Source: a virus (lineage: Duplodnaviria > Caudoviricetes). Taken from it: a stretch of DNA of 49,122 nt. Under the pieces are notes generated by a model. The model searched no databases. It had not been told where the DNA came from and saw only the letters and a program-made list of their open reading frames with translations. This document shows positions 1-49,122 of the stretch, piece after piece; within the stretch, counting starts at the first letter, position 1; every line of letters begins with the position of its first letter. The position numbers and the translations under genes were made by a program. The stretch is from IMG/VR virus record IMGVR_UViG_3300006224_000002, positions 1-49,122 of that record; one strand, 5' to 3'.

Positions 1-40
1 AATATCCGGGCAAACTCGTCCATGGTAATGATCGGGTTAT
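1..40. repeat. Terminal direct repeat, copy 1 (circularity signature)
   Basis: AATATCCGGGCAAACTCGTCCATGGTAATGATCGGGTTAT is identical to 49083-49122. Confidence 0.97.
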
Positions 41-1056
41 CTGCACTGTCGATGGTCCCGCAGTTTATCACAATGGGCACCACTGCAGTTAAATGGCTTA
101 AAGAGATTGAGATTGCGACTCTGATTACCACCACCCGTATCAAAGCGATGGCGCCGGAACTGCTGATTATCTCCCTGGTTGCAGGTGGGGCCTATTTTAT
201 GTTCAGTGAAAGTGCGCGGGCTGCGGAGAAAGCGCAGAAATCATTCGCTGAATCGACGAGGGCTGGATTGCGGGGTACTAACGAGGAAGCGGAAAAACTG
301 AAACAAACCCTTGAAGAACTGGCAGGTTTCGGCAAGACAACGGAAGAGAAACGAGCTGTCAGGAAAGCAGAGTTCGAAGGAGAGCTGGAAGTTGCGGGAA
401 CAGACCCTGAGAAGCGGGCGGAAGCTGAAAGGAAGTATCAGAAAGATTTACTCCGTATTAGAAAAGAGGAGGCTGAAAAAGCATATGGTGCGGGGAGTCC
501 CACAGCGTTGGTTGATATCAAGTCTACAGAAAAAAGTATTCAGGAAATGGAAAGACTTGAGCGTGAACGTGGCCTTAGTATGCAGGAGCGAAAAGATCGC
601 GGGCTTGGGCCTACAAGTAAAGAACGGGTTCCGATAGAAACTGGAATTGCTCCATCATATTTAGAAGAAGTTGGATTGAGACAGAATATACAGAGAGTTC
701 AAACCACGCGTTATTTCCGTCCTGATATAATGATATCCGGGCGCGAACCTGGGCCGACCCCAACAGGCGTTTCACCTATTGACCCAGCAAGTTTTATGTA
801 TACTACACAAAAAGAAATATGGGATTCCCGGAAATCTCCAATTAATCCTTCGTGGGGCGCTGACAGGTCTGGTGCTGAAATGCAAAGCAGTAAAGAATTA
901 ACTGAGACTATGAAGACTGTTAGCGGGGATATATCGAAATCAGTGAAAGAACCGCGCGTGATGAACATTACAGTGAACGGGTACATTACTGACCTTGACC
1001 AGCTCGCTTCGGAAGTTGCGATCCGCATCGATAAATATAATTACAGAGTACAGTAA
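1..1056 (+). CDS. Tape-measure-like protein, C-terminal part (continues from 48747 across the junction; 463 aa in total)
   Basis: In frame with the ORF starting at 48747. Ala/Glu/Lys helical composition, hydrophobic stretches, C-terminal MNITVNG...DLDQLASEVA ending typical of TMPs; follows the tail tube and chaperone genes. Confidence 0.72.
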   Translation, partial: NIRANSSMVMIGLSALSMVPQFITMGTTAVKWLKEIEIATLITTTRIKAMAPELLIISLVAGGAYFMFSESARAAEKAQKSFAESTRAGLRGTNEEAEKLKQTLEELAGFGKTTEEKRAVRKAEFEGELEVAGTDPEKRAEAERKYQKDLLRIRKEEAEKAYGAGSPTALVDIKSTEKSIQEMERLERERGLSMQERKDRGLGPTSKERVPIETGIAPSYLEEVGLRQNIQRVQTTRYFRPDIMISGREPGPTPTGVSPIDPASFMYTTQKEIWDSRKSPINPSWGADRSGAEMQSSKELTETMKTVSGDISKSVKEPRVMNITVNGYITDLDQLASEVAIRIDKYNYRVQ

Positions 1057-1064
1057 GGACAAAC

Positions 1065-1646
1065 ATGAGACTTGACGAAACATACAATGCCCAGAAAACA
1101 ACAGATTATTCTTACACCTGGGGAGGAACAGCTTATACCAATATCCTTATAAGGGATACTCTTGGCGCAAATACGAGAGTTACCACATCTCAATCATTAA
1201 CTATGGGGAACGGGACGGATGCCACGACCACGATAACATGGATACTGCCGCACGTTTACAAGCGTAATACTTATCTGGATGGCATTACTGCAGGGAGCAT
1301 ACGGATAAAAGTCAGCACAGGAGCGAATCCCGGCAGCCCCTGGTTTAAGTTTCATTTTGACATTACGGTACAATCTATCGATAGTTCGGGAGTCGCCACA
1401 ACATTAGGAACCTTGACTACCGCAGAAGGTACGACATCCACGGTCCCTTCTGGTCAGTCCTTGACGATAGATGTACCTTTCTGGATCGATACGTTTAAGA
1501 AACTCTTGCCTTACAATACTAGGTTGGCTCTGAAGATCGTATATCATTTATATTGTCAGTCTTCAGATCCATTCACTGAAACCGGGTATGCCGAAATGGC
1601 ATTGAATAGTGCAGATACGTACATTCGAATTCCCTATATTCCCTGA
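1065..1646 (+). CDS. Putative minor tail / tail-tip protein
   Basis: 193 aa, Thr/Ser- and beta-rich, directly after the TMP, AGGA SD-like motif. Confidence 0.5.
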   Translation: MRLDETYNAQKTTDYSYTWGGTAYTNILIRDTLGANTRVTTSQSLTMGNGTDATTTITWILPHVYKRNTYLDGITAGSIRIKVSTGANPGSPWFKFHFDITVQSIDSSGVATTLGTLTTAEGTTSTVPSGQSLTIDVPFWIDTFKKLLPYNTRLALKIVYHLYCQSSDPFTETGYAEMALNSADTYIRIPYIP

Positions 1647-1653
1647 GAGCGAT

Positions 1654-2433
1654 ATGTCAGTATATTTAGTCGAACCAACCACCAGCACGGAAGCGGTACT
1701 AACCAACCTTACGGCAATCAATACGAAGTCAGGACGGGTAGTAAAAAAGGATGTGTCTTTATCCACCGGAGAACCGCTTGTATTTCCTGATGATCCGCTG
1801 CCTTTAGAGTTTCAGTTCGAGACGTTGCAGACCAGTGATCTTGATACTCAACGACGCAAACTCGCGTACATGAATATGTGCGGGCTGGATGTACTCTGTG
1901 TCATTCCTGACCGCGAGATCGCGCTCCTGGGTGCGGTTGAAAGTGGGTTGGGCCCTGAGACTGCAGAACGTAGTAGCACTGTTCCATTTTCAGTAAGTTT
2001 TGTCGGAAAGGGGACTGTTTTCGGGTATGCAAAAGAAGCGGAGAATTATACAGATAAGCACGCGAATGCCACCGTAGTTGCTGATGCGACTGCAAGCGGG
2101 GGTTCTGTGGTACGGTTTGATGCCCTGGGTGAATGGGCTCTTTGTAGTTATACTGCATACCCCTGGGCACTTCCAGCCGGGGATTATAAATTCTACATAC
2201 GCGCGAAGGCAGGTTCCGGGTCAGATATTACGATGGAAGTATACAACGCCACACACGGGGACCACGTTGTGTCAGATGTTTCGAAAACACTTACTACGAG
2301 CTGGGCATGGTATTCAATGGATTTCAATCCAGATTCAGGAGATGTTAATGATGTGATCTGGTTCCAGGTGACAAAAGCAAGTTCTAATTCAGTCACGAAT
2401 GATATCGATATGTTCGCAATCGTGAAGGTTTGA
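1654..2433 (+). CDS. Putative distal-tail protein with C-terminal carbohydrate-binding-like beta-sandwich
   Basis: ATG 1654 follows the previous stop. C-terminal ADATASGG...LPAGDYKFYIRAK...TLTTSWAWY...IDMF resembles CBM jelly-roll domains. Confidence 0.5.
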   Translation: MSVYLVEPTTSTEAVLTNLTAINTKSGRVVKKDVSLSTGEPLVFPDDPLPLEFQFETLQTSDLDTQRRKLAYMNMCGLDVLCVIPDREIALLGAVESGLGPETAERSSTVPFSVSFVGKGTVFGYAKEAENYTDKHANATVVADATASGGSVVRFDALGEWALCSYTAYPWALPAGDYKFYIRAKAGSGSDITMEVYNATHGDHVVSDVSKTLTTSWAWYSMDFNPDSGDVNDVIWFQVTKASSNSVTNDIDMFAIVKV

Positions 2434-2435
2434 TT

Positions 2436-2561
2436 TTACCAACCACGTTTCAGTTCCAGGTAAATCTGGAAGAAAACGAACAGTAAGAAACCGACAAGGA
2501 TCTGATACCCAATCAGTTTTGCTATGAATATTTCCGTTTCCTCGTCTGCTATTTTTGTCAT
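2436..2561 (-). CDS. Small membrane protein (41 aa, not in the ORF track)
   Basis: Translates MTKIADEETEIFIAKLIGYQILVGFLLFVFFQIYLELKRGW, one TM segment; AT-rich TATA-like sequence about 30 nt upstream. Confidence 0.4.
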   Translation of the reverse strand: MTKIADEETEIFIAKLIGYQILVGFLLFVFFQIYLELKRGW

Positions 2562-2683
2562 AGAATATAATTATTGTTTAAGGCATTATTAATATTTTCT
2601 TATCGCATCGTTGGGGTGCAGGGGCGCAAATAAGACTTCGCATGAAAATGCGGAAATACACAAGCCCCCGCCTTAAAGCGCAA

Positions 2684-2779
2684 TACTTGCCCCAAAAAAC
2701 AGTTGTGTAGGCTGCATTCTAGGGGCAAGCATAAACATATATAATATCGAATCATATTAAGTGTTGTGTAGGTTGCATG
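2684..2779. promoter_or_regulatory. Nuclease-leader hairpin cassette, copy A (before tnpB)
   Basis: Stem CTTGCCCC 2686-2693 / GGGGCAAG 2722-2729; A6 at 2694-2699; loop GTTGTGTAGGCTGCAT 2702-2717 repeated as GTTGTGTAGGTTGCAT 2763-2778; GCATA 2729; CATATTA 2753. Confidence 0.8.
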
Positions 2780-3946
2780 AAGAAAGCATACAAATTCAGA
2801 ATATACCCGAACAAGCATCAAGAAGTTAATCTGAACAGGACTCTTGCTACATGCAGACATCTCTACAACGATTCCCTTTCAAAGAGGAGACGGCAAGCAA
2901 AGCTTAACAACCTGTGCAGGGATTTTGGAGTATTCCCCTGGGGAAAGCCTGAATGGGTCTCATATGAAGACCAGGCTAACGACTTAGCATCATCGAAAAC
3001 CCCTGAGCAGAATGAAGTATTCTCCCAGGTCTTGCAGGATGTTCTGAGAAGGCTGGATAAGACCTTCAAGAACTTCTATCGTGGTTTCGGGTATCCAAGA
3101 TTCAAAGGAAGGAACAGGTATGATTCCTTCACCTATCCTCAAAAAGGATTTGGGCTAAAAGATGGAAAGCTAATCCTTTCAAAGATAGGTAATATCCGCA
3201 TATTCCAGCATCGTGAGATAGAAGGAACAATCAAGACATGCACGATCAAGAAGGATATTGATCAGTGGTATGTCGTATTCACAGTAGAAATCGAAAAACC
3301 TATAATCCCTGTTGAGATCATGACCAGAACAGGAATCGATGTTGGTCTGAAGTCGCTAATCACTCTTAGCAATGGAAAGCAGATAGAACCTCCTAGATTT
3401 CTGAGAGCGTCAGAGCAAAAACTTGTCTGGGAACAGAGAAAGTTAAGCAGGAAAAAGAAAGGCTCTGCTAATAGAAATAGGCAGAGATTCAAGGTAGCGA
3501 AAGTTCACAGGAAAGTCAAGAATCAGAGAAAGGACTTTGCTCATAAAACAAGCAGAGAACTTGTTAATAATTACGACTTGATAGCATTTGAGAACTTGAA
3601 CATTAGGGGTATGGTTCAGAACCATCGCCTTGCTAAATCAATCTCGGATGCTGGATGGTATCAGCTACAAACATTCACAGCATACAAAGCGGAAGATGCT
3701 GGCAAGCAGTGTAAGTTTGTAGTTTCTAACGGAACATCGCAAGAATGCAGTGTCTGCGGAAACAAGGAAATACTGACGTTAGCAGATAGGGTATTCCGAT
3801 GCTCCCGATGCGGACACATCGAAGATAGAGATGTTAATGCATCAAAAAATATCAAGAACAGAGCAGTAGGGACGGACTGTCCCGAATTAACGCCTGTGGA
3901 GAGTATGCACAAGCAACTCGTGGAAGCAGGAAGCCCCGTTCTTTAG
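2777..3946 (+). CDS. tnpB: TnpB RNA-guided endonuclease (IS200/IS605 family OrfB)
   Basis: N-terminal KAYKFRIYP, RuvC-I GIDVGLK, RuvC-II AFENL, zinc finger CSVC...CSRC, RuvC-III DRDVNAS; all three catalytic acidic residues present. Confidence 0.95.
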   Translation: MKKAYKFRIYPNKHQEVNLNRTLATCRHLYNDSLSKRRRQAKLNNLCRDFGVFPWGKPEWVSYEDQANDLASSKTPEQNEVFSQVLQDVLRRLDKTFKNFYRGFGYPRFKGRNRYDSFTYPQKGFGLKDGKLILSKIGNIRIFQHREIEGTIKTCTIKKDIDQWYVVFTVEIEKPIIPVEIMTRTGIDVGLKSLITLSNGKQIEPPRFLRASEQKLVWEQRKLSRKKKGSANRNRQRFKVAKVHRKVKNQRKDFAHKTSRELVNNYDLIAFENLNIRGMVQNHRLAKSISDAGWYQLQTFTAYKAEDAGKQCKFVVSNGTSQECSVCGNKEILTLADRVFRCSRCGHIEDRDVNASKNIKNRAVGTDCPELTPVESMHKQLVEAGSPVL

Positions 3947-3980
3947 AACGGGAGGATGTCACTTCATTTTCTTCAAGAAT
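3860..3980 (+). ncRNA. Putative TnpB omega/reRNA 3' portion with right-end hairpin and guide (5' limit uncertain)
   Basis: GAAGCCCCGTTCTTTAGAACGGGAGGATGTCAC has the stem CCCGTTC/GAACGGG with a TTTA loop and ends in TCAC at 3959-3962, typical of IS605-type right ends. Predicted guide begins TTCATTTTCTTCAAGA at 3963. Confidence 0.7.
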
Positions 3981-5074
3981 TCTAATCCCAGCCCCATGAT
4001 CTCAATCCATGCCTGTTTTTCATTCTTATGGTGGTCAATAGTTATCCCGTATGGCGACAACAGTGCGCCAGTCAAGTCAATCCCATGCACCTGGTTGTAA
4101 ACCGCTGGCATGTCGCTGTCCTGCTGCCATCCCGCTTGTTTGCAATGCTGGGAATAACTGAGGATCTGTGAAAGTTCGGTATTTCTTCCCCTGCGCGATG
4201 TGTAGAGCTGGACTTCGTTCCATCGTTCGATCCCAGCAGCCTTCGCGATCTGCTTGACGGCTTTCCTTGCAGTTTCGTATTTGATATGCTGACCTCTTCT
4301 ACCTCCGCGGATGTCTACCCAGACATGATCGTCTTGTACTTTTGTACAGTTCTTGGATTCCACGGAATCCATACTTTGTACATATGTATAATTCCTCATC
4401 TTTAGCCATGCCTTCAGCCAAGGCACCGTAAAGAATAGTGACACTACCCGCGCCCCCGTCTTGCTTTCGGGCGACAGGGTCAGGTATGCAATATCGAGGC
4501 TCACACTAACAGGAGTTCCGTTGCCGTTTGCCATCTTCGCGGGGATTGTCTCGAATCTGATATCTTCGCGTTTCAGCATGAAAAACTCGTGCGGCCTGCA
4601 GTTGGATTCATACAGGCACGCGAGCATGGCTTTATCTCGGAAATGCGGCCAGTTGCATTGACATATCTTCAGGATATCGTGAACTGTAAGGAAAAAGCGC
4701 GGGAGGATAGCTCTGGCAGATGTGGTTTTTATCTGCGTTGCCAAGGGATTATTGAGATGTTCCAGGACTCGTTTCAGGAATATTTTATAATCCCTTTTGG
4801 CTTCCGAACCGTATCCTGTATTATGCTCGATGATTGATAATGTATGATACAATGCATCTTGCGTTACATCATGAAATGAATGGAGATATCCACGCTCTAT
4901 GATGAGGCGCAGGTAAAGATAATATTTCTCTGCACGACTGTACTTTATCTTTGTCGCAAGAAGCTTGTCTATCAATGCAGTAACGGCAGACTTATCTTGT
5001 TCAGATATTGCTTTAGAAGAAAGGAACTTTTCTTTTGCCCGATCGTAATGATTTGGAATCCACGTTTTTATCAC
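3959..5074 (-). CDS. int: Tyrosine recombinase / integrase
   Basis: RDKAMLACLYESNCRPHE (R), SKTGAR (K), LYTSRRGR (H-x-x-R variant), AGW...SDMPAVY (W, catalytic Y); archaeal-type integrase; GTG start. Confidence 0.9.
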   Translation of the reverse strand: MIKTWIPNHYDRAKEKFLSSKAISEQDKSAVTALIDKLLATKIKYSRAEKYYLYLRLIIERGYLHSFHDVTQDALYHTLSIIEHNTGYGSEAKRDYKIFLKRVLEHLNNPLATQIKTTSARAILPRFFLTVHDILKICQCNWPHFRDKAMLACLYESNCRPHEFFMLKREDIRFETIPAKMANGNGTPVSVSLDIAYLTLSPESKTGARVVSLFFTVPWLKAWLKMRNYTYVQSMDSVESKNCTKVQDDHVWVDIRGGRRGQHIKYETARKAVKQIAKAAGIERWNEVQLYTSRRGRNTELSQILSYSQHCKQAGWQQDSDMPAVYNQVHGIDLTGALLSPYGITIDHHKNEKQAWIEIMGLGLEFLKKMK

Positions 5075-5148
5075 CGGACTTCTTTGACCGTTAAATCGGG
5101 CATAAAGTTATTGATGTGCATAATATAGACAAGGATAATAATAACCAC

Positions 5149-5451
5149 TCACAAATATGCGCTCGCTCCGTCCGAGCTTATGAAGTTCAGCAGTGAATCC
5201 AGTGAGGCTGGTGTCGATGGATTCTCAGTACTAAGCGGGAACATGTGGCTTGGTGGGTCGGTACTAATCCCAGTCGGGGCGTAGGTTTTTTTCTCTGCCC
5301 GCAGTCTCTCAAGAAACTGAGTTATAGCAATCGTACAAACATCGGATACGCTTGAGAACTCGGTTTTATCAGCCACGACCAAGTCAAGTTCTTTCTTTAA
5401 ATATGGCGACAATGTTATGTTTACTTGTTCTTTGTGTTTGGTAGATGTCAT
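5149..5451 (-). CDS. Ribbon-helix-helix (CopG-like) regulator, candidate repressor
   Basis: QVNITLSPYLKKELDLVV...FSSVSDVCTIAITQFL RHH pattern; GGAGGTGA SD; same orientation as int. Confidence 0.72.
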   Translation of the reverse strand: MTSTKHKEQVNITLSPYLKKELDLVVADKTEFSSVSDVCTIAITQFLERLRAEKKTYAPTGISTDPPSHMFPLSTENPSTPASLDSLLNFISSDGASAYL

Positions 5452-5478
5452 AGTCTGTATTCACCTCCATTCATCCTT

Positions 5479-5596
5479 TACTTTATCTTTACTATGATAT
5501 ATATTTTTCCTTAAGTAATGAATAAATAACTATAAATTTTAGATGTTACTATAGTAAAGAGAGAGTACCAAAAGATATTTAAGTAAAGAGAGAGTA
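5479..5596. promoter_or_regulatory. Divergent promoter region with three operator-like repeats AGTAAAGA(G/T)A(G/A)AGTA
   Basis: Copies at 5553-5567 (+), 5582-5596 (+) and 5479-5493 (-), with AT-rich TATA-like segments, between two divergent RHH genes. Confidence 0.75.
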
Positions 5597-5607
5597 AAGG
5601 AAGAATT

Positions 5608-5799
5608 ATGGTACAAAAGCAAGAGGGCTCAAAGATCGTCAATTTTAAAATGACCGAGGAAGACTTGGAACGACTTGATAAACTTGTTGAGAAGGAAGGG
5701 TATCATGACCGTGCTGACGCTATCCGCACATTAATCAGAATGAGGTTTGAAATACAGTTCCCCGTATCGGCGCAGTCTGCGGAGGCTCAACATGCCTGA
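5608..5799 (+). CDS. Ribbon-helix-helix (CopG/NikR N-terminal-like) regulator, Cro-like position
   Basis: IVNFKMTEEDLERLDKLVEKEGYHDRADAIRTLIR is a clear RHH signature; first gene of the rightward early operon. Confidence 0.82.
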   Translation: MVQKQEGSKIVNFKMTEEDLERLDKLVEKEGYHDRADAIRTLIRMRFEIQFPVSAQSAEAQHA

Positions 5800-6136
5800 A
5801 TGTTTCAAATGTGGAACTGTATTTGAACCGCTCATTAAACACCATTTGAGCTATAATCCTGAGAGACTTGTAGATTGTTGTCTTTCCTGTCATAGAATTA
5901 TTCACGAGAAAATCAGAAGAGAGGGCACGTGCCCGTTGCCCCCGAAAGTAGTTGAGAGACTTTCTACGAACAGTAGCCGATGCAGGTATCATAAAAATCA
6001 TAGAGAGCGAATTCATTTTCACGAGACAATTGCGCCGTATGTAATGCTCATAGAAAATATCGATTATAATAAAAAAACTGGAAATGTTGGTTATTGGGCT
6101 GGATTTCGGATAATATGCGAGGGGGTACAATCATGA
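5792..6136 (+). CDS. Small HNH-like zinc-binding protein
   Basis: CFKC...KHHLSY...CLSCHRIIH; GGAGG upstream of ATG 5792. Confidence 0.55.
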   Translation: MPECFKCGTVFEPLIKHHLSYNPERLVDCCLSCHRIIHEKIRREGTCPLPPKVVERLSTNSSRCRYHKNHRERIHFHETIAPYVMLIENIDYNKKTGNVGYWAGFRIICEGVQS

Positions 6137-6306
6137 CCAGAAAGAGCATATATGAGCGTATTGAAGCTCTTGACTTGGGCGCCAGTCATTACATGCTTGG
6201 GCTGTGGCACAAAGGGATACAGTTTCCGCTTGCGTTACAGAGCGCAGAAAAGAAGATGAGGACAGAAACCCCCGAACAGATGGAATTGTTGGGGGCGCAG
6301 GCATGA
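6133..6306 (+). CDS. Hypothetical protein
   Basis: ATGA overlaps with both neighbours; GAGGGGG SD-like motif. Confidence 0.5.
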   Translation: MTRKSIYERIEALDLGASHYMLGLWHKGIQFPLALQSAEKKMRTETPEQMELLGAQA

Positions 6307-6611
6307 CCAGAAGGGGCGCAGTTGGAATCCATGATATGTTCCTGCCTAATGAATATGCAGATACTCTTGGCTTCATCGTTACTTTCAACGATGGCACTCA
6401 GATGCAAGTATCTGGCGGTCTGGCAAGCATACCTGAAGAGATGATAAAAAATCACGGCAGAGTCAAGGACGCTGTTGAACTAACGAATGACGGCCGGTTG
6501 GGGATGTTCCCGAACTGCAAGCATATCAAATGTTCAAAGTGCAGGACAAAGACGAAAGTGCATTGTTGCACTCAGGCGTGGAATGGCTTTCAGTCAGCGG
6601 GGGCGTGCTGA
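6303..6611 (+). CDS. Hypothetical Cys-rich protein
   Basis: ATGA coupling; C-terminal CKHIKCSKC...HCC. Confidence 0.5.
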   Translation: MTRRGAVGIHDMFLPNEYADTLGFIVTFNDGTQMQVSGGLASIPEEMIKNHGRVKDAVELTNDGRLGMFPNCKHIKCSKCRTKTKVHCCTQAWNGFQSAGAC

Positions 6612-6829
6612 TGAACCACCATACAGAACAAATAACGATGGTATGTATACATTGTGGAAATAAGCAAGTAATGCGAGAAATTCCATCAGAAGGTATGCAT
6701 TTAGATAATATCGCGTTATGTTGTGAGGGGGCAAGTTATTATGTAGTAGATTCCCCACAGGCAAAATATTTTTTTGAAAAACAAATGGGCGAAACGGGTA
6801 TTAAGGGTGGAGGCAAGACCGAAGTATAA
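6611..6829 (+). CDS. Hypothetical zinc-ribbon protein
   Basis: TGATG coupling; CIHCG...CC. Confidence 0.5.
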   Translation: MNHHTEQITMVCIHCGNKQVMREIPSEGMHLDNIALCCEGASYYVVDSPQAKYFFEKQMGETGIKGGGKTEV

Positions 6830-6899
6830 CTGAAAATACGGATTATGGTGGTGCAGAAATGAAGAATAAACAAAGCGTAGAGACTGAACGGGTGGTATA

Positions 6900-7649
6900 A
6901 TGTCAAATTTCGGTAGTAAAATTAAAGATAAATGTCTGAAGGCTATCAAAGCGAAGCCTGGGTTACTCAGATATGAACTTTATAATATGGGTATTGGCCA
7001 CCGAACAGGTATCCTGTTGTGGGTGTCTCGGATGGTCTATGAAGGAATAATTGTGAGGGTATGGGATGATGTAATGCGATCATGGAGATTGTATCCCAAA
7101 GGGAAAGAACCTCAACTGCACAAACCCGAATCTAAAATGTATGTTAATTCGCTTTTCTCACGTAATATCTTGGATCGAAAGGAGGTGGCAGATTACAAAT
7201 TCAATAAAGGACATGGAAATGATTTTTATAATGCTTTTGATGAGGCTTTCGGGATACTGTATATCGATTTGAAGATTTTGGGAATAGCTGCGCAGGAGTT
7301 AAATTCTCCAGAGGTCAATGACGATGTGGCCTTCGCGCTTGTGACTGATACCGTCACTCCTATCCTAAAAGAGAGTAGTAACCATTTTTGTGCGAAGGCC
7401 GGAACCGGGGGCATTTACCACCACCTAACCGAATCCGTTTTGACTTCCCCGGTTCCCACCACCAAGACCAGAGCAGGTTTAAACCCTTTTTCTAACCCAC
7501 TCCCAACCTCCTGCTCTGGTTACTCACAATTATGCACTGCATTTGGTTCATGCTCCTCGAACTGTCGGCCAGATGCATCCCAATTATCAGATTCCAGTTA
7601 TGATTCGCAAGAGTCTAACACGAGATTCCCGGAAGGTGAATGCGTATAG
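6900..7649 (+). CDS. Winged-helix protein (N-terminal), C-terminal third of doubtful coding status
   Basis: N-terminal AIKAKPGL...EGIIVR...SWRLYP resembles the ORFs at 10058 and 13137; the 3' part overlaps GC-rich inverted repeats. Confidence 0.5.
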   Translation: MSNFGSKIKDKCLKAIKAKPGLLRYELYNMGIGHRTGILLWVSRMVYEGIIVRVWDDVMRSWRLYPKGKEPQLHKPESKMYVNSLFSRNILDRKEVADYKFNKGHGNDFYNAFDEAFGILYIDLKILGIAAQELNSPEVNDDVAFALVTDTVTPILKESSNHFCAKAGTGGIYHHLTESVLTSPVPTTKTRAGLNPFSNPLPTSCSGYSQLCTAFGSCSSNCRPDASQLSDSSYDSQESNTRFPEGECV

Positions 7650-7724
7650 CCGCCTTCGACAAAAGACTTTCCGGGATCGACCTCTCGTTCAAAGGTCGAA
7701 TAACAAGAAACGAGATGAGATAAT

Positions 7725-7922
7725 ATGAAGAAAACAGTACATGAACTAAGAAAAAATCAGAGGGTGCAAGCCGTCCGTGAGAAGATTGCAGCCGCACCCC
7801 GCAAAGTATCGCCAGAAGATAACATAAATGTTCCGCAGTGTTTCCATTGTGGTGCTCTGCTTCCGCACGACACCCAGTTCCAGGAACTGCACATGAAAAC
7901 CGTACATGGGCTGGTGGTGTGA
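7725..7922 (+). CDS. Small C2H2-like zinc protein
   Basis: CFHCG...LHMKTVH. Confidence 0.5.
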   Translation: MKKTVHELRKNQRVQAVREKIAAAPRKVSPEDNINVPQCFHCGALLPHDTQFQELHMKTVHGLVV

Positions 7923-7923
7923 T

Positions 7924-8523
7924 ATGACCGAAGATATTCAAAGAAATGCGCTTCTGCTGGCGAAGAGCGAAATAATTCAAATGCGACCATATCTTTCCTT
8001 GGAATATGATATGTCGGCTGTGGACAGGACTCTCCAAAATGTCGAGACTGCGCTGGGAATGGAGTCGCCTGAACCTACACCAACCGAGGAGTCATATTAT
8101 AATCTTCGTGCGTTTTTTTCGCAGGAAATAGTAGATTTAGCACAACTCATCAGATTACAGTCTGGCGGGCATGTCAGGCATCAGCTTTTGACCCTGCCTG
8201 AACAGATTAAATCGCAATCCCAGAAGGTCGCTGACCTGACAGCAGATATCGAGAAGTTACGGTTGAGCATTGCGAATATCAAGAACCAACATCTTGAGAT
8301 CGTGCTGTCTGCTACCGAGAATAATAAACCGAAGTACAGCAACGAACAGACAAGGAAAATCGCAGTTGAGCAGTTGTTGCGAGAGGATAAACTATATCTC
8401 GACAATACCGATGAGCTGGGCAGGACAGAGACTGCGTTGAGGTCTGAACAGATACAGCTTGAGTATTTACAGAATATGTTCTTGGCATATCGGAGTGTAG
8501 CGAACATGCACGAGGTGAGGTAA
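7924..8523 (+). CDS. Coiled-coil hypothetical protein
   Basis: Heptad-rich; contains KPKYSNEQTRK; operonic spacing. Confidence 0.6.
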   Translation: MTEDIQRNALLLAKSEIIQMRPYLSLEYDMSAVDRTLQNVETALGMESPEPTPTEESYYNLRAFFSQEIVDLAQLIRLQSGGHVRHQLLTLPEQIKSQSQKVADLTADIEKLRLSIANIKNQHLEIVLSATENNKPKYSNEQTRKIAVEQLLREDKLYLDNTDELGRTETALRSEQIQLEYLQNMFLAYRSVANMHEVR

Positions 8524-8524
8524 A

Positions 8525-8713
8525 ATGGAAATTGTATGGACGCATGAAAAACAAGATGAGGTCTGTGAAAGACTTGATAAATGGCTCATGGCACACCATG
8601 CATATTCAGGCGAGATGATGCAACAGGACGACGACTGCCAGACGGATGCGATCAACATTTTATCGGAACTGGTTGATGAGATAATTAAACCTTCCACAGA
8701 AGACGAGGAGTGA
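8525..8713 (+). CDS. Hypothetical acidic protein
   Basis: GAGGT SD, tight operonic spacing. Confidence 0.55.
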   Translation: MEIVWTHEKQDEVCERLDKWLMAHHAYSGEMMQQDDDCQTDAINILSELVDEIIKPSTEDEE

Positions 8714-8718
8714 TTAAA

Positions 8719-9765
8719 ATGTCCGTAATGGAATGCTGTGTTAAGAATTGCCAAAACACCATGTCACTACACCAGTATGAAACGACCAAATCACTATACG
8801 GGAAACCGTATTGCATGGAACATGAGAAAGTAGCGAATGATGAAGCAGCAAGGGCTACTGAAAAGTTCACCCCCGAATACCTGCCGCTTGAGATGGTGGG
8901 CCCTCTGGAAAACGAAGGATGGGTAGTGAAGGGTTGGGAAGCGGCAAAGCTCATCAACGGGGATCAGATAAGCATCATGTTCAAGAGCCTGCCGCTTGTG
9001 ATCAAATGCGGGGGTGCGAAATTAGAAAAGACTGATGATGCTGCCATTACCGAAGAGCTGAACAAAGTGTATGCCCTGGTCGGAACGGCGACAAGGAAGA
9101 AGGAACCCGTGAAAGAGAAAAAGAAAGAGATCCCTGCAAAGGAGGAAAAGAAGATGGAAACCGATTATGCAGAAGTTAAGAAGGAACGATCTCCACCGAC
9201 GGAGAGTTCCCTTGTTGTAAGGAATGATGCCACACTGACAACAGATATTATTCTAAAATATATTTGTCCAGATGCCACAGAAGCTGAAGCGTATCAATTT
9301 TTACAGCTTTGTAAATATCGAGATCTCAATCCATTCCTGAAAGAAGCCTATCTTGTCAAATATAAAAATGCGCCTGCTACTATGATCGTGGGCAAAGATG
9401 CTTTTACTCGGAAGGCCGAAGAAAGCGGAAAACTTGATGGGTTCGAGGCTGGAATTATTGTTCAGCCTGACGGGGTTGGGATACCCCCGTGCGACAGGGT
9501 AGGAACGGTTTTGAACGAAGGAGAGAAGTTGCTCGGTGGCTGGTCCAAAGTGTATCGAAAGGATATGACAAAGCCGTTTGAGATTCGTGTCGGATTGAAC
9601 GAATATATTAAAATGGTGGACGGCAGACCACAACGAAATTGGGCGACAATGCCAGCGACCATGATAAGAAAAGTAGCTTTAGTTCAGGCACTTAGAGAGG
9701 CATTCACAAAAGAACTGGGTGGGTGTTATGATGCGGTTGAAGTTGCGCCGGAGGAGGTGAGATAA
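8719..9765 (+). CDS. bet: Single-strand annealing protein (Bet/RecT family) with N-terminal extension
   Basis: CPDATEAEAYQFLQLCKYRDLNPFLKEAYLVKY...MIVGKDAF...WATMPATMIRKVALVQALREAF are typical Red-beta motifs. Confidence 0.88.
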   Translation: MSVMECCVKNCQNTMSLHQYETTKSLYGKPYCMEHEKVANDEAARATEKFTPEYLPLEMVGPLENEGWVVKGWEAAKLINGDQISIMFKSLPLVIKCGGAKLEKTDDAAITEELNKVYALVGTATRKKEPVKEKKKEIPAKEEKKMETDYAEVKKERSPPTESSLVVRNDATLTTDIILKYICPDATEAEAYQFLQLCKYRDLNPFLKEAYLVKYKNAPATMIVGKDAFTRKAEESGKLDGFEAGIIVQPDGVGIPPCDRVGTVLNEGEKLLGGWSKVYRKDMTKPFEIRVGLNEYIKMVDGRPQRNWATMPATMIRKVALVQALREAFTKELGGCYDAVEVAPEEVR

Positions 9766-9766
9766 A

Positions 9767-10051
9767 ATGGTTCAATTATCAGCACAGGAAGATCTGACAG
9801 GTAAAAAGCTGGAATTCGAGAAGGATAGACTGGAATCGTGGAAAGACGTGTTTCGAGGGGCGTATTACCAGATAACCGTATCTGAAGAGGCACACAGCAA
9901 ACTTGACCGGATGCATGAGAAAGGGCAGGAACCGAAGATAAGAACCTGGATAGCAAATCACATGAAGCCGAGAACCGGGTATAATTTACCCGGCGGGCTT
10001 GAAGGCCAGGCATATCAGAATGATTTCGAAATGTTCTGTAAGATTTTGTGA
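9767..10051 (+). CDS. Hypothetical protein
   Basis: GGAGGTGA SD; operonic. Confidence 0.55.
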   Translation: MVQLSAQEDLTGKKLEFEKDRLESWKDVFRGAYYQITVSEEAHSKLDRMHEKGQEPKIRTWIANHMKPRTGYNLPGGLEGQAYQNDFEMFCKIL

Positions 10052-10057
10052 GGTCAT

Positions 10058-10243
10058 ATGGCGCAAGGTGAACTGCTCGATATAATCAAGGCGAATCCGG
10101 GGATAGAACAGGCCGAACTTCCCCGGTTATCTGGCCTGAATCGCGGGACGGTCATACACCAGGTAAAGGCACTTGTTCGCTGGGATAAAATATATCGGGA
10201 ACGGTCAAAAGCTACTTATAAATTATATCCGCGGGGTGGATGA
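10058..10243 (+). CDS. Winged helix-turn-helix protein
   Basis: LLDIIKANPGIEQAEL...GLNRGTVIHQVKALV; GAGGT SD. Confidence 0.75.
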   Translation: MAQGELLDIIKANPGIEQAELPRLSGLNRGTVIHQVKALVRWDKIYRERSKATYKLYPRGG

Positions 10244-10491
10244 TGGGAAAACATTACTGTCCTGCTGAAAAGGGGCGCATCACGAAGGAGAAGCTGGCTT
10301 GTATTACGGATAAATGTGATTTCAAGCTCTGTAAAACCAAACTGGCATTGAAGCTGAGGTAAATGCATGTGCGATAAATGCGGCAAGTGTAAATCAAATA
10401 ACAAGATGCCGAGGGAATCGCCGTGTGTGAGATGTCAGGGAAACGTAGCGATAGACCTGATCGAGATCAAGGACAGATTCGAGGCGAAAGT

Positions 10492-10707
10492 ATGAACCTT
10501 CTGGACATTCGGTTGCAAGACCTGCTATTGGGATTTAGTGGAGTTTTGGCGATATTAATATTGTGTACACTAATCCTTTGGTCGATTGAATGGATAATAA
10601 ATTGGAAATGGTGGAAAAAAGAATATCGTCAGGATTTTAAATATTTTAGATATTTTCTGGAGCATAGAGAAGAGATTAAGAAATATATCGATGAGCGAGG
10701 GAAATAA
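10492..10707 (+). CDS. Small membrane protein
   Basis: One TM segment LLLGFSGVLAILILCTLILWSIEWII; TAATG coupling to the next gene. Confidence 0.5.
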   Translation: MNLLDIRLQDLLLGFSGVLAILILCTLILWSIEWIINWKWWKKEYRQDFKYFRYFLEHREEIKKYIDERGK

Positions 10708-11219
10708 TGCCTATACTCTCGTTCTCTATTCCAGAGCATATCGAATTATTGCTTGATGGCAGGAAGGTGCAGACCACAAGACGACCCCGTAAGAACCCGC
10801 TTAAAGTCGGTGACTTGCTGTATTGCTATTATAAACCAAGGCAAAAAGGGAGTTGCAGAAATTGTATAACTCCCTGTCAGTATAACTATGAAAGACGACA
10901 ACATTTTGGTTATTCTTCGATGCCAACGGCCTTAAAGTCGTGTAATATCTGGAATAATTACTTCGGTGAGGCTGAGATAATCGATATTCAACACCATTAC
11001 AGAACATGGCCTGATAATCATAGAGATTTGGTTAAAGGCGGATACTATGTGCTTTTCGGAGATATGCCTGAGACTACTATGATGCGGTGGGCCGAAGCTG
11101 ACGGCTTTGCGAATCTGCAGGAAGCCCACAAATATTTCACGAAATCGACAAAGAGCAATCAGTGGATGTTCTGGGATTGGGACGTTATCATTTTTGAACC
11201 AAGCTGGGTGAAGAAATGA
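10707..11219 (+). CDS. ASCH-domain protein
   Basis: LSFS...LLDGRKVQTTRR...KVGD...AEADGF matches the ASCH GxKxxTxR signature. Confidence 0.72.
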   Translation: MPILSFSIPEHIELLLDGRKVQTTRRPRKNPLKVGDLLYCYYKPRQKGSCRNCITPCQYNYERRQHFGYSSMPTALKSCNIWNNYFGEAEIIDIQHHYRTWPDNHRDLVKGGYYVLFGDMPETTMMRWAEADGFANLQEAHKYFTKSTKSNQWMFWDWDVIIFEPSWVKK

Positions 11220-11225
11220 TCAAAA

Positions 11226-11331
11226 TACCAGTGGGTAAAAAAGCATCTTGTTCAAGAGGTGCAAGTTATCCCACTGGCATAGGTTTTATATGTCTTGCGG
11301 GATATTATACTTTCTGTTCAAGAGGTGAATG
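11226..11331. promoter_or_regulatory. Nuclease-leader hairpin cassette, copy D
   Basis: Stem CCAGTGGG 11228-11235 / CCCACTGG 11270-11277; A6 at 11237-11242; TGTTCAAGAGGTG at 11249-11261 and 11315-11327; GCATA 11277; GATATTA 11301. Confidence 0.8.
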
Positions 11332-11757
11332 ATGCAGATCTCAGGTCCAAAACCAAATAATTATTTTCATAACAATCCTAAAACAAGAGATTTCATTATA
11401 GCATCAACCAATAAAATTATACGTGGTAAGAAAAGAGCGTTTCCTACAAACAGATCGTGTGAGATTTGCCATTATAAACCTTTAAAGAAACTTGATTACC
11501 ATCACTGGGACGATTCTAAACCAATCAGAGGTCTGTGGGTTTGCGGAGTTTGTCATAAACAAATACATAAATTTGAAAATGGCGAACCTATTAAACAAGG
11601 CAGATTTTCTTGGGAAGCGTGTCTCGATAGATATCTCAAATTGAAAAAGGAAATTGATGCAGGTAAAAATCTCTTGACTAAATCTCGCAGGCAGTTGTTA
11701 TCTCTGCATCAAAAGATTATGGCCAATGCCATTTTTGGGTTGGATGTGGTATTGTGA
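11329..11757 (+). CDS. HNH-like (His-Me finger) endonuclease
   Basis: CEICH...LDYHHWDD...LWVCGVCHKQIH. Confidence 0.65.
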   Translation: MMQISGPKPNNYFHNNPKTRDFIIASTNKIIRGKKRAFPTNRSCEICHYKPLKKLDYHHWDDSKPIRGLWVCGVCHKQIHKFENGEPIKQGRFSWEACLDRYLKLKKEIDAGKNLLTKSRRQLLSLHQKIMANAIFGLDVVL

Positions 11758-11765
11758 TGTTATTT

Positions 11766-12105
11766 TGTTTACATTTATGTTTACAAAAAGTAAACAACTT
11801 TGTTTACACTTATAAAGAAAAAGTGTTTACATTTCTGTTTACATGTAAACACTTTTTACCGACGGGTATCTATCAGATTATGAAAAACAGGGTTTTTATA
11901 ACCGAGGGTAATAAACAGGTGAAGAAACTTGGAATAGTAATTTTATAATAATCGATTACTAATTGTATATATTATAGGAGTTGTATGTTATTATTTGATG
12001 GTGTTATAATAAAAACGGTGAATAAAAACGGTGGGCGACCTGTTTACAAAGGCAGTGTTTACAGTAAACAAATTTGTTTACATTTAGTAAACGGTGGTGT
12101 TTACA
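11766..12105. repeat. Two clusters of TGTTTAC(A) repeats around an AT-rich spacer; candidate replication origin
   Basis: Forward copies at 11766, 11778, 11801, 11824, 11836, 12041, 12056, 12075, 12098; reverse copies at 11790, 11844, 12064, 12087; tandem AATAAAAACGGTG x2 at 12008-12033. Confidence 0.75.
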
Positions 12106-12106
12106 T

Positions 12107-12424
12107 ATGACTGAACGGCAAATGGTGCAAATCCCGAAGGATAGCGAAGTTTACAAATATCTATTCGAATCTGACCACCCAATGCTTGCGAAATGGGAAG
12201 TTCTGGAACAAATAGTCAAACAACTGCCACAGTCAAAACAAGACCGCGCATATAAACAATTCTGTTCATTTGTGGATGAAATGAATATTTTATATCCAGG
12301 TTCATCTGAATGTCTGATGTTGCTGTGGAGGTTCATCTCAAAACGGATAATGAAAGTACCTGACCTGGACGGGAACCATGTTGCACTTGATAATTCATAT
12401 TTTGAGGAGCTGAAAAAGATATGA
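12107..12424 (+). CDS. Hypothetical protein next to the repeat array
   Basis: ATG 12107 after GGTGG; ATGA coupling to the next ORF. Confidence 0.55.
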   Translation: MTERQMVQIPKDSEVYKYLFESDHPMLAKWEVLEQIVKQLPQSKQDRAYKQFCSFVDEMNILYPGSSECLMLLWRFISKRIMKVPDLDGNHVALDNSYFEELKKI

Positions 12425-12615
12425 ACGATACTGTGCGGAAATATCATTCAGGAAAGTTTTGTCCAGTAACAAAAGAAAAGTGCAGAATAGATTGTGTAGC
12501 GTTGCTTGATACTGACTTTTGTAAATTGATAGACGGCAACTTCAGTCTGACAAGACGAATTGAAGAATTAATTGATGATGCTATCACTATAAGGAAGCTG
12601 AGGGACGAAGCATGA
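12421..12615 (+). CDS. Small Cys-rich hypothetical protein
   Basis: KFCPVTKEKCRIDC...C. Confidence 0.5.
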   Translation: MNDTVRKYHSGKFCPVTKEKCRIDCVALLDTDFCKLIDGNFSLTRRIEELIDDAITIRKLRDEA

Positions 12616-12741
12616 AGATAAAAAATCGCACATCGAACCTGCCATTGATGATATGGTATCTTGTTCTCATCATTGTCACTATAATGATGGCGACAATATT
12701 CACGGTGGTGAAATTGTGACCCTAAACGAGTGGAGGCAACA

Positions 12742-13140
12742 ATGAGCGATTTTACAAAGAGTAGAATATCCAAATCCGATTCATGGGCAACGCCGAAAGA
12801 AGTGTATGATGAACTTGATAGAGAGTTTCATTTTAATTTTGATCCGTGCCCTTTAAACGAGCATCCTGAATTTGGAGAGAACGGATTATTGATAGAATGG
12901 GGAACACGGGTATTTATGAACCCACCATATTCACATCCAGAACCCTGGGTCAAACGAGCTTATGAACAATCATTAAAAGGTAAACTCGTTGTCGGGTTGT
13001 TAAGAGGCGACACATCAACAAACTGGTTTCATAACTGGGTTTTGGGAAAAGCTGAGATACGGTTTGTGAGAGGAAGAATATGTTTTAATGATAAACCTGC
13101 GCCGTTCGCATCTATTATAGCAATCTGGGGGAAGCCATGA
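12742..13140 (+). CDS. Phage-type DNA N6-adenine methyltransferase
   Basis: DSWATP...FNFDPC...VFMNPPYS...IRFVRGRICF are phage Dam-family motifs; GGAGG SD. Confidence 0.88.
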   Translation: MSDFTKSRISKSDSWATPKEVYDELDREFHFNFDPCPLNEHPEFGENGLLIEWGTRVFMNPPYSHPEPWVKRAYEQSLKGKLVVGLLRGDTSTNWFHNWVLGKAEIRFVRGRICFNDKPAPFASIIAIWGKP

Positions 13141-13343
13141 CCCAGGACAAACTTCTCGAAATCATCCGGGAACATCCCGGCATTGTCCAGAGCGAGATAA
13201 AAAAGTATCCTGGGATCAAGCCGTATGATGTGTCTGAGATGCTCGGACAACTGAGGCTGAAAGGACTCATTTACAGAGTACCGACAAAGAATCGGAAATC
13301 ATGGTTATTGTATCCAGTTCAAGAAAAGGAGATGAAACCATAG
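13137..13343 (+). CDS. Winged helix-turn-helix protein
   Basis: LLEIIREHPGIVQSEI...LRLKGLIYR...WLLYP; paralogue of 10058. Confidence 0.7.
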   Translation: MTQDKLLEIIREHPGIVQSEIKKYPGIKPYDVSEMLGQLRLKGLIYRVPTKNRKSWLLYPVQEKEMKP

Positions 13344-13521
13344 AGAAATGCCAGGATAACAGCCCGCTCATGGGCGCGTGTTGCACGAACAGATGCCCGC
13401 ATCACAGGACATGCAATATCAAGAGAACTCCGCTGCTTATCAACTGCACGGTGATCAGCAGGAAGAACGCGAATGTGTTTAGTGATGAGTACATCAACGA
13501 CCTTGTGAACAGGTACGTGAT

Positions 13522-13812
13522 ATGCCAGAACTGAGATGTAATTGTGGGAAAGCAATAACCAGAAAGAGGTTTGGAGAATGTAATACGTGTCATCTCGAAA
13601 CGTTGAAGAAAGAAGGCAAAAGATACCTGCCAACGAAGGAATGGGCATTGTATAATTCTAGGAAACTCAAAGCAGAAAGAGGAGAAGAGTACAGAAGGAG
13701 TCCGTGTAAAGTTCTGGAACTGCACCACGAAAAGATGAAAGACGACCCCGAACGACTGACCACAGAGTTCTTGAAGAAACTTATCAAAGTCGAATGCGAT
13801 GAGGTAAAATGA
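13522..13812 (+). CDS. Hypothetical zinc-binding protein
   Basis: CNCGK...CNTCH. Confidence 0.5.
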   Translation: MPELRCNCGKAITRKRFGECNTCHLETLKKEGKRYLPTKEWALYNSRKLKAERGEEYRRSPCKVLELHHEKMKDDPERLTTEFLKKLIKVECDEVK

Positions 13813-14048
13813 CCGGCAGAACGGTGATGATGCCCTGCTTCAACCCGGAATGCGACCAGAACGTCACGATGACGGTTGAGCAGAAACGGGCATTTCTCAT
13901 CACCTGGGCTCTGAAGTACGATGCCACAGTCCTTCCCACATGCTCCCCGGAATGTGCTGAAACGCTCCGGGAATACATCGGCGATAGTTATGAGGAAATA
14001 GCCAGACATGCCAGGGATGCAGTAGAGAAGATGAGGAACGCAAGATGA
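13809..14048 (+). CDS. Hypothetical zinc-binding protein
   Basis: CFNPEC...CSPEC; GAGGT SD, ATGA coupling. Confidence 0.55.
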   Translation: MTGRTVMMPCFNPECDQNVTMTVEQKRAFLITWALKYDATVLPTCSPECAETLREYIGDSYEEIARHARDAVEKMRNAR

Positions 14049-14093
14049 CTTTGTCTTATAATGATGCTTTGATAACCTATTTATGGTAGAATC

Positions 14094-14498
14094 ATGACCG
14101 AAAATAGCCAGAAAAAGGCCGAATTTGTCTGGGACGATGTCAAACTGAAGGCGGCTGAAGGAATAGCGAGAGGAGATAACAGGCAGAGCCTAGCGATTAG
14201 TTTAGGTACGTCAGACAGGACAGTCCGCAGATGGGCAGAACACCAGGAGTTTCAGCGCAAAGTTGACGAGATCGTTCAGGATATAGATATAGCCCAAAAG
14301 TCAGAGCGCATCAAGATCGCAAAGAAAGAAATCAAGAGGGTGCTGAAAAGATTAGAGTTGAATGAGGACAGGCCGGGAAGCAGAGATCTTGTTGCTCTCT
14401 TGCGCTTCGTCGGTGATGAGGTTGGAGATCTCCAGGAACACAAGGTCCTGAAAATAATATGGGATGAAAAAGATGATGACAAAGGAACAGGTAATTAA
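14094..14498 (+). CDS. terS: Terminase small subunit (HTH)
   Basis: N-terminal HTH (QSLAISLGTSDRTVRRW...EF); immediately upstream of and overlapping terL. Confidence 0.72.
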   Translation: MTENSQKKAEFVWDDVKLKAAEGIARGDNRQSLAISLGTSDRTVRRWAEHQEFQRKVDEIVQDIDIAQKSERIKIAKKEIKRVLKRLELNEDRPGSRDLVALLRFVGDEVGDLQEHKVLKIIWDEKDDDKGTGN

Positions 14499-15723
14499 GA
14501 TCCCATATTCGCCTCATCCAGCACAAAAGCAATTTCATAGCTCGAAGGCGCGCTTTCGCATACTTGCAGCAGGGCGCAGGTTCGGGAAATCTCAGGCAGC
14601 GGCAAATGAAGCCATCAAGTTCGCAGTTAAGAAACCGCATTCCGTATCGTGGATAACCGCGCCAGTCTATGCCCAGGCAATGATCTCTTGGCGCATGATA
14701 AAACAGTTCCTCCCATTCGAGCTGATCAAAGAACCACACATCACAGAGAAATATATTGAACTGATCAACGGGTCAACTATCTGGGTCAAGAGCGCAGATA
14801 ATTATGATAACCTGCGCGGAGAGGGTATAGATTTCCTGATCATCGATGAAGCCGCAATGGTAGCGAAAGAGGCGTGGGAGGAAGCCCTGCGGCCCGCACT
14901 CTCAGACAAACAGGGAAAAGCGGTTTTTATCTCGACTCCTAAAGGGCACAACTGGTTTTTCGAACTCTTCACGCGCGGGCAGGATCCACAGTTCACACAA
15001 TATAAAAGCTGGAAGTTCCTGACCGCAGATAACCCATACATATCTTCGCAGGAAATTGAGGAGGCGCGCACTACACTCCCAGAGCTGGTATATCGGCAGG
15101 AATACATGGCCGAGTTCCTGGATGATATCGGTGCAGTGTTCCGGGGAGTTGAGAAATGCATAAAAGGCACGCTATGCGAACCCGTGCAAGGCAAGTCATA
15201 TATTCTCGGAGCCGACCTTGCGAAATATACTGACTTCACCGTTTTATGTGTCATGGATGACACCGGGCATCTTGTAGCATTCAACAGGTTCAATCAAATC
15301 GATTGGGCGTTCCAGAAAGAGAGGATCATTACCCTTGCAAACAAATATAAAGCAAAGATTATAATAGACTCAACCGGAGTGGGTGATCCGATTTTTGAGG
15401 ATCTTAAACGGGCAGGTCTGAACATTGACGGATATAAATTCACTAATGAGAGCAAAAAACAACTTATTGAGGGATTGAGTATAGCGATAGAGCAGCAGAA
15501 AGTATCCTATCCCGATATCCCGGAACTGATCAATGAATTGCGGATATTCGGATATAAGATCAGCAAGACAGGATTGATAACATATTCGGGACCTTCGGGA
15601 TATCACGACGATTGTGTGATTGCTCTTGCATTGGCGGCCTATGGTATCGCAAGGCCGAAACCCGCGCCAGTCTATATCCCCCAATCGATTTCATGGGGTG
15701 CAGGAGGCGGGCTACGAGTATGA
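14464..15723 (+). CDS. terL: Terminase large subunit
   Basis: PHPAQ, Walker A GRRFGKS, Walker B LIIDEAA, ISTPKG, nuclease motifs GADLA, IIDSTGVG and HDDCV. Confidence 0.96.
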   Translation: MKKMMTKEQVIKIPYSPHPAQKQFHSSKARFRILAAGRRFGKSQAAANEAIKFAVKKPHSVSWITAPVYAQAMISWRMIKQFLPFELIKEPHITEKYIELINGSTIWVKSADNYDNLRGEGIDFLIIDEAAMVAKEAWEEALRPALSDKQGKAVFISTPKGHNWFFELFTRGQDPQFTQYKSWKFLTADNPYISSQEIEEARTTLPELVYRQEYMAEFLDDIGAVFRGVEKCIKGTLCEPVQGKSYILGADLAKYTDFTVLCVMDDTGHLVAFNRFNQIDWAFQKERIITLANKYKAKIIIDSTGVGDPIFEDLKRAGLNIDGYKFTNESKKQLIEGLSIAIEQQKVSYPDIPELINELRIFGYKISKTGLITYSGPSGYHDDCVIALALAAYGIARPKPAPVYIPQSISWGAGGGLRV

Positions 15724-16316
15724 AGGTACTGGTAGCATGTGAGTTCTCAGGTATAGTTCGAGAAGCATTCAAAGCAAAAGGACATGATGCTTGGAGCTGT
15801 GATTTGTTGCCTACAGAAATTCCTGGGAATCATTATCAAGGCAATATTTATAATATCTTTTGTAATTGGAATTTAATTGGTGGTGTTCCAGACATTATTA
15901 TTGCACATCCTGTATGTACAAGACGTGCCAATTCTGGAGTTCGTTGGCTTAAATACAACATAGAGAGAATGAAACAGTTGCGAGTTGACGATACAATGTT
16001 CAACGACATTTTAAATCTCAGCGTTTCTAAGATTTGTATTGAGAACCCAATTCCAAATAAGTATAGTAAAATCCCTAAATATACTCAAATCATACAGCCA
16101 TGGCAATTCGGAGAGGATGCAAGCAAGGCAACGTGTTTATGGCTTAAGGGCTTGCCCAGACTCGTTCCTACAAACATAATTAAAAAGAATAGATATTCTA
16201 ATCAAACCCCCTCCGGTCAAAACAATTTACCACCCTCAGCACATCGGGCCAAGGATAGAAGCCGGACATATCAGGGAATTGCAGAAGCTATGGCTGACCA
16301 GTGGGGTACACTGTGA
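15720..16316 (+). CDS. Phage-type putative DNA cytosine methyltransferase
   Basis: MKVLVACEFSG...GHDAWSCDL...AHPVCT...IENP...RSRTYQGIAEAMADQWG; ATGA overlap with terL. Confidence 0.75.
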   Translation: MKVLVACEFSGIVREAFKAKGHDAWSCDLLPTEIPGNHYQGNIYNIFCNWNLIGGVPDIIIAHPVCTRRANSGVRWLKYNIERMKQLRVDDTMFNDILNLSVSKICIENPIPNKYSKIPKYTQIIQPWQFGEDASKATCLWLKGLPRLVPTNIIKKNRYSNQTPSGQNNLPPSAHRAKDRSRTYQGIAEAMADQWGTL

Positions 16317-16346
16317 CACTCTGCCCGGCTAAAGCTCGGGGTCTTT
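16313..16346 (-). mobile_element. Orphan IS200/IS605-type right-end remnant
   Basis: Minus strand reads AAAGACCCCGAGCTTTAGCCGGGCAGAGTGTCAC, which resembles the tnpB right end (CCCG stem, TTTA loop, TGTCAC end). Confidence 0.6.
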
Positions 16347-16347
16347 G

Positions 16348-16361
16348 ACTTTTCTTTATAT
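16348..16361 (+). promoter_or_regulatory. Conserved putative late promoter ACTTTTCTTTATAT (portal)
   Basis: Exact copies at 23025, 26915 and 39913; variants at 14048, 20612, 23627 and 42853; ATG 39 nt from motif start. Confidence 0.78.
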
Positions 16362-16386
16362 CCTGTAAATATACTCAAATATATTC

Positions 16387-18267
16387 ATGGGTATCCAGAA
16401 TCCTAAAATCACAGTATCACCAGAGACAAAATCATTACTTGACAGCAGGAAAAAACATAAAGACGAAACTTACGAGAATGTCATCCTTTCGCTATATCAG
16501 CCGGATACTGCACAGGCTCCAACACCGTCATCACCCGCAGCAGTAGCAGGAGCCGGCAGCGGAGAACAGGCATTCAATACATATTCTCATATCCTGCGCT
16601 GGGTCAGCGATACGAGAAAGAAGATGCCCTCCGGCGGGGACTATAACCCTACACCAGACGACAGGGAGACCGCATACAATATTGATCCGCTTGTATCCGG
16701 CATCATCACACCGTTCTTGAAGAACACTCTTCTCGGAACTTTCACTATCCAGACCGAAGACAACAAGAAGTACCAGGCGTGCATTGACGATATCATGGAG
16801 TTCCTGAAGGATATCAAGCTCCAGGAAACATTCAGGGAAGATTTCGAGGACTACGCTATCAAGCACGGCCATTCGTACAGGCGCAAGGATTACTTCACGG
16901 ACAACACAAAACTGCTCAAGAAACTGCAGCGACTTGAAGCCAAGGCCATGAACACTTATGAAGACCCCTGGGATTCAGATATCGTGGCATACCATCAGAG
17001 GATATACGCGAATGATGTCTGGAGCAGCACACAGGCTTCAAAGATGACCGAATACAATTCATGGTTCATCCCGGGAGGTGGGAAGATCGCTGACGGAATC
17101 GAGGAAACAGGCGCAATGGCTACATGGGAACAGTTCCGCATCAAGTACGGCATAAACGAGACCACGGGTCTGCGGGTAGATAATGCGGATAAGATTTTCG
17201 CTATGCATAAGGTCCGGCCGGGAAAGGCCGCACCGATTGACAGTGCGATTCTTGCTATATGGCTGAAACGGCTCATCCTCGCCAACGGGCCCAATTACAT
17301 TTTCAGCGTTATCATGCCGTTCCTGCATCTCAAGCAAGGGGTGATGCTCAAGGTCCCGGACGGCCAGGGTGGGGAGAAACTAATCACAAGTGTTCCACCA
17401 GCACCGGCCGCAGACATGGCGACCACGGATCCTGAACGATATGCAGCCATGAACGCTGACCGGACAGCATACACCAATGCGCTCGCGGATAATGTGAAGA
17501 ACATCATGCGATACCGCGCGGAAGGTGGCCTGTTCGCGTCATCACCAGATATAGAACTGCAGGTTACGGAATCCGGGCGCACCATATCATCCACGTTCAT
17601 CCAGCAGATGATCGGGCTTCTGGACGAGGATATTGCGCGGGCGTTCGGGTTCCCGCTGGCACTCATTTCAGCCAATGGCGCGGAACTGGCCACGTCACGC
17701 ACTATCCTGGAACTGTTCAATACCGCGTATGCAGGCAGCAGGCAGGATTACGAATCAAAGGCCGACGGGTTGATAGAAGAGCGATTCGACGGTGTAACCT
17801 GGGAATATGAGATTACGCTCAAAGATGGAACGACGGAACGGGGCAGTTACACGCTCGAAGATGCACAGGCGCATTACAAATTAGAGACAGGCGACGTGAA
17901 AGATGCGCTGAAAGAAGCGCAGACTCAGCTCACGACCATGCAGATGCTCCAGACAGCCAAGACTTTGGGTGCCTCCCGCGCGGATATCCAGGCACTTGGC
18001 GAGGAGCAGGGCTTAGGGTTGCTTGACTTGGATAAATTTGATGTACCACCACCAAGTCCTTTTGGTAACTTCCCACAGGAAGGCAAACCGGAAGAAAAAC
18101 CAGAAGAAAAGAAACCTGAAGAGATGATGCCTGAAGAGAAAGAAAAAGAAAAAGAAGAAACTACCAGCACAGCAGGAATCCCACAGAATGAGGATGAGAA
18201 GTTGAAGAGGGAACTCTGGGAGAACTTCATGATTGCGAAAAATACCATTGAAAAGTTGATAGAATAA
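16387..18267 (+). CDS. Portal protein (putative) with N-terminal RHH-like extension
   Basis: 626 aa between terL and the MuF-like gene; IARAFGFPLALI portal-like motif; acidic low-complexity C-terminus. Confidence 0.72.
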   Translation: MGIQNPKITVSPETKSLLDSRKKHKDETYENVILSLYQPDTAQAPTPSSPAAVAGAGSGEQAFNTYSHILRWVSDTRKKMPSGGDYNPTPDDRETAYNIDPLVSGIITPFLKNTLLGTFTIQTEDNKKYQACIDDIMEFLKDIKLQETFREDFEDYAIKHGHSYRRKDYFTDNTKLLKKLQRLEAKAMNTYEDPWDSDIVAYHQRIYANDVWSSTQASKMTEYNSWFIPGGGKIADGIEETGAMATWEQFRIKYGINETTGLRVDNADKIFAMHKVRPGKAAPIDSAILAIWLKRLILANGPNYIFSVIMPFLHLKQGVMLKVPDGQGGEKLITSVPPAPAADMATTDPERYAAMNADRTAYTNALADNVKNIMRYRAEGGLFASSPDIELQVTESGRTISSTFIQQMIGLLDEDIARAFGFPLALISANGAELATSRTILELFNTAYAGSRQDYESKADGLIEERFDGVTWEYEITLKDGTTERGSYTLEDAQAHYKLETGDVKDALKEAQTQLTTMQMLQTAKTLGASRADIQALGEEQGLGLLDLDKFDVPPPSPFGNFPQEGKPEEKPEEKKPEEMMPEEKEKEKEETTSTAGIPQNEDEKLKRELWENFMIAKNTIEKLIE

Positions 18268-18291
18268 ATTGGAGGCGAACATTGAAAATAT

Positions 18292-18684
18292 ATGACAAGA
18301 GACAAATGGGTATTTAACGAAGATAAAGAAATTGATGGAGTCGAGGAAGTCATCCTGGAAACACCAGAATTGCCGGGGAACAAACAACTCGTATTAGAAC
18401 AGGTATCAGCAACGACAATCTTGAGTAGAGGGGGCATAGGGGCATACATAGTCGTCAGGTATATGATCAACAACGAAGAAACACAATATAGAGTACCATT
18501 TGAGGACATCGTTCCTGGTTGGTATGGAACACCGACTATAGAAAAACAACGCGCATATGTAGCCAGTGCCCAAGTTAAGGTATACCCTGATGTTGGATCA
18601 ACCATAAAAGTGATATTAAGAAATGTTGTTGACCCGCGGATAATAGGAACTTTAAAAGTCTCATTATCAGGATATTTTGAGTAG
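18292..18684 (+). CDS. Hypothetical protein
   Basis: 130-aa ORF with upstream GGAGG. Confidence 0.55.
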   Translation: MTRDKWVFNEDKEIDGVEEVILETPELPGNKQLVLEQVSATTILSRGGIGAYIVVRYMINNEETQYRVPFEDIVPGWYGTPTIEKQRAYVASAQVKVYPDVGSTIKVILRNVVDPRIIGTLKVSLSGYFE

Positions 18685-18840
18685 ATAAAGGAACAAACAT
18701 GAGTATTGAATCCGGCGAGCTGAGATTGTGGGAACCAACGGGGATAGAACAGTATAATCCGCCTTTATTGCTTGTTGCGTTGGCATTTGTATTGATTATT
18801 GTCTTACTATATCTTCTGTTATTCACATTACCTTAAAATC

Positions 18841-19647
18841 ATGCCCACCGAACTTGAACAATTCATCGAAAAGCTGAACAGGATCATCAAAGACCTGAAG
18901 CGCAGGCAGAGTGATGCACTTGCCAGGCACATCGCAACATCGTTCACCCTCGGATATCAGAAAGGTAAGATCGTGCCCGGTGGATATCCGAACGAGAGGA
19001 GCCTGCAGCGAAGAGCGATAGAAGAACTCACGACAACTAACCTGGGATACCTGGACGAGTTTGATTCTGCGCTTGGGGACAAGTTGAAAGGACACCTACA
19101 GGAAGTCATAAAGGTCGGTGGCGGGTATGAAGATGTTCGAAGAAATCTTGTACCTTACGTTGAAGAAGTCTTCGGGGAAAACGGGCAAGTAACGATTGAC
19201 CGCACAGGCCAGACCAGGGAGATCATCACTGTAGACCAGGACGGAAACCTACACAGAGAACAGAAGACCATCCAGGAGCCTTACACGACCTCGGTAAAGG
19301 CTTATAGCGAAATGTTAAGCAGGACGGTAGCCCATTCCTCCTACGCAAAAGGCCGTGCTACGGGTTATAAGGCATCAGGGATAGAAAAACTTCGCGTAGT
19401 GGTAATGCAGGACGAGAGGGCCAGGGCTTCCCACCTCGCCGTTCACGGGAAAATAATTGAGATCGGGAGTCCTGAAGAACAGATGATTTTAGACCTGCAT
19501 TCTGAACCAAACTGCAGGTGCAGAACGATTCCATATTTGGATAATAATCTGGATACCCCGAACTCAGTTTATGAAAAGCAGAAAGATAAATTTGATTTAA
19601 AGTTCGAGAATGGAGAATGGATGTTTAACAAGTTACCTGCCCTTTAA
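18841..19647 (+). CDS. Head morphogenesis protein (MuF / SPP1 gp7-like)
   Basis: SEMLSRT...DERARASHLAVHG...EPNCRC. Confidence 0.82.
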   Translation: MPTELEQFIEKLNRIIKDLKRRQSDALARHIATSFTLGYQKGKIVPGGYPNERSLQRRAIEELTTTNLGYLDEFDSALGDKLKGHLQEVIKVGGGYEDVRRNLVPYVEEVFGENGQVTIDRTGQTREIITVDQDGNLHREQKTIQEPYTTSVKAYSEMLSRTVAHSSYAKGRATGYKASGIEKLRVVVMQDERARASHLAVHGKIIEIGSPEEQMILDLHSEPNCRCRTIPYLDNNLDTPNSVYEKQKDKFDLKFENGEWMFNKLPAL

Positions 19648-19736
19648 AAAACGATTGCTAAGGTCGGATTTCAAGGGCAGGCATAATTATATATGTTTAC
19701 AAAGCATATTAGTGTTTGCTAAGGTCGGCAAACATG
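19634..19736. promoter_or_regulatory. Nuclease-leader hairpin cassette, copy B
   Basis: Stem CCTGCCCTT 19636-19644 / AAGGGCAGG 19673-19681; A6 at 19646-19651; TTGCTAAGGTCGG at 19655-19667 and 19716-19728; GCATA 19681; CATATTA 19705. Confidence 0.8.
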
Positions 19737-20564
19737 AAGTATAATCAAACGGATTCTAAGGGAAGATTCGTTCCCGGGATTAAAATAACCAAAATATGCT
19801 TGAATTGCGGAAAGAAATTTATAGTTAATACAAGCGGTGTTTATCGAAAATATTGCTCGCATGTTTGTTCAATAAAGCATAAAATAAAAACAGGCCATTG
19901 TTTAAAACGAGCACAAAAACCATGCATTCAGTGTGGTAAACCTATAATAGAACGTCCATCGAAGGTAAAACGTCGAAAATTCTGTTCTTACAAATGCAGT
20001 GTGGAAGCAAGAAAAAATAGGATAAAGCGAGAATGCCCCACATGCAAAAGCGAATTTATTACAAAACCAAGCCAAATTATTAATGGAAAAGGAATTTATT
20101 GTTCGCATCGTTGTTGGTGTAAATCTCGAAACGAGGTAGCAATGGTAACTATACATTGCGAAAATTGCGGCAAAGAGTTTAAGATGTTGCGTTCTAACGC
20201 ATTGCATACAGCAACAGACAATTCACAGCGAGTATTGTTTTGTTCACGAGCATGTTATTATGATTCTGAAAATTTCAAAGACAAAATGGAACGTTTGAAA
20301 CCTCCAAAAGGTAAGTTAAATAAAAACTGGTGCGGAGGTGCAAAAATATCACGAAGTCGGTTTCGTCATCGAAGAGCAAACAAAGGATTTATAATTATCT
20401 CTGATAAAGTTCCATATGACGAACCAATTGAATATCATCATCCTCATCCAAATCTTCCTTTTGTTGTTCCATGTCCAGCAAGGATTCATAAGATGTTTGT
20501 TGGTGCAAATAAAAACCATTTTAGAAATGTAAATGCAATGTTAGGTTTAAAGTTAAAATTCTAA
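19734..20564 (+). CDS. Putative homing endonuclease: four CxxC...(Y/F)CSxxC zinc repeats plus C-terminal His-rich nuclease-like domain
   Basis: Repeats CLNCG/YCSHVC, CIQCG/FCSYKC, CPTCK/YCSHRC, CENCG/FCSRAC; NKNWCGG; YHHPHP...PCPARIH. Confidence 0.7.
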   Translation: MKYNQTDSKGRFVPGIKITKICLNCGKKFIVNTSGVYRKYCSHVCSIKHKIKTGHCLKRAQKPCIQCGKPIIERPSKVKRRKFCSYKCSVEARKNRIKRECPTCKSEFITKPSQIINGKGIYCSHRCWCKSRNEVAMVTIHCENCGKEFKMLRSNALHTATDNSQRVLFCSRACYYDSENFKDKMERLKPPKGKLNKNWCGGAKISRSRFRHRRANKGFIIISDKVPYDEPIEYHHPHPNLPFVVPCPARIHKMFVGANKNHFRNVNAMLGLKLKF

Positions 20565-20650
20565 ATCTTTCAACAAAGATAAACAAGCATGGGATTTCAA
20601 AGAATAACTTAACTTCCCTTTATATTCACTGATTTCATACATCTGCCTGT

Positions 20651-20923
20651 ATGAAATTAAAAGCATTTCTGGCAATAGCCTTAATTCTGTTCTTAGTAGC
20701 ACCGACTGTCGAAGCAGCATATGTCCCGGCCGAACACCGGGAAGAAGCAAAAGCAGTTCGTAACGATGTACAGCTCTACCTGTTCGCAGTCAAGTACCAG
20801 GGAGAAAATTGGGCAGCCGATGCGCTTCGGCAACTCTCTTTTGATTACACAAACAACGGAAAGCTCGAACCGCTGAAGTTAAAGATGGAAGCACTGGCGA
20901 AGAAAGCGAAATATATTACTTAG
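20651..20923 (+). CDS. Small secreted protein
   Basis: Signal peptide MKLKAFLAIALILFLVAPTVEA; promoter variant ACTTCCCTTTATAT at 20612. Confidence 0.65.
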   Translation: MKLKAFLAIALILFLVAPTVEAAYVPAEHREEAKAVRNDVQLYLFAVKYQGENWAADALRQLSFDYTNNGKLEPLKLKMEALAKKAKYIT

Positions 20924-20965
20924 GGTGAAACCAATTCGGGGTATTCAAACCCCAGATATATTTTA

Positions 20966-21268
20966 TCACTTTAGCCTCTCAGAATAAAACCACAACACCG
21001 CTATCGCTATAACCAGAACTATAAATACAAATATTAATTCTGTGTTGAAAGTGTCCCGTTTAGGGGGATTATCAGGTTCATCGACTTCATCGACTTCGCT
21101 GATTTCCATCCACATAATTTTATCTGTCAGCAAAGTTATATTTTTTGCATCAATTAGTGTGATGGTTTTTTTAGTATTTATCAGCTCAACTATGTGATCC
21201 ATTGTATTCGTTGCATTTACAAAAAGGCGAGCACCACCATCCATGTAAAATGATATTTCTCTTGGCAT
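20966..21268 (-). CDS. Hypothetical protein with C-terminal TM anchor
   Basis: GGAGG SD; ELIFVFIVLVIAIAVLWF. Confidence 0.6.
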   Translation of the reverse strand: MPREISFYMDGGARLFVNATNTMDHIVELINTKKTITLIDAKNITLLTDKIMWMEISEVDEVDEPDNPPKRDTFNTELIFVFIVLVIAIAVLWFYSERLK

Positions 21269-21310
21269 TTTATCCTAACCTCCATTTTCCTAACTTTTCT
21301 CTTATGCTTT

Positions 21311-21517
21311 TTACCAATTAGGAAACGCAGATTTGAATTTCCTAACCCAATGTCTTAAGGGAACAGATACTATTTTGGTGTCACTATCTATATGAAACAT
21401 TTTCATATTTTTAGGCAGTAAAAACCCTGTATGTCTATTCCATGTAGTGATTATTCTCTTAGCGAGCTGACGATCATTTTCAGTCGGATTACGAACCCTT
21501 AAATATAATATTTTCAT
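21311..21517 (-). CDS. Hypothetical protein
   Basis: 68-aa ORF in a minus-strand island. Confidence 0.45.
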   Translation of the reverse strand: MKILYLRVRNPTENDRQLAKRIITTWNRHTGFLLPKNMKMFHIDSDTKIVSVPLRHWVRKFKSAFPNW

Positions 21518-21678
21518 ATTCGCTCATCACCCAAGACGCCAGCAGCGGGCATTTATCTGGCACGGTTGCTTTTTCTTCGGGCATTTACTATCTGATGGAA
21601 TCATACACAAAACATAATCCGTGCATCCAAGTTTTACTATTTCTTCAACCCTAATTTTGGTATCGAGGTATGGGCATT

Positions 21679-22047
21679 TCATTCTTTCACCCAATCCTTG
21701 TTTTCCCAGCTTTTGTTAAACTTCAGTCGCATGACGTAATGAAGCCATAGCTGTTCCATTGTCATATCTTTATCATAACGCTTGTATATATTAAACACAA
21801 ATCCATGAAATCTGTTTAGCAGAACCCAAATAGAACCCTCGAATACCATTTCTTGAAGCTGGTCTTGTCGGGGAAGCCACGTTGTATTTAGTACCCACCT
21901 ATATGATTTATCCGGCAAATAATTACTCCAAAGTAAATTTACATTACCGTCTGGCTGGAGTGCATAATCTCCGTTATCAGGGCGCCACAACGCTTGTATC
22001 TCCTTCGCCTGCCTGCACAACTCGATAAATTCTTTGGAAGTATCCAT
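21679..22047 (-). CDS. Hypothetical phage protein
   Basis: 122 aa, Trp-rich, WLPRQDQLQEM motif. Confidence 0.65.
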   Translation of the reverse strand: MDTSKEFIELCRQAKEIQALWRPDNGDYALQPDGNVNLLWSNYLPDKSYRWVLNTTWLPRQDQLQEMVFEGSIWVLLNRFHGFVFNIYKRYDKDMTMEQLWLHYVMRLKFNKSWENKDWVKE

Positions 22048-22054
22048 AGTATCG

Positions 22055-22732
22055 TTATCCTTTTCTATCTGGATATCTATTATAACATCTTTGCAGTAAG
22101 TCTTCTCTAGCCCCTGAAATCCCTCTACATTCTGGGTAGATTATATCATTCACGCATTTCCAGTAATGTCCTTCACCACTATTACTAGCACAATAATTCT
22201 TAGCATTCTGGTTTATTACTTTTTGATTGTTTGGTGAAGATACGGGTGATGGCTGGTTTATTGTTACGACTATGGGTTGTGGAGATATTGGTTGGGGTGC
22301 TGGTTGCGAGGGAGTTACTGTTAGTGGGGGGAGTTCTGAGCATTCGGATGAACGATTCCAGCTAGTGTATAACTTCCCATCATAGTCAATTAATTTTGAG
22401 TATACGTTATAATCTATACCAACAACAGTAACACACAATCTATTATTTTGCAAAGATATGTTCGTTATAGCAACCGCCCTTCCCCCGATTGGTCTCCAAG
22501 TTCCAATGCTCATTGTATCTGGATTATGGAAGAATACACCAAGCCTTTTGTCCATATCTGTGCTTATTTTAAATTGATATTCAGTATGATCTAATTCCTT
22601 TGAATATGATACAAAGTATTTTCCACTTACTGAACCTGTATTTGCTATAAGAAATACAACCAATATTAAAAGAATATTTACTTTATAGTTCTCCATAACG
22701 CTAATAACGCTATTAGCACTACATAAAACCAT
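22055..22732 (-). CDS. Secreted/membrane protein with Pro-rich linker and Cys-rich C-terminus
   Basis: Hydrophobic ILLILVVFLIA; PSQPAPQPISPQP linker. Confidence 0.6.
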   Translation of the reverse strand: MVLCSANSVISVMENYKVNILLILVVFLIANTGSVSGKYFVSYSKELDHTEYQFKISTDMDKRLGVFFHNPDTMSIGTWRPIGGRAVAITNISLQNNRLCVTVVGIDYNVYSKLIDYDGKLYTSWNRSSECSELPPLTVTPSQPAPQPISPQPIVVTINQPSPVSSPNNQKVINQNAKNYCASNSGEGHYWKCVNDIIYPECRGISGAREDLLQRCYNRYPDRKG

Positions 22733-23064
22733 CGGTTAGTTCGGTAAATCTAACTTTTATTTATATTCTTTTTAACTTTTTTTACTTTTCTTTTTCAAGA
22801 CGTTCTAAAATCCAGCTTCGTAGTAAGGTAGCTTGCATTATTCCAAGTTCCTTCGATTTTGATCTTACCATTACATCAGCCCATTCTGGCAACCGTATAT
22901 CGTGTCTAATTAATTTCTCTCTCATACAAAACATTATTGGTGTCTTGATTATATTTAAATATACTTCTTAGTGAACTCAAACCATTTATGAGTTCAGTTA
23001 AATGCTCTTTAGTAGTTTGTTTTAACTTTTCTTTATATTCTTTTTGTTCAATCTCTTTTCTATT

Positions 23065-24195
23065 ATGCCATTCGCAAATTTTGATAGCTTCGAGTCCTGC
23101 AAAATTCACATGATGGAAAAAGAAGGATACGATGAAGAGACTGCCAAGAAAGTATGCGGGAAACTGCAGGGTGAACATGAAGGAACGATGTCGCTCAGTT
23201 CCACGCTTGACGAGAAGCCCGTCCGGGAAGGAAGAGATCTGGTCATCCCGTTCGTGAAGGACGGCACATTAGCTTTCGACAGCAAAGGCAAGAAGTACAC
23301 ACTTACCGCCGAAGCCCTGCAAAAGGATCACCTGACATGGAACGGTGGGAAGATCACGATTAATCACAAAGTAATGTCGGAGGGGAAGATATCCGAGGTG
23401 TTCTACAAAGCCCCGTTCGTCTATGGCAGGATAACAGGGCTCACAGATGAAGTCTTGAACGTGATTGACAGTGCAGCGTATCGGGGCGTGAGTCAGGAAT
23501 CAACACCCGTGAGCATCGACAAAGACGGGAATGTCGTTTCCCTCAAAGGAACTGGACTTACGGTGGTCGTGTTCCCCGAAAACCCAGCCTGTCCGCTTCG
23601 AGATGGGTGTGGAACGATAAAAAATGACTTTTCTTTAAATACTGAAAATAGAAATTCTTCAATAAAAAGTATTGGAGGTACTGAAGGCAAAATTATGACT
23701 GAAGAACAGGACGGCGCGGCAACTGCGCTGAAAAGTATAACAGCCGAGCGGGATGCGTTAAAAGCACAACTTGACGCGCTGACCGCTGAAATGACCAAAT
23801 TGAAAAGTACAACGTCAGATCCAGATCGCAGGATCGCAACGCTTGAGAAAACAATCGAGCAGATGACATCAAATAATGCAATGACTATCAAATCTGCACT
23901 TGACGAACATCGTAAAAAGATAGATGCAGAAGTCGAACAGAAAAAGGAATTCGACATGGTAGTTTCAGAACTTCGCAGTGTCATGAAGAAAGACGTTCTT
24001 GAAGTTATCCTGAAAGGGAAACCCACTCTGGAAGTCCTGAAAAGCAACCTTGAAATGCTGAAGATGTCTGGTCTTGCAACTCATGTAGGTGCAGGCATCG
24101 GGACGAACCTGACAAGCACCCAGGAACAGAAGATCCGGGGAGACTTGCAGAAAATGAACATACCGAGTATTGAATTTGTCGGAGAGGCAAGATAA
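23065..24195 (+). CDS. Prohead protease-scaffold fusion (putative)
   Basis: N-terminal FANFDSFESC...AKKVCGKL domain, then ITINH...YRGVSQE...VVFPENPAC protease-like core, then a coiled-coil C-terminal half; lies before the cement and MCP genes; promoter motif at 23025. Confidence 0.68.
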   Translation: MPFANFDSFESCKIHMMEKEGYDEETAKKVCGKLQGEHEGTMSLSSTLDEKPVREGRDLVIPFVKDGTLAFDSKGKKYTLTAEALQKDHLTWNGGKITINHKVMSEGKISEVFYKAPFVYGRITGLTDEVLNVIDSAAYRGVSQESTPVSIDKDGNVVSLKGTGLTVVVFPENPACPLRDGCGTIKNDFSLNTENRNSSIKSIGGTEGKIMTEEQDGAATALKSITAERDALKAQLDALTAEMTKLKSTTSDPDRRIATLEKTIEQMTSNNAMTIKSALDEHRKKIDAEVEQKKEFDMVVSELRSVMKKDVLEVILKGKPTLEVLKSNLEMLKMSGLATHVGAGIGTNLTSTQEQKIRGDLQKMNIPSIEFVGEAR

Positions 24196-24196
24196 C

Positions 24197-24580
24197 ATGG
24201 CAGCAGGCGACGTAAAAGGCGATGAAGCCGTTATTCTGGCAGTAACAGCGGGGATTGCGATTGTTAAGGGCGACCTTGTTCATCTCGAATCAGATGGATA
24301 TTGGGATCCCACAACTACAGACGACATTGGTAAATTCGGTGTGGCAATTGAGGCCGCATCCGGTGCAGCCGAAACTGTACGGGTGGTAATATGGGGCCCT
24401 GTTGAAGTAGACTGTTCAGGAAACGTCTCAAAGGGCGCGCTGGGTCAACCGGGATTAACTGGGCAGGTAGCGACACAATCATTCACGAATGATTCATCTG
24501 GCAATACAATTGCAGGAACATTCATGGAATCCGGGACCGATCTTGGAACTGCAACTTTCTGGGTAGGGCTGGTGGCTTAA
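24197..24580 (+). CDS. Capsid decoration/cement protein (DUF2190-like)
   Basis: TAGIAIVKGDLV...GVAIEAASGAAETVRVVIWG; small Gly/Ala-rich protein before the MCP. Confidence 0.7.
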   Translation: MAAGDVKGDEAVILAVTAGIAIVKGDLVHLESDGYWDPTTTDDIGKFGVAIEAASGAAETVRVVIWGPVEVDCSGNVSKGALGQPGLTGQVATQSFTNDSSGNTIAGTFMESGTDLGTATFWVGLVA

Positions 24581-24581
24581 T

Positions 24582-25427
24582 ATGGCTGGACTAATTGACG
24601 CATCCGGTATATCCGGGAAACTTGACGCATCGAATATAGTTATGCAGGTGCTTCAGAAAGGTGTTGAGCTTAGTAACCTTCAGAGCCTCTGTCAGAAAGT
24701 ACAGATCCCTGAACTCGTTGGAACCATCCCGGTCTCGGCAGCACCGAGCGTGGATGAAGATGTTCTTGAACTGGAACATTCCGATATCGAGACTGGTGCA
24801 TTCACCAACATCGATTTCTCACTGAAGAAAGACAGGGTCAAACTCGGTGTATCTGATGAAGCAACATACAAGAGCAAAGCAGGCGACCCGCTGGGGATAC
24901 AGACTACAGCAGCAGGCTTGCAACTTGCCAACATCCTTGATAAAAAGATCATTGCGGCACTCAGGACAAGCCCGCAGACAAGCGATGAAGCATCACACTG
25001 GGATACCACAACCGTAAACCCATTAGTGGCCCTATCCACTGCAGTAACATCGATCTTGCCATACAGAGCGGACTTCGTAATAATGCCTCCCGCACTATAC
25101 GCGCATTACATGGCAACCGATCTGGTGAAGGCAGCAGTGACCACAATCCCGGCAGCATACAATGGCGCAATAGGGAAAGTACCGGGTCTCGGCCTGGATA
25201 TCTTCGTAAGCTCACATTGCACAGCAAACGAAGCTATCGTGGGATCAAGCACCGGATACGCAGCAGTCATCGGCAATGGGCCCGTGAAGGTCAGGAGCTG
25301 GGATGCTGAAGATATGGGTGGCAGAATGTATCAGATAGACGTGTTCAGACAGGTCAAAGCACCGATATTCCTGAACTCGTCAAGCCTGAACCAATCCTGT
25401 TACGTCCTGACAGCCCTGCACTCATAA
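24582..25427 (+). CDS. Major capsid protein (HK97 fold, putative)
   Basis: 281 aa; FTNIDFSLKK...LANILDKKIIAAL...FVIMPP...GKVPGLGLDIFVS pattern and canonical position. Confidence 0.78.
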   Translation: MAGLIDASGISGKLDASNIVMQVLQKGVELSNLQSLCQKVQIPELVGTIPVSAAPSVDEDVLELEHSDIETGAFTNIDFSLKKDRVKLGVSDEATYKSKAGDPLGIQTTAAGLQLANILDKKIIAALRTSPQTSDEASHWDTTTVNPLVALSTAVTSILPYRADFVIMPPALYAHYMATDLVKAAVTTIPAAYNGAIGKVPGLGLDIFVSSHCTANEAIVGSSTGYAAVIGNGPVKVRSWDAEDMGGRMYQIDVFRQVKAPIFLNSSSLNQSCYVLTALHS

Positions 25428-25440
25428 GTGCACGGCTCTC

Positions 25441-25453
25441 TTTTCTTTTTTTT
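25441..25453 (+). terminator. Oligo-T tract after the MCP gene (archaeal-type terminator candidate)
   Basis: TTTTCTTTTTTTT beginning 14 nt after the MCP stop. Confidence 0.45.
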
Positions 25454-26005
25454 ATGACACCGGAAGAAACCAGTATAATTGATAAAATCAAACTCATACC
25501 GAGCGGGAAAGCTACAACAAAAGATATCAATGCTGAACTTGAAAAGATGGGCAGCAAGCTCAGGATATTATCCAGTGAAGATATTGACAAGAGCCTGAAA
25601 ACTAAACGGCAATATCCAGTCGGGGATAATCGGACGAGGACAAATGGGTTCACATATGCCGCGAATGAACATCCACTTGGTGAATTATTAAGTGGGATAA
25701 AAGCAAAGATATTGATAGAATCGATCAATGCCGCGCACAGACTGATTCTCAAAGGCTATGATATGGACGCTTACGTCTATGATGACCCACGCCTGAAAGC
25801 ACAGAACGAACATTTCAGGAATTATATCAAGACCAACTTCCAGCACGCAGGATATAAGATCGAGTTCATGAACAAGCTCGTGGACATCATAATGTTCCTT
25901 CGCAAGGAAGATATCTACTATGTTAGAATATTTGATATGTTGGAAACCATGCCCAGGTTCGGATTGACTGATGAAGAGCAATCTAATATTGATCGGTGGC
26001 ACTGA
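25454..26005 (+). CDS. Hypothetical protein
   Basis: 183-aa ORF, TGATG-coupled to the next gene. Confidence 0.6.
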   Translation: MTPEETSIIDKIKLIPSGKATTKDINAELEKMGSKLRILSSEDIDKSLKTKRQYPVGDNRTRTNGFTYAANEHPLGELLSGIKAKILIESINAAHRLILKGYDMDAYVYDDPRLKAQNEHFRNYIKTNFQHAGYKIEFMNKLVDIIMFLRKEDIYYVRIFDMLETMPRFGLTDEEQSNIDRWH

Positions 26006-26430
26006 TGGCGGCCCTGATAACCCGTGCAGATATTGAAAACGAGCTTCGTGTAACCTTAAAACAGGATGAAGGATATACAGATTCAGTTATCACGGGCATC
26101 TGTAACTGGGCACATGCCAGGCTCAGGCGCAAGACCAACCGTACCACATTCACTGGGGATGCAGCAGAGGATGCCAAGCTCGCGGAAATTAATTTTGCAA
26201 TAGATCGGTTGACAACATCGAACCGGGATATAGTGAAAGTGGCAATAAGTTCAATCTCGGAGAACGGAACGAGCATTTCATTCACGAATGGAAAAACCAT
26301 TCAGTATTATCATGATGATGCTGACCGCCTGGTCGCCGATCTAAAATTGGAAGGCGCATACGTAAATACAATGACCTTCCCGGATACCGAAGATGTGCAT
26401 ACAGGAGACGAATCGAGTATTTTATATTGA
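26005..26430 (+). CDS. Head-tail adaptor protein (putative)
   Basis: LITRADIENEL...ISSISENGTSISF resembles SPP1 gp15/HK97 gp6-like adaptors; position after the MCP. Confidence 0.62.
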   Translation: MAALITRADIENELRVTLKQDEGYTDSVITGICNWAHARLRRKTNRTTFTGDAAEDAKLAEINFAIDRLTTSNRDIVKVAISSISENGTSISFTNGKTIQYYHDDADRLVADLKLEGAYVNTMTFPDTEDVHTGDESSILY

Positions 26431-26441
26431 GGATTTAAAAA

Positions 26442-26765
26442 ATGGTAGATCAAGAATTCATCAATGAATTGAAAGATCATTTCAGTGAACGATTTGATTT
26501 ATTACAGGTCAGGATAAACGAACGATTTGAATTATCAGACCAGAGACTTCAAATGCAGTTTCTGGGTTGTCAGCAACTATGTTTTGAGAAAATAGATCAT
26601 GTCGAAGAGAAAACGGAAAAGGCGCACGAACGACTGGACAAACACAAATCATCAATTGAATGCTTGGACGGGTTCAAAAATAAATCCATAGGGTTCCAGA
26701 AAGCAATCGCCGCTTTTGTGGGCTTAATTACAGTAGGTTTAGCATACTTGGAATTTAAAGAGTAA
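26442..26765 (+). CDS. Coiled-coil protein with C-terminal TM (XhlA/holin-like)
   Basis: EKAHERLD coiled coil followed by AIAAFVGLITVGLAYL. Confidence 0.55.
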   Translation: MVDQEFINELKDHFSERFDLLQVRINERFELSDQRLQMQFLGCQQLCFEKIDHVEEKTEKAHERLDKHKSSIECLDGFKNKSIGFQKAIAAFVGLITVGLAYLEFKE

Positions 26766-26969
26766 AAAGTTCGCCCCACCCTCGCCACCAGTGCGCACCA
26801 GCAGACGAGCATCTTACTTTGTTGGGAATTAAACCCTCTTCAGGCGTTGTGCCTGTTGTCGCCAGCTTAAAATAAGAGGGGGCATTATACAATCTGTTTT
26901 CTGAGGTATATCTAACTTTTCTTTATATTCTAAGTTCTCTATTTTTTTCTATATAATGAGGCGATATTA

Positions 26970-27401
26970 ATGGCATTGGTATTAGCAGATGTTGGAGCAG
27001 ACGAACTCCTGAAAGTATACTTCAATCAAGACAGACCCACAGGCGGAAATGACCTGACAATGAAACTGTACACGAACGACTATACCCCGCTGGATACAAG
27101 CGTTGCGGGTAGTTTCACAGCAGCTACCGGGGGCGGATATGTCGATAAGACATTGACCTGCGGCTCATGGACAGTAACCACAGGGAACGACCCAAGCGAT
27201 GCGGTGTACGCGGAACAGACATGGACCTTTACAGGCGCGCTATCTGGGAACCCCGGAATCTATGGATACTATGTCCTGGATGCAGACGGGACCCTGGTAT
27301 ATGCAGAACGGCTCGGTGCTCCGGTGATCACCCCGACCAATAACGGCGACCAGCTCAAAGTAACCCCGAAGTTCCAGATGTCAAAAGGAACCCCGGCGTG
27401 A
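26970..27401 (+). CDS. Virion structural protein (fibre-associated family)
   Basis: MKLYTND...GGGY...TWTF...IYGYYV...GTLVYAE...GDQLKVTP pattern common in phage tail-associated proteins; promoter motif at 26915. Confidence 0.6.
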   Translation: MALVLADVGADELLKVYFNQDRPTGGNDLTMKLYTNDYTPLDTSVAGSFTAATGGGYVDKTLTCGSWTVTTGNDPSDAVYAEQTWTFTGALSGNPGIYGYYVLDADGTLVYAERLGAPVITPTNNGDQLKVTPKFQMSKGTPA

Positions 27402-27407
27402 GGAAAC

Positions 27408-27776
27408 ATGGCTCCAATACCGCTTGATGGACTCACGATGTGGGGAATGTTCTTGCTCAGTATGCTTCCCTTTCTCATGTTCGTCATCCTGGGAATCTTA
27501 ACCTGGGACACTTACCAGGACAATAAGAAGGCGAAAGAGGTCGGAGATCCTGACGCATATGTTATGGAATGGAGGCAGGTAGTTTTCTATGGCATAGGCG
27601 CGACCCTTTTCACAATGGCCTCTCTGGGCGCAATGATAAAAGACCTCGAAGCGAACCTTATCACAGCTGCACTTGCTGCATGGGTGATGGGTTTGGTTTT
27701 CCAGATGATACTCCCGCAAATCATTGAGATCGCTGGTGCAAAAGTAACTGCAGTCGTCCAAGCAATACTAAAATAA
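27408..27776 (+). CDS. Three-TM membrane protein (holin candidate)
   Basis: Three hydrophobic segments, 122 aa, GAGGA SD. Confidence 0.55.
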   Translation: MAPIPLDGLTMWGMFLLSMLPFLMFVILGILTWDTYQDNKKAKEVGDPDAYVMEWRQVVFYGIGATLFTMASLGAMIKDLEANLITAALAAWVMGLVFQMILPQIIEIAGAKVTAVVQAILK

Positions 27777-27927
27777 TCGATATTGAGCAGTGCTGTCGCC
27801 AAACAAGACGCTGCTCAAGTCCTCACGAAGGAGAACGAATGAAACTATCAGCAGTAGCGGTAATTATACTTTTTGGATTGTTGTCGGTGCGGGTAGCCGA
27901 TGCTACTTTGCAAGTCATAGGGGAACA

Positions 27928-30900
27928 ATGAAAAACACAAAAGCCATAATTTTGGTTTTGTTATTTTTGATAATCTCTGCCTCTACCGCATCAGCGTACT
28001 CACTCTACAACCTCAACAGTAGTAACTGGTGGGGTGGGGCAGTATTAACCAATGGAGTCATTAACCCAAACCAACTGAGTATCGAAAACGACCTTGCGAT
28101 ACCTGGATATGTAGGAAGATGGGAAAAGGGGTTAAAAGATTGGAATGGTACAAACAACAACAATGCAACATCAGCACTTACAACACCGTGGGGGAATGCA
28201 GATGCTTACTTTGATGGTGATGATTATCTTACCTTGGCAAACAGTGCGGCACTGAGTCCAGAAAGCGGAACATATACGGTAGTGACTAAGTTCAGAAGTA
28301 CAACGAATTTAGGAGCTACAGCATGGCTGTACAGTGATTATGGGGTTGTTACAAATAATCTTGTTCTTGTTGCTTTCGATCTTGATGAGAAGGCAATAGG
28401 ATACATTAGGGATGGAGCGGGAACAACAATATCCGTAACGACTTCAGGAAGTGTCTTTGATGGAGCGAACAAAACTTTGGTTCTTTCCAAAGAAAACGGA
28501 ACAGGATTATCGTTATACATCAATAAGACTTTGATAGGCTCAAGTAATGATGGGGCGCTGGGGGCAATCAGCACATCAGCAGGGTCAACACCTTTTATAG
28601 GGACAAATCAACTAGGGGCACTTCCTTTCACAGGGTATTTGTCATATCTTGTTATATACAAGGGAACTGGATTTACCTGGGGTAATGTCAATACCACAAA
28701 TGATGAAAGATATGCAAAATCTACCTATGTTACCACAAATTATGATTCTGGTGTAAACAACCGCATAACTGAGGTGACAGTAAACTTCACTTCTATCCCA
28801 TCTGGAAGTAACTATACAATATGGTATGCAAACAACGGTACGGAGGATTATGCGCAGTTGGGGGGTACACTGACAGCAAACACGACACAAACAATATCTG
28901 GTACGACATATAATAATACCAAGTTTCAAATAAGGATGGTATCTGACGGAACTGTTACACCTCAACTTCATGATGTAGATGTAAAATACAGCGCAGTAAA
29001 TCCAATAGCATTAACTTCGTGGAATAATAATTATACGAATAATGATACCTTAAATTTATCAGTACCGAGATTAACAAATATTTCTTTCAATGTAGGTTTT
29101 AATCAGACTGCAACAACATGCACATGGTCTGGGGCTACTCAGATGAATTGCAGTGAAAATTCTTATGCCTATAAGAAGTTTACAACGGTTGGGATGAATT
29201 ATGTTAATGTTACAGGATTCAATGAAAGTGGCAGCACCGATACAAAAAGCTGGTCTATAAATGTTACTGGTTCCTCAACGTGGGATAAAGAAAAACCAAT
29301 ATACATAAATAATATCGGCAACCCAATTCTAACAGATTTTCCAATCAATATAAATCTTACTTATGATGATGATATGAATACCGACTTTTCGGACATAAGG
29401 GTTATTAATAGAACAACCGGATTGGATATACCTTATTGGATTGAGGAGCAAGTTAATGAAAGTTATGCTAATGTATGGTTCAATGCCTCATACATTCCAG
29501 CGGGGGTATGGGATAATACCTCATATGCCGTAAAATACGGTAACAACACAGCAACCTCATCGACAGGTAATGGTGAGGATACTTTCCAATTCTTTGATGA
29601 CTTTTCGATAAATCAAGTTGAAGTATATGCGGGTTGGACTGCGGTAACTGACGAAAATAATGCAGCGGTTAAAATCGGAGACAAGACGATTATTGGGTAT
29701 CAGAGTGTTGATTTAGACGAAACTGGAATGATAATATATAACCATAGCAGTGGTACATTTTCGCAACAACAAGTAGTGGATCTTGTTGATGCAAGTGACC
29801 ATTTCTCAACAATATTCCAGGAAACAACAAATTATCTATTGACTTTTGGTACAAAGTACAATACAGACCTCAAAGTTTACAGATATAACAAAACAACCAT
29901 ATCTTACATAGATGAGGTATATGTAGACAGTACAGGAGAAATGGTGTTTCCACATCCGGTAATGTTAGATAGTGGAAGGCTGTATATATTTTATCGTGAT
30001 CCTGATGGAAGGACATGGTATTATAAATACACAGATGATGAAGGTGCAACTTGGAGTTCAAGAGTAGAGGTGTTGGATACTCTTACCTATCCAGCCTCGG
30101 CCCCTTTGTCGTATATTCAGTTAGATACTGACGGCAGTAAGATATTCATGACGCTAACTACTGCTGACTCAAGCGCACCATTAACTCATTATTCGTTGTG
30201 GTTTATGCAAATGTTGGCTAACGGTTCGTGGGCAAAAGACGATGGGACGTTAATAACATTACCAACACACCCAGATTCAATGAGTAGACCAATAGATAAA
30301 CCGGCACACGGATTGCAGACCATATATTCTTCTCCAAATCTATATGCATATTATCATAATATAACCACTACAACTAACTGGACCTATAACCGTCTGACAT
30401 GGAATGGTACTGGATGGTCAGACGAAATCATTACATGGGATTGGAGTGGTGGTATGAAACCACCAGCAATAAACTATGGATTGGGATTAACTGTTTCACA
30501 AGCTAACCCTGATTTAGTATATCTCATCCAAAATGTTAGTTCGGTGTGGGAGCTTCAAAAATGGGAAAAGAGTGGAGGGGCGTGGTCAAAAACTGAGGAT
30601 ATAACATCCGGAAGCACGAAAAGTAGTATGAGACCACTTTCAGTTAGAAACGGGACTGGTGACATGGACGTTGTCTGGTTAACAATAGCTGGTCACTATA
30701 CAGCTTGGAATGATATGGATGAAATCAATCTTGGGTCAAGGGTTTTACAAGAGGCAAAAGGTAAATTATCTAAATGGAGCACACCGTCAGCAGGCATCAA
30801 TAATAACGATAATAGTACACTGAATTTGACATTATCAACAAGTATGGTTTATTTAGATGATCTATATACTGATTATTCATTTAATCCTGATAATACGTCC

Positions 30901-33147
30901 ATTGAAATGAGGACCAAACAGATCGGGGCTACAGACGACTCTATCGTTTCAATAGGATACAGGGGAAACGCGACAGCAGCATATACAACATACCACACCT
31001 ATTCGACCACAAGAGCGTATGACCTATCGGTACAGAGCATCTTTTCAGATATTACATATGGGGCGGTAACAGGATATAACACTTTATATCCGCAAGGAGA
31101 ATATCATAGGTTTAGGTTTCAGAACAATGGAACAACTCTGAGAATAACTGATAAGGATAATACCAGCAGGGAATTATCATCAACAGACTCTACATTTAAT
31201 GATATAACTTCGGCAAATGTTGGCTTTGGATTATGGGGGGCTGCAGGTACGTTTGATGTCGATTATATTTTTGTAAGAAAAATTACATCAACAGAGCCAG
31301 CAACGCAGATGGGGGAGGACACACCAGATAGTATTACAAACCCGCAGACCACAACGGGCAATTTCTACATCAATAATACTTGGACCGATCCAGTAGATGC
31401 AGACTTTGACCATGTTAAATTTGCGTATGAAAACGGAACTAGCCTTGAGCAGAATGTGTCGGCAGGACAGCAATACTTAGAGTTAATATGGCCACCACAT
31501 TATGAACAGAACATCAGTGCTCAGACTGTGAATACAGCAGGCAACATCAATGAAACATTGGTGTGGTTCAATGCTACGATCCCGAATAATGCACCAGTAC
31601 AGTCCCCAATCTTGAGTCGGCTTGTGGTTGCTGGAGATTGGCTGAACCTCACCATATCCTCAACCGATCTTGATGATGATGCTCTGACTTATGGTACGAA
31701 CTGCGCATCTGGAACTCTGAATACCACAACAGGCGCATTCGTCTGGAATACAACGACAGCAGACATTGGAAGTTTCTCATGTTATTTCAATAGTTCTGAT
31801 GCCTACGGTGGGGTAGGGAACGAAACAATAAGCATAAATGTCCAAACACCTACTACACCGTGGACTGTGGGTGAAGACGGAGAACCGTGGACTGGCAACA
31901 GCGAATTTGCCAATGTTACAAAAGACAACCAGGGCAGTAATATTGTTGTCGGTTTCGATTATTCCACTTTCAACGATAATACAATCACTTCATGGAATCC
32001 GTACACAGGTTCGGGCGGCAATGTATCTGTACAAGATGGTAAAGCCAGAATAAATTCATCCACGAGCGGGGCCCGAAATGCAGAAATCTATAAGGGCTTC
32101 ACTTTTCCGACTATATTCAATGTGAGTGCGAAACTCAATATATCAATCTCTGATGCAGCCTTCGCTTACTATTTCTTCTTGCGTGATGACTGCGATTGTG
32201 GCAACGACAGCGTATCCAAGACTCCTGTGTATACTGGATTCCGTAATCCGCTGAATTATTCCTGGTATACTGGTACTGCGTGGAATGATGTCTTTGTTCC
32301 TTCAGTTAATACTGATTATACTCTTATGTACGGATTGAACCAGACATCGCAAAAGTTCGATATATACAAAGATGGAACATATCAGGAACAGGGGTCATGG
32401 AATACTGCAGGTGGGACTGCCATAGATAACGTATCCTTTGTGACTCATCAAATTATAGGCAATCTTTTCGTAGATGACGTTCGATTGTGGAATACCACCC
32501 AGGGGAACGTCACAGTTTGGCGAGACTCTGGTGATGGTAACGAACTGACTGGATTTGATGTAAATGCAACCACGCTTTCAACGCTGAATTATTCTGTATA
32601 TTATCGACAGAATGCGACAGGAGATTATGTTCAGTTGGGGGCAGCGCAGACTGGAAACAACTCATATTTGCTTCCGACAGAATACCAGAACATCGATGTG
32701 ATAATCCAGCTTATCGGGAATGAAACCGCAACACCAGAACTGATAGCAGTGACATTCTTTTCTGAAAGAATTGTTACTCCACCAGACCCTGTACAACTAT
32801 CATCTTTTGTCAGCAATGACTTTGTCAACTGGTCATGGGTAGAAGGATATGACGTCAATGGAAATACCACAGACTCTTATAGAATACTCCATAACGGTAC
32901 GTGGACGAACGACACCACAGTATTGTACTTCAATGCTACTGTGGGAATAGGGAATTGGTCGAACATATCACTTTATGCCTGGAACAACTCTGGGCGACTC
33001 AGTGATGCCGTGAGCGGAAGTATACTAAATTCGCTCGATGTAACTGTTCCAGCAGTATCATGCTCAGTTACTGGACTGTCTGTAAACTGTTCTTGGGTAA
33101 AAGAAGCAGACATGGATTTATTTGAGATAGAGGTTTATGAAGATTAA
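27928..33147 (+). CDS. Giant secreted adhesin-like glycoprotein (LamG, DUF2341-like, BNR/propeller-like and Ig-like domains)
   Basis: Signal peptide MKNTKAIILVLLFLIISASTASA; YFDGDDY...LYIN (LamG); DFSDIRV...IPYWIE...YGN...FFDDF (DUF2341-like); YTDDEGATWS Asp-box; many NxS/T sequons. Confidence 0.8.
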   Translation: MKNTKAIILVLLFLIISASTASAYSLYNLNSSNWWGGAVLTNGVINPNQLSIENDLAIPGYVGRWEKGLKDWNGTNNNNATSALTTPWGNADAYFDGDDYLTLANSAALSPESGTYTVVTKFRSTTNLGATAWLYSDYGVVTNNLVLVAFDLDEKAIGYIRDGAGTTISVTTSGSVFDGANKTLVLSKENGTGLSLYINKTLIGSSNDGALGAISTSAGSTPFIGTNQLGALPFTGYLSYLVIYKGTGFTWGNVNTTNDERYAKSTYVTTNYDSGVNNRITEVTVNFTSIPSGSNYTIWYANNGTEDYAQLGGTLTANTTQTISGTTYNNTKFQIRMVSDGTVTPQLHDVDVKYSAVNPIALTSWNNNYTNNDTLNLSVPRLTNISFNVGFNQTATTCTWSGATQMNCSENSYAYKKFTTVGMNYVNVTGFNESGSTDTKSWSINVTGSSTWDKEKPIYINNIGNPILTDFPININLTYDDDMNTDFSDIRVINRTTGLDIPYWIEEQVNESYANVWFNASYIPAGVWDNTSYAVKYGNNTATSSTGNGEDTFQFFDDFSINQVEVYAGWTAVTDENNAAVKIGDKTIIGYQSVDLDETGMIIYNHSSGTFSQQQVVDLVDASDHFSTIFQETTNYLLTFGTKYNTDLKVYRYNKTTISYIDEVYVDSTGEMVFPHPVMLDSGRLYIFYRDPDGRTWYYKYTDDEGATWSSRVEVLDTLTYPASAPLSYIQLDTDGSKIFMTLTTADSSAPLTHYSLWFMQMLANGSWAKDDGTLITLPTHPDSMSRPIDKPAHGLQTIYSSPNLYAYYHNITTTTNWTYNRLTWNGTGWSDEIITWDWSGGMKPPAINYGLGLTVSQANPDLVYLIQNVSSVWELQKWEKSGGAWSKTEDITSGSTKSSMRPLSVRNGTGDMDVVWLTIAGHYTAWNDMDEINLGSRVLQEAKGKLSKWSTPSAGINNNDNSTLNLTLSTSMVYLDDLYTDYSFNPDNTSIEMRTKQIGATDDSIVSIGYRGNATAAYTTYHTYSTTRAYDLSVQSIFSDITYGAVTGYNTLYPQGEYHRFRFQNNGTTLRITDKDNTSRELSSTDSTFNDITSANVGFGLWGAAGTFDVDYIFVRKITSTEPATQMGEDTPDSITNPQTTTGNFYINNTWTDPVDADFDHVKFAYENGTSLEQNVSAGQQYLELIWPPHYEQNISAQTVNTAGNINETLVWFNATIPNNAPVQSPILSRLVVAGDWLNLTISSTDLDDDALTYGTNCASGTLNTTTGAFVWNTTTADIGSFSCYFNSSDAYGGVGNETISINVQTPTTPWTVGEDGEPWTGNSEFANVTKDNQGSNIVVGFDYSTFNDNTITSWNPYTGSGGNVSVQDGKARINSSTSGARNAEIYKGFTFPTIFNVSAKLNISISDAAFAYYFFLRDDCDCGNDSVSKTPVYTGFRNPLNYSWYTGTAWNDVFVPSVNTDYTLMYGLNQTSQKFDIYKDGTYQEQGSWNTAGGTAIDNVSFVTHQIIGNLFVDDVRLWNTTQGNVTVWRDSGDGNELTGFDVNATTLSTLNYSVYYRQNATGDYVQLGAAQTGNNSYLLPTEYQNIDVIIQLIGNETATPELIAVTFFSERIVTPPDPVQLSSFVSNDFVNWSWVEGYDVNGNTTDSYRILHNGTWTNDTTVLYFNATVGIGNWSNISLYAWNNSGRLSDAVSGSILNSLDVTVPAVSCSVTGLSVNCSWVKEADMDLFEIEVYED

Positions 33148-36139
33148 TAAACTTTTATTTATTTTAATTCTATCGCTATTATTAGTGAGTCCGGCGAATG
33201 CGATTGTGCCAAAAAAAATAGTTGAAGATATATGGAACAATCTATCCGCCATCAATAACAGTATCAATCTATCGGTTCAATATAAAGCGGAAATGTACGG
33301 TACATGGATACAACCAGCCTACATCACGGGCGTAAAAGCAGGAGCGACAGACCATATAGGCAATGGGTTGAATTACTCTCACTCCAGGGGCATGAAATTC
33401 ATGTTGAAGATAAGACCGACTGATTATGCCACCAGCCGTGAAGCATTCAGAACCGACACAGCCGCTCAGGACAGGTATTATTCTGATTTAGCTTGGGTAT
33501 TACAGAGGTATCCGACACTTGATGGGCTTGAACTTGAAGAGCCCCAAATGTATGCGGAAGGAACAGACGGCGGCGTGATAAACAAAGCCTTCTGGAATAG
33601 TGTTTTTGTTGAGTCAAAAGCTATAGTCGTGCAATATCGAGACCTTAGCAGTTTTATCTGGGGGTTCAATTTCATAAGTACGAACACAGATACTAATGTT
33701 ACTAGACAGGGGATTGACTGGGTTTATATCAATAATAATATATTATTCAATGCAGTCTTCATACAAAACGGATTCACTATGTCAAGATATCAGAGCGAGG
33801 TATCAAGGTGGACCCCGAGATTCTCAAACCTAGAGTTGGGTTCTTATACTTATCTCCATTCTCAGACCTTTGCTGCATGTATACAGCAGTTTCCAACCTG
33901 GAATGATCCTTCTTGTTGGAACCAAGTATTCTTTGACCAGGTTGAGTGGGCTCAAACTGCTGGTGTACCGGTGGATGTATTCATTTTAGGCAGGTTATTC
34001 CGCCCTGCTTCAATGTGGCCAAACGAAACCACACCAGGAGCCACAGCAGGAGACAAGCTTTCATATATCTGGAATATCACATCATCTGTCGTTCTTACCC
34101 CAACCTTTTCACCACCATCTGGAACTTATTTGACCCCACAGCAAGTCTACATAACATCGGGAACAGCGAACGCTACGATACGGTATACCACTGACGGAAG
34201 CACACCATCTACGTCTTCATCACTATATTCTAGCCCGATAATGATTTCCACCAACACAACCCTTAAAGCGAAGGCTTGGAAGGCTGGATATATCGACAGC
34301 GGCGTTGGTATAGCAAGTTACGCTATGCCTGCCGAAATGCCAGAAGAAATTGAGGTAAATAACAATCTGAAAAAGAGCGACCCGAATACAGTATTTAATC
34401 AGAATACCGTTAACTTCATTGAAGCAGGGTGTCTGAGCAATTGTTCAACGTATGTCTACCGCTCAATTCTAAGACTCAATATTACAGGATATAGTGTTAA
34501 CAGCTTATATTATCTGAAGCTGTGGTGGTATCATCAGAACATAAACCGCATAAATCCGACCGACATCCAGGTTTTCTATGTCAATAAAAGTTTTCAGACA
34601 AATGGTATGAATTGGTACAATCGATCTATGGGTGTTCTCTGGAGTAATCCTGGTGGAGATTGGTTAGATTCTAATTCTGCCAGCCAGGGTACTGTTCCCA
34701 TCGACTATGTAACGCTGCCCGTTGGAAGTCCCACGGACGCATACATTATATTCAACGTGACCAAGGCAGTTGTTTGGGGTATTAACAATGCGTCTGACAA
34801 TGTGAGTTTCATGATTAAAGCAAGCCCCACCAACGAATCACAGGTTAATAACTATGTGGCTTTCCACGGAGTAAGCTGGACGAACTCGCTACAAACCCCT
34901 GTGTTAGAAAATCAATCAATACCAATATACGCCCCCCCATCAATTACTTCATGGGGCAACAACAAGACAAATAATATTAATCTATCTTTCGATGTGAACC
35001 TAAGTGAAGTTGTTAATTTCAATGTGACAGCGAATCAGAGCGTAAGTTATAGCTGGTATATCGATGATAATCCCACGGGTGGCAACTTCGATAATCTTAC
35101 GACATCTTGGTCAGTTGGAGGTTTCAAGGAGATACATGCCCTAACTAATAACTCAAATGGTTCTTCAGGAATAACGTGGAATGTAAACGTAATCAGTCCA
35201 CTCATACCGTCTATTCCAGACAACCTTAGTCTAACTTCTGGGAAACATTGGGCAAACGCAACATGGACTGCTAACATGACTGGAAATGTAAGTGATAGTT
35301 ATAGAGTCAAGCTATACCTGTACAATCCAGATAATCCAGAAGAGGATGCAGAGTTTTTAGGTGAAACAGCAAATACTTATTATAATTTTACAGACCTGGA
35401 TGCATATAGGTACTGGAAAGGATATGCATTCATCAGAAGCTATAATAACACCTATGCCTATAGCGATTATTCCGGAGCTACTGCAACAGTACGGATACCA
35501 ACCCCAATATATTATGTTGCATCTCAGGCAAATAATTCTTATATTTTTATAGCAAACCCTGATAGAAACTACACAATAAGGACAAGAGCGAACAATTCAA
35601 CTTATGATACTAAATCTGATTGGAATGAAACAACCGTTGAGGTTCCGAACGATGTTGATGTTTACAATACTGGATACCAATTCGTTCTTGTGAATGGTAC
35701 AATGACAAATGCTGAAATAGATGCATTGTGGGGAACAACGTGGATCATTGGATGGAATGTCACCTCACAGAGATGGGAGAATTATAAATCAGGTTGGAAT
35801 ATCAGATCTTCCAGAACAGCGAACAAGGGGGATGCTGTGGGCATCAAGGTCTCTACGAACAAGTCTGTGGCATTGACTTTTAATGCGAGCTATAACTGGA
35901 CATTATATACTGGACAAAACCTTATCGGAATAGAATATACCAAGAACTTATCGCAGATCAATACCAGCATCGGAACTTGCGATGTAGATAAACTGGAATA
36001 TACTAATCTATCCACCCAAACATCTTATCTATTCACTTGTGGAGAATCTGGGAATGCGTCCGTTCTAGTAAATGCTGGGGAAGGGTTCTGGGCGAACAAG
36101 AGTACGGCTGGAACGCTTGATATTGTAAGGGTGTGGTAA
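33137..36139 (+). CDS. Secreted multidomain protein: putative glycoside-hydrolase-like N-terminus, chitobiase C-terminal/Fn3-associated domain, disaggregatase-related repeat
   Basis: Signal peptide; YPTLDGLELEEP; TPTFSPPSGTY...IRYTTDGSTP; WSNPGGDWLDSNSASQGTVP; many sequons. Confidence 0.72.
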   Translation: MKINKLLFILILSLLLVSPANAIVPKKIVEDIWNNLSAINNSINLSVQYKAEMYGTWIQPAYITGVKAGATDHIGNGLNYSHSRGMKFMLKIRPTDYATSREAFRTDTAAQDRYYSDLAWVLQRYPTLDGLELEEPQMYAEGTDGGVINKAFWNSVFVESKAIVVQYRDLSSFIWGFNFISTNTDTNVTRQGIDWVYINNNILFNAVFIQNGFTMSRYQSEVSRWTPRFSNLELGSYTYLHSQTFAACIQQFPTWNDPSCWNQVFFDQVEWAQTAGVPVDVFILGRLFRPASMWPNETTPGATAGDKLSYIWNITSSVVLTPTFSPPSGTYLTPQQVYITSGTANATIRYTTDGSTPSTSSSLYSSPIMISTNTTLKAKAWKAGYIDSGVGIASYAMPAEMPEEIEVNNNLKKSDPNTVFNQNTVNFIEAGCLSNCSTYVYRSILRLNITGYSVNSLYYLKLWWYHQNINRINPTDIQVFYVNKSFQTNGMNWYNRSMGVLWSNPGGDWLDSNSASQGTVPIDYVTLPVGSPTDAYIIFNVTKAVVWGINNASDNVSFMIKASPTNESQVNNYVAFHGVSWTNSLQTPVLENQSIPIYAPPSITSWGNNKTNNINLSFDVNLSEVVNFNVTANQSVSYSWYIDDNPTGGNFDNLTTSWSVGGFKEIHALTNNSNGSSGITWNVNVISPLIPSIPDNLSLTSGKHWANATWTANMTGNVSDSYRVKLYLYNPDNPEEDAEFLGETANTYYNFTDLDAYRYWKGYAFIRSYNNTYAYSDYSGATATVRIPTPIYYVASQANNSYIFIANPDRNYTIRTRANNSTYDTKSDWNETTVEVPNDVDVYNTGYQFVLVNGTMTNAEIDALWGTTWIIGWNVTSQRWENYKSGWNIRSSRTANKGDAVGIKVSTNKSVALTFNASYNWTLYTGQNLIGIEYTKNLSQINTSIGTCDVDKLEYTNLSTQTSYLFTCGESGNASVLVNAGEGFWANKSTAGTLDIVRVW

Positions 36140-36140
36140 T

Positions 36141-37361
36141 ATGCCGGAACTACCATACATTATTTTCGGGACCTTCACAAAAGACGGGGTGGTTCAGAAC
36201 GGCGCGACCATCACCATCGAGAACGTCACGAAGGTTACGAGTGACACAACGACCACGGATGCGAGCGGGAATTATATCTATGACGATATCCAGGCATCCC
36301 CACTCAACACTGAATCCGGGGATACTATCCGAGTCAGTACATCGGATGGTGCGCAGGTGGAGTTCGTTGCGGGAGCCCCGGAAGAACGTGAAGTTAATTT
36401 CGATTATGATATCACTCAGGTAGTTGCTGCAGGCGGTGCGGTTACTGGTGGGGTTGTTCCTGTTTATATTGTACGGCCATCCGAAGCCTCTGGCGGCGCA
36501 GTGGTTGCCGGGACGAGTATATATTATATAATTGCGGCCACCCCCGCGATCTCCGGCGGTGCAGTAGCAGGCGGCACAAGTACGTCTTCCATAGTCGTAG
36601 TCACTCCGGCCATCTCTGGCGGCGCGTTAGCTGGGGGAACAAGCACATCTTATATAATAGCGGTTCCTCCAGCCACCACAGGCGGCGCGGTTTGCGCAGG
36701 AGCCGCGGATAATGTTTACATCATGCGACTCGTGGAAGTCGTAGGATCTGGTGGTGCAGTAGCCGGGGGCTCCGTCTCGTATACTGTGATCTATGATGCG
36801 AACGTAATCGTATGCGTTGCTTCTGGAGGTGCGGTTGCCGGGGGAAGTGCCAGCGATATTAAGCTATTGGCGGTTACGGTTGGGACAGGCGGTGCCGTTT
36901 CCGGCGGATCTGTGTCTTATTCGGTGATCATCGCTGCGCAAGTCATTACTTGTGTGGCAGCAGGGGGTGCAGTCGCGGGTGGAGAGGCTACCAGCTCTAT
37001 TATGCGTCTTGTCGTTATCGATGCTTCAGGAGGCGCAATCGCTGGAGGAGATGCCACTTATTCCGTCGTCGGGGCGAACGTCGTTATTTGTGTGGCTGAC
37101 GGCGGTGCGGTGGTCGCTGGAGATGCGGACTACTCCCTCCGTGAAGTGGTCACTTCGATAGCTTCTGGTGGTGCCGAAGTCGGAGGTTCTGCGGATTGGA
37201 TACAGGTCGTGACGTTCCCAGGATCTGGCGGTGCGGTTGTTGGTGGGAGTGCAGTTCTTGGAAGTGCAATAAGACTTGATATTGCGCTCAGTCATGGAAC
37301 CGCGTTCAACCATGCTTTAAGTCATGGAAAGTCACATTCTATTGCAATGGAGTCACAGTAA
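36141..37361 (+). CDS. Repeat-rich fibre/adhesin-like protein
   Basis: N-terminal Ig-like TTTTDASGNY; 13 GGAV(A/V)GG-type repeats separated by beta-strands. Confidence 0.65.
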   Translation: MPELPYIIFGTFTKDGVVQNGATITIENVTKVTSDTTTTDASGNYIYDDIQASPLNTESGDTIRVSTSDGAQVEFVAGAPEEREVNFDYDITQVVAAGGAVTGGVVPVYIVRPSEASGGAVVAGTSIYYIIAATPAISGGAVAGGTSTSSIVVVTPAISGGALAGGTSTSYIIAVPPATTGGAVCAGAADNVYIMRLVEVVGSGGAVAGGSVSYTVIYDANVIVCVASGGAVAGGSASDIKLLAVTVGTGGAVSGGSVSYSVIIAAQVITCVAAGGAVAGGEATSSIMRLVVIDASGGAIAGGDATYSVVGANVVICVADGGAVVAGDADYSLREVVTSIASGGAEVGGSADWIQVVTFPGSGGAVVGGSAVLGSAIRLDIALSHGTAFNHALSHGKSHSIAMESQ

Positions 37362-37515
37362 CTATGGATAGCTACATACCCGGACAATTAAACAAGGATT
37401 TTTTAGAGCAACGGGAGAAGGAACTTGCGTGGTCGAATTGGGTTCGAAAGCACTGGAACTACCAAGAGATAAAGAACGAAAGCTGTTCATCCAATACTTC
37501 ACGGGGTAATAATAT

Positions 37516-37815
37516 ATGACAAATTTCGCAGATCTGACAGCATACAAACGAGGCAGTACATACATCTGTAAAGCCGTGGTAACGAATCCTGATACTGGCG
37601 CACTGGTTGACCCGACATCAATCACCGCGGGGTTTACCAAAGCTGACGGATCCACAGTTACTGCAGCGGCGATGTCGAAGGATAGCACAGGAACATATCA
37701 TCTTGATTATGCCATTCCCTCGGATGCGGTGCAGGGTGTGTGGCGGCCGTTCGTGACTGCAACCACGGGAACGAGAGTAAAGATAGATGAATCTGAGTTT
37801 TTGGTAACAGCATGA
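37516..37815 (+). CDS. Ig-like virion protein (BppU N-terminal-like)
   Basis: KRGSTY...LVDPTSIT...DSTGTYHLDY...GVW. Confidence 0.55.
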   Translation: MTNFADLTAYKRGSTYICKAVVTNPDTGALVDPTSITAGFTKADGSTVTAAAMSKDSTGTYHLDYAIPSDAVQGVWRPFVTATTGTRVKIDESEFLVTA

Positions 37816-38174
37816 GCTTCAGTATCTTCGACTGGCCGAATGCGATCACGCGGGTCACGGTGACTGCAGAAAGCACGAGTTCTGACGGTACATATGTTCC
37901 TGAAGTCACGGCTGAAACATCGATATCCGGGCACGTTTCGGATATCAACCTGAAAGAACTCCTCTTGATGGAGCCCGGGGTATTCCAGATAGGCGACAGG
38001 AAGATCTCCCTGGAAACAAGTATAGGGCTGGCTGTGGGCGATAGATTAAAAATAGTAGAGCTTACCGGGGAAGAAACAGAATGGCTGGTTAAAGCCAAAC
38101 AGCAGACGTCAGGTCTGTTATCAAAATATGCCGGGGTCAGCAGGGAATCGTTTTACCTCAAACGAAAATTATAA
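37812..38174 (+). CDS. Head-closure protein (putative)
   Basis: beta-rich 120 aa; GDRKI...LAVGDRL...EWLV pattern; ATGA coupling. Confidence 0.55.
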   Translation: MSFSIFDWPNAITRVTVTAESTSSDGTYVPEVTAETSISGHVSDINLKELLLMEPGVFQIGDRKISLETSIGLAVGDRLKIVELTGEETEWLVKAKQQTSGLLSKYAGVSRESFYLKRKL

Positions 38175-38389
38175 AGCACTGCGAAGCAGTAGATAGGTGA
38201 CAACCCTTCCACAGTTGACCGCTGTGCCACCCTCGGCATCTTAAATTTATTGTTGTGGGCACTGGTTCGTGCAACACGCACCCTGAAGAGGGCTATCGTC
38301 CTGGCATTTGTTGGGTTCTATGGTTTCAACTCCTTTTCCATTCTAATATTTTTCTTGATTCATTATCACACACAACTGACCTCACATAC

Positions 38390-39789
38390 TCAAAAAATAA
38401 TAAAGAACAAAGACAAAACCTCAAAACATATAATTAAAAATAACATACGGTTCTGGCTATCAACCAATTTAGGTTCCTGCGAATATGGAACTATATCCGA
38501 ATCATAATACAGTTTATGCCATATTTCAGCTTTAACTGTGTCTGCTCTATCTTTATTTTGGCATCGAATTACTACATTGAATCCATTTTCTTTCATATTT
38601 TCCTCCATGCTTCTTTTATCTTTCAATTTAGTGACGAGATTTTGCATATTCATTCCTCCAGTAGCACTACTGCCACCTTCTTCCCTGCCCATTTCGCAGG
38701 CAGGTATATCATACTCGAAGATGCGCTATGTGGCGAGACTTTCTTCTCCTGGTACTCGTAACCGATAAGAATGTGTTTCTGGGGCTTCATTTTAATTCTA
38801 CCCCGTCTGAAACATAACAATCGCTTGGTTCTGCGCCGTCGATATACTCACGAAGGTTATCAATTACCTTTACTCTCAATTCAGATTTCGATAAAGGATT
38901 CTCACTATCATCTTCGATTACTACATCGATATTCAATTGAATCTCGAATCTATATGCAACCATTATTTCTCTCCTTTCCTGATATCCGCTGCATTCTTCT
39001 CCCTGCACCAGAACTCATAATCATCATCACCAGGTTTGGGGCTCATTTCAGTTGTCTTCCTCATATAAATCTGGATTCATTTTTCTACATATTCGCCATA
39101 TTCTATACGACATTATACCCCAATCCCTGCCAAACCTGTGTCTATGATTAAATATCGTTGATTTTGATAGTCCTTTCATCGTTCCTCCAAATCTATTCCG
39201 ATGCTCTGAAAATAATCATCGCATACCTGCCGATCTCCGCAATCGTTACAGGTATCCGCAACAGGACAGCTCGATACTTCCTGGCTCATAATTGATAATC
39301 TTTCCTGCATTTTTGCCGACCAACCTTTTCGCCATATTTCCAGACCTTCCACAACCCGGTTAATCCGATTGTAAATGCATCGTCCTGTTCGAAGATTGTC
39401 TGTTTTTCATCGACATCAATTCCTAATAAAGTACCCATTGCGTGAATGAATTCTATCGACGGATATTCGTTTCTATCTTCTTCAGTCATATCGCGTACCT
39501 CATCATTGTTTTCTCAAAATCTGCTCGTTTTTCTGGATACTTTTGATTTGTTTTTTTATTTCTGTTAGCAACAATTCAAGTTCAGATATGGAATATTTAT
39601 TATCTTGAATATCATATATTATTTTCCCTATTTCGCTCATAGCCTCACCCCTTGTTTTTTCAACTCAACCTCGAAACCCAGCATCGTGAACGCATAGGAT
39701 TCAAAAGTTATCTTTCCTTCTCTCAGCAATTTTTCGCCTTCTATTCGAGCCGTGCGAAAGGCTTTTATGATTTCCTGTTTATTTGACAT
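38390..39789 (-). other. Minus-strand island of short hypothetical ORFs (including 38390-38692, 38787-39008, 39286-39489, 39637-39789)
   Basis: Chain of short ORFs with GAGG/GGAGG SDs and ATGA overlaps; TATA-like TATATAAG on the minus strand near 39886-39893. Confidence 0.55.
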
Positions 39790-39950
39790 TGTTTATCTAC
39801 CTCGATTAGATAAGCCATCCTCTGGGTGCTGAATACACCGCAGGGGTTATTCTTATCCGTTAGTAATCACTATGTAATTACTACCTTATATATCTTGTCA
39901 TTCCAGAACCCGACTTTTCTTTATATCCTCATCATCTAAAACCCTTCATC

Positions 39951-40415
39951 ATGTTTGATAGGATATTAGACATATTATGGGATTATTTCAGAGCCCCGAA
40001 ACGAACACCGATAAGGGCCATGCCGGAGGTTAGCAGTGCGAAACTTGATAGCGAGCTTCTATCCCTGTTCACTTCAAATATCTGGATTTCTGATGCGAAA
40101 TATGTCCAGGTTCATACCGATGATCTTAAAGCATTTCTGGCACTGAACCCGGTCAGCACTCGAAAGTACCTTCTGGAATCTCAGGACTGTGATGATTTCT
40201 CATTTGAGGCCCAGGGGGATGTATGCAAATGGTACAACGATGAGGAGCAAAACTCCAACGGAGCATTCGGGATCGTATGGGGATTCAATGCAGGAGGTAG
40301 TGCTCATGCCTGGAACTTCTTCGTGAATGAGAACAACAAAGTTATGTTCATGGAGCCCCAGACAGATGAAATCTTTTCTCCTGGGTCGGAGAAAGTCTGG
40401 ATTATGATAATGTAA
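39951..40415 (+). CDS. Papain/transglutaminase-like cysteine protease (MOA C-terminal-like)
   Basis: QDCDDFS...AFGIVWG...HAWNFF...MEPQTD; has its own promoter motif at 39913. Confidence 0.68.
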   Translation: MFDRILDILWDYFRAPKRTPIRAMPEVSSAKLDSELLSLFTSNIWISDAKYVQVHTDDLKAFLALNPVSTRKYLLESQDCDDFSFEAQGDVCKWYNDEEQNSNGAFGIVWGFNAGGSAHAWNFFVNENNKVMFMEPQTDEIFSPGSEKVWIMIM

Positions 40416-40426
40416 AAGGTGAACAT

Positions 40427-40609
40427 ATGTGCGGATGTGAAGAGGTAGTCTTGTGGATGGATAAATGCGCACCTGATAGGCTTGTTGCGAACCGGGTGAT
40501 GTTGTGTACCAGGAACATGTTTTTGCTTGAAAACGGGTGTGATGTATACCCCGAAGTTTACCATGATATTATCAGAGCAAGCGGCAATGCCGGGATAGTC
40601 ACTGAATGA
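40427..40609 (+). CDS. Hypothetical protein
   Basis: AGGTGA SD; ATGA coupling. Confidence 0.45.
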   Translation: MCGCEEVVLWMDKCAPDRLVANRVMLCTRNMFLLENGCDVYPEVYHDIIRASGNAGIVTE

Positions 40610-40800
40610 ACTCTGAAACAATACATATGCTGTTCGCCTGGATGGAAAAACGATTGTCAGAACCAGAGAAGAAATTGATACTATCCAAGTACCCCAAGAT
40701 ATTCACGCCGCGGAAACATGCAACTGCTCTTAATATTGATGCGAGAATAGTAAAGATACTCAAATGTCTGGAGGAAAACCATGTCTGGGTGCGGCCATAA
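40606..40800 (+). CDS. Hypothetical protein
   Basis: Coupled start; 64 aa. Confidence 0.45.
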   Translation: MNSETIHMLFAWMEKRLSEPEKKLILSKYPKIFTPRKHATALNIDARIVKILKCLEENHVWVRP

Positions 40801-41281
40801 ACTCTGGATATTACTGATAGTATTATTGTTACCGATTGCAGCAGAAGCATCGAGCATATCCCTCAAACCAACGAAAATAAACACATACCTGATAGTGGAT
40901 ATTTATCTTGATAATCCTGATGGTTTGTCCGGATTACAGACTAAGTTGATTGCTACGAATGCCACATTTATCAGAGACTTTAGGGGTGATGCATGTGGTT
41001 GGGGTATGAAAGCTAACGGTTGGTATATGGGTGTAGCATTGGGTAAAAATGAAACCTGCGATAATGGGATATTCTATTCAGCGATATACAGGCCAGTACG
41101 GGGTAAGATATATTCAATTCGTACCAACGGAACTCTGGGGGCATACCCTAACGGCACAGGAGTTTATCTGAATGAATACAGTGTTTCAAACGCAGTTTAC
41201 ACGTTTCCACAAGCTATCGATATGAATGGTGATTCTATCATTAACGTATTTGATTTACTAATTCAGGCACAGGATGACTGA
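40781..41281 (+). CDS. Secreted cohesin-like protein ending in one dockerin-like Ca-binding repeat
   Basis: GGAGG SD; signal peptide; IVDIYLD...LSGLQTKL; C-terminal DMNGDSIINVFDL. Confidence 0.55.
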   Translation: MSGCGHKLWILLIVLLLPIAAEASSISLKPTKINTYLIVDIYLDNPDGLSGLQTKLIATNATFIRDFRGDACGWGMKANGWYMGVALGKNETCDNGIFYSAIYRPVRGKIYSIRTNGTLGAYPNGTGVYLNEYSVSNAVYTFPQAIDMNGDSIINVFDLLIQAQDD

Positions 41282-41466
41282 AGGAATGTTGGATGACCGG
41301 ATGCGCCCGTAAATGCCCATGTCGCAGTTGGGTTCAGTGTAATTATTATAATGATGAAAAGAAAAGAGCGCATCGTTTGCAGATGAAAGAGTATGACTTC
41401 CATGAATGGTTTGATGAACGGTTCAGGACGAGTTATGAAATGCATGATTATTTTATGGGCTGAAAT

Positions 41467-41880
41467 ATGATAGAAATCACACTTGAACGCAAAGGGCCTG
41501 GGATGGAAAAGGCCATAGAAGAGATACTCGGTAAGATGCCGAAAGCGTTAGATACGGCAGGTTCGTTCCTGGAAGCAAAGATGGTTGAGAAGATTAATAG
41601 CAATATACCTCCTGAGCTTAATCCAAAAACCATAAAGAGAAAAGGATCGTCGCTTGCACTTGTGGATACTGGCGAACTTATCGGAATGGTGTCTCATGAA
41701 ACAGATGGGCTTGAAACAAAGGTCGGGATATTATCGAATACAGGAGAGCGAGCTTTTATTGGAATGTTGATGGAATATGGTGCTCCGGCTATTCCGATTC
41801 CAGAGAGAAGTTTTGAACGCTCGACTTTTAATGAAGAAAAAGATAATGTTGTTAAGATAATAACCGAGACTATTAAATAA
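41467..41880 (+). CDS. Neck / tail-completion protein (HK97 gp10 / virion morphogenesis-like)
   Basis: PELNPKTIKRKGSSLALVDTGEL...MEYGA...IPERSF. Confidence 0.75.
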   Translation: MIEITLERKGPGMEKAIEEILGKMPKALDTAGSFLEAKMVEKINSNIPPELNPKTIKRKGSSLALVDTGELIGMVSHETDGLETKVGILSNTGERAFIGMLMEYGAPAIPIPERSFERSTFNEEKDNVVKIITETIK

Positions 41881-41891
41881 AAAATACTTTT

Positions 41892-41998
41892 TACCCAACC
41901 CATAAAAAAGCATGTCTTAGGTGCTTGATATTTAGGTTGGGCATACTTATTTATGTCATCAATACATATTAAGTGTTGTCTTAGGTGTATTGAGAATG
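41892..41998. promoter_or_regulatory. Nuclease-leader hairpin cassette, copy C
   Basis: Stem CCCAACC 41894-41900 / GGTTGGG 41935-41941; A6 at 41904-41909; TGTCTTAGGTG at 41913-41923 and 41977-41987; GCATA 41941; CATATTA 41965. Confidence 0.8.
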
Positions 41999-42853
41999 AA
42001 TAAAAATAAATATCCCAAAATACCGACATTGTGTTTATGTGGGTGCAACGAAATCGTGTGGGGGGGTAGCAGATTTATCCGAGGGCATAATTCGATTAGT
42101 GATAACCCCTCGAAACGAGATGATATAAAAGAAAAAATATCTTTGGCTTTGCGGGGTAGAAATGTAACGTGGGGTATAAAAATATCTTCATCGAAGAAAG
42201 GGCGCCCCTCAAAGAATAAAGGGAGAAAGACGGGTAAACCATCGTGGAACCGTGGCATTCCGCAAAGCGAAGAAACAAAGAAAAAAGCCTCTCTAAAATT
42301 AAAAGGGCACATCCCTTGGAATAAGGGGAAAAAACTTGGTCATTGTGTAAACAGCGGGCAGTTTCAAAAAGGAAACATTCCTTGGAGTAAAACAACCCAA
42401 TATTCCGAAGAGAGTCGTAAGAAGATGTCCCTATCTCATATTGGTAAATCCGTAAATGTGGGCGAAAAGAATGGAATGTTTGGAAAACCGTCGTATTGGC
42501 GAGGAAAGAAACAGAATCCAGAACATATGAAACGGTTGATAGAAGCAAACAGGGGGCGAACTCCTTGGAATAAAGGAAAAAAGCTTCCAGAATATTCTGG
42601 GTTAAATCATCCGAGATGGAGGGGGGGTAAAAAAGTAGCTAACGCTAGAATGCATCATATACGGAGAATGAGGGGATTTAAATTAATTATAAAAAACAAT
42701 CCGTATAACGAACCGATTGATTATCATCATATTCATCCCAACTTGCCCTATGTCGTGCCGTGTCCAAAAAGGATACACCAGATGTTTCCAGGCTCTGAAA
42801 GAACGCATTTTCAAAACGTGAATGCGATGTTGGGGATTAAACTAGCGGTTTAA
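41996..42853 (+). CDS. Putative homing endonuclease: NUMOD3-type repeats plus C-terminal His-rich nuclease-like domain
   Basis: CLCGC...FIRGHN; SEETKKK, SEESRKKMS, PWNKG, GEKNGMFGK repeats; NHPRWRGG; YHHIHP...PCPKRIH (TTG 41990 is an alternative start). Confidence 0.75.
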   Translation: MNKNKYPKIPTLCLCGCNEIVWGGSRFIRGHNSISDNPSKRDDIKEKISLALRGRNVTWGIKISSSKKGRPSKNKGRKTGKPSWNRGIPQSEETKKKASLKLKGHIPWNKGKKLGHCVNSGQFQKGNIPWSKTTQYSEESRKKMSLSHIGKSVNVGEKNGMFGKPSYWRGKKQNPEHMKRLIEANRGRTPWNKGKKLPEYSGLNHPRWRGGKKVANARMHHIRRMRGFKLIIKNNPYNEPIDYHHIHPNLPYVVPCPKRIHQMFPGSERTHFQNVNAMLGIKLAV

Positions 42854-42936
42854 CTTTTCTTTATAAGCTGATTTGCTAATTCTTCCTATTAGAGCAGAAT
42901 ACCTGCTTTGAATTAAAAACCGTTCGTGGAATACCC

Positions 42937-43392
42937 ATGGCAGAGATATTGAGCATTGCACAGAAGAAGACTATTTTTGCAGCGATACCTTCGAGTTTTA
43001 CCATTAATTCCGTGGCTGTTACGGCATCAAAGAAGTATGCAAACCAGCTCGTTCTTGATGATGATACGGCATATCCAGTCATTTCCTTGAACCATTCCCA
43101 GGACGGCTTGAAAGGCATTGTTGACGCTGGGATAGGTGGGGTGATGTTCAAAGGTATGCTTACAATTCACGTTTATTCAAAATCCACATCTAGTCTGAAT
43201 GGGGTGGCAATGGGTGATGGAGTTGCGCAGGGGATCATTGATACACTAAAAACCTGGGTCACTCCGCTAACCGGGGATATCAAAGTGTTCCATCCAACTG
43301 TGGATATTCATCCAGTAAATTATCAAGGATTGGAACCGGGGCTTGAAGGAGTACATGGATTTGTTTTTTGGGTTGATTTATGGCACGCATAA
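42937..43392 (+). CDS. Tail terminator protein (putative)
   Basis: AYPVISL...LTIHVYS; position just before the tail tube. Confidence 0.6.
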   Translation: MAEILSIAQKKTIFAAIPSSFTINSVAVTASKKYANQLVLDDDTAYPVISLNHSQDGLKGIVDAGIGGVMFKGMLTIHVYSKSTSSLNGVAMGDGVAQGIIDTLKTWVTPLTGDIKVFHPTVDIHPVNYQGLEPGLEGVHGFVFWVDLWHA

Positions 43393-43411
43393 CATTATGA
43401 AGGAGATATAA

Positions 43412-44338
43412 ATGACAGGTCTATCAAATACAGGAACAGTCGAGTTTGTGGCTGAGGGTACATACGGTACATTCCCCACTAACCCGGCGATGAAATGGAT
43501 CGGGCTGGTACAGAAAGCCACCATTACAGCACGGAATGAGAATGAAGATTACCGCTCATTGAGAGCATCGGGGGCGACCAATAAACTCATCCCGGTAGGG
43601 AATATCAAAACAGGTGCAACGCTGACGATTGACCTGGAATACATCCCGAACACGTTCAAGCACGCAACCAATCCGATATTCTGCAAGTATGCCACGCACG
43701 CAACCGGGGGTGATACAATGCAGGACATCCTGCCGACGGGGTTAAGTTTCGGGTTCATCTCTGCCGATTCCACACCCAAGTATGCGAAGATCTCCGGGGG
43801 ACAGATCGATGAATGGACATGCGAGATCCCTGAAGATAAATTGGCGAGGATTACTGCGAAGGTCCCTTGCGCTGACCTGTACCTGAACGCTAACGATCCC
43901 TGGACAACTGATTATGTGGGTTCAGGCAGCCACGCATCTGAAGTTACCACGGCTCTGGGATATGCGGATATCACTACACTTACCCTGGGCGGTGCGAGTT
44001 TCAAAGCCACGAATATCAAATTCGGTGTAAGGAACTCCGCGATACGGGTCAAGGATGCAGCAAGTACGAAGTTCTCGAAAGTAGAATCCATCGTTCCTCA
44101 GAAACGTGAATTCTTTTTCTCTGCAAAAGTGCGCAGGGATGCAATCAACGACTTTTCAGTAAAGACGTTCGGATACGGTGCGAACAATCTGGTGATCGCT
44201 TTCGGCACTGCCGGAGCAAGTGGAACATTGACTTTTGCCAATGCGAAAGTCCCTGAAGAAGTCTATAATTTTGCAGTGGAGGGGCTGAGTGAAATGGAAA
44301 TTAATTTTACAGGAATCACTGGTTTGACATATTCGTGA
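43412..44338 (+). CDS. Major tail tube protein
   Basis: EGTYGTFP N-terminal motif, beta-rich, GGAG SD, followed by a frameshifting chaperone pair. Confidence 0.75.
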   Translation: MTGLSNTGTVEFVAEGTYGTFPTNPAMKWIGLVQKATITARNENEDYRSLRASGATNKLIPVGNIKTGATLTIDLEYIPNTFKHATNPIFCKYATHATGGDTMQDILPTGLSFGFISADSTPKYAKISGGQIDEWTCEIPEDKLARITAKVPCADLYLNANDPWTTDYVGSGSHASEVTTALGYADITTLTLGGASFKATNIKFGVRNSAIRVKDAASTKFSKVESIVPQKREFFFSAKVRRDAINDFSVKTFGYGANNLVIAFGTAGASGTLTFANAKVPEEVYNFAVEGLSEMEINFTGITGLTYS

Positions 44339-44347
44339 GGTTTTCAC

Positions 44348-44749
44348 ATGGATTTCGAGCATGATGGCAGAGTATATAAACTGCACAAAGACCCCACACT
44401 GGCAGCAGTCGAAGCGGTAACTGTCTTCGATAACCTGCTGAAACTGGCATACATTGACGTATCGATCCTTACTGAAGATGACCTTAAGAGGCCCGTTGAT
44501 GAGATACTTGACCAGCAGCTTAAAACAAAGCCGTTGCTTCTCGCGCAGCATGATTCGAAGGTGGCACTATCAGAACCGATACGCACCGTGATATTGTGTA
44601 CAGGCCTGAGCGAGATGGAATTGCAGGATGCGCCCCTACACGTTCTCTTTGAGAAATGTTGCGAAGTGATGGGCGGGACGGCAAGCGATTTTTTTTTAAA
44701 GTTTATGAAGAGTTTGATCTCAAAAAGGATGCCTATGACGAGGGGATAG
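44348..44749 (+). CDS. Tail assembly chaperone (gpG-like)
   Basis: Follows the tail tube; contains a T9 slippery run near its 3' end. Confidence 0.68.
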   Translation: MDFEHDGRVYKLHKDPTLAAVEAVTVFDNLLKLAYIDVSILTEDDLKRPVDEILDQQLKTKPLLLAQHDSKVALSEPIRTVILCTGLSEMELQDAPLHVLFEKCCEVMGGTASDFFLKFMKSLISKRMPMTRG

Positions 44750-44976
44750 TGAGATTGAAACATATTCTGCCGTTGCGAGGAGAAGATCTGAAAGTTGATA
44801 TTGAGCGGGCATTGCGAGCTGAGAAAGGCGTGACGTATCGGGACAGGGAAACGGGATATATCCTGCTCATGAAATCGCTTTCAATGAAATGGGATGAGAT
44901 GATGAACATGCCTTACAGGATACTGCTGAAAATGAACCTGATGAATAAGATAGATTCGTTGCTCAGGAAGGTGTAA
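44689..44976 (+). CDS. Tail assembly chaperone extension (gpT-like), reached by -1 frameshift
   Basis: Overlapping ORF in the -1 frame with no good start of its own; slippery T TTT TTA within 44689-44698; MKWDEMMNMP motif. Confidence 0.65.
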   Translation, partial: FFFKVYEEFDLKKDAYDEGIVRLKHILPLRGEDLKVDIERALRAEKGVTYRDRETGYILLMKSLSMKWDEMMNMPYRILLKMNLMNKIDSLLRKV

Positions 44977-44978
44977 AG

Positions 44979-45548
44979 ATGGCGTGGGATGATACAAAGG
45001 CATCTGACGGGACTCTGACGGCTGCGGAATGGAATGCACACGTTACAGACCAGAAAACAAGAGTGCCTGCATCCGGCGGGACGTTCAGTGGCCATATAAA
45101 CGTCCCATCTGGAGCTACGGGTACGCAGGTCCCGCAGGCAACAGAAGTCATGCCGAAGACGGGCGGCACATTCTCAGGACACATAACAGTTCCTGCAGGC
45201 GCAACCGGATCCCAGGTTCCCAGGGCATCCGAAGTAATCACCGTTGCAGGAGGTACACTAACCGGCGCATTAGCCGTTCCTGCAGGCGCAGCCGGGTCTC
45301 AGGTTCCGAGGGTGTCTGAAGTGCTCAAGAAAACAGAAATAACGTCTGGTACCACCTCTATACTTCCTGAGACTTCATCCATAGTAGTTAATCATAATAT
45401 AGGGTCTACTCCCACTTTTATCGGGGTTACTCCTGCTACTGGGTTTGTCGAGTGGCGGGTATCGGCTGTTACATCCACCACTTTTACGATTGAAATAAGC
45501 GCACCGCAACCTTCTGGTGTCACGTTTATGTGGTCAGCGAGGGTCTAA
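44979..45548 (+). CDS. Short tail-fibre-like protein with three tandem ~27-aa repeats
   Basis: GGTFSGHINVPSGATGTQVPQATEV x3; C-terminal VNHNIGSTP...VTSTTFTI...FMWSA domain. Confidence 0.68.
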   Translation: MAWDDTKASDGTLTAAEWNAHVTDQKTRVPASGGTFSGHINVPSGATGTQVPQATEVMPKTGGTFSGHITVPAGATGSQVPRASEVITVAGGTLTGALAVPAGAAGSQVPRVSEVLKKTEITSGTTSILPETSSIVVNHNIGSTPTFIGVTPATGFVEWRVSAVTSTTFTIEISAPQPSGVTFMWSARV

Positions 45549-45552
45549 AATT

Positions 45553-45855
45553 ATGAAAGAATTAGATGAATATATGTTGAATGTTTTGATAAGTATGCTG
45601 TTGGTCAATCTCATCATTGTTGTTATGATGTATGTTGATGCGAGAAGATACGATCCGAAAGTGCGCTTTGAACCGAAATATGCGATATTTGCTATTGCGG
45701 GCGCACTCGTCGGATGGATAGTTTTCATGCCGCTGATGTTTTTTACAGATTCGTTCATAACAATACTTACCAGCACCGCATTTACCGGGCTTGGTGGCAT
45801 GGGTCTGATCGAGAAAATAAGTAAGGTGAAGTCTTTCCGAGGTGAAATGAAATGA
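45553..45855 (+). CDS. Three-TM membrane protein (holin candidate)
   Basis: Three hydrophobic segments, basic C-terminus, ATGA-coupled to the beta-helix gene. Confidence 0.55.
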   Translation: MKELDEYMLNVLISMLLVNLIIVVMMYVDARRYDPKVRFEPKYAIFAIAGALVGWIVFMPLMFFTDSFITILTSTAFTGLGGMGLIEKISKVKSFRGEMK

Positions 45856-47453
45856 GAAAAATATTATTAATCCTGTTGCTGTTCTTAATGACTGTAATTC
45901 CAGCATCAGCTACGAATTATTATGTCCGCACGGATGGGAACAATGCCTGTAACGGTCTGTACAATAACGGCGGGTCGTCCGGAAACTGTGCATGGAGAAA
46001 TATAGATTATGCTGCCGATTCTGCCAGGCCTGTTACTGCAGGCGATACAGTCTATGTGGGCAGCGGGGAATACAACGAGGATGTAACTTTTGATAAATCC
46101 GGTACTGCTGGGAATTATATCACGTTCGTTTCACAGACCAAATACGGAGCGATCATCGATGGCACAGGCGCGGGAATAGGGAATACGTGGGGTAGCGGAG
46201 TTGTCATAATCAATAACAAGGATTATATTAATATATCTGGTTTTGAGATACGGGATTCTCCATATTGGGGTATTGGTGTTCATGGTGGTTCGAGCTATAT
46301 CACGATTCATAACAATTACATACATGCTACTGCATCGAGCGGGATTCTTGCAGATGGCATGGATCACCTGACAGTTTCATACAACAATATGACGAATGTC
46401 CAAACACTAGCTGGCGGGATTGGTCAGGATAATGAAGGGTTTTCATTAATCAACGTAAATACATTCAATATCGAACACAATATCATGTGGGACCAGGCAA
46501 ATTTTGAAACTATAGATGTAAAATTTAATTCGATCTGGGGGGATATCCATAGCAATGATATCTCTGGATGTCACAGTGCCTGCATATATCTGGATGCTTA
46601 TGGTGGTGAAGAATATGAGAATAATGTATATCATAACTGGCTTCATGATAGCGCAGAAGCAAGTGCGAGAGGTATTGCAATAGCGGCAGAATCTACCGGG
46701 GGCAATATCCATGATATTGATATATTTAATAATTTTATTGATGACATGGGTGCGGAAGGTATAGATATCGCACACTATTCCGTGGGCCCGGTAAATAACA
46801 TTATTATCAATTCGAATACAATCAACCGAGGAGGCCAGGTCAGTTCGTGGGGTGGTGGATTCAGATGCGGCTATGCTTCAGCAACGAATGTACATTTCAG
46901 GAATAATATCGTTAGTAATTCATTAAATTACCAGATACGGGTAGATGGCTCATGTGGAGCTACCGTAACAAATAATTTGATATACAGCTATCTTGGTTAT
47001 TCGGGGGAAACGCGGGGTACTTATTATGTCGAAGGAAACCCGCAGTTCACGGGAACGGGTGAACCGCCGTTCAGGCTCACCTCTGGAAGTCCTGCGAGAG
47101 ATGCGGGGACTGCGACCGAAGCACCAACAACAGACTATTTTGGCATAGCCAGACCCCAAGGGAGCGGTTATGATATAGGTGCGGCTGAATTCGAAGGGTC
47201 TGTGCCTACACCAACCCCTCAACCAACGACGACCCCCCCGGGAGGATTTAGTATTGATACTCGTCGTGTTGCTGGATACACTGTATGGGGGTATGAATTA
47301 TATCTTGCTGATATACGGAGTTTGATAGATGCATTATGGGTCACTGCTCATCATTTACAGGTGGATGACCTGGCAGGTACTGGAGATAGTGCATTCGTAT
47401 GTACGGATAGTTCAGGAACGGTGTTTCGCAAATCTACCCCTTGTAGCCAATAA
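45852..47453 (+). CDS. Secreted right-handed beta-helix protein (pectin-lyase-like fold)
   Basis: Signal peptide; TNYYVRTDGN, AGDTVYVGSGEY, repeated I.I.NN.I strands, FRLTSGSPARDAG...RPQGSGYDIGAAE. Confidence 0.82.
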   Translation: MRKILLILLLFLMTVIPASATNYYVRTDGNNACNGLYNNGGSSGNCAWRNIDYAADSARPVTAGDTVYVGSGEYNEDVTFDKSGTAGNYITFVSQTKYGAIIDGTGAGIGNTWGSGVVIINNKDYINISGFEIRDSPYWGIGVHGGSSYITIHNNYIHATASSGILADGMDHLTVSYNNMTNVQTLAGGIGQDNEGFSLINVNTFNIEHNIMWDQANFETIDVKFNSIWGDIHSNDISGCHSACIYLDAYGGEEYENNVYHNWLHDSAEASARGIAIAAESTGGNIHDIDIFNNFIDDMGAEGIDIAHYSVGPVNNIIINSNTINRGGQVSSWGGGFRCGYASATNVHFRNNIVSNSLNYQIRVDGSCGATVTNNLIYSYLGYSGETRGTYYVEGNPQFTGTGEPPFRLTSGSPARDAGTATEAPTTDYFGIARPQGSGYDIGAAEFEGSVPTPTPQPTTTPPGGFSIDTRRVAGYTVWGYELYLADIRSLIDALWVTAHHLQVDDLAGTGDSAFVCTDSSGTVFRKSTPCSQ

Positions 47454-47456
47454 ACC

Positions 47457-48416
47457 ATGTCTACATCACAGTTTCCCTGGACGTTCCCAATAACCTTCGG
47501 TGATGGTGGAGGGGATGTTGAACCCGTCACTTCAGACGCATCTATGGAATGGGTCAAGGAAACCACGTTCGGAACATTTCCCACGAATCCTACGATGATA
47601 AGTGCGCTCATCCAGAACGCTACTGTGAATATTCGGGGTAGACATTTTGAATATCAGAATATAACAAACGATGTCACAACTGGGTTGCCTCTGCAGTTTG
47701 CCGGGTCGATCAAGACAGGGCATGATATTGATGTTTCGTTCGAGTACATCCCGCAGGAATGGCAGCTCTGGAAATATGCGATTAACAGCGCAGGGAACGG
47801 AACTACCACAAAGGACGGAGCCCCGATAGCCATTGGGATTGGTGCAGATAGCCATTTCGCTAAATTATCCGGGCTGAAGATCAGGAACATTTCATGCAGA
47901 ATAACTTCAGATAGACTTGCGCGATGTAATATATCTCTGGACGGTGCGCATATCGAGACATCATCGAGCAATCCCTGGAGCCTGACGGATTATATCGGCA
48001 GTGGGGCCCATGCAACCGTATCCAGTTCACCCACCCCGATGTCGTGGGTGGACGTGGGAGTTACATGGGGGGGCGTGGTATTACCCAATTCAAACATTCA
48101 AGGACTGGAATTCGGGATATCGAATGAACTCTGGAAGGCACCCTCGTTCGCGACCTCGTTCAGTACAGGATATTGTAATATCTATCCAGTTAAAAGGACG
48201 TTCAGTGTTAAGGTGAAGGTCCAGAAGAAACTTATTGATTCTCTGAGTGATAAAGCCGTCCTGCAAACTGCACAAACTCTCGTAGTTACTATGCGAGGAA
48301 CGACATTTACCTTTTCGAATGCGATCCTGGCAGAAGACACGTTCAAACCTGATGCGGAGAATTATAATTTCTATGATCTTAATTTCGTTGGAATGACTGA
48401 CCTGGTGATAGCTTAG
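47457..48416 (+). CDS. Second tail-tube-like protein (paralogue of 43412-44338)
   Basis: Shared GTFPTNP, IKTG...EYIP, AK(I/L)SG, PW..TDY.GSG.HA and TF.NA motifs. Confidence 0.72.
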   Translation: MSTSQFPWTFPITFGDGGGDVEPVTSDASMEWVKETTFGTFPTNPTMISALIQNATVNIRGRHFEYQNITNDVTTGLPLQFAGSIKTGHDIDVSFEYIPQEWQLWKYAINSAGNGTTTKDGAPIAIGIGADSHFAKLSGLKIRNISCRITSDRLARCNISLDGAHIETSSSNPWSLTDYIGSGAHATVSSSPTPMSWVDVGVTWGGVVLPNSNIQGLEFGISNELWKAPSFATSFSTGYCNIYPVKRTFSVKVKVQKKLIDSLSDKAVLQTAQTLVVTMRGTTFTFSNAILAEDTFKPDAENYNFYDLNFVGMTDLVIA

Positions 48417-48424
48417 GGAGGAAT

Positions 48425-48721
48425 ATGGCAATAGATTATACTGCGTTGACTAAAAAAGATCTCATTGATATGCTGATGTTGAGGGATGCAAGTACAGATG
48501 ACTTGAAAGTAATGGATATTAAGATTGAGAAGTTGACCGCGCATAAAACAAAACTATTGATGCGAAGACAAGAACTGGCAAGTATGGTAAACAATCTGTC
48601 CGAGGACGAGAAGCAGGATGTCTTAGCTGGCCTGCAGAACAGGATCAATAAAACAGATGCGGAACTTGTCGCACTTACCGACCTGAAGACAAAATTAACT
48701 GAACCGGAGGCAATTTTATAA
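48425..48721 (+). CDS. Coiled-coil hypothetical protein
   Basis: GGAGG SD; heptad pattern. Confidence 0.55.
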   Translation: MAIDYTALTKKDLIDMLMLRDASTDDLKVMDIKIEKLTAHKTKLLMRRQELASMVNNLSEDEKQDVLAGLQNRINKTDAELVALTDLKTKLTEPEAIL

Positions 48722-48746
48722 TGGAATTTGGCCGGGGGTGTGCCCA

Positions 48747-49122
48747 ATGGTAGTTGTAGATGAGCTGGTTATCCGCGTAAGGGCTGATCCATCAGGTGTA
48801 GCTTCAGGTATGGCTCAGGCATCGGCTGCCACAACAAGTTTTACGAATCAATTATCTAAATCTGCTGCTGGGTTTGCAACGGTTGGTTTTGCAGTTGATC
48901 GGGCGATGAATATGCTTGACAGATTTGAGATTTCTCAGATCACTGTTGAGAATGCCATAATCCGGGTGACTAATGCGCAGGAGAATCTCAGGCAGGCCAC
49001 GGAGAAGTATGGCGAAGGGTCAGAACAGGCTGCAGATGCATCCAGGCAGCTTGAGGTTGCGCAGAATAACCTAGACCGGACCAATATCCGGGCAAACTCG
49101 TCCATGGTAATGATCGGGTTAT
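48747..49122 (+). CDS. Tape-measure-like protein, N-terminal part (absent from the ORF track)
   Basis: MVVVDELVIRVRADPSGVASGM...ATEKYGEGSEQA...NIRANSSMVMIGL is a typical TMP start, open to the window end and in frame with position 1. Confidence 0.75.
   Translation, partial: MVVVDELVIRVRADPSGVASGMAQASAATTSFTNQLSKSAAGFATVGFAVDRAMNMLDRFEISQITVENAIIRVTNAQENLRQATEKYGEGSEQAADASRQLEVAQNNLDRTNIRANSSMVMIGL
49083..49122. repeat. Terminal direct repeat, copy 2
   Basis: Identical to 1-40. Confidence 0.97.

What the first reader, a model, noticed from the sequence alone, without database searches (positions are those of the whole stretch)
2661..3980. Apparently domesticated TnpB: intact nuclease, no TnpA, eroded left end, wired like a homing endonuclease and guided at the integrase 3' end
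Seen: RuvC D/E/D and the zinc finger are intact and the right-end hairpin is perfect. No Y1 or serine transposase is recognisable in the genome. Only a half-hairpin CAAGCCCCCGCCTTAAAGCG (2661-2680) remains on the left, followed by the same cassette that precedes the HNH genes. Established: TnpB guides derive from the sequence just beyond the right end. Here that is TTCATTTTCTTCAAGA..., the antisense of the last integrase codons. Inference: an RNA-guided homing or competition nuclease cutting tnpB-free relatives at the end of int.
Basis: partly seen in the sequence, partly recalled or inferred. Interest (0 to 1): 0.72.

Follow-up and report, generated by a model that had tools for sequence, protein, structure and literature searches.

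The report
Ordinary TnpB transposon in archaeal virus
This is an intact, transposase-less TnpB insertion sequence of a family that is multicopy in Methanoperedens archaea, sitting at the stop codon of a virus's integrase gene; it is likely an ordinary mobile element rather than a domesticated viral weapon, although it shares an unexplained hairpin-promoter cassette with the virus's three HNH nuclease genes.

Summary
The sequence facts mostly hold. tnpB (2777-3946) is intact. The virus has no Y1 or serine transposase. The right-end hairpin is perfect. The DNA just past the right end is antisense to the last integrase codons. The same upstream cassette precedes three HNH genes.

The interpretation mostly does not hold. 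The left end is not eroded. Positions 2661-2680 are a conserved left-end box, not half a hairpin, and a 7-bp hairpin sits at the expected place (2637-2654). The whole unit, 2604-3962, is collinear with full-length copies of an IS200/IS605-family, tnpB-only element. That element is multicopy in Candidatus Methanoperedens genomes, which do encode TnpA. The omega-RNA region keeps a strongly covarying structure. A guide that matches the flank follows from any insertion, so it is not a sign of wiring.

The cassette sits inside the left end of host chromosomal copies too, so it probably came in with the element. No empty allele or tnpB-free relative was found, so homing is untested.

The most interesting result is the cassette itself: a covarying stem, an A-run, a copy of the 5' leader, a TATA box, and the leader again. 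It precedes TnpB, HNH and one Cas1 gene.

The parts
2599..2603 (+). CTTAT, at the position of the family's transposon-adjacent motif (TAM)
   Evidence: Most relatives have TTTAT here, and a few have TTTAG, TTTAA or TTAC. It lies 5-10 nt before the GGG box, and sequence upstream of it is unrelated between copies. That it acts as a TAM is inferred.
2604..2682 (+). Outer left end: GGGTGCAGGGGCGCA box (2614-2628), hairpin TTCGCAT/gaaa/ATGCGGA (2637-2654), and conserved box CAAGCCCCCGCCTTAAAGCG (2661-2680)
   Evidence: Collinear with the left ends of L007, L016, L034, L230, L013 and the tnpA-bearing L090. Against L034, the hairpin keeps 7 of 8 pairs and has two double (compensatory) changes (my reading).
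2683..2776 (+). Hairpin-promoter cassette: ATAC, stem CTTGCCCC (2686-2693), A-run (2694-2699), X (2702-2717), stem GGGGCAAG (2722-2729), TATA-like box (2737-2746), second AT-rich box (2753-2760), X' (2763-2778)
   Evidence: (72.8 bits). That it is a promoter is inferred from sequence.
2777..3946 (+). tnpB, 389 aa, intact
3869..3962 (+). Omega-RNA scaffold core and right end: helices 3869-3883, 3893-3897 with 3926-3930, 3901-3908 with 3913-3919, and the right-end hairpin 3935-3952. The terminus is ...GGAGGATGTCAC.
   Evidence: Over 17 copies: 37 pairs, 93.8% of cells paired, 21 pairs with compensatory change, 0 of 500 shuffles as high, slid controls at most 7 pairs. The window row forms every pair of helices 3-5 (my reading). 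There is a sub-threshold RAGATH-18 match at 3893-3932 (30.5 bits against a 44.9-bit gathering score). Transcription was not shown.
3963..3978 (+). Predicted guide-encoding flank TTCATTTTCTTCAAGA
   Evidence: This is the first unique DNA after the family-wide right-end terminus. A guide length of about 16 nt is recalled from ISDra2 work and was not measured here.
3959..5074 (-). Tyrosine integrase gene, full length. Its stop codon TGA (complement of 3959-3961) and the last base of its last Lys codon lie inside the right end of the element.
   Evidence: PF00589, 6.4e-06, 26.5 bits against a 27.1-bit cut-off; the C-terminus ends where 13 homologues end.
11225..11757 (+). Cassette (11225-11328) plus a 142-aa HNH-like gene
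   Evidence: (phrog_2340 endonuclease, 1.2e-07). Model R1, which was not trained on it, scores it only 15.1 bits.
19631..20564 (+). Cassette (19631-19733) plus a 276-aa HNH gene
   Evidence: (phrog_1271 HNH, 1.3e-15).
41889..42853 (+). Cassette (41889-41995) plus a 285-aa NUMOD3/HNH gene
   Evidence: D6, D18; PF07460, 4.5e-09.

Best explanation
Window 2604-3962 is a complete tnpB-only element of the IS200/IS605 family: left end, promoter cassette, intact tnpB, structured omega-RNA region and right end. It likely moved from a Methanoperedens host into this virus using a host TnpA supplied in trans. Its TnpB-omega RNA would cut the empty site (TAM plus the integrase 3' end), as in any such element.

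Shown here:
- Gene integrity.
- Collinearity of both ends with many host copies.
- The right-end boundary.
- Covarying omega-RNA helices.
- Absence of TnpA in the virus and its presence in host genomes.
- The insertion leaves the integrase full length, because the right end supplies the stop codon.

Inferred:
- Host identity.
- TAM = (T/C)TTAT.
- Transcription and processing of the omega RNA.
- Cleavage of TAM-flanked copies of 3963-3978.
- Repair by recombination that copies the element in or keeps it. The virus encodes a RecT-like annealing protein.

The guide points at int only because the element landed there. The upstream cassette is part of the element family and is not a viral rewiring.
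For: 1. TnpB domains and catalytic residues are intact.
2. Of 601 candidate stretches in genome contigs, 500 encode relatives. The best of the 80 loci kept are all Methanoperedens or Methanosarcinales at 58-74% identity, with up to 8 loci in one MAG.
3. Flank alignments of 19-20 copies show homology running from the TAM-like motif to ...TCAC, with unique DNA outside.
4. The closest full host copy, L230 (74% over 386 aa), has TAM TTTAT, the same box as window 2661-2680 and the identical terminus GGAGGATGTCAC.
5. The left end aligns with those of six relatives, including the tnpA-tnpB element L090.
6. The omega-RNA structure covaries.
7. Y1 TnpA is found in 5 of 5 host genomes. L086 and L090 carry tnpA behind the same left-end box, and L090 ends in GGTAGTTCAC.
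8. Host copies range from intact to decayed and internally deleted, as expected of a live IS family.
9. Contigs of the probable source sample hold another related right end with a compensated hairpin and a different flank.
10. Other viral copies sit in unrelated contexts.
11. TnpB genes shared between Methanoperedens and its viruses are already reported (10.1101/2023.08.02.551345, passages seen).
Against: - No copy closer than 74% (full length) or 79% (over 78 aa) was found, so a recent transfer from a sampled host is not shown.
- The window has CTTAT where most copies have TTTAT.
- Its left-end hairpin (GAAA loop, 7 bp with one G-T) is shorter than those of most relatives and unlike its own right-end hairpin. 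Mobilisation by TnpA may therefore be impaired.
- No empty site, excision joint or tnpB-free relative was found, so neither mobility nor homing is demonstrated.
- No expression data exist.
- The cassette's second AT-rich box (CATATTAAGT) is shared with the virus's HNH cassettes and with viral locus L002, but not with host copies. This hints at a lineage that circulates among viruses.
Confidence: 0.8

Rival explanations
1. One reading: an immobilised, virus-domesticated TnpB that serves the virus as an RNA-guided homing or competition nuclease against tnpB-free relatives, expressed like the virus's homing endonucleases.
For: - There is no TnpA in the virus.
- The nuclease and omega RNA are intact.
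- The same cassette precedes three HNH genes.
- The virus-type box CATATTAAGT is shared with the 41-kb HNH cassette as a 15-nt exact match and nearly so with viral locus L002.
- The left-end hairpin and TAM deviate from the family consensus.
- The virus encodes a RecT-like protein that could serve recombinational repair.
Against: - The left end is full length and collinear with mobile host copies.
- The cassette lies within host chromosomal left ends: model R1 gives 96 matches in 20 of 53 genomes.
- A flank-derived guide is generic to any insertion.
- There is no synteny with the other three viral copies.
- No relatives of this virus were available: the nearest integrase homologue is 55-57% identical. 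Conservation of position is therefore untested.
Confidence: 0.12
2. An inert passenger: a recently landed copy whose TnpB or omega RNA is not expressed or not active in this virus, and which will decay like many host copies.
For: - Many host copies are pseudogenes or deletion derivatives.
- The insertion is neutral for the integrase.
- There is no evidence of expression.
Against: - The ORF is intact, with all invariant residues.
- Every omega-RNA helix is kept, with compensatory changes in the window copy.
- The cassette is intact, with X and X' differing at 1 of 16 positions.
Confidence: 0.08

Closest known systems
IS200/IS605-family tnpB-only (IS1341-group) elements; ISDra2 TnpB as the solved reference (PDB 8bf8, 8exa, 8h1j)
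   Same: - Domain order and E = 2.6e-50 to the solved protein.
- The omega RNA overlaps the 3' end of the gene and the right end.
- Subterminal hairpins are present and the guide comes from the flank.
- A conserved motif lies 5' of the left end.
- The elements are mostly non-autonomous (PMC10691335, abstract and introduction seen).
   Different: - Archaeal (Methanoperedens) lineage.
- TAM-like motif TTTAT/CTTAT rather than the TTGAT recalled for ISDra2.
- The left end carries an extra hairpin-promoter cassette.
- The copy sits in a virus genome.
TnpB genes shared by Methanoperedens and its extrachromosomal elements, viruses included (bioRxiv 10.1101/2023.08.02.551345; passages seen)
   Same: The same host clade and the same observation: TnpBs of viruses cluster with host TnpBs.
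   Different: In the passages I read, that paper gives a phylogeny and a CRISPR-adjacent case. It does not give ends, omega RNA, TAM or the cassette. Its supplements were not seen.
TnpB as a programmable homing endonuclease that cuts vacant sites (10.1101/2023.03.14.532601; 10.1101/2023.11.20.567912; abstracts seen)
   Same: The predicted action here is cleavage of the TAM-plus-flank joint followed by recombinational repair.
   Different: Those studies used bacteria with TnpA-driven excision. Here the setting would be a virus population or a provirus, and nothing was tested.
PeSL promoter/stem-loop cassettes of T4-type phages (PMC2839356, PMC4122927; search listing and abstract starts seen)
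   Same: A short conserved stem-loop plus promoter placed in front of accessory genes in a virus genome.
   Different: - PeSLs are described as promoter-terminator motifs that mediate shuffling; I recall that they flank the genes.
- Here there is one cassette per gene, at the 5' side only.
- There is no T-run on the sense strand.
- The loop holds a copy of the gene's own leader.
- The same module lies inside a transposon end in host chromosomes.
Antisense control of transposase translation (IS10 RNA-OUT, recalled; IS200 5'UTR-derived RNAs, PMC5435999, listing seen)
   Same: If the cassette makes a minus-strand RNA from X, that RNA would pair with the leader and start codon of the nuclease mRNA.
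   Different: In IS10 the antisense RNA overlaps its target in cis. Here it would be read from a separate upstream copy of the leader. No transcript has been seen.

Membership tests
IS200/IS605 family, tnpB-only (IS1341-group) OMEGA element | TnpB protein with HTH, RuvC-like OrfB_IS605 and zinc-ribbon TNB domains | tested here: met
   all three domains score over their curated cut-offs; 2.6e-50 to solved TnpB.
IS200/IS605 family, tnpB-only (IS1341-group) OMEGA element | RuvC D/E/D triad and CxxC...CxxC present | tested here: met
   D188 (GIDVG), E272 (FENL), D352 (DRD) and C324/327/342/345 are invariant in alignment A2 and aligned to the same motifs of a solved homologue. That these are the catalytic positions is recalled knowledge.
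IS200/IS605 family, tnpB-only (IS1341-group) OMEGA element | Structured omega RNA overlapping the gene's 3' end and ending at the right end | tested here: met
   Covariation over 17 copies. The RNA itself was not observed.
IS200/IS605 family, tnpB-only (IS1341-group) OMEGA element | Subterminal hairpins at both ends and no terminal inverted repeats | tested here: met
   Left-end hairpin 2637-2654 and right-end hairpin 3935-3952. The two differ in sequence, so whether TnpA recognises them is open.
IS200/IS605 family, tnpB-only (IS1341-group) OMEGA element | Conserved target/TAM motif abutting the left end, and no target-site duplication | tested here: inconclusive
   TTTAT is found in most copies and CTTAT in the window. 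The flanks CTTAT and TTCAT are not a duplication. The exact left boundary was not fixed by an empty site.
IS200/IS605 family, tnpB-only (IS1341-group) OMEGA element | Copies with the same ends at different loci | tested here: met
IS200/IS605 family, tnpB-only (IS1341-group) OMEGA element | Mobilisation by a Y1 TnpA (in cis or in trans) | not testable with these tools
   None in the virus. Present in 5 of 5 host genomes, in L086 and L090 behind the same left-end box. No excision joint appears in the contigs of one run.
Exapted / domesticated TnpB (immobilised, recruited for a host or viral function) | Loss of transposon ends and of a flank-derived guide | tested here: not met
   Both ends are present and collinear with the family, and the flank starts at the family's right-end terminus.
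Exapted / domesticated TnpB (immobilised, recruited for a host or viral function) | Conserved gene neighbourhood across relatives | tested here: not met
   The three other viral copies and all host copies have unrelated flanks. Close relatives of this virus were not available.
PeSL-type mobile regulatory cassette | Stem-loop terminator plus promoter that brackets the accessory genes | tested here: not met
   The cassette is found only 5' of each of the four genes. R1 gives no other strong hit in the window. There is no sense-strand T-run after the stem.

The most novel reading that the evidence does not exclude
The cassette is a portable control module for DNA-cutting selfish genes of the Methanoperedens mobilome. 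It precedes two TnpB families, viral HNH endonucleases and one Cas1.

Proposed mechanism: a single, roughly symmetrical TATA box fires both ways. Rightward it makes the nuclease mRNA, whose whole leader is X'. Leftward it makes a roughly 20-nt RNA that is the complement of X and stops at the T-run. This small RNA would pair with the leader and start codon and throttle translation in a way specific to each lineage.

A virus-borne copy of the element would in addition act as an RNA-guided homing nuclease at the end of int.
Probability: 0.25. Interest if true: 0.65.

Novelty: new member of a known kind. Interest (0 to 1): 0.35.

Why it matters
As a TnpB element it adds little. It is one more fully delimited archaeal OMEGA unit, with a candidate TAM (TTTAT), a scaffold and a guide that could be tested for genome editing. 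It is also one more example of exchange between Methanoperedens and its viruses.

It does correct a tempting misreading: lack of TnpA and a guide that hits a neighbouring gene are not signs of domestication.

The cassette is the part worth a follow-up. It is a strongly constrained module that keeps a second copy of the gene's leader upstream of the promoter, and it turns up in front of several unrelated nuclease genes. That points to a shared and so far undescribed way of controlling toxic selfish genes in these archaea. Two full-text searches and two listings found nothing matching it.

Tried and rejected
Search for empty or tnpB-free alleles:
- The exact 20-nt flank gave 0 hits in viral contigs.
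- It gave 45 hits in metagenome contigs. Only the window's own record (L111) is homologous; L099 shares 23 nt; tblastx found nothing else.
- The 16-nt guide with up to 1 mismatch was found in 38 of 53 Methanoperedenaceae genomes (65 places listed, against roughly 25 for the reversed control). One recurring one-mismatch variant explains most of the excess. The two exact hits have no homology to the window around the site.

Relatives of the virus through its integrase:
- No pattern match in viral contigs.
- The best homologue is 55-57% identical, too far for a guide match.

Sequencing runs:
- One DNA run, kept as contigs and probably the source sample. It showed no joint across the element.
- No RNA holder was listed.

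Relatives of the HNH genes:
- None in 53 host genomes with P0024.
- Only distant NUMOD3 repeats in viral contigs.
- None for P0023.

Tests of the cassette:
- Direction of X-to-X' differences, as a test of antisense pairing. In one search, 12 of 14 transition differences run in the G-U-tolerant direction (9 C-to-T, 3 A-to-G, 2 T-to-C). Nine of them are at one position in related cassettes, so I judged the test inconclusive.
- Model R1 scored the held-out 11-kb cassette at only 15.1 bits. Its membership rests on the stem-plus-repeat scanner and on reading.
- I rejected a sense-strand terminator reading because there is no T-run after the stem.
- I considered a tandem-promoter reading, with an upstream TAATAC acting as a weak TATA. 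Its spacing fits less well.

Rfam gave only a sub-threshold RAGATH-18 match.

Earlier-findings look-ups by place and by cassette sequence were empty.
Full report
**Setting.** The window is a whole virus record of 49,122 bp. It has a 40-bp terminal repeat and is rated 100% complete. It encodes a terminase large subunit, a major head protein, a Mu-F-like head protein, a minor tail protein and a RecT-like annealing protein, so it is a head-tail virus. I infer that the host is Candidatus Methanoperedens. The nearest relatives of its TnpB are all from that clade, and one integrase homologue carries that name.

**The observation.**
- ORF 2777-3946 is a 389-aa TnpB. It has the HTH, OrfB_IS605 and zinc-ribbon TNB domains and matches solved TnpB chains at 2.6e-50.
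- D188, E272, D352 and the four zinc-finger cysteines are invariant among four relatives.
- The integrase gene (3959-5074, minus strand) converges on tnpB.
- Neither Y1_Tnp nor Resolvase profiles match anywhere in the record, while the controls ring.
- The right-end hairpin CCCGTTC/ttta/GAACGGG (3935-3952) spans the tnpB stop codon.
- These parts of the finding are correct.

**Delimiting the element.**
- Three viral loci (66-70% identity) and many Methanoperedens loci (58-74%) carry relatives.
- Aligning the flanks of 19-20 copies shows that every copy ends in ...TCAC after a hairpin with a covarying stem. Most end ...GTAGTTCAC, two end ...AATTCAC, and the window ends ...GGATGTCAC. Unique DNA follows.
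- On the left, homology begins at a short motif 5-10 nt before a GGG-rich box. The motif is TTTAT in most copies, TTTAG, TTTAA or TTAC in a few, and CTTAT (2599-2603) in the window. By analogy with the family I take this motif as the TAM and 2604 as the first base of the element. No empty site fixes this boundary.

**The left end is not eroded.**
- Positions 2661-2680, read as a half-hairpin, align with a conserved box that lies downstream of the left-end hairpin in full-length copies. These include L230, an intact host copy with 74% identity, TAM TTTAT and the identical terminus GGAGGATGTCAC. They also include L090, an autonomous element with tnpA.
- The hairpin position itself (2637-2654) holds TTCGCAT/gaaa/ATGCGGA.
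- Compared with the homologous hairpin of L034, seven of eight pairs are kept, with two double changes (my reading).
- The hairpin is shorter than in most relatives and unlike the window's own right-end hairpin. Together with the C in CTTAT, this leaves open whether TnpA can still move this copy.

**Omega RNA.**
- The last ~95 nt before the right end fold into conserved helices.
- Over 17 copies there are 37 predicted pairs. Of these, 21 show compensatory changes and 93.8% of cells are paired. None of 500 column shuffles reaches any of the measures, and slid controls give at most 7 compensated pairs.
- The window row forms every pair of helices 3-5 and keeps the terminal hairpin in a slightly shifted register.
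- Rfam gives only a sub-threshold RAGATH-18 match at 3893-3932. RAGATH-18-derived RNAs are reported with IS607 TnpBs (PMC11061315, abstract seen).

**TnpA and mobility.**
- All five host genomes tested encode Y1 transposases, three to five matches each.
- In L086 and L090, tnpA lies just behind the same left-end box and is followed by a distant tnpB. L090 ends in GGTAGTTCAC.
- Host copies include pseudogenes, frameshifted copies and internally deleted derivatives that keep both ends.
- Contigs of the one run that holds the window, probably its source, contain another related right end with a compensated hairpin and a different flank.
- This is the picture of an ordinary, partly decaying IS family served in trans. 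Most OMEGA elements are non-autonomous (PMC10691335, abstract and introduction seen).

**The integrase and the guide.**
- The integrase is full length. Its C-terminus ends where those of 13 homologues end.
- The right end supplies the last base of its final Lys codon and its TGA stop. Joining 2603 to 3963 would give AAA-TAA, which encodes the same protein. The insertion is therefore neutral for int.
- A guide that reads antisense to the last int codons follows from the insertion site alone.
- The published role of TnpB is to cut the vacant TAM-plus-flank site so that recombination restores or spreads the element (10.1101/2023.03.14.532601 and 10.1101/2023.11.20.567912, abstracts seen). That role would apply here, within a virus population or against a provirus. 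I could not test it. No empty allele, tnpB-free relative or excision joint was found.

**The cassette.** The claim that tnpB shares an upstream cassette with the HNH genes is correct, and this is the most interesting part of the finding.
- Four cassettes exist in the window, all on the plus strand. Each sits directly before a nuclease gene: tnpB, a 142-aa HNH-like gene, a 276-aa HNH gene and a 285-aa NUMOD3/HNH gene.
- The build, in order: (A/T)TAC; a 7-9-bp GC-rich stem arm; a run of 5-7 A; a 13-17-nt segment X; the second stem arm; GCATA; a TATA-like box; a second AT-rich box; a second copy X'; the start codon.
- The same build lies inside the left end of many host tnpB copies, and before a second HNH/NUMOD3 gene in viral locus L002.
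- A covariance model of it finds 96 places in 20 of 53 Methanoperedenaceae genomes.
- Of the 30 loci fetched:
  - 23 precede tnpB-type starts, intact or decayed.
  - One ends at a contig edge.
  - One precedes a Cas1 gene (4.6e-34).
  - One precedes a different TnpB-like gene.
  - One precedes a BadF/BadG-type ATPase.
  - One precedes a 14-codon ORF.
  - Two are weak hits.
- The stem is 95.5% paired in 34 distinct sequences. Six of eight pairs show compensatory changes, and 0 of 500 shuffles reach this. The alignment was fitted to the model, which favours pairing.
- X and X' agree at 12.06 of 13 positions within a cassette, against 9.07 between cassettes. In 29 of 34 cassettes no foreign X' fits X better than its own.
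- The TATA box centre lies a median 23.5 nt from the 3' end of X and 23.5 nt from the 5' end of X'. The A-run ends 3 nt before X, and the ATG follows the start of X' by 14 nt (27 cassettes).
- Variants exist. Locus L008 has stem arm, A-run, X and then ATG, with no promoter. Locus L002 has the X-stem-promoter unit duplicated. A second group of host copies lacks the A-run, X and the second arm.

**What the cassette may do (inferred).**
- The spacing fits a TATA box whose rightward start site falls at the first bases of X', so X' would be the whole leader.
- The same spacing on the other side would start a minus-strand transcript at the edge of X. It would run through the complement of X into a T-run. 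T-runs are the usual archaeal termination signal (recalled).
- That small RNA would be complementary to the leader and to the first two bases of the start codon of the nuclease mRNA. The logic is that of IS10 RNA-OUT, but read from a separate copy of the leader.
- This reading explains the invariant A-run, the co-variation of X with X' and the symmetry. It does not explain the stem.
- The direction of X-to-X' differences leans the right way, but those differences are not independent.
- I put this reading at about one in four. The alternatives are an insulating or processing hairpin plus promoter in the manner of T4 PeSLs (PMC2839356, listing seen), or tandem promoters.
- Because host chromosomal copies carry the cassette, its presence before the window's tnpB argues against viral domestication.
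- One variant of the second AT-rich box (CATATTAAGT) is shared by the window's tnpB and 41-kb HNH cassettes (a 15-nt exact match) and nearly so by viral locus L002, but not by host copies. This hints at exchange among virus-resident cassettes.

**Prior knowledge.**
- TnpB genes shared between Methanoperedens, Borgs, plasmids and viruses have been reported (10.1101/2023.08.02.551345, passages seen).
- Neither those passages nor the other listings in two searches mention the cassette. A further search for archaeal tnpB with antisense RNA, left end and promoter returned nothing that matches it in titles or abstract starts.
- Supplements of the preprints were not available and may hold relevant detail.
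This looks like the same phenomenon.

**Verdict.** This is an ordinary new member of a known kind of element. It is correctly spotted but over-interpreted. A side observation, the cassette, deserves its own follow-up.

Noticed in passing
L235 (host genome G040), cassette then ORF L235:425-1468 (minus strand): The same hairpin/X/TATA/X' cassette (35.4 bits) directly precedes a 347-aa Cas1 gene (PF01867, 4.6e-34). I did not look at whether this is a casposon or a CRISPR adaptation gene. L232 has a similar cassette before a 14-codon ORF with a similar MNN start.
   Followed up: partly
L233:1501-3062 (host genome G036): The cassette precedes a different, longer TnpB-like protein (over 486 aa; TNB domain at 1.3e-07). 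The module is therefore not tied to one tnpB family.
   Followed up: partly
window 16346, 20610, 22751, 22773, 23023, 23625, 26913, 39911, 42851: Nine copies of (T)AACTTTTCTTTATAT(T/C)C, mostly just upstream of plus-strand genes. These look like the virus's own BRE/TATA promoters and are unlike the nuclease cassette. The copy at 42851 starts right after the stop of the 41-kb HNH gene.
   Followed up: no
window 11763-11850: A cluster of TGTTTACAT repeats spaced 12, 58 and 70 nt apart, just after the 142-aa HNH gene. They look like iterons and may mark a replication origin.
   Followed up: no
window 2434-2560, minus strand: A 42-codon ORF (MTKIADEETEIFIAKLIGYQILVGFLLFVFFQIYLELKRGW by my reading) with a hydrophobic core lies just left of the element. 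AT-rich promoter-like DNA lies between it and the TAM. The element thus sits between the int stop codon and this gene's upstream region.
   Followed up: no
window 13323-13404 and 38251-38338: A long inverted repeat: 59 nt at 78% complementarity plus 22 nt at 95%, with arms 24.8 kb apart. Both arms lie near starts of minus-strand ORFs.
   Followed up: no
window 36423-37250: Degenerate 63-nt periodic repeats rich in GGNGGNGC within ORFs 36133-37361, i.e. a Gly/Ala-rich repeat protein next to the 1000-aa and 1785-aa structural genes.
   Followed up: no
L034:2790-3492 and L228: Internally deleted derivatives of the element. They keep the left end, the cassette, the first codons, the 3' part with the omega-RNA region, and the right end. 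They would be guide-RNA carriers without a nuclease.
   Followed up: partly
L002:3844-4003: The 60-nt unit (X, second stem arm, promoter) is tandemly duplicated in front of this viral tnpB. This suggests unequal exchange between X and X'.
   Followed up: partly

Follow-up and report, generated by a model that had tools for sequence, protein, structure and literature searches.

In IS10, the loop of the stem-loop RNA-OUT pairs with the 5' end and ribosome-binding region of the RNA-IN mRNA, and the promoters of the two RNAs lie close together. In the homing-endonuclease genes of phage T4, translation is restricted by a hairpin with an embedded late promoter. The cassette described here, found before four nuclease genes of an archaeal virus, resembles IS10 in that a nuclease or transposase gene of a mobile element would be repressed by a short stem-loop RNA (here a predicted one), and the T4 genes in that free-standing selfish endonuclease genes have their own promoter in or beside a hairpin. 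However, RNA-OUT overlaps its target and is a true cis-antisense RNA, whereas here the complementarity would stem from a second leader copy lying upstream, and the predicted transcripts are divergent and non-overlapping; also unlike IS10, the cassette is archaeal, has TATA-type promoters and is common to unrelated gene families. The upstream arm of the T4 hairpin is complementary to the ribosome-binding site of the same RNA; the cassette loop is instead identical to the leader, and same-strand sequestration of the T4 kind is thus excluded.

Other base-pairing RNAs are comparable in part. The art200 sRNA of IS200, opposite the tnpA 5'UTR, blocks translation initiation, with RNA structure as a second layer of control (PMC4513863). 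On the passages of that source drawn on here, the two share the IS200/IS605 superfamily and a base-pairing sRNA (predicted in our case), but art200 controls TnpA whereas the gene here is tnpB, HNH or Cas1, and the cassette regulator would lie upstream of the promoter, its match being a duplicated 11-16 nt box. In tisB/istR-1, shoB/ohsC, zor/orz as well as dinQ/agrB the sRNA adjoins its target, with transcription directed away and no overlap (PMC4147584), and the DNA of these type I toxin-antitoxin pairs carries a short direct repeat because a stretch of the sRNA is complementary to the target 5'UTR. The adjacent, divergent arrangement and the short repeat are thus alike. As far as that source describes them, however, these antitoxins miss the translation start and act on the long 5'UTRs of small membrane toxins in bacteria, whereas in the cassette a short leader is matched as far as the start codon, the targets are nucleases, and the setting is archaea and viruses. 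Archaea commonly control mobile-element genes by antisense RNA, with six cis-antisense sRNAs overlapping transposase genes in Methanosarcina mazei and 28 in Sulfolobus solfataricus (PMC4152357). These overlap the gene, unlike the RNA predicted from the cassette, and the sections of that source used here report among them no portable module in which a loop presents a leader match. An Rfam search with the cassette matched no family, and no account of it was found there or in the literature searched, in keeping with the first-pass annotation, to which it was likewise unfamiliar.

The window, i.e. the whole 49-kb stretch of DNA analysed, is a complete archaeal virus with four homologous cassettes of ~105 nt, and no others, before tnpB and three HNH-like genes (Table 1). 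The order of elements is ATAC, stem, A-run (A6 in all four), linker, box 1, T-run, stem', GCATA, TATA-like 1, TATA-like 2, box 2, ATG; the loop box (GTTGTGTAGG(C/T)TGCAT in cassette 1) is repeated just 5' of the start codon, 61, 66, 61 and 64 nt downstream in cassettes 1-4. All four sites read as the first-pass annotation had described them, with complementary stems, a box matching the gene's own leader and a constant spacing from GCATA to (C/G)ATATTA. Its gene identities also hold, that of tnpB being solid as judged from Pfam support, while "HNH-like" is a reasonable but weaker label for the other three: the PHROG HNH-endonuclease family match of P0002 (E 1.3e-15) is confined to its zinc-finger part, and the C-terminal domain common to P0002 and P0003 has a predicted beta-beta-alpha fold.

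Table 1. Nuclease genes and cassette features in the window
Feature	Position	Strand	Description
tnpB (389 aa)	2777..3946	+	Pfam OrfB_IS605 101 bits, plus TNB and HTH domains
HNH-like P0001 (142 aa)	11329..11757	+	CxxC..HH..CxxCH..H motif; PHROG endonuclease match E 1.2e-7
HNH-like P0002 (276 aa)	19734..20564	+	zinc-finger repeats and C-terminal domain
HNH-like P0003 (285 aa)	41996..42853	+	Pfam NUMOD3 repeats, 36.5 bits, and C-terminal domain
Cassette 1 hairpin (predicted antisense RNA span)	2683..2732	-	stem arms CTTGCCCC/GGGGCAAG, 2686-2693 with 2722-2729; outer helix ATAC+CTTGCCCC with GGGGCAAG+CAT; A6 2694-2699
Cassette 1 loop box 1	2702-2717		GTTGTGTAGGCTGCAT, inside hairpin
Cassette 1 promoter core	2729..2759	+	GCATA-N19-CATATTA; two TATA-like boxes
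Cassette 1 leader box 2	2763..2779	+	GTTGTGTAGGTTGCAT; overlaps ATG at 2777-2779
Cassette 2 hairpin	11225..11280	-	stem arms CCAGTGGG/CCCACTGG, 11228-11235 with 11270-11277; A6 11237-11242; box 1 (TGTTCAAGAGGTG) 11249-11261
Cassette 2 promoter core	11277..11307	+	GCATA-N19-GATATTA
Cassette 2 leader box 2 and first ATG	11315..11331	+	box 11315-11327; ATG 11329-11331
Cassette 3 hairpin	19634..19683	-	stem arms CCTGCCCTT/AAGGGCAGG, 19636-19644 with 19673-19681; A6 19646-19651; box 1 (TTGCTAAGGTCGG) 19655-19667
Cassette 3 promoter core	19681..19711	+	
Cassette 3 leader box 2 and ATG	19716..19736	+	box 19716-19728; ATG 19734-19736
Cassette 4 hairpin	41892..41943	-	stem arms CCCAACC/GGTTGGG, 41894-41900 with 41935-41941; A6 41904-41909; box 1 (TGTCTTAGGTG) 41913-41923
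Cassette 4 promoter core	41941..41971	+	
Cassette 4 leader box 2 and ATG	41977..41998	+	box 41977-41987; ATG 41996-41998

With at most one mismatch, GCATA-N19-(C/G)ATATTA occurs four times in the window, always on the + strand and at a cassette, against a mean of 0.64 in shuffles, of which 1/100 reached four. A generic search of the window for a hairpin whose loop is repeated downstream gave 24 loose matches vs 1-9 in 20 shuffles, and with a stem of at least 7 and a box of at least 10 its + strand matches were the four cassettes only; equally strong - strand matches belong to an unrelated TGTTTACA repeat region (~11773-12104). Cassettes alignable end to end number 22, and a covariance model built from 22 cassettes scores those of the window at E 4e-15 to 5e-9, the next-best window match being at E 1.6. 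The 5' arm of cassette 3 shares sequence with the final codons and stop codon of the Mu-F-like gene upstream (18799-19647).

Beyond the window, the model found 90 further matches in 19 of 53 Methanoperedenaceae genomes and 25 in 59 metagenome loci, with additional copies in other viruses. These homologous cassettes nearly always abut a nuclease start codon, before at least four TnpB subfamilies, three HNH-like types and Cas1. Among the 97 model matches that were classed (window, three viral loci and Methanoperedenaceae genomes), blastx identified the downstream gene as TnpB-like (three subfamilies) in 64 and as HNH-like in 3, and Pfam as Cas1 in 2 more; 19 of the 25 metagenome matches precede TnpB and 4 HNH-like genes. 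Placement is thus non-random by gene class. The first-pass annotation had spotted no cassette before a non-nuclease gene, which holds in the window; elsewhere, some rare intact cassettes stand before genes that are not nucleases or are of unknown kind (L325, a BadF/BcrAD ATPase; L315; L391; L328/L343). Box type tracks cassette lineage and not protein family; e.g. an identical box precedes different HNH-like genes, and similar boxes precede different TnpB subfamilies. The portable, gene-specific control module originally proposed is supported overall; control is putative, and the box follows cassette lineage.

The best reading, to which we give about an even chance, is that a divergent antisense hairpin RNA pairs through its loop with the mRNA 5' end and start codon. 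The cassette would be a portable expression module with two predicted back-to-back archaeal promoters: two TATA-like blocks are conserved, each at ~26 nt from a pyrimidine-purine step that is likewise conserved on the block's own strand, and by consensus rules they are taken to be divergent promoters and would fit divergent starts. Transcription of the nuclease mRNA would begin from the plus-strand promoter at the leader box, close to the TTG of box 2, and the minus-strand promoter would likely start a short hairpin RNA near GCATA, whose loop, complementary to the leader and start codon, would limit nuclease translation. Because loop and leader are retuned together in each copy, the regulator of a given copy would mostly target its own gene or close copies of that gene. 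If this is true, a small antisense RNA would hold down translation of selfish DNA-cutting enzymes. Against the antisense reading, the hairpin is wholly absent from at least 28 of 59 same-family TnpB loci, and the invariant A-run is T6 on the minus strand, within the loop and before the 3' arm, where an archaeal oligo-T terminator would eliminate the arm whose pairing is indicated by the G·U pattern.

That pattern comes from the stem. In 58 distinct good cassettes, 8 of 11 stem pairs show changes on both sides, with a covariation score reached by 0/500 shuffles, and on this comparative evidence the stem is under selection for pairing. It is predicted to pair better as minus-strand RNA: in the same sequences the outer helix is 96.6% paired in the minus vs 86.0% in the plus orientation, RNAalifold gives -14.0 vs -10.8 kcal/mol, and cassette 1 folds at -23.4 kcal/mol (z -4.5) vs -18.5 (z -2.4). 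Non-Watson-Crick stem pairs are mostly C·A when read on the gene strand, equivalent to G·U on the opposite one; the non-Watson-Crick core pairs, in cassettes with at most two, comprise 21 C·A/A·C, 7 G·T/T·G and 6 other, and the 24 distinct metagenome cassettes have 10 C·A, 0 G·T and 1 other mismatch. Of 93 cassettes, 71 have A·C at the conserved ATAC/GCAT flank and 11 have G-C, which on the minus strand amounts to a switch from G·U to G-C. However, cassette 2 folds better as plus-strand RNA (-24.8 vs -22.1 kcal/mol), and the inner helix, formed by the linker and the 3' part of box 1, has two pairs that become U·G on the plus strand and for this reason is 81.0% paired in plus vs 60.3% in minus. 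These two features favor a functional hairpin in plus-strand read-in transcripts, from upstream genes or from outside the insertion sequence, acting as insulator, processing site, loop-T-run terminator or decoy ribosome-binding site that prevents nuclease expression from read-through RNA. Hairpins upstream of IS200 transposase genes are known insulators; a conserved T-run lies 3' of box 1 on the plus strand, and contigs from the only RNA runs with a Methanoperedens copy (stored assembled, strand and ends not kept) span the left end into the cassette, one ending in adaptor letters mid box 1. Structure in the IS200 leader is mentioned in part of the art200 source (PMC4513863). Such a role is nonetheless unlikely, since it leaves the loop/leader identity unexplained, makes the outer-stem mismatches C·A rather than U·G and the conserved ATAC/GCAT A·C a permanent mismatch; nor could the loop sequester the leader, to which on the same strand it is not complementary.

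Loop and leader covary across homologues, as the earlier reading of the window implied: box 1/box 2 column identity is 81.0% vs 59.0% in shuffles, and 0/1000 reached the observed value. The 64 distinct box pairs contain 56 differences (34 C>T or A>G, 10 reverse transitions, 12 transversions), and C>T and A>G would be G·U between the antisense copy of box 1 and the mRNA, although 22 of the 56 lack wobble compatibility, against the antisense reading. The binomial p of 0.0004 is uncorrected, many counts are not independent events because related copies are included, and the C/T difference 6 nt 5' of the ATG may be a single old event. Box identity decays once the gene is broken: a box of at least 12 nt survives in 41 of 46 cassettes whose ORF is intact or open vs 26 of 41 whose ORF is broken (p 0.016). 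Cognate loop:leader duplexes in this virus are predicted at -22 to -28 and non-cognate ones at -9 to -14.5 kcal/mol; by this modeling the four are orthogonal. Box identity sets in near the predicted mRNA start and continues to the AT of ATG, the stretch that a translational repressor must cover.

The identity might instead be a by-product, the boxes being short direct repeats flanking a promoter unit, which arise and become homogenised by slippage or unequal recombination; the hairpin would then be no more than a DNA cruciform or a promoter element lying upstream, and RNA pairing would play no part. Tandem repeats are a known trait of Methanoperedens elements, a viral TnpB locus (L122) has a tandem duplication of box, stem' and promoter, and L214, L219, L244 and L242 are the exact deleted form (stem, A-run, one box, ATG). 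Yet at 11-16 nt the repeats are short for gene conversion, box identity decays behind broken genes, the differences are skewed to G·U-compatible transitions, the linker covaries with box 1 alone, and the compensatory stem changes need selection on pairing, all of which make this origin rather improbable.

Autorepression by the phage T4 endonuclease I-TevI is a model for the boxes as protein operators, e.g. with the encoded nuclease as its own repressor bound on both sides of the promoter. The promoter is indeed flanked by direct repeats, and genes encoding proteins with different DNA-binding modules have different boxes, but boxes are equally variable among TnpB orthologues, which lack such a sequence-specific module; moreover the TTGCTAAGGTCGG box precedes both P0002 and a 37%-identical P0003-like gene (L371), and the hairpin and wobble bias are left unexplained. 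We regard operators as very unlikely.

The virus tnpB sits in a tnpB-only IS200/IS605-type element (roughly 2607-3960), copies of which are homologous from 70 nt 5' of the cassette to just beyond the tnpB stop. That the cassette hairpin is a subterminal end hairpin recognised by the TnpA transposase, as its position upstream of tnpB and a preceding (T/A)TAC, which resembles the IS608 cleavage site, might suggest, has next to no probability and is regarded as already refuted by the copy boundaries and by a different left-end hairpin 70 nt farther upstream, and the cassette also precedes HNH-like, Cas1 and ATPase genes without such ends. The cassette is thus internal to the element and not a catalogued element end, a possibility that the first-pass annotation had raised against itself. 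The left-end hairpin resembles that of the right end.

The first-pass annotation had proposed that one hairpin cassette precedes four different nuclease genes, tnpB and the three HNH-like genes P0001, P0002 and P0003, and each site does read as claimed: in a unit of ~105 nt (ATAC, stem, A-run, linker, box 1, T-run, stem', GCATA, promoter, box 2, ATG), a perfect stem of 7-9 bp and an A6 run accompany a loop box (box 1) of 11-16 nt, and this box is found again 61-66 nt downstream, just 5' of the start codon, as the leader box (box 2) of the same gene (4/4). The GCATA-N19-(C/G)ATATTA spacing has four window occurrences at <=1 mismatch, none besides the cassette sites; shuffled sequences contain a mean of 0.64 and reached four in 1/100. 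In the covariance-model check (22 cassettes) the four sites are recovered at E 4e-15 to 5e-9, and the next window match lies at E 1.6.

Both the stem and the boxes vary in a concerted manner. Among 58 distinct good cassettes, changes on both sides occur in 8/11 stem pairs, a score reached in 0/500 shuffles; the expected covariation of loop and leader is likewise borne out, with box 1-box 2 column identity of 81.0% vs 59.0% for shuffled partners (0/1000). In TnpB cassettes the identity extends as far as the AT of the start codon ATG, and in HNH cassettes it spans the AGG(T) element, so that the predicted complementarity covers the translation-initiation region. For the four window cassettes the predicted loop:leader duplexes have energies of -22 to -28 kcal/mol when cognate and -9 to -14.5 when non-cognate, and the four are predicted to be mutually orthogonal. 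Covariation of the short linker 3' of the A-run is confined to the 3' part of box 1, which implies an inner helix with the 5' part of box 1 left in the apical loop.

The strands are not equivalent. Imperfect core pairs, counted in cassettes with <=2 non-Watson-Crick pairs, comprise 21 C·A/A·C, 7 G·T/T·G and 6 others (in 24 metagenome cassettes, C·A 10, G·T 0 and other 1), and a gene-strand C·A is an opposite-strand G·U. The ATAC/GCAT flanks contribute three more pairs; at one position the pair is A·C in 71/93 cassettes and G-C in 11. The resulting 11-bp helix is 96.6% paired as minus-strand RNA vs 86.0% as plus (gene-strand) RNA, and RNAalifold gives -14.0 kcal/mol for minus vs -10.8 for plus, asymmetries for which the number of independent events may be smaller than the counts imply, many of the counted copies being related. 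The 64 distinct box pairs contain 56 differences, of which 34 replace C with T or A with G when read from box 1 to box 2, 10 are transitions in the opposite sense and 12 transversions. The C>T/A>G differences would retain G·U pairing of a box 1-complementary RNA with the box 2 mRNA.

The promoter core carries two conserved TATA-like blocks. In archaea ~26 nt separate the TATA centre from the transcription start, and by this rule block 1 fits a predicted mRNA start at the TTG of box 2, and block 2, on the opposite strand, fits a predicted start at GCATA, i.e. at the first base of the minus-strand hairpin; possibly, (C/G)ATATTA is merely a proximal element of the plus promoter and not part of a minus promoter. 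We infer that the cassette is a compact divergent promoter, the rightward transcript of which would be the nuclease mRNA, carrying 11-25 nt of leader, and the leftward transcript a hairpin RNA of ~40-55 nt whose loop would be complementary to the nuclease leader up to the start codon; pairing of the two would block ribosome loading. We give this divergent-promoter and antisense-hairpin reading an even chance of being correct. Slightly more tentative is the broader proposal of an archaeal mobile-DNA "governor" of ~100 nt, in which back-to-back promoters would produce the nuclease mRNA and an antisense hairpin mirroring its first 11-16 bases, and which would hop among TnpB, HNH and Cas1 genes in viruses, insertion sequences and chromosomes, loop and leader being retuned in step so that orthogonal copies coexist in a genome.

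Several features stand against the antisense reading. The minus-strand T6 falls inside the hairpin loop and should stop the archaeal polymerase before the 3' arm; the inner helix is 81.0% paired on the plus strand vs 60.3% on the minus, with two pairs U·G on the plus strand; and cassette 2, that of P0001, folds better as plus RNA. The last two features agree with a less probable rival in which the element would be a plus-strand insulator or decoy hairpin, against which the minus-strand preference of the 11-bp helix is to be set. As a second rival, loop/leader identity could be a recombination by-product, and the two boxes do recombine, as indicated by relatives of the tnpB element having a deleted form (stem, A-run, single box, then ATG; 4 loci) or, in L122, a tandem duplication of the box, stem' and promoter unit; identity of the boxes is kept in 41/46 cassettes with an intact gene vs 26/41 otherwise. 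In a third, less likely still, the repeated boxes would be protein operators, a proposal to be set beside the excess of differences that would preserve G·U pairing. That the hairpin is the terminal, TnpA-recognised hairpin of an IS200/IS605 element is ruled out, as it is internal and the hairpin of the other end resembles a separate left-end one. As to transcripts, contigs of RNA runs X1-X4 span the cassette, tnpB and the right-end RNA region, as assembled contigs without strand, start or level. At locus L282 (RNA run X1) short RNA-library contigs, also strand-less, terminate with adaptor sequence at 1536, midway through loop box 1, which hints at a preferred RNA end within this loop.

The element is widespread in Methanoperedenaceae, the covariance model giving 90 matches in 19/53 genomes. 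In a joint alignment of 97 model matches (93 distinct), with downstream genes classed by blastx, the cassette is followed by TnpB of the window subfamily in 54, of a second subfamily in 8 and of a third in 2, by the HNH-like window genes in 3, and by unclassed sequence in 30. The unclassed set includes two Cas1 genes (L313, 118 bits; L357, a weak N-terminal match below cut-off), one BadF/BcrAD-type ATPase gene behind an intact cassette (L325), an HTH-CBS gene and a small ORF, both behind degenerate cassettes, and three unknown ORFs; the remainder are cut by contig ends or ORF-less, several retaining TnpB-like first codons. With a stricter DNA pattern the metagenomes yielded 62 stretches, 3 of them the window's own contig; the model, run on the remaining 59, gave 25 matches, preceding 15 first-subfamily TnpB, 4 second-subfamily TnpB and 4 HNH-like genes of three types, together with an unknown 281-aa ORF and one cut ORF. 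Over the viral collection the stricter pattern yielded 8 stretches, 3 of them true; five viral records scanned carry at most two cassettes per virus, and one further NUMOD3 gene lies behind a cassette. A first, loose pattern matched at least 118 loci in viral contigs (36/64 parts), with 1 locus passing the hairpin-plus-box filter among the matches listed, and a generic hairpin/repeat detector was too noisy for use on unrelated AT-rich phage loci. The interpretation of the first-pass annotation is supported in its essentials, the cassette lying before TnpB, HNH-like and Cas1 genes; its remark that no cassette was spotted before a non-nuclease gene concerned the window, where there are only four model sites, and L325 is an exception elsewhere.

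Some individual loci deserve description. Both Cas1 genes are solo genes directly 3' of intact cassettes; the neighbours of the L313 gene are not cas genes, its upstream ORF being glycosyltransferase-like, and it may be a casposase-like or orphan Cas1. The L325 ATPase gene (Pfam 108 bits) begins exactly at the cassette ATG, its box pair is identical, and it is possibly a host gene that has captured the module. The metagenome locus L387 has a cassette near-identical to that of the window tnpB, and here a chimeric ORF runs from eleven TnpB-like codons into zinc-finger repeats and is endonuclease-like, with a C-terminus that is PD-(D/E)XK-like by eye; from its sequence the chimera looks like a direct trace of module transfer between gene families.

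The claim of four nucleases is upheld for tnpB, whose product has strong Pfam matches, all above cut-offs, to the OrfB_IS605 RuvC-like core (101.2 bits), TNB zinc ribbon (76.8) and N-terminal HTH (52.2), but none of P0001-P0003 reached an HNH threshold or fold match, and Pfam gave no HNH match for any of them. These three are plausibly HNH-type homing endonucleases on the basis of motif, NUMOD3, PHROG names and a predicted beta-beta-alpha element. PHROG families named "endonuclease" or "HNH endonuclease" match the three at E 1.2e-7, 1.3e-15 and 2.8e-4, respectively, the matches of P0002 and P0003 covering DNA-binding repeats; ESM Atlas matches for the HNH-like candidates score 0.88 and are leads only. 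The C-terminal model of P0003 (pLDDT 66) places strands at IDYHH and VVPCP and then a helix at KRIHQM; this domain has no Foldseek match at E<=0.001, a top VIA Z score of 2.6 and no match in a PDB sequence search. Protein searches of viral contigs found no P0002 relatives, one locus for P0001, without a cassette match, and 80 for P0003, which have only NUMOD3 repeats in common; among 53 Methanoperedenaceae genomes the P0001 and P0003 queries found no homologues.

The window tnpB belongs to a complete tnpB-only IS200/IS605-type element inside the virus. Copies of the element share homology over -70 to +1284, counted from the cassette start, reaching ~10 nt beyond the tnpB stop, and since homology begins 70 nt upstream the cassette is internal, with the true left end on one side and tnpB on the other. 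The leftmost 70 nt make up a long hairpin structure of their own, and its inner hairpin resembles that of the right end; the right-end hairpin is unlike the cassette stem. The same family uses a hairpin-less promoter design in at least 28/59 loci, and such left ends (L209, L211, L216 and ~25 others) have a single TATA box ~27 nt from the ATG, which would give a nearly leaderless mRNA. In the window the right end (...GGATGTCAC) directly adjoins the integrase gene on its 3' side, and at the expected guide-RNA scaffold site there is a weak RAGATH-18-like Rfam match (30.5 bits, below gathering, E 0.029).

Coordinates of features in the window and at other loci
Feature	Location	Strand
tnpB	window 2777-3946	
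P0001	window 11329-11757	
P0002	window 19734-20564	
P0003	window 41996-42853	
tnpB-only element	window ~2607-3960	
Expected guide-RNA scaffold site, RAGATH-18-like match	window 3893-3932	
Integrase gene	window 3959-5074	minus
Repeat cluster directly 3' of P0001	window 11760-12105	
Cassette 3 5' arm with Mu-F-like gene 3' end	window 19636-19647	
Solo Cas1 gene	L313:460-1604	
Solo Cas1 gene	L357:1084-1605	
BadF/BcrAD-type ATPase gene	L325:814-1601	
Chimeric ORF	L387:165-1323	minus
Region of RNA-library contigs	L282:1459-1536	

Compared with known antisense or hairpin mechanisms acting on nucleases of mobile elements, the cassette is unusual in two ways: it is portable from one gene family to another, and it has a duplicated leader instead of overlap. 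IS10 RNA-OUT/RNA-IN would be similar in that pairing blocks ribosome loading, and the predicted complementarity of the cassette, like that of RNA-OUT and art200, lies over the translation-initiation region; however, those regulators overlap their targets on the opposite strand, whereas box 1 lies on the far side of the promoter, 61-66 nt 5' of box 2. In T4-type RBS-sequestering hairpins the upstream arm complements the ribosome-binding site on the same strand, whereas the loop box is a direct leader copy. With no overlap between the putative regulator and its target, the arrangement recalls that of divergent type I toxin-antitoxin loci such as tisB/istR-1, in which an adjacent, divergent, non-overlapping sRNA has a short 5'UTR match (PMC4147584); the type I target, however, is a small hydrophobic toxin, and those of the cassette are TnpB, HNH-like, Cas1 and similar proteins. 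The consulted portions of the literature on TnpB antisense RNAs and left ends and on Methanosarcina antisense transposase sRNAs (including PMC4152357) describe only overlapping cis-antisense RNAs and tnpB 3' sense RNAs. A text search of the main text of preprints on Methanoperedens extrachromosomal elements and TnpB found neither "hairpin" nor "promoter", and in one Methanoperedens preprint "antisense", "HNH" and "homing" were absent as well. The suggested Rfam comparison leaves the cassette without a family: the window has 0 matches at gathering thresholds, and in 18 kb around six cassettes nothing falls on a cassette at E<=1.

TnpB proteins are the ancestors of Cas12 and are now used as compact genome editors; the cassette, if the reading is true, would be the first described native control element of archaeal TnpB genes, and the first single regulatory module common to RNA-guided nucleases, homing endonucleases and Cas1. 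To our knowledge few sRNA mechanisms are established in archaea, and this would be a concrete case of trans-acting (non-overlapping) antisense translation control; given orthogonal copies, the design could then become a small set of programmable translational repressors for methanogen and ANME genetics. Most genes of Methanoperedens viruses and extrachromosomal elements lack annotation, and the cassette flags selfish nuclease genes in them. Should the RNA reading be wrong, a widespread and conserved covarying loop/leader pair would still be unexplained.

The window is bounded by direct terminal repeats as a complete virus record of 49,122 bases, with genes for a large terminase, RecT, a Dam-type methylase, an integrase, a Mu-F-like head protein and tail proteins. 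Its host, judged from sequence, is most likely a Methanoperedens archaeon, because relatives of its tnpB occupy 64 genome loci titled almost throughout Candidatus Methanoperedens or Methanoperedenaceae; two close TnpB relatives (L235 and L246) are on contigs binned as Nitrosotalea and Ratteibacteria, which points to mis-binning or transfer. The 5' arm of cassette 3, upstream of P0002, coincides with the final residues and stop codon of the upstream Mu-F-like head gene, so that the insertion reshaped, or used, the 3' end of that gene; a protein search of viral contigs found no relatives of the Mu-F-like protein. Directly 3' of P0001 are dense direct and inverted TGTTTACA / TGTAAACA repeats, a cluster that by its sequence looks like replication-origin iterons or a regulator-binding array.

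Follow-up and report, generated by a model that had tools for sequence, protein, structure and literature searches.

A module repeated ahead of four nuclease genes

Positions 19634-19736 of the window, by which we mean the whole 49,122-bp stretch of DNA analysed here, hold a compact plus-strand module that ends in the start codon of a nuclease gene. A preliminary description of this DNA had reported the module here and at three other places, and this basic observation is confirmed: the 49-kb window carries four plus-strand modules of about 100 bases each, every one 5' of a nuclease gene. Read from its 5' end, a module consists of TAC, a 5' arm of 7-9 nt, 0-3 nt, AAAAAA (A6), 2-6 nt, a first box (box1) of 11-16 nt, a further 5-11 nt, a 3' arm, CATA, 20 nt, ATATTA, 3-7 nt, a second box (box2), 0-9 nt and ATG. 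The arms are G+C-rich, and box1, in the loop of the hairpin, is a repeat of box2, which is the nuclease gene's own Shine-Dalgarno leader. Positions 3-10 of the 20-nt stretch between CATA and ATATTA form a TATA-like octamer. The parts of copy C, at the locus under study, and of copies A, B and D are as follows.

19634-19736, plus strand: copy C module
19634-19685, minus strand: copy C hairpin, from TAC to CATA; the minus-strand reading adds a G-U pair to the stem
19634-19636: TAC of copy C
19636-19644: 5' arm of copy C, CCTGCCCTT
19646-19651: A6 of copy C
19655-19667: box1 of copy C, TTGCTAAGGTCGG
19673-19681: 3' arm of copy C, AAGGGCAGG
19681-19685: GCATA of copy C
19687-19711: putative promoter core of copy C
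19687-19694: TATA-like TTATATAT of copy C, putatively serving the plus-strand mRNA
19706-19711: ATATTA of copy C, TAATAT on the minus strand, candidate TATA box for an antisense RNA
19716-19728: box2 of copy C, TTGCTAAGGTCGG, containing the Shine-Dalgarno AAGGT
19716-19736, plus strand: leader of the copy C nuclease mRNA, with ATG at 19734-19736
2684-2779, plus strand: copy A module; arms 2686-2693 and 2722-2729, A6 2694-2699, box1 2702-2717, GCATA 2729-2733, ATATTA 2754-2759, box2 2763-2778, ATG at 2777
11226-11331, plus strand: copy B module; arms 11228-11235 and 11270-11277, A6 11237-11242, box1 11249-11261, GCATA 11277-11281, ATATTA 11302-11307, box2 11315-11327, ATG at 11329
41892-41998, plus strand: copy D module; arms 41894-41900 and 41935-41941, A6 41904-41909, box1 41913-41923, GCATA 41941-41945, ATATTA 41966-41971, box2 41977-41987, ATG at 41996

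The pattern AAAAAA-N18-36-GCATA-N2-14-TAT occurs four times in the window, always on the plus strand, with an expectation of 0.30 and none of 100 shuffles reaching four, and GCATA-N20-ATATTA matches exactly at the four module sites only. Every one of the four boxes occurs exactly twice in the window without a mismatch; a search of the virus genome for a further occurrence, such as might be a TnpB guide or a homing site, found none for any box.

The genes behind the four modules encode proteins of different nuclease families.

2777-3946, plus strand: tnpB (copy A), 389 aa, matching PF01385 (E 5.5e-29), PF07282 (1.4e-21) and PF12323 (4.2e-14)
11329-11757, plus strand: copy B gene, 142 aa, matching a PHROG 'endonuclease' family
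19734-20564, plus strand: copy C gene, 276 aa, with zinc-ribbon repeats and a C-terminal HNH-like domain
41996-42853, plus strand: copy D gene, 285 aa, with NUMOD3 and an HNH-like C-terminus

The copy C protein matches the HNH endonuclease family phrog_1271 (E 1.3e-15), and its HNH-like domain is 59% identical to that of the copy D protein. Viral contigs contained no close relatives of the copy C protein or of the Mu-F-like protein encoded upstream of it, and a sequence search of the copy C protein against solved structures returned nothing meaningful. The copy D protein found distant NUMOD3 matches only, all without the module, and a search with the HNH domain common to C and D yielded no relatives.

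The virus and its probable host

The window is a complete virus record with direct terminal repeats at its ends. It encodes a terminase, a Mu-F-like head protein, a tail tube protein and a 1785-aa tail protein, together with RecT, an integrase and a protein whose repeats are related to disaggregatase. The host is probably an archaeon, and a methanogen: the best match of the copy A TnpB in the phage collection (49.9% identity) belongs to a virus annotated with host Methanosarcinales, relatives of this TnpB at E <= 1e-80 (45-59% identity) occur in 24 of 301 genomes from the phylum of a 'Euryarchaeota archaeon' assembly, and a Halorubrum virus is among the matches listed for the terminase. Neither the portal protein nor the disaggregatase-repeat protein had a match in the phage collection. 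Because the host is probably a methanogenic archaeon, promoters and terminators were read by archaeal rules, under which a TATA box lies about 25 nt 5' of the start and an oligo-T tract is a terminator.

Movement of the module between nuclease genes

Copy A is part of a mobile element.

2610-3962, plus strand: IS200/IS605-type, TnpB-only element of copy A, with the module inside its left end, before tnpB

The element has both the IS200/IS605 TnpB domains (OrfB_IS605 and the zinc-ribbon TNB) and defined hairpin ends, namely a small hairpin at the left end (about 2634-2654) and one at the right end followed by 10 nt ending in GTCAC. Its limits were placed where homology with a further module-bearing contig, L251, ends; the two share 77% DNA identity over window positions 2609-3962 only. 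At the 3' end (3867-3971), where such an element would encode its guide (omega) RNA, the Rfam matches scored below their gathering thresholds (HgcC, E 0.87; RAGATH-18, E 0.0023). Relatives of this TnpB at up to 59% identity, in cells and in other viruses, have similar left ends without the module. In another contig, L254, the left end, the module and the first 11 tnpB codons are 87% identical to window positions 2600-2814 and run on in frame into the coding sequence of a zinc-ribbon protein, 353 aa long, from the PHROG family to which the copy C protein belongs. The boxes of L254 are those of copy A, yet a different nuclease lies downstream. This fusion indicates, therefore, that the module moved by recombination between unrelated nuclease genes, and the sequence of the boxes is independent of the DNA-binding specificity of the protein that follows.

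Copies outside the window

Nine additional copies were found in other viral and metagenomic contigs, which brings the total to 13 distinct copies. Six of these precede tnpB, and the others precede genes for HNH-like proteins, an endonuclease-I/resolvase-like protein with NUMOD3 (L205), a NUMOD3 homing-endonuclease-like protein (G305) and a 51-aa open reading frame (G001). The 13 copies are related, and as such the counts over copies given below are not counts of independent events.

A strict motif scan returned two stretches in viral contigs, one of them true (L205), and 47 in metagenome contigs, of which two were true (L251 and L254), four were the window's own and the others were false; in contigs of species-representative genomes none of 32 stretches was true. 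A loose scan over 12 of the 64 parts of the viral contigs gave at least 119 stretches, all of them chance apart from the loci of the window. The search with the TnpB protein led to L287, L288, L289 and L291, in which the motifs have partly drifted: A6 is reduced to A4-A5, GCATA has become GCAAA or ACAAA, and ATATTA has become ATATAA or ATATAG. A motif-free detector, defined by a perfect G+C-rich stem, a loop of 22-40 nt and 10 of 11 bases shared 20-80 nt downstream, regained all these copies and brought to light two more, in G305 and G001, where the module lies on the minus strand of the record. Once the loop also had to contain an A-run, the detector returned from the collected loci family members only, plus the doubtful L315. 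TnpB relatives at 45% identity or below in viral contigs had no module, and neither had those at 45-59% identity in the phylum searched, where the gene start was readable in 10 of the 15 loci taken. Other short direct repeats are present at some module-free TnpB relatives (L313, L294).

A hairpin stem under selection

The two arms of the stem differ in nearly every copy but stay perfectly complementary. In a minus-strand alignment of 11 copies, the outer seven stem pairs show standard pairing in 94.7% of 75 cells, a value that falls to 12-44% when the partner columns are shifted by 1-3. Changes on both sides of a pair occur at four of the seven pairs (14 cells), and none of 500 shuffles equalled this. 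Judged from this alignment, the hairpin stem is kept by compensatory change and is under selection, and the module is, on the evidence of its copies, a real, conserved and portable unit on which selection acts. Rfam gave no match at gathering score over the whole window, and none at E <= 1 in 19560-19800.

Boxes that change together

Among the 13 copies there are about 11 different boxes (counted by eye rather than by script), and within a copy box1 and box2 are identical or have one or two differences. Despite the DNA identity of copy A and L251, their boxes differ at 5 of 12 positions, each change being present in both boxes. That the boxes differ between copies while box1 tracks box2 points to recognition by nucleic-acid pairing, and not to a protein operator.

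Local alignment showed the whole loop to be a degenerate duplicate of the stretch that begins with the ATATTA hexamer and ends with the AT of the start codon, with the A-run aligned to the hexamer and the ATG turned into ATT or another non-start. The module therefore arose by duplication of the promoter and leader, which bears out the proposal in the preliminary description that it was built by leader duplication. In L287, a 61-nt unit of box, 3' arm and promoter is present twice in tandem, resulting in three boxes, of which the middle one is a hybrid with its crossover within TGCAT; unequal recombination therefore does occur at these repeats, and part of the homogenisation of the boxes could be mechanical rather than selected. 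Both the L287 arrangement and the plain descent of the loop from the leader region would suit an explanation by concerted evolution, in which unequal recombination or slippage of a unit of about 61 nt keeps the boxes alike and box1 has no role in pairing. We consider this unlikely, and likewise its corollary that the hairpin serves some other purpose, such as a structure in read-through plus-strand RNA or an insulator. The arms around box1 covary, which argues that the upstream copy is under selection, and the flanks of the boxes stay different (A6 against ATATTA, ATT against ATG) while the 11-16 nt between them stay alike. Furthermore, copy A, L254, L287 and the more distant L289 have all retained a C/T difference at mid-box, although other positions have changed in both boxes, and frequent conversion would be expected to wipe out such a difference.

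Less probable again is an explanation by twin operators, in which the nuclease, or a repressor of the virus or host, attaches to the DNA of both boxes and shuts down the promoter that they flank, much as I-TevI represses its own promoter. Two identical sites on either side of a promoter, 59-66 bp apart, are what such an arrangement would look like, and HNH-type proteins with NUMOD3 or zinc-ribbon modules have the means to bind DNA. The same layout is present, however, at TnpB, which finds DNA by means of a guide RNA; tnpB genes whose proteins are 64-81% identical have different boxes before them, and L254 combines the boxes of copy A with another nuclease. The spacing is out of helical phase, and an operator would need neither the hairpin nor the A6 tract.

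Which strand acts

Pairing between the boxes needs one of them to be read antisense, since copies in the same sense are unable to pair. Several features of the sequence hint that the minus strand is the one that acts. The preliminary description had the stem closed by TA-C...G-CA, which holds in all four window copies, and was correct that the A/C opposition on the plus strand reads as G-U on the minus strand. Across the 11 aligned copies the closing pair on the minus strand is G-U in ten and G-C in one (L287), the latter being a substitution of the sort that an RNA helix would be expected to show. Counted over 13 hairpins, wobble pairs adjoining the Watson-Crick core are minus-only in 15 cases and plus-only in none. 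The predicted free energy of the hairpin is lower for the minus strand in 10 of the 13 copies, near-equal in two and higher in one, and the predicted minus-strand fold puts the centre of the anti-box in the apical loop.

Promoter-like and terminator-like elements can also be read on this strand. ATATTA becomes TAATAT, 20 nt before TATGC as had been described, and across the copies the hexamer reads TAATAT, TTATAT or CTATAT, variants that are still TATA-like. Wherever the spacing was read, 19-21 nt separate the hexamer from the base of the hairpin. A T-G step follows TAATAT by about 23 nt; archaeal promoters start with a pyrimidine at -1 and a purine at +1, which T-G fits. The minus-strand starts suggested earlier (2732, 11280, 19684 and 41944) lie within 2 nt of those that we predict from this geometry (2730, 11278, 19682 and 41942). 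The conversion of A6 to T6, 2-6 nt beyond the antisense box, was likewise found as described in the window, and over all copies the A-run gives T4-T6 at that distance past the anti-box, with exactly six in 9 of 13 by reading. These minus-strand features are passed on as a set and do not count as independent events, and GCATA and ATATTA could just as well belong to the plus-strand promoter alone, as its BRE and -10 element. The U-tract lies inside the hairpin loop, and as such an RNA that stops at T6 lacks the second arm and leaves the conserved hairpin (5' arm and TAC) unexplained; the hairpin would then require read-through or another function.

The preliminary description had also argued from C-versus-T differences between the boxes, which remain G-U wobbles if the minus-strand loop pairs with the mRNA. 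The example in copy A (C2712 against T2773) is correct; that of C41924 against T41988 is correct as a difference but lies one base outside the shared 11-mer. The latter belongs to the fourth copy, called copy C in that description and copy D here. As a general argument it did not reach significance, with eight compatible (G-U) and four incompatible (A-C) transitions in 10 copies; three of the eight compatible transitions fall at one site, and the differences between box1 and box2 include 15 transversions as well. A narrower pattern is suggestive support for the proposed pairing: the core-box differences fall on Shine-Dalgarno positions, at which box2 has the Shine-Dalgarno base and the base in box1 would still form G-U with the mRNA, as seen in copy A, L289, L205, L291 and the minus-strand copy of G305.

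The predicted duplex energy of the proposed orientation was better than that of the reverse orientation in four of nine copies and worse in five, and it was dropped as uninformative on orientation. That the reverse orientation gives equally good duplexes favours other forms of pairing, in which the plus-strand loop of read-through transcripts is paired by an RNA complementary to the real leader, or the plus-strand loop is itself a guide or decoy, for example for an RNA-guided repressor of the host as in CreTA, and read-through transcripts from upstream virus genes must in any case contain the plus-strand hairpin. We give these forms no more weight than the twin operators: an RNA antisense to the leader has no conserved promoter-like element, the wobble positions adjoining the stem are minus-strand only, the stems vary by copy and offer no conserved repeat-like handle to a Cas-type protein, and in such an orientation five of the differences in the core boxes would come out as A-C mismatches, compared with one or two under the proposed one. 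A plus-strand read-through structure that sequesters box2 is rejected, as none was common to the nine copies folded.

Proposed antisense control

The reading that we prefer, and whose chances of being right and wrong we hold to be about equal, is that the module is a portable control unit from which a predicted minus-strand antisense RNA blocks translation of the nuclease. With a direct copy of the leader on each side, the promoter region would fire in both directions. Its rightward product would be an mRNA whose first 11-20 nt are box2, Shine-Dalgarno included. Leftward, transcription driven from TAATAT would start at the G of TATGC, and the U6 tract would be a site of termination or of Lsm binding; the RNA would be 35-42 nt long with a stop at U6, or about 50-56 nt with the full hairpin. 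For copy C the shorter form is the following.

19646-19682, minus strand: predicted copy C antisense RNA, 37 nt, starting at the G of TATGC (19682), ending in U6 and containing the complement of box1

The loop of the antisense RNA would pair with the 5' end of the mRNA, its Shine-Dalgarno and the AU of its start codon, and translation would thereby be blocked. The predicted duplex of the copy C RNA with its own leader has an energy of -23.8 kcal/mol, and the predicted antisense/leader duplexes have means of -22.3 kcal/mol for cognate and -11.3 kcal/mol for non-cognate combinations. Given this gap, the four copies would therefore act independently of each other. Masking of a ribosome-binding site has an archaeal precedent in sRNA162 of Methanosarcina mazei, according to the part of its description drawn on here (PMC3510493).

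The fuller proposal, which we hold a shade more tentatively, is of a self-specifying governor, in which a divergent hairpin RNA that presents the complement of the leader controls the nuclease, recombination swaps the cassette between TnpB transposons and several homing endonuclease gene families of archaeal tailed viruses, and private boxes prevent cross-talk. We know of no described type-I-like trans-antisense control in an archaeal virus, and of no shared regulatory cassette that links RNA-guided and protein-guided selfish nucleases. A full-text literature search with related terms turned up no description of such a module, which does not prove that none has been published.

Comparison with known systems

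The toxin of a type I toxin-antitoxin system is a small (<60 aa), usually hydrophobic peptide. The proteins downstream of the four modules, at 389, 142, 276 and 285 aa and with matches to nuclease families, place the module outside this class. The preliminary description had likened it to a type I pair, and what stands of this is the layout. In the sections of PMC4147584 drawn on here, tisB/istR-1, zorO/orzO, shoB/ohsC and dinQ/agrB each have a divergent repressor RNA gene upstream of the target, the RNA shares short complementarity with the target 5' UTR, and a direct repeat lies on either side of the promoter region, as in our module, where the complementarity between the predicted antisense RNA and the leader is 11-16 nt in all four window copies. 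Membership does not stand, as the toxins are small membrane peptides whereas the module genes encode nucleases of 142-389 aa. According to the same sections, divergent type I antitoxins avoid the translation start (PMC4147584), in contrast to the module, in which the match takes in the Shine-Dalgarno and extends as far as the start codon. Divergent type I loci are bacterial, whereas the module is probably in an archaeal virus and its RNA is predicted.

Mobile elements are also known to limit themselves by antisense RNA. RNA-OUT of IS10, acting on RNA-IN, and art200 of IS200 are small antisense RNAs that pair with the transposase mRNA at its 5' end and ribosome-binding site, and in RNA-OUT the pairing region is in a hairpin loop. 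The module, with its predicted RNA, would work alike. The IS10 and IS200 RNAs are, however, cis-antisense to the leader that they target, whereas the template in the module is a separate duplicate about 60 nt upstream; regulator and target can as such diverge, and must co-evolve. The module was not assigned to the cis-antisense class, as box1 lies 59-66 nt upstream of box2, beyond the promoter.

Homing endonuclease genes of the T4 type are controlled by their own (late) promoter and an upstream hairpin that sequesters the ribosome-binding site, in addition to the autorepression of I-TevI. They share with the module an own promoter and an upstream hairpin inside a virus operon. The T4 hairpin holds the real Shine-Dalgarno, whereas that of the module holds a copy of it; assignment to the T4 type was rejected, since 59-66 nt separate the hairpin from the real Shine-Dalgarno (box2) downstream of it, and the nine folded copies have no sequestration in common. 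A CRISPR-repressed module like CreTA was also rejected, as its guide would need CRISPR-repeat-like flanks conserved between copies and the stem arms differ in nearly every copy.

A likeness in target comes from Halobacterium salinarum, in which an antisense RNA together with SmAP1 has been proposed to bind a TnpB transcript at its 5' end and repress its translation, in the excerpted text of PMC10134880. The target is the 5' end of a TnpB mRNA, as is predicted for the module, but that excerpt speaks neither of a duplicated leader or a hairpin module nor of any sharing with homing endonuclease genes (PMC10134880). In the module, the U-tract adjoining the pairing region would suit an Lsm protein.

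Implications for selfish nucleases in archaeal viruses

Selfish nucleases such as TnpB and homing endonucleases must be restrained inside the small genomes that carry them. To our knowledge, little is known of how archaeal viruses achieve this. If the proposed control is true, duplicated-leader antisense regulation, known from a few bacterial toxin loci, would also operate in archaeal viruses, and the module would be a testable case of the control of TnpB expression. A single regulatory cassette would be movable between unrelated nuclease genes, of which L254 is a direct example, and diversification of its boxes would keep several copies in one genome orthogonal. Such modules may also provide compact, sequence-programmable pairs of repressor and target for archaeal genetics.

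Ends and neighbours of the module copies

The features of the window that adjoin or belong to the module-bearing genes are as follows.

2610-3962, TnpB element (copy A), with right end GTCAC at 3962
3959-5074, minus strand, integrase ORF, convergent with the TnpB element
18799-19647, Mu-F-like gene upstream of copy C, with stop codon at 19645-19647
20328-20561 (copy C) and 42617-42850 (copy D), common C-terminal domain, pattern YHHxHPNLP...CPxRIH

At its right end (3962), the TnpB element overlaps the 3' terminus of the integrase ORF by 3-4 nt. A guide (omega) RNA would be expected at the 3' end of tnpB, and two sub-threshold Rfam matches at 3867-3971, to HgcC (E 0.87) and RAGATH-18 (E 0.0023), both overlap this end of the gene. 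The stop codon of the Mu-F-like gene sits directly beyond the 5' arm of the copy C hairpin, overlapping the first bases of the AAAAAA tract in its loop, and the final codons of this gene therefore fall inside the arm. The proteins encoded by copies C and D have a 76-aa C-terminal domain in common (59% identity), which from its residue pattern looks like an HNH motif; relatives of this domain were sought in viral contigs and none were found. In the gap 3' of the copy B gene (11760-12110), GTTTACA/TGTAAAC words are clustered in both orientations, an arrangement that looks like iterons or operator sites and perhaps marks an origin or a regulatory region.

Direct repeats and rearranged modules at other loci

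Two cellular TnpB loci (L313 and L306) have a distinct short direct repeat, CCTATAGGTA or similar, flanking the promoter region immediately upstream of tnpB without a hairpin, and at a further TnpB locus (L294) the repeated sequence, ATACAACTTG, includes the start codon. The module itself is found in altered settings outside the window. In record L254, a copy-A-like module precedes a chimeric gene (162-1223, minus strand) that joins in frame the first 11 codons of tnpB and a 353-aa zinc-ribbon endonuclease-like protein. In record L287, at 1346-1503, a 61-nt unit made up of box, 3' arm and promoter has been duplicated in tandem, so that tnpB is preceded by two promoters and by three boxes, of which the middle one is a hybrid of the loop copy and the leader copy. 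Finally, a full module with a box pair identical over 12 nt lies on the minus strand of L286 (G001) at about 2560-2690, where its sole downstream ORF is of 51 aa, and module and ORF occupy a 364-nt gap between structural genes of the plus strand. This module may be a leftover after loss of a nuclease gene, or it may be the control unit of a small gene.
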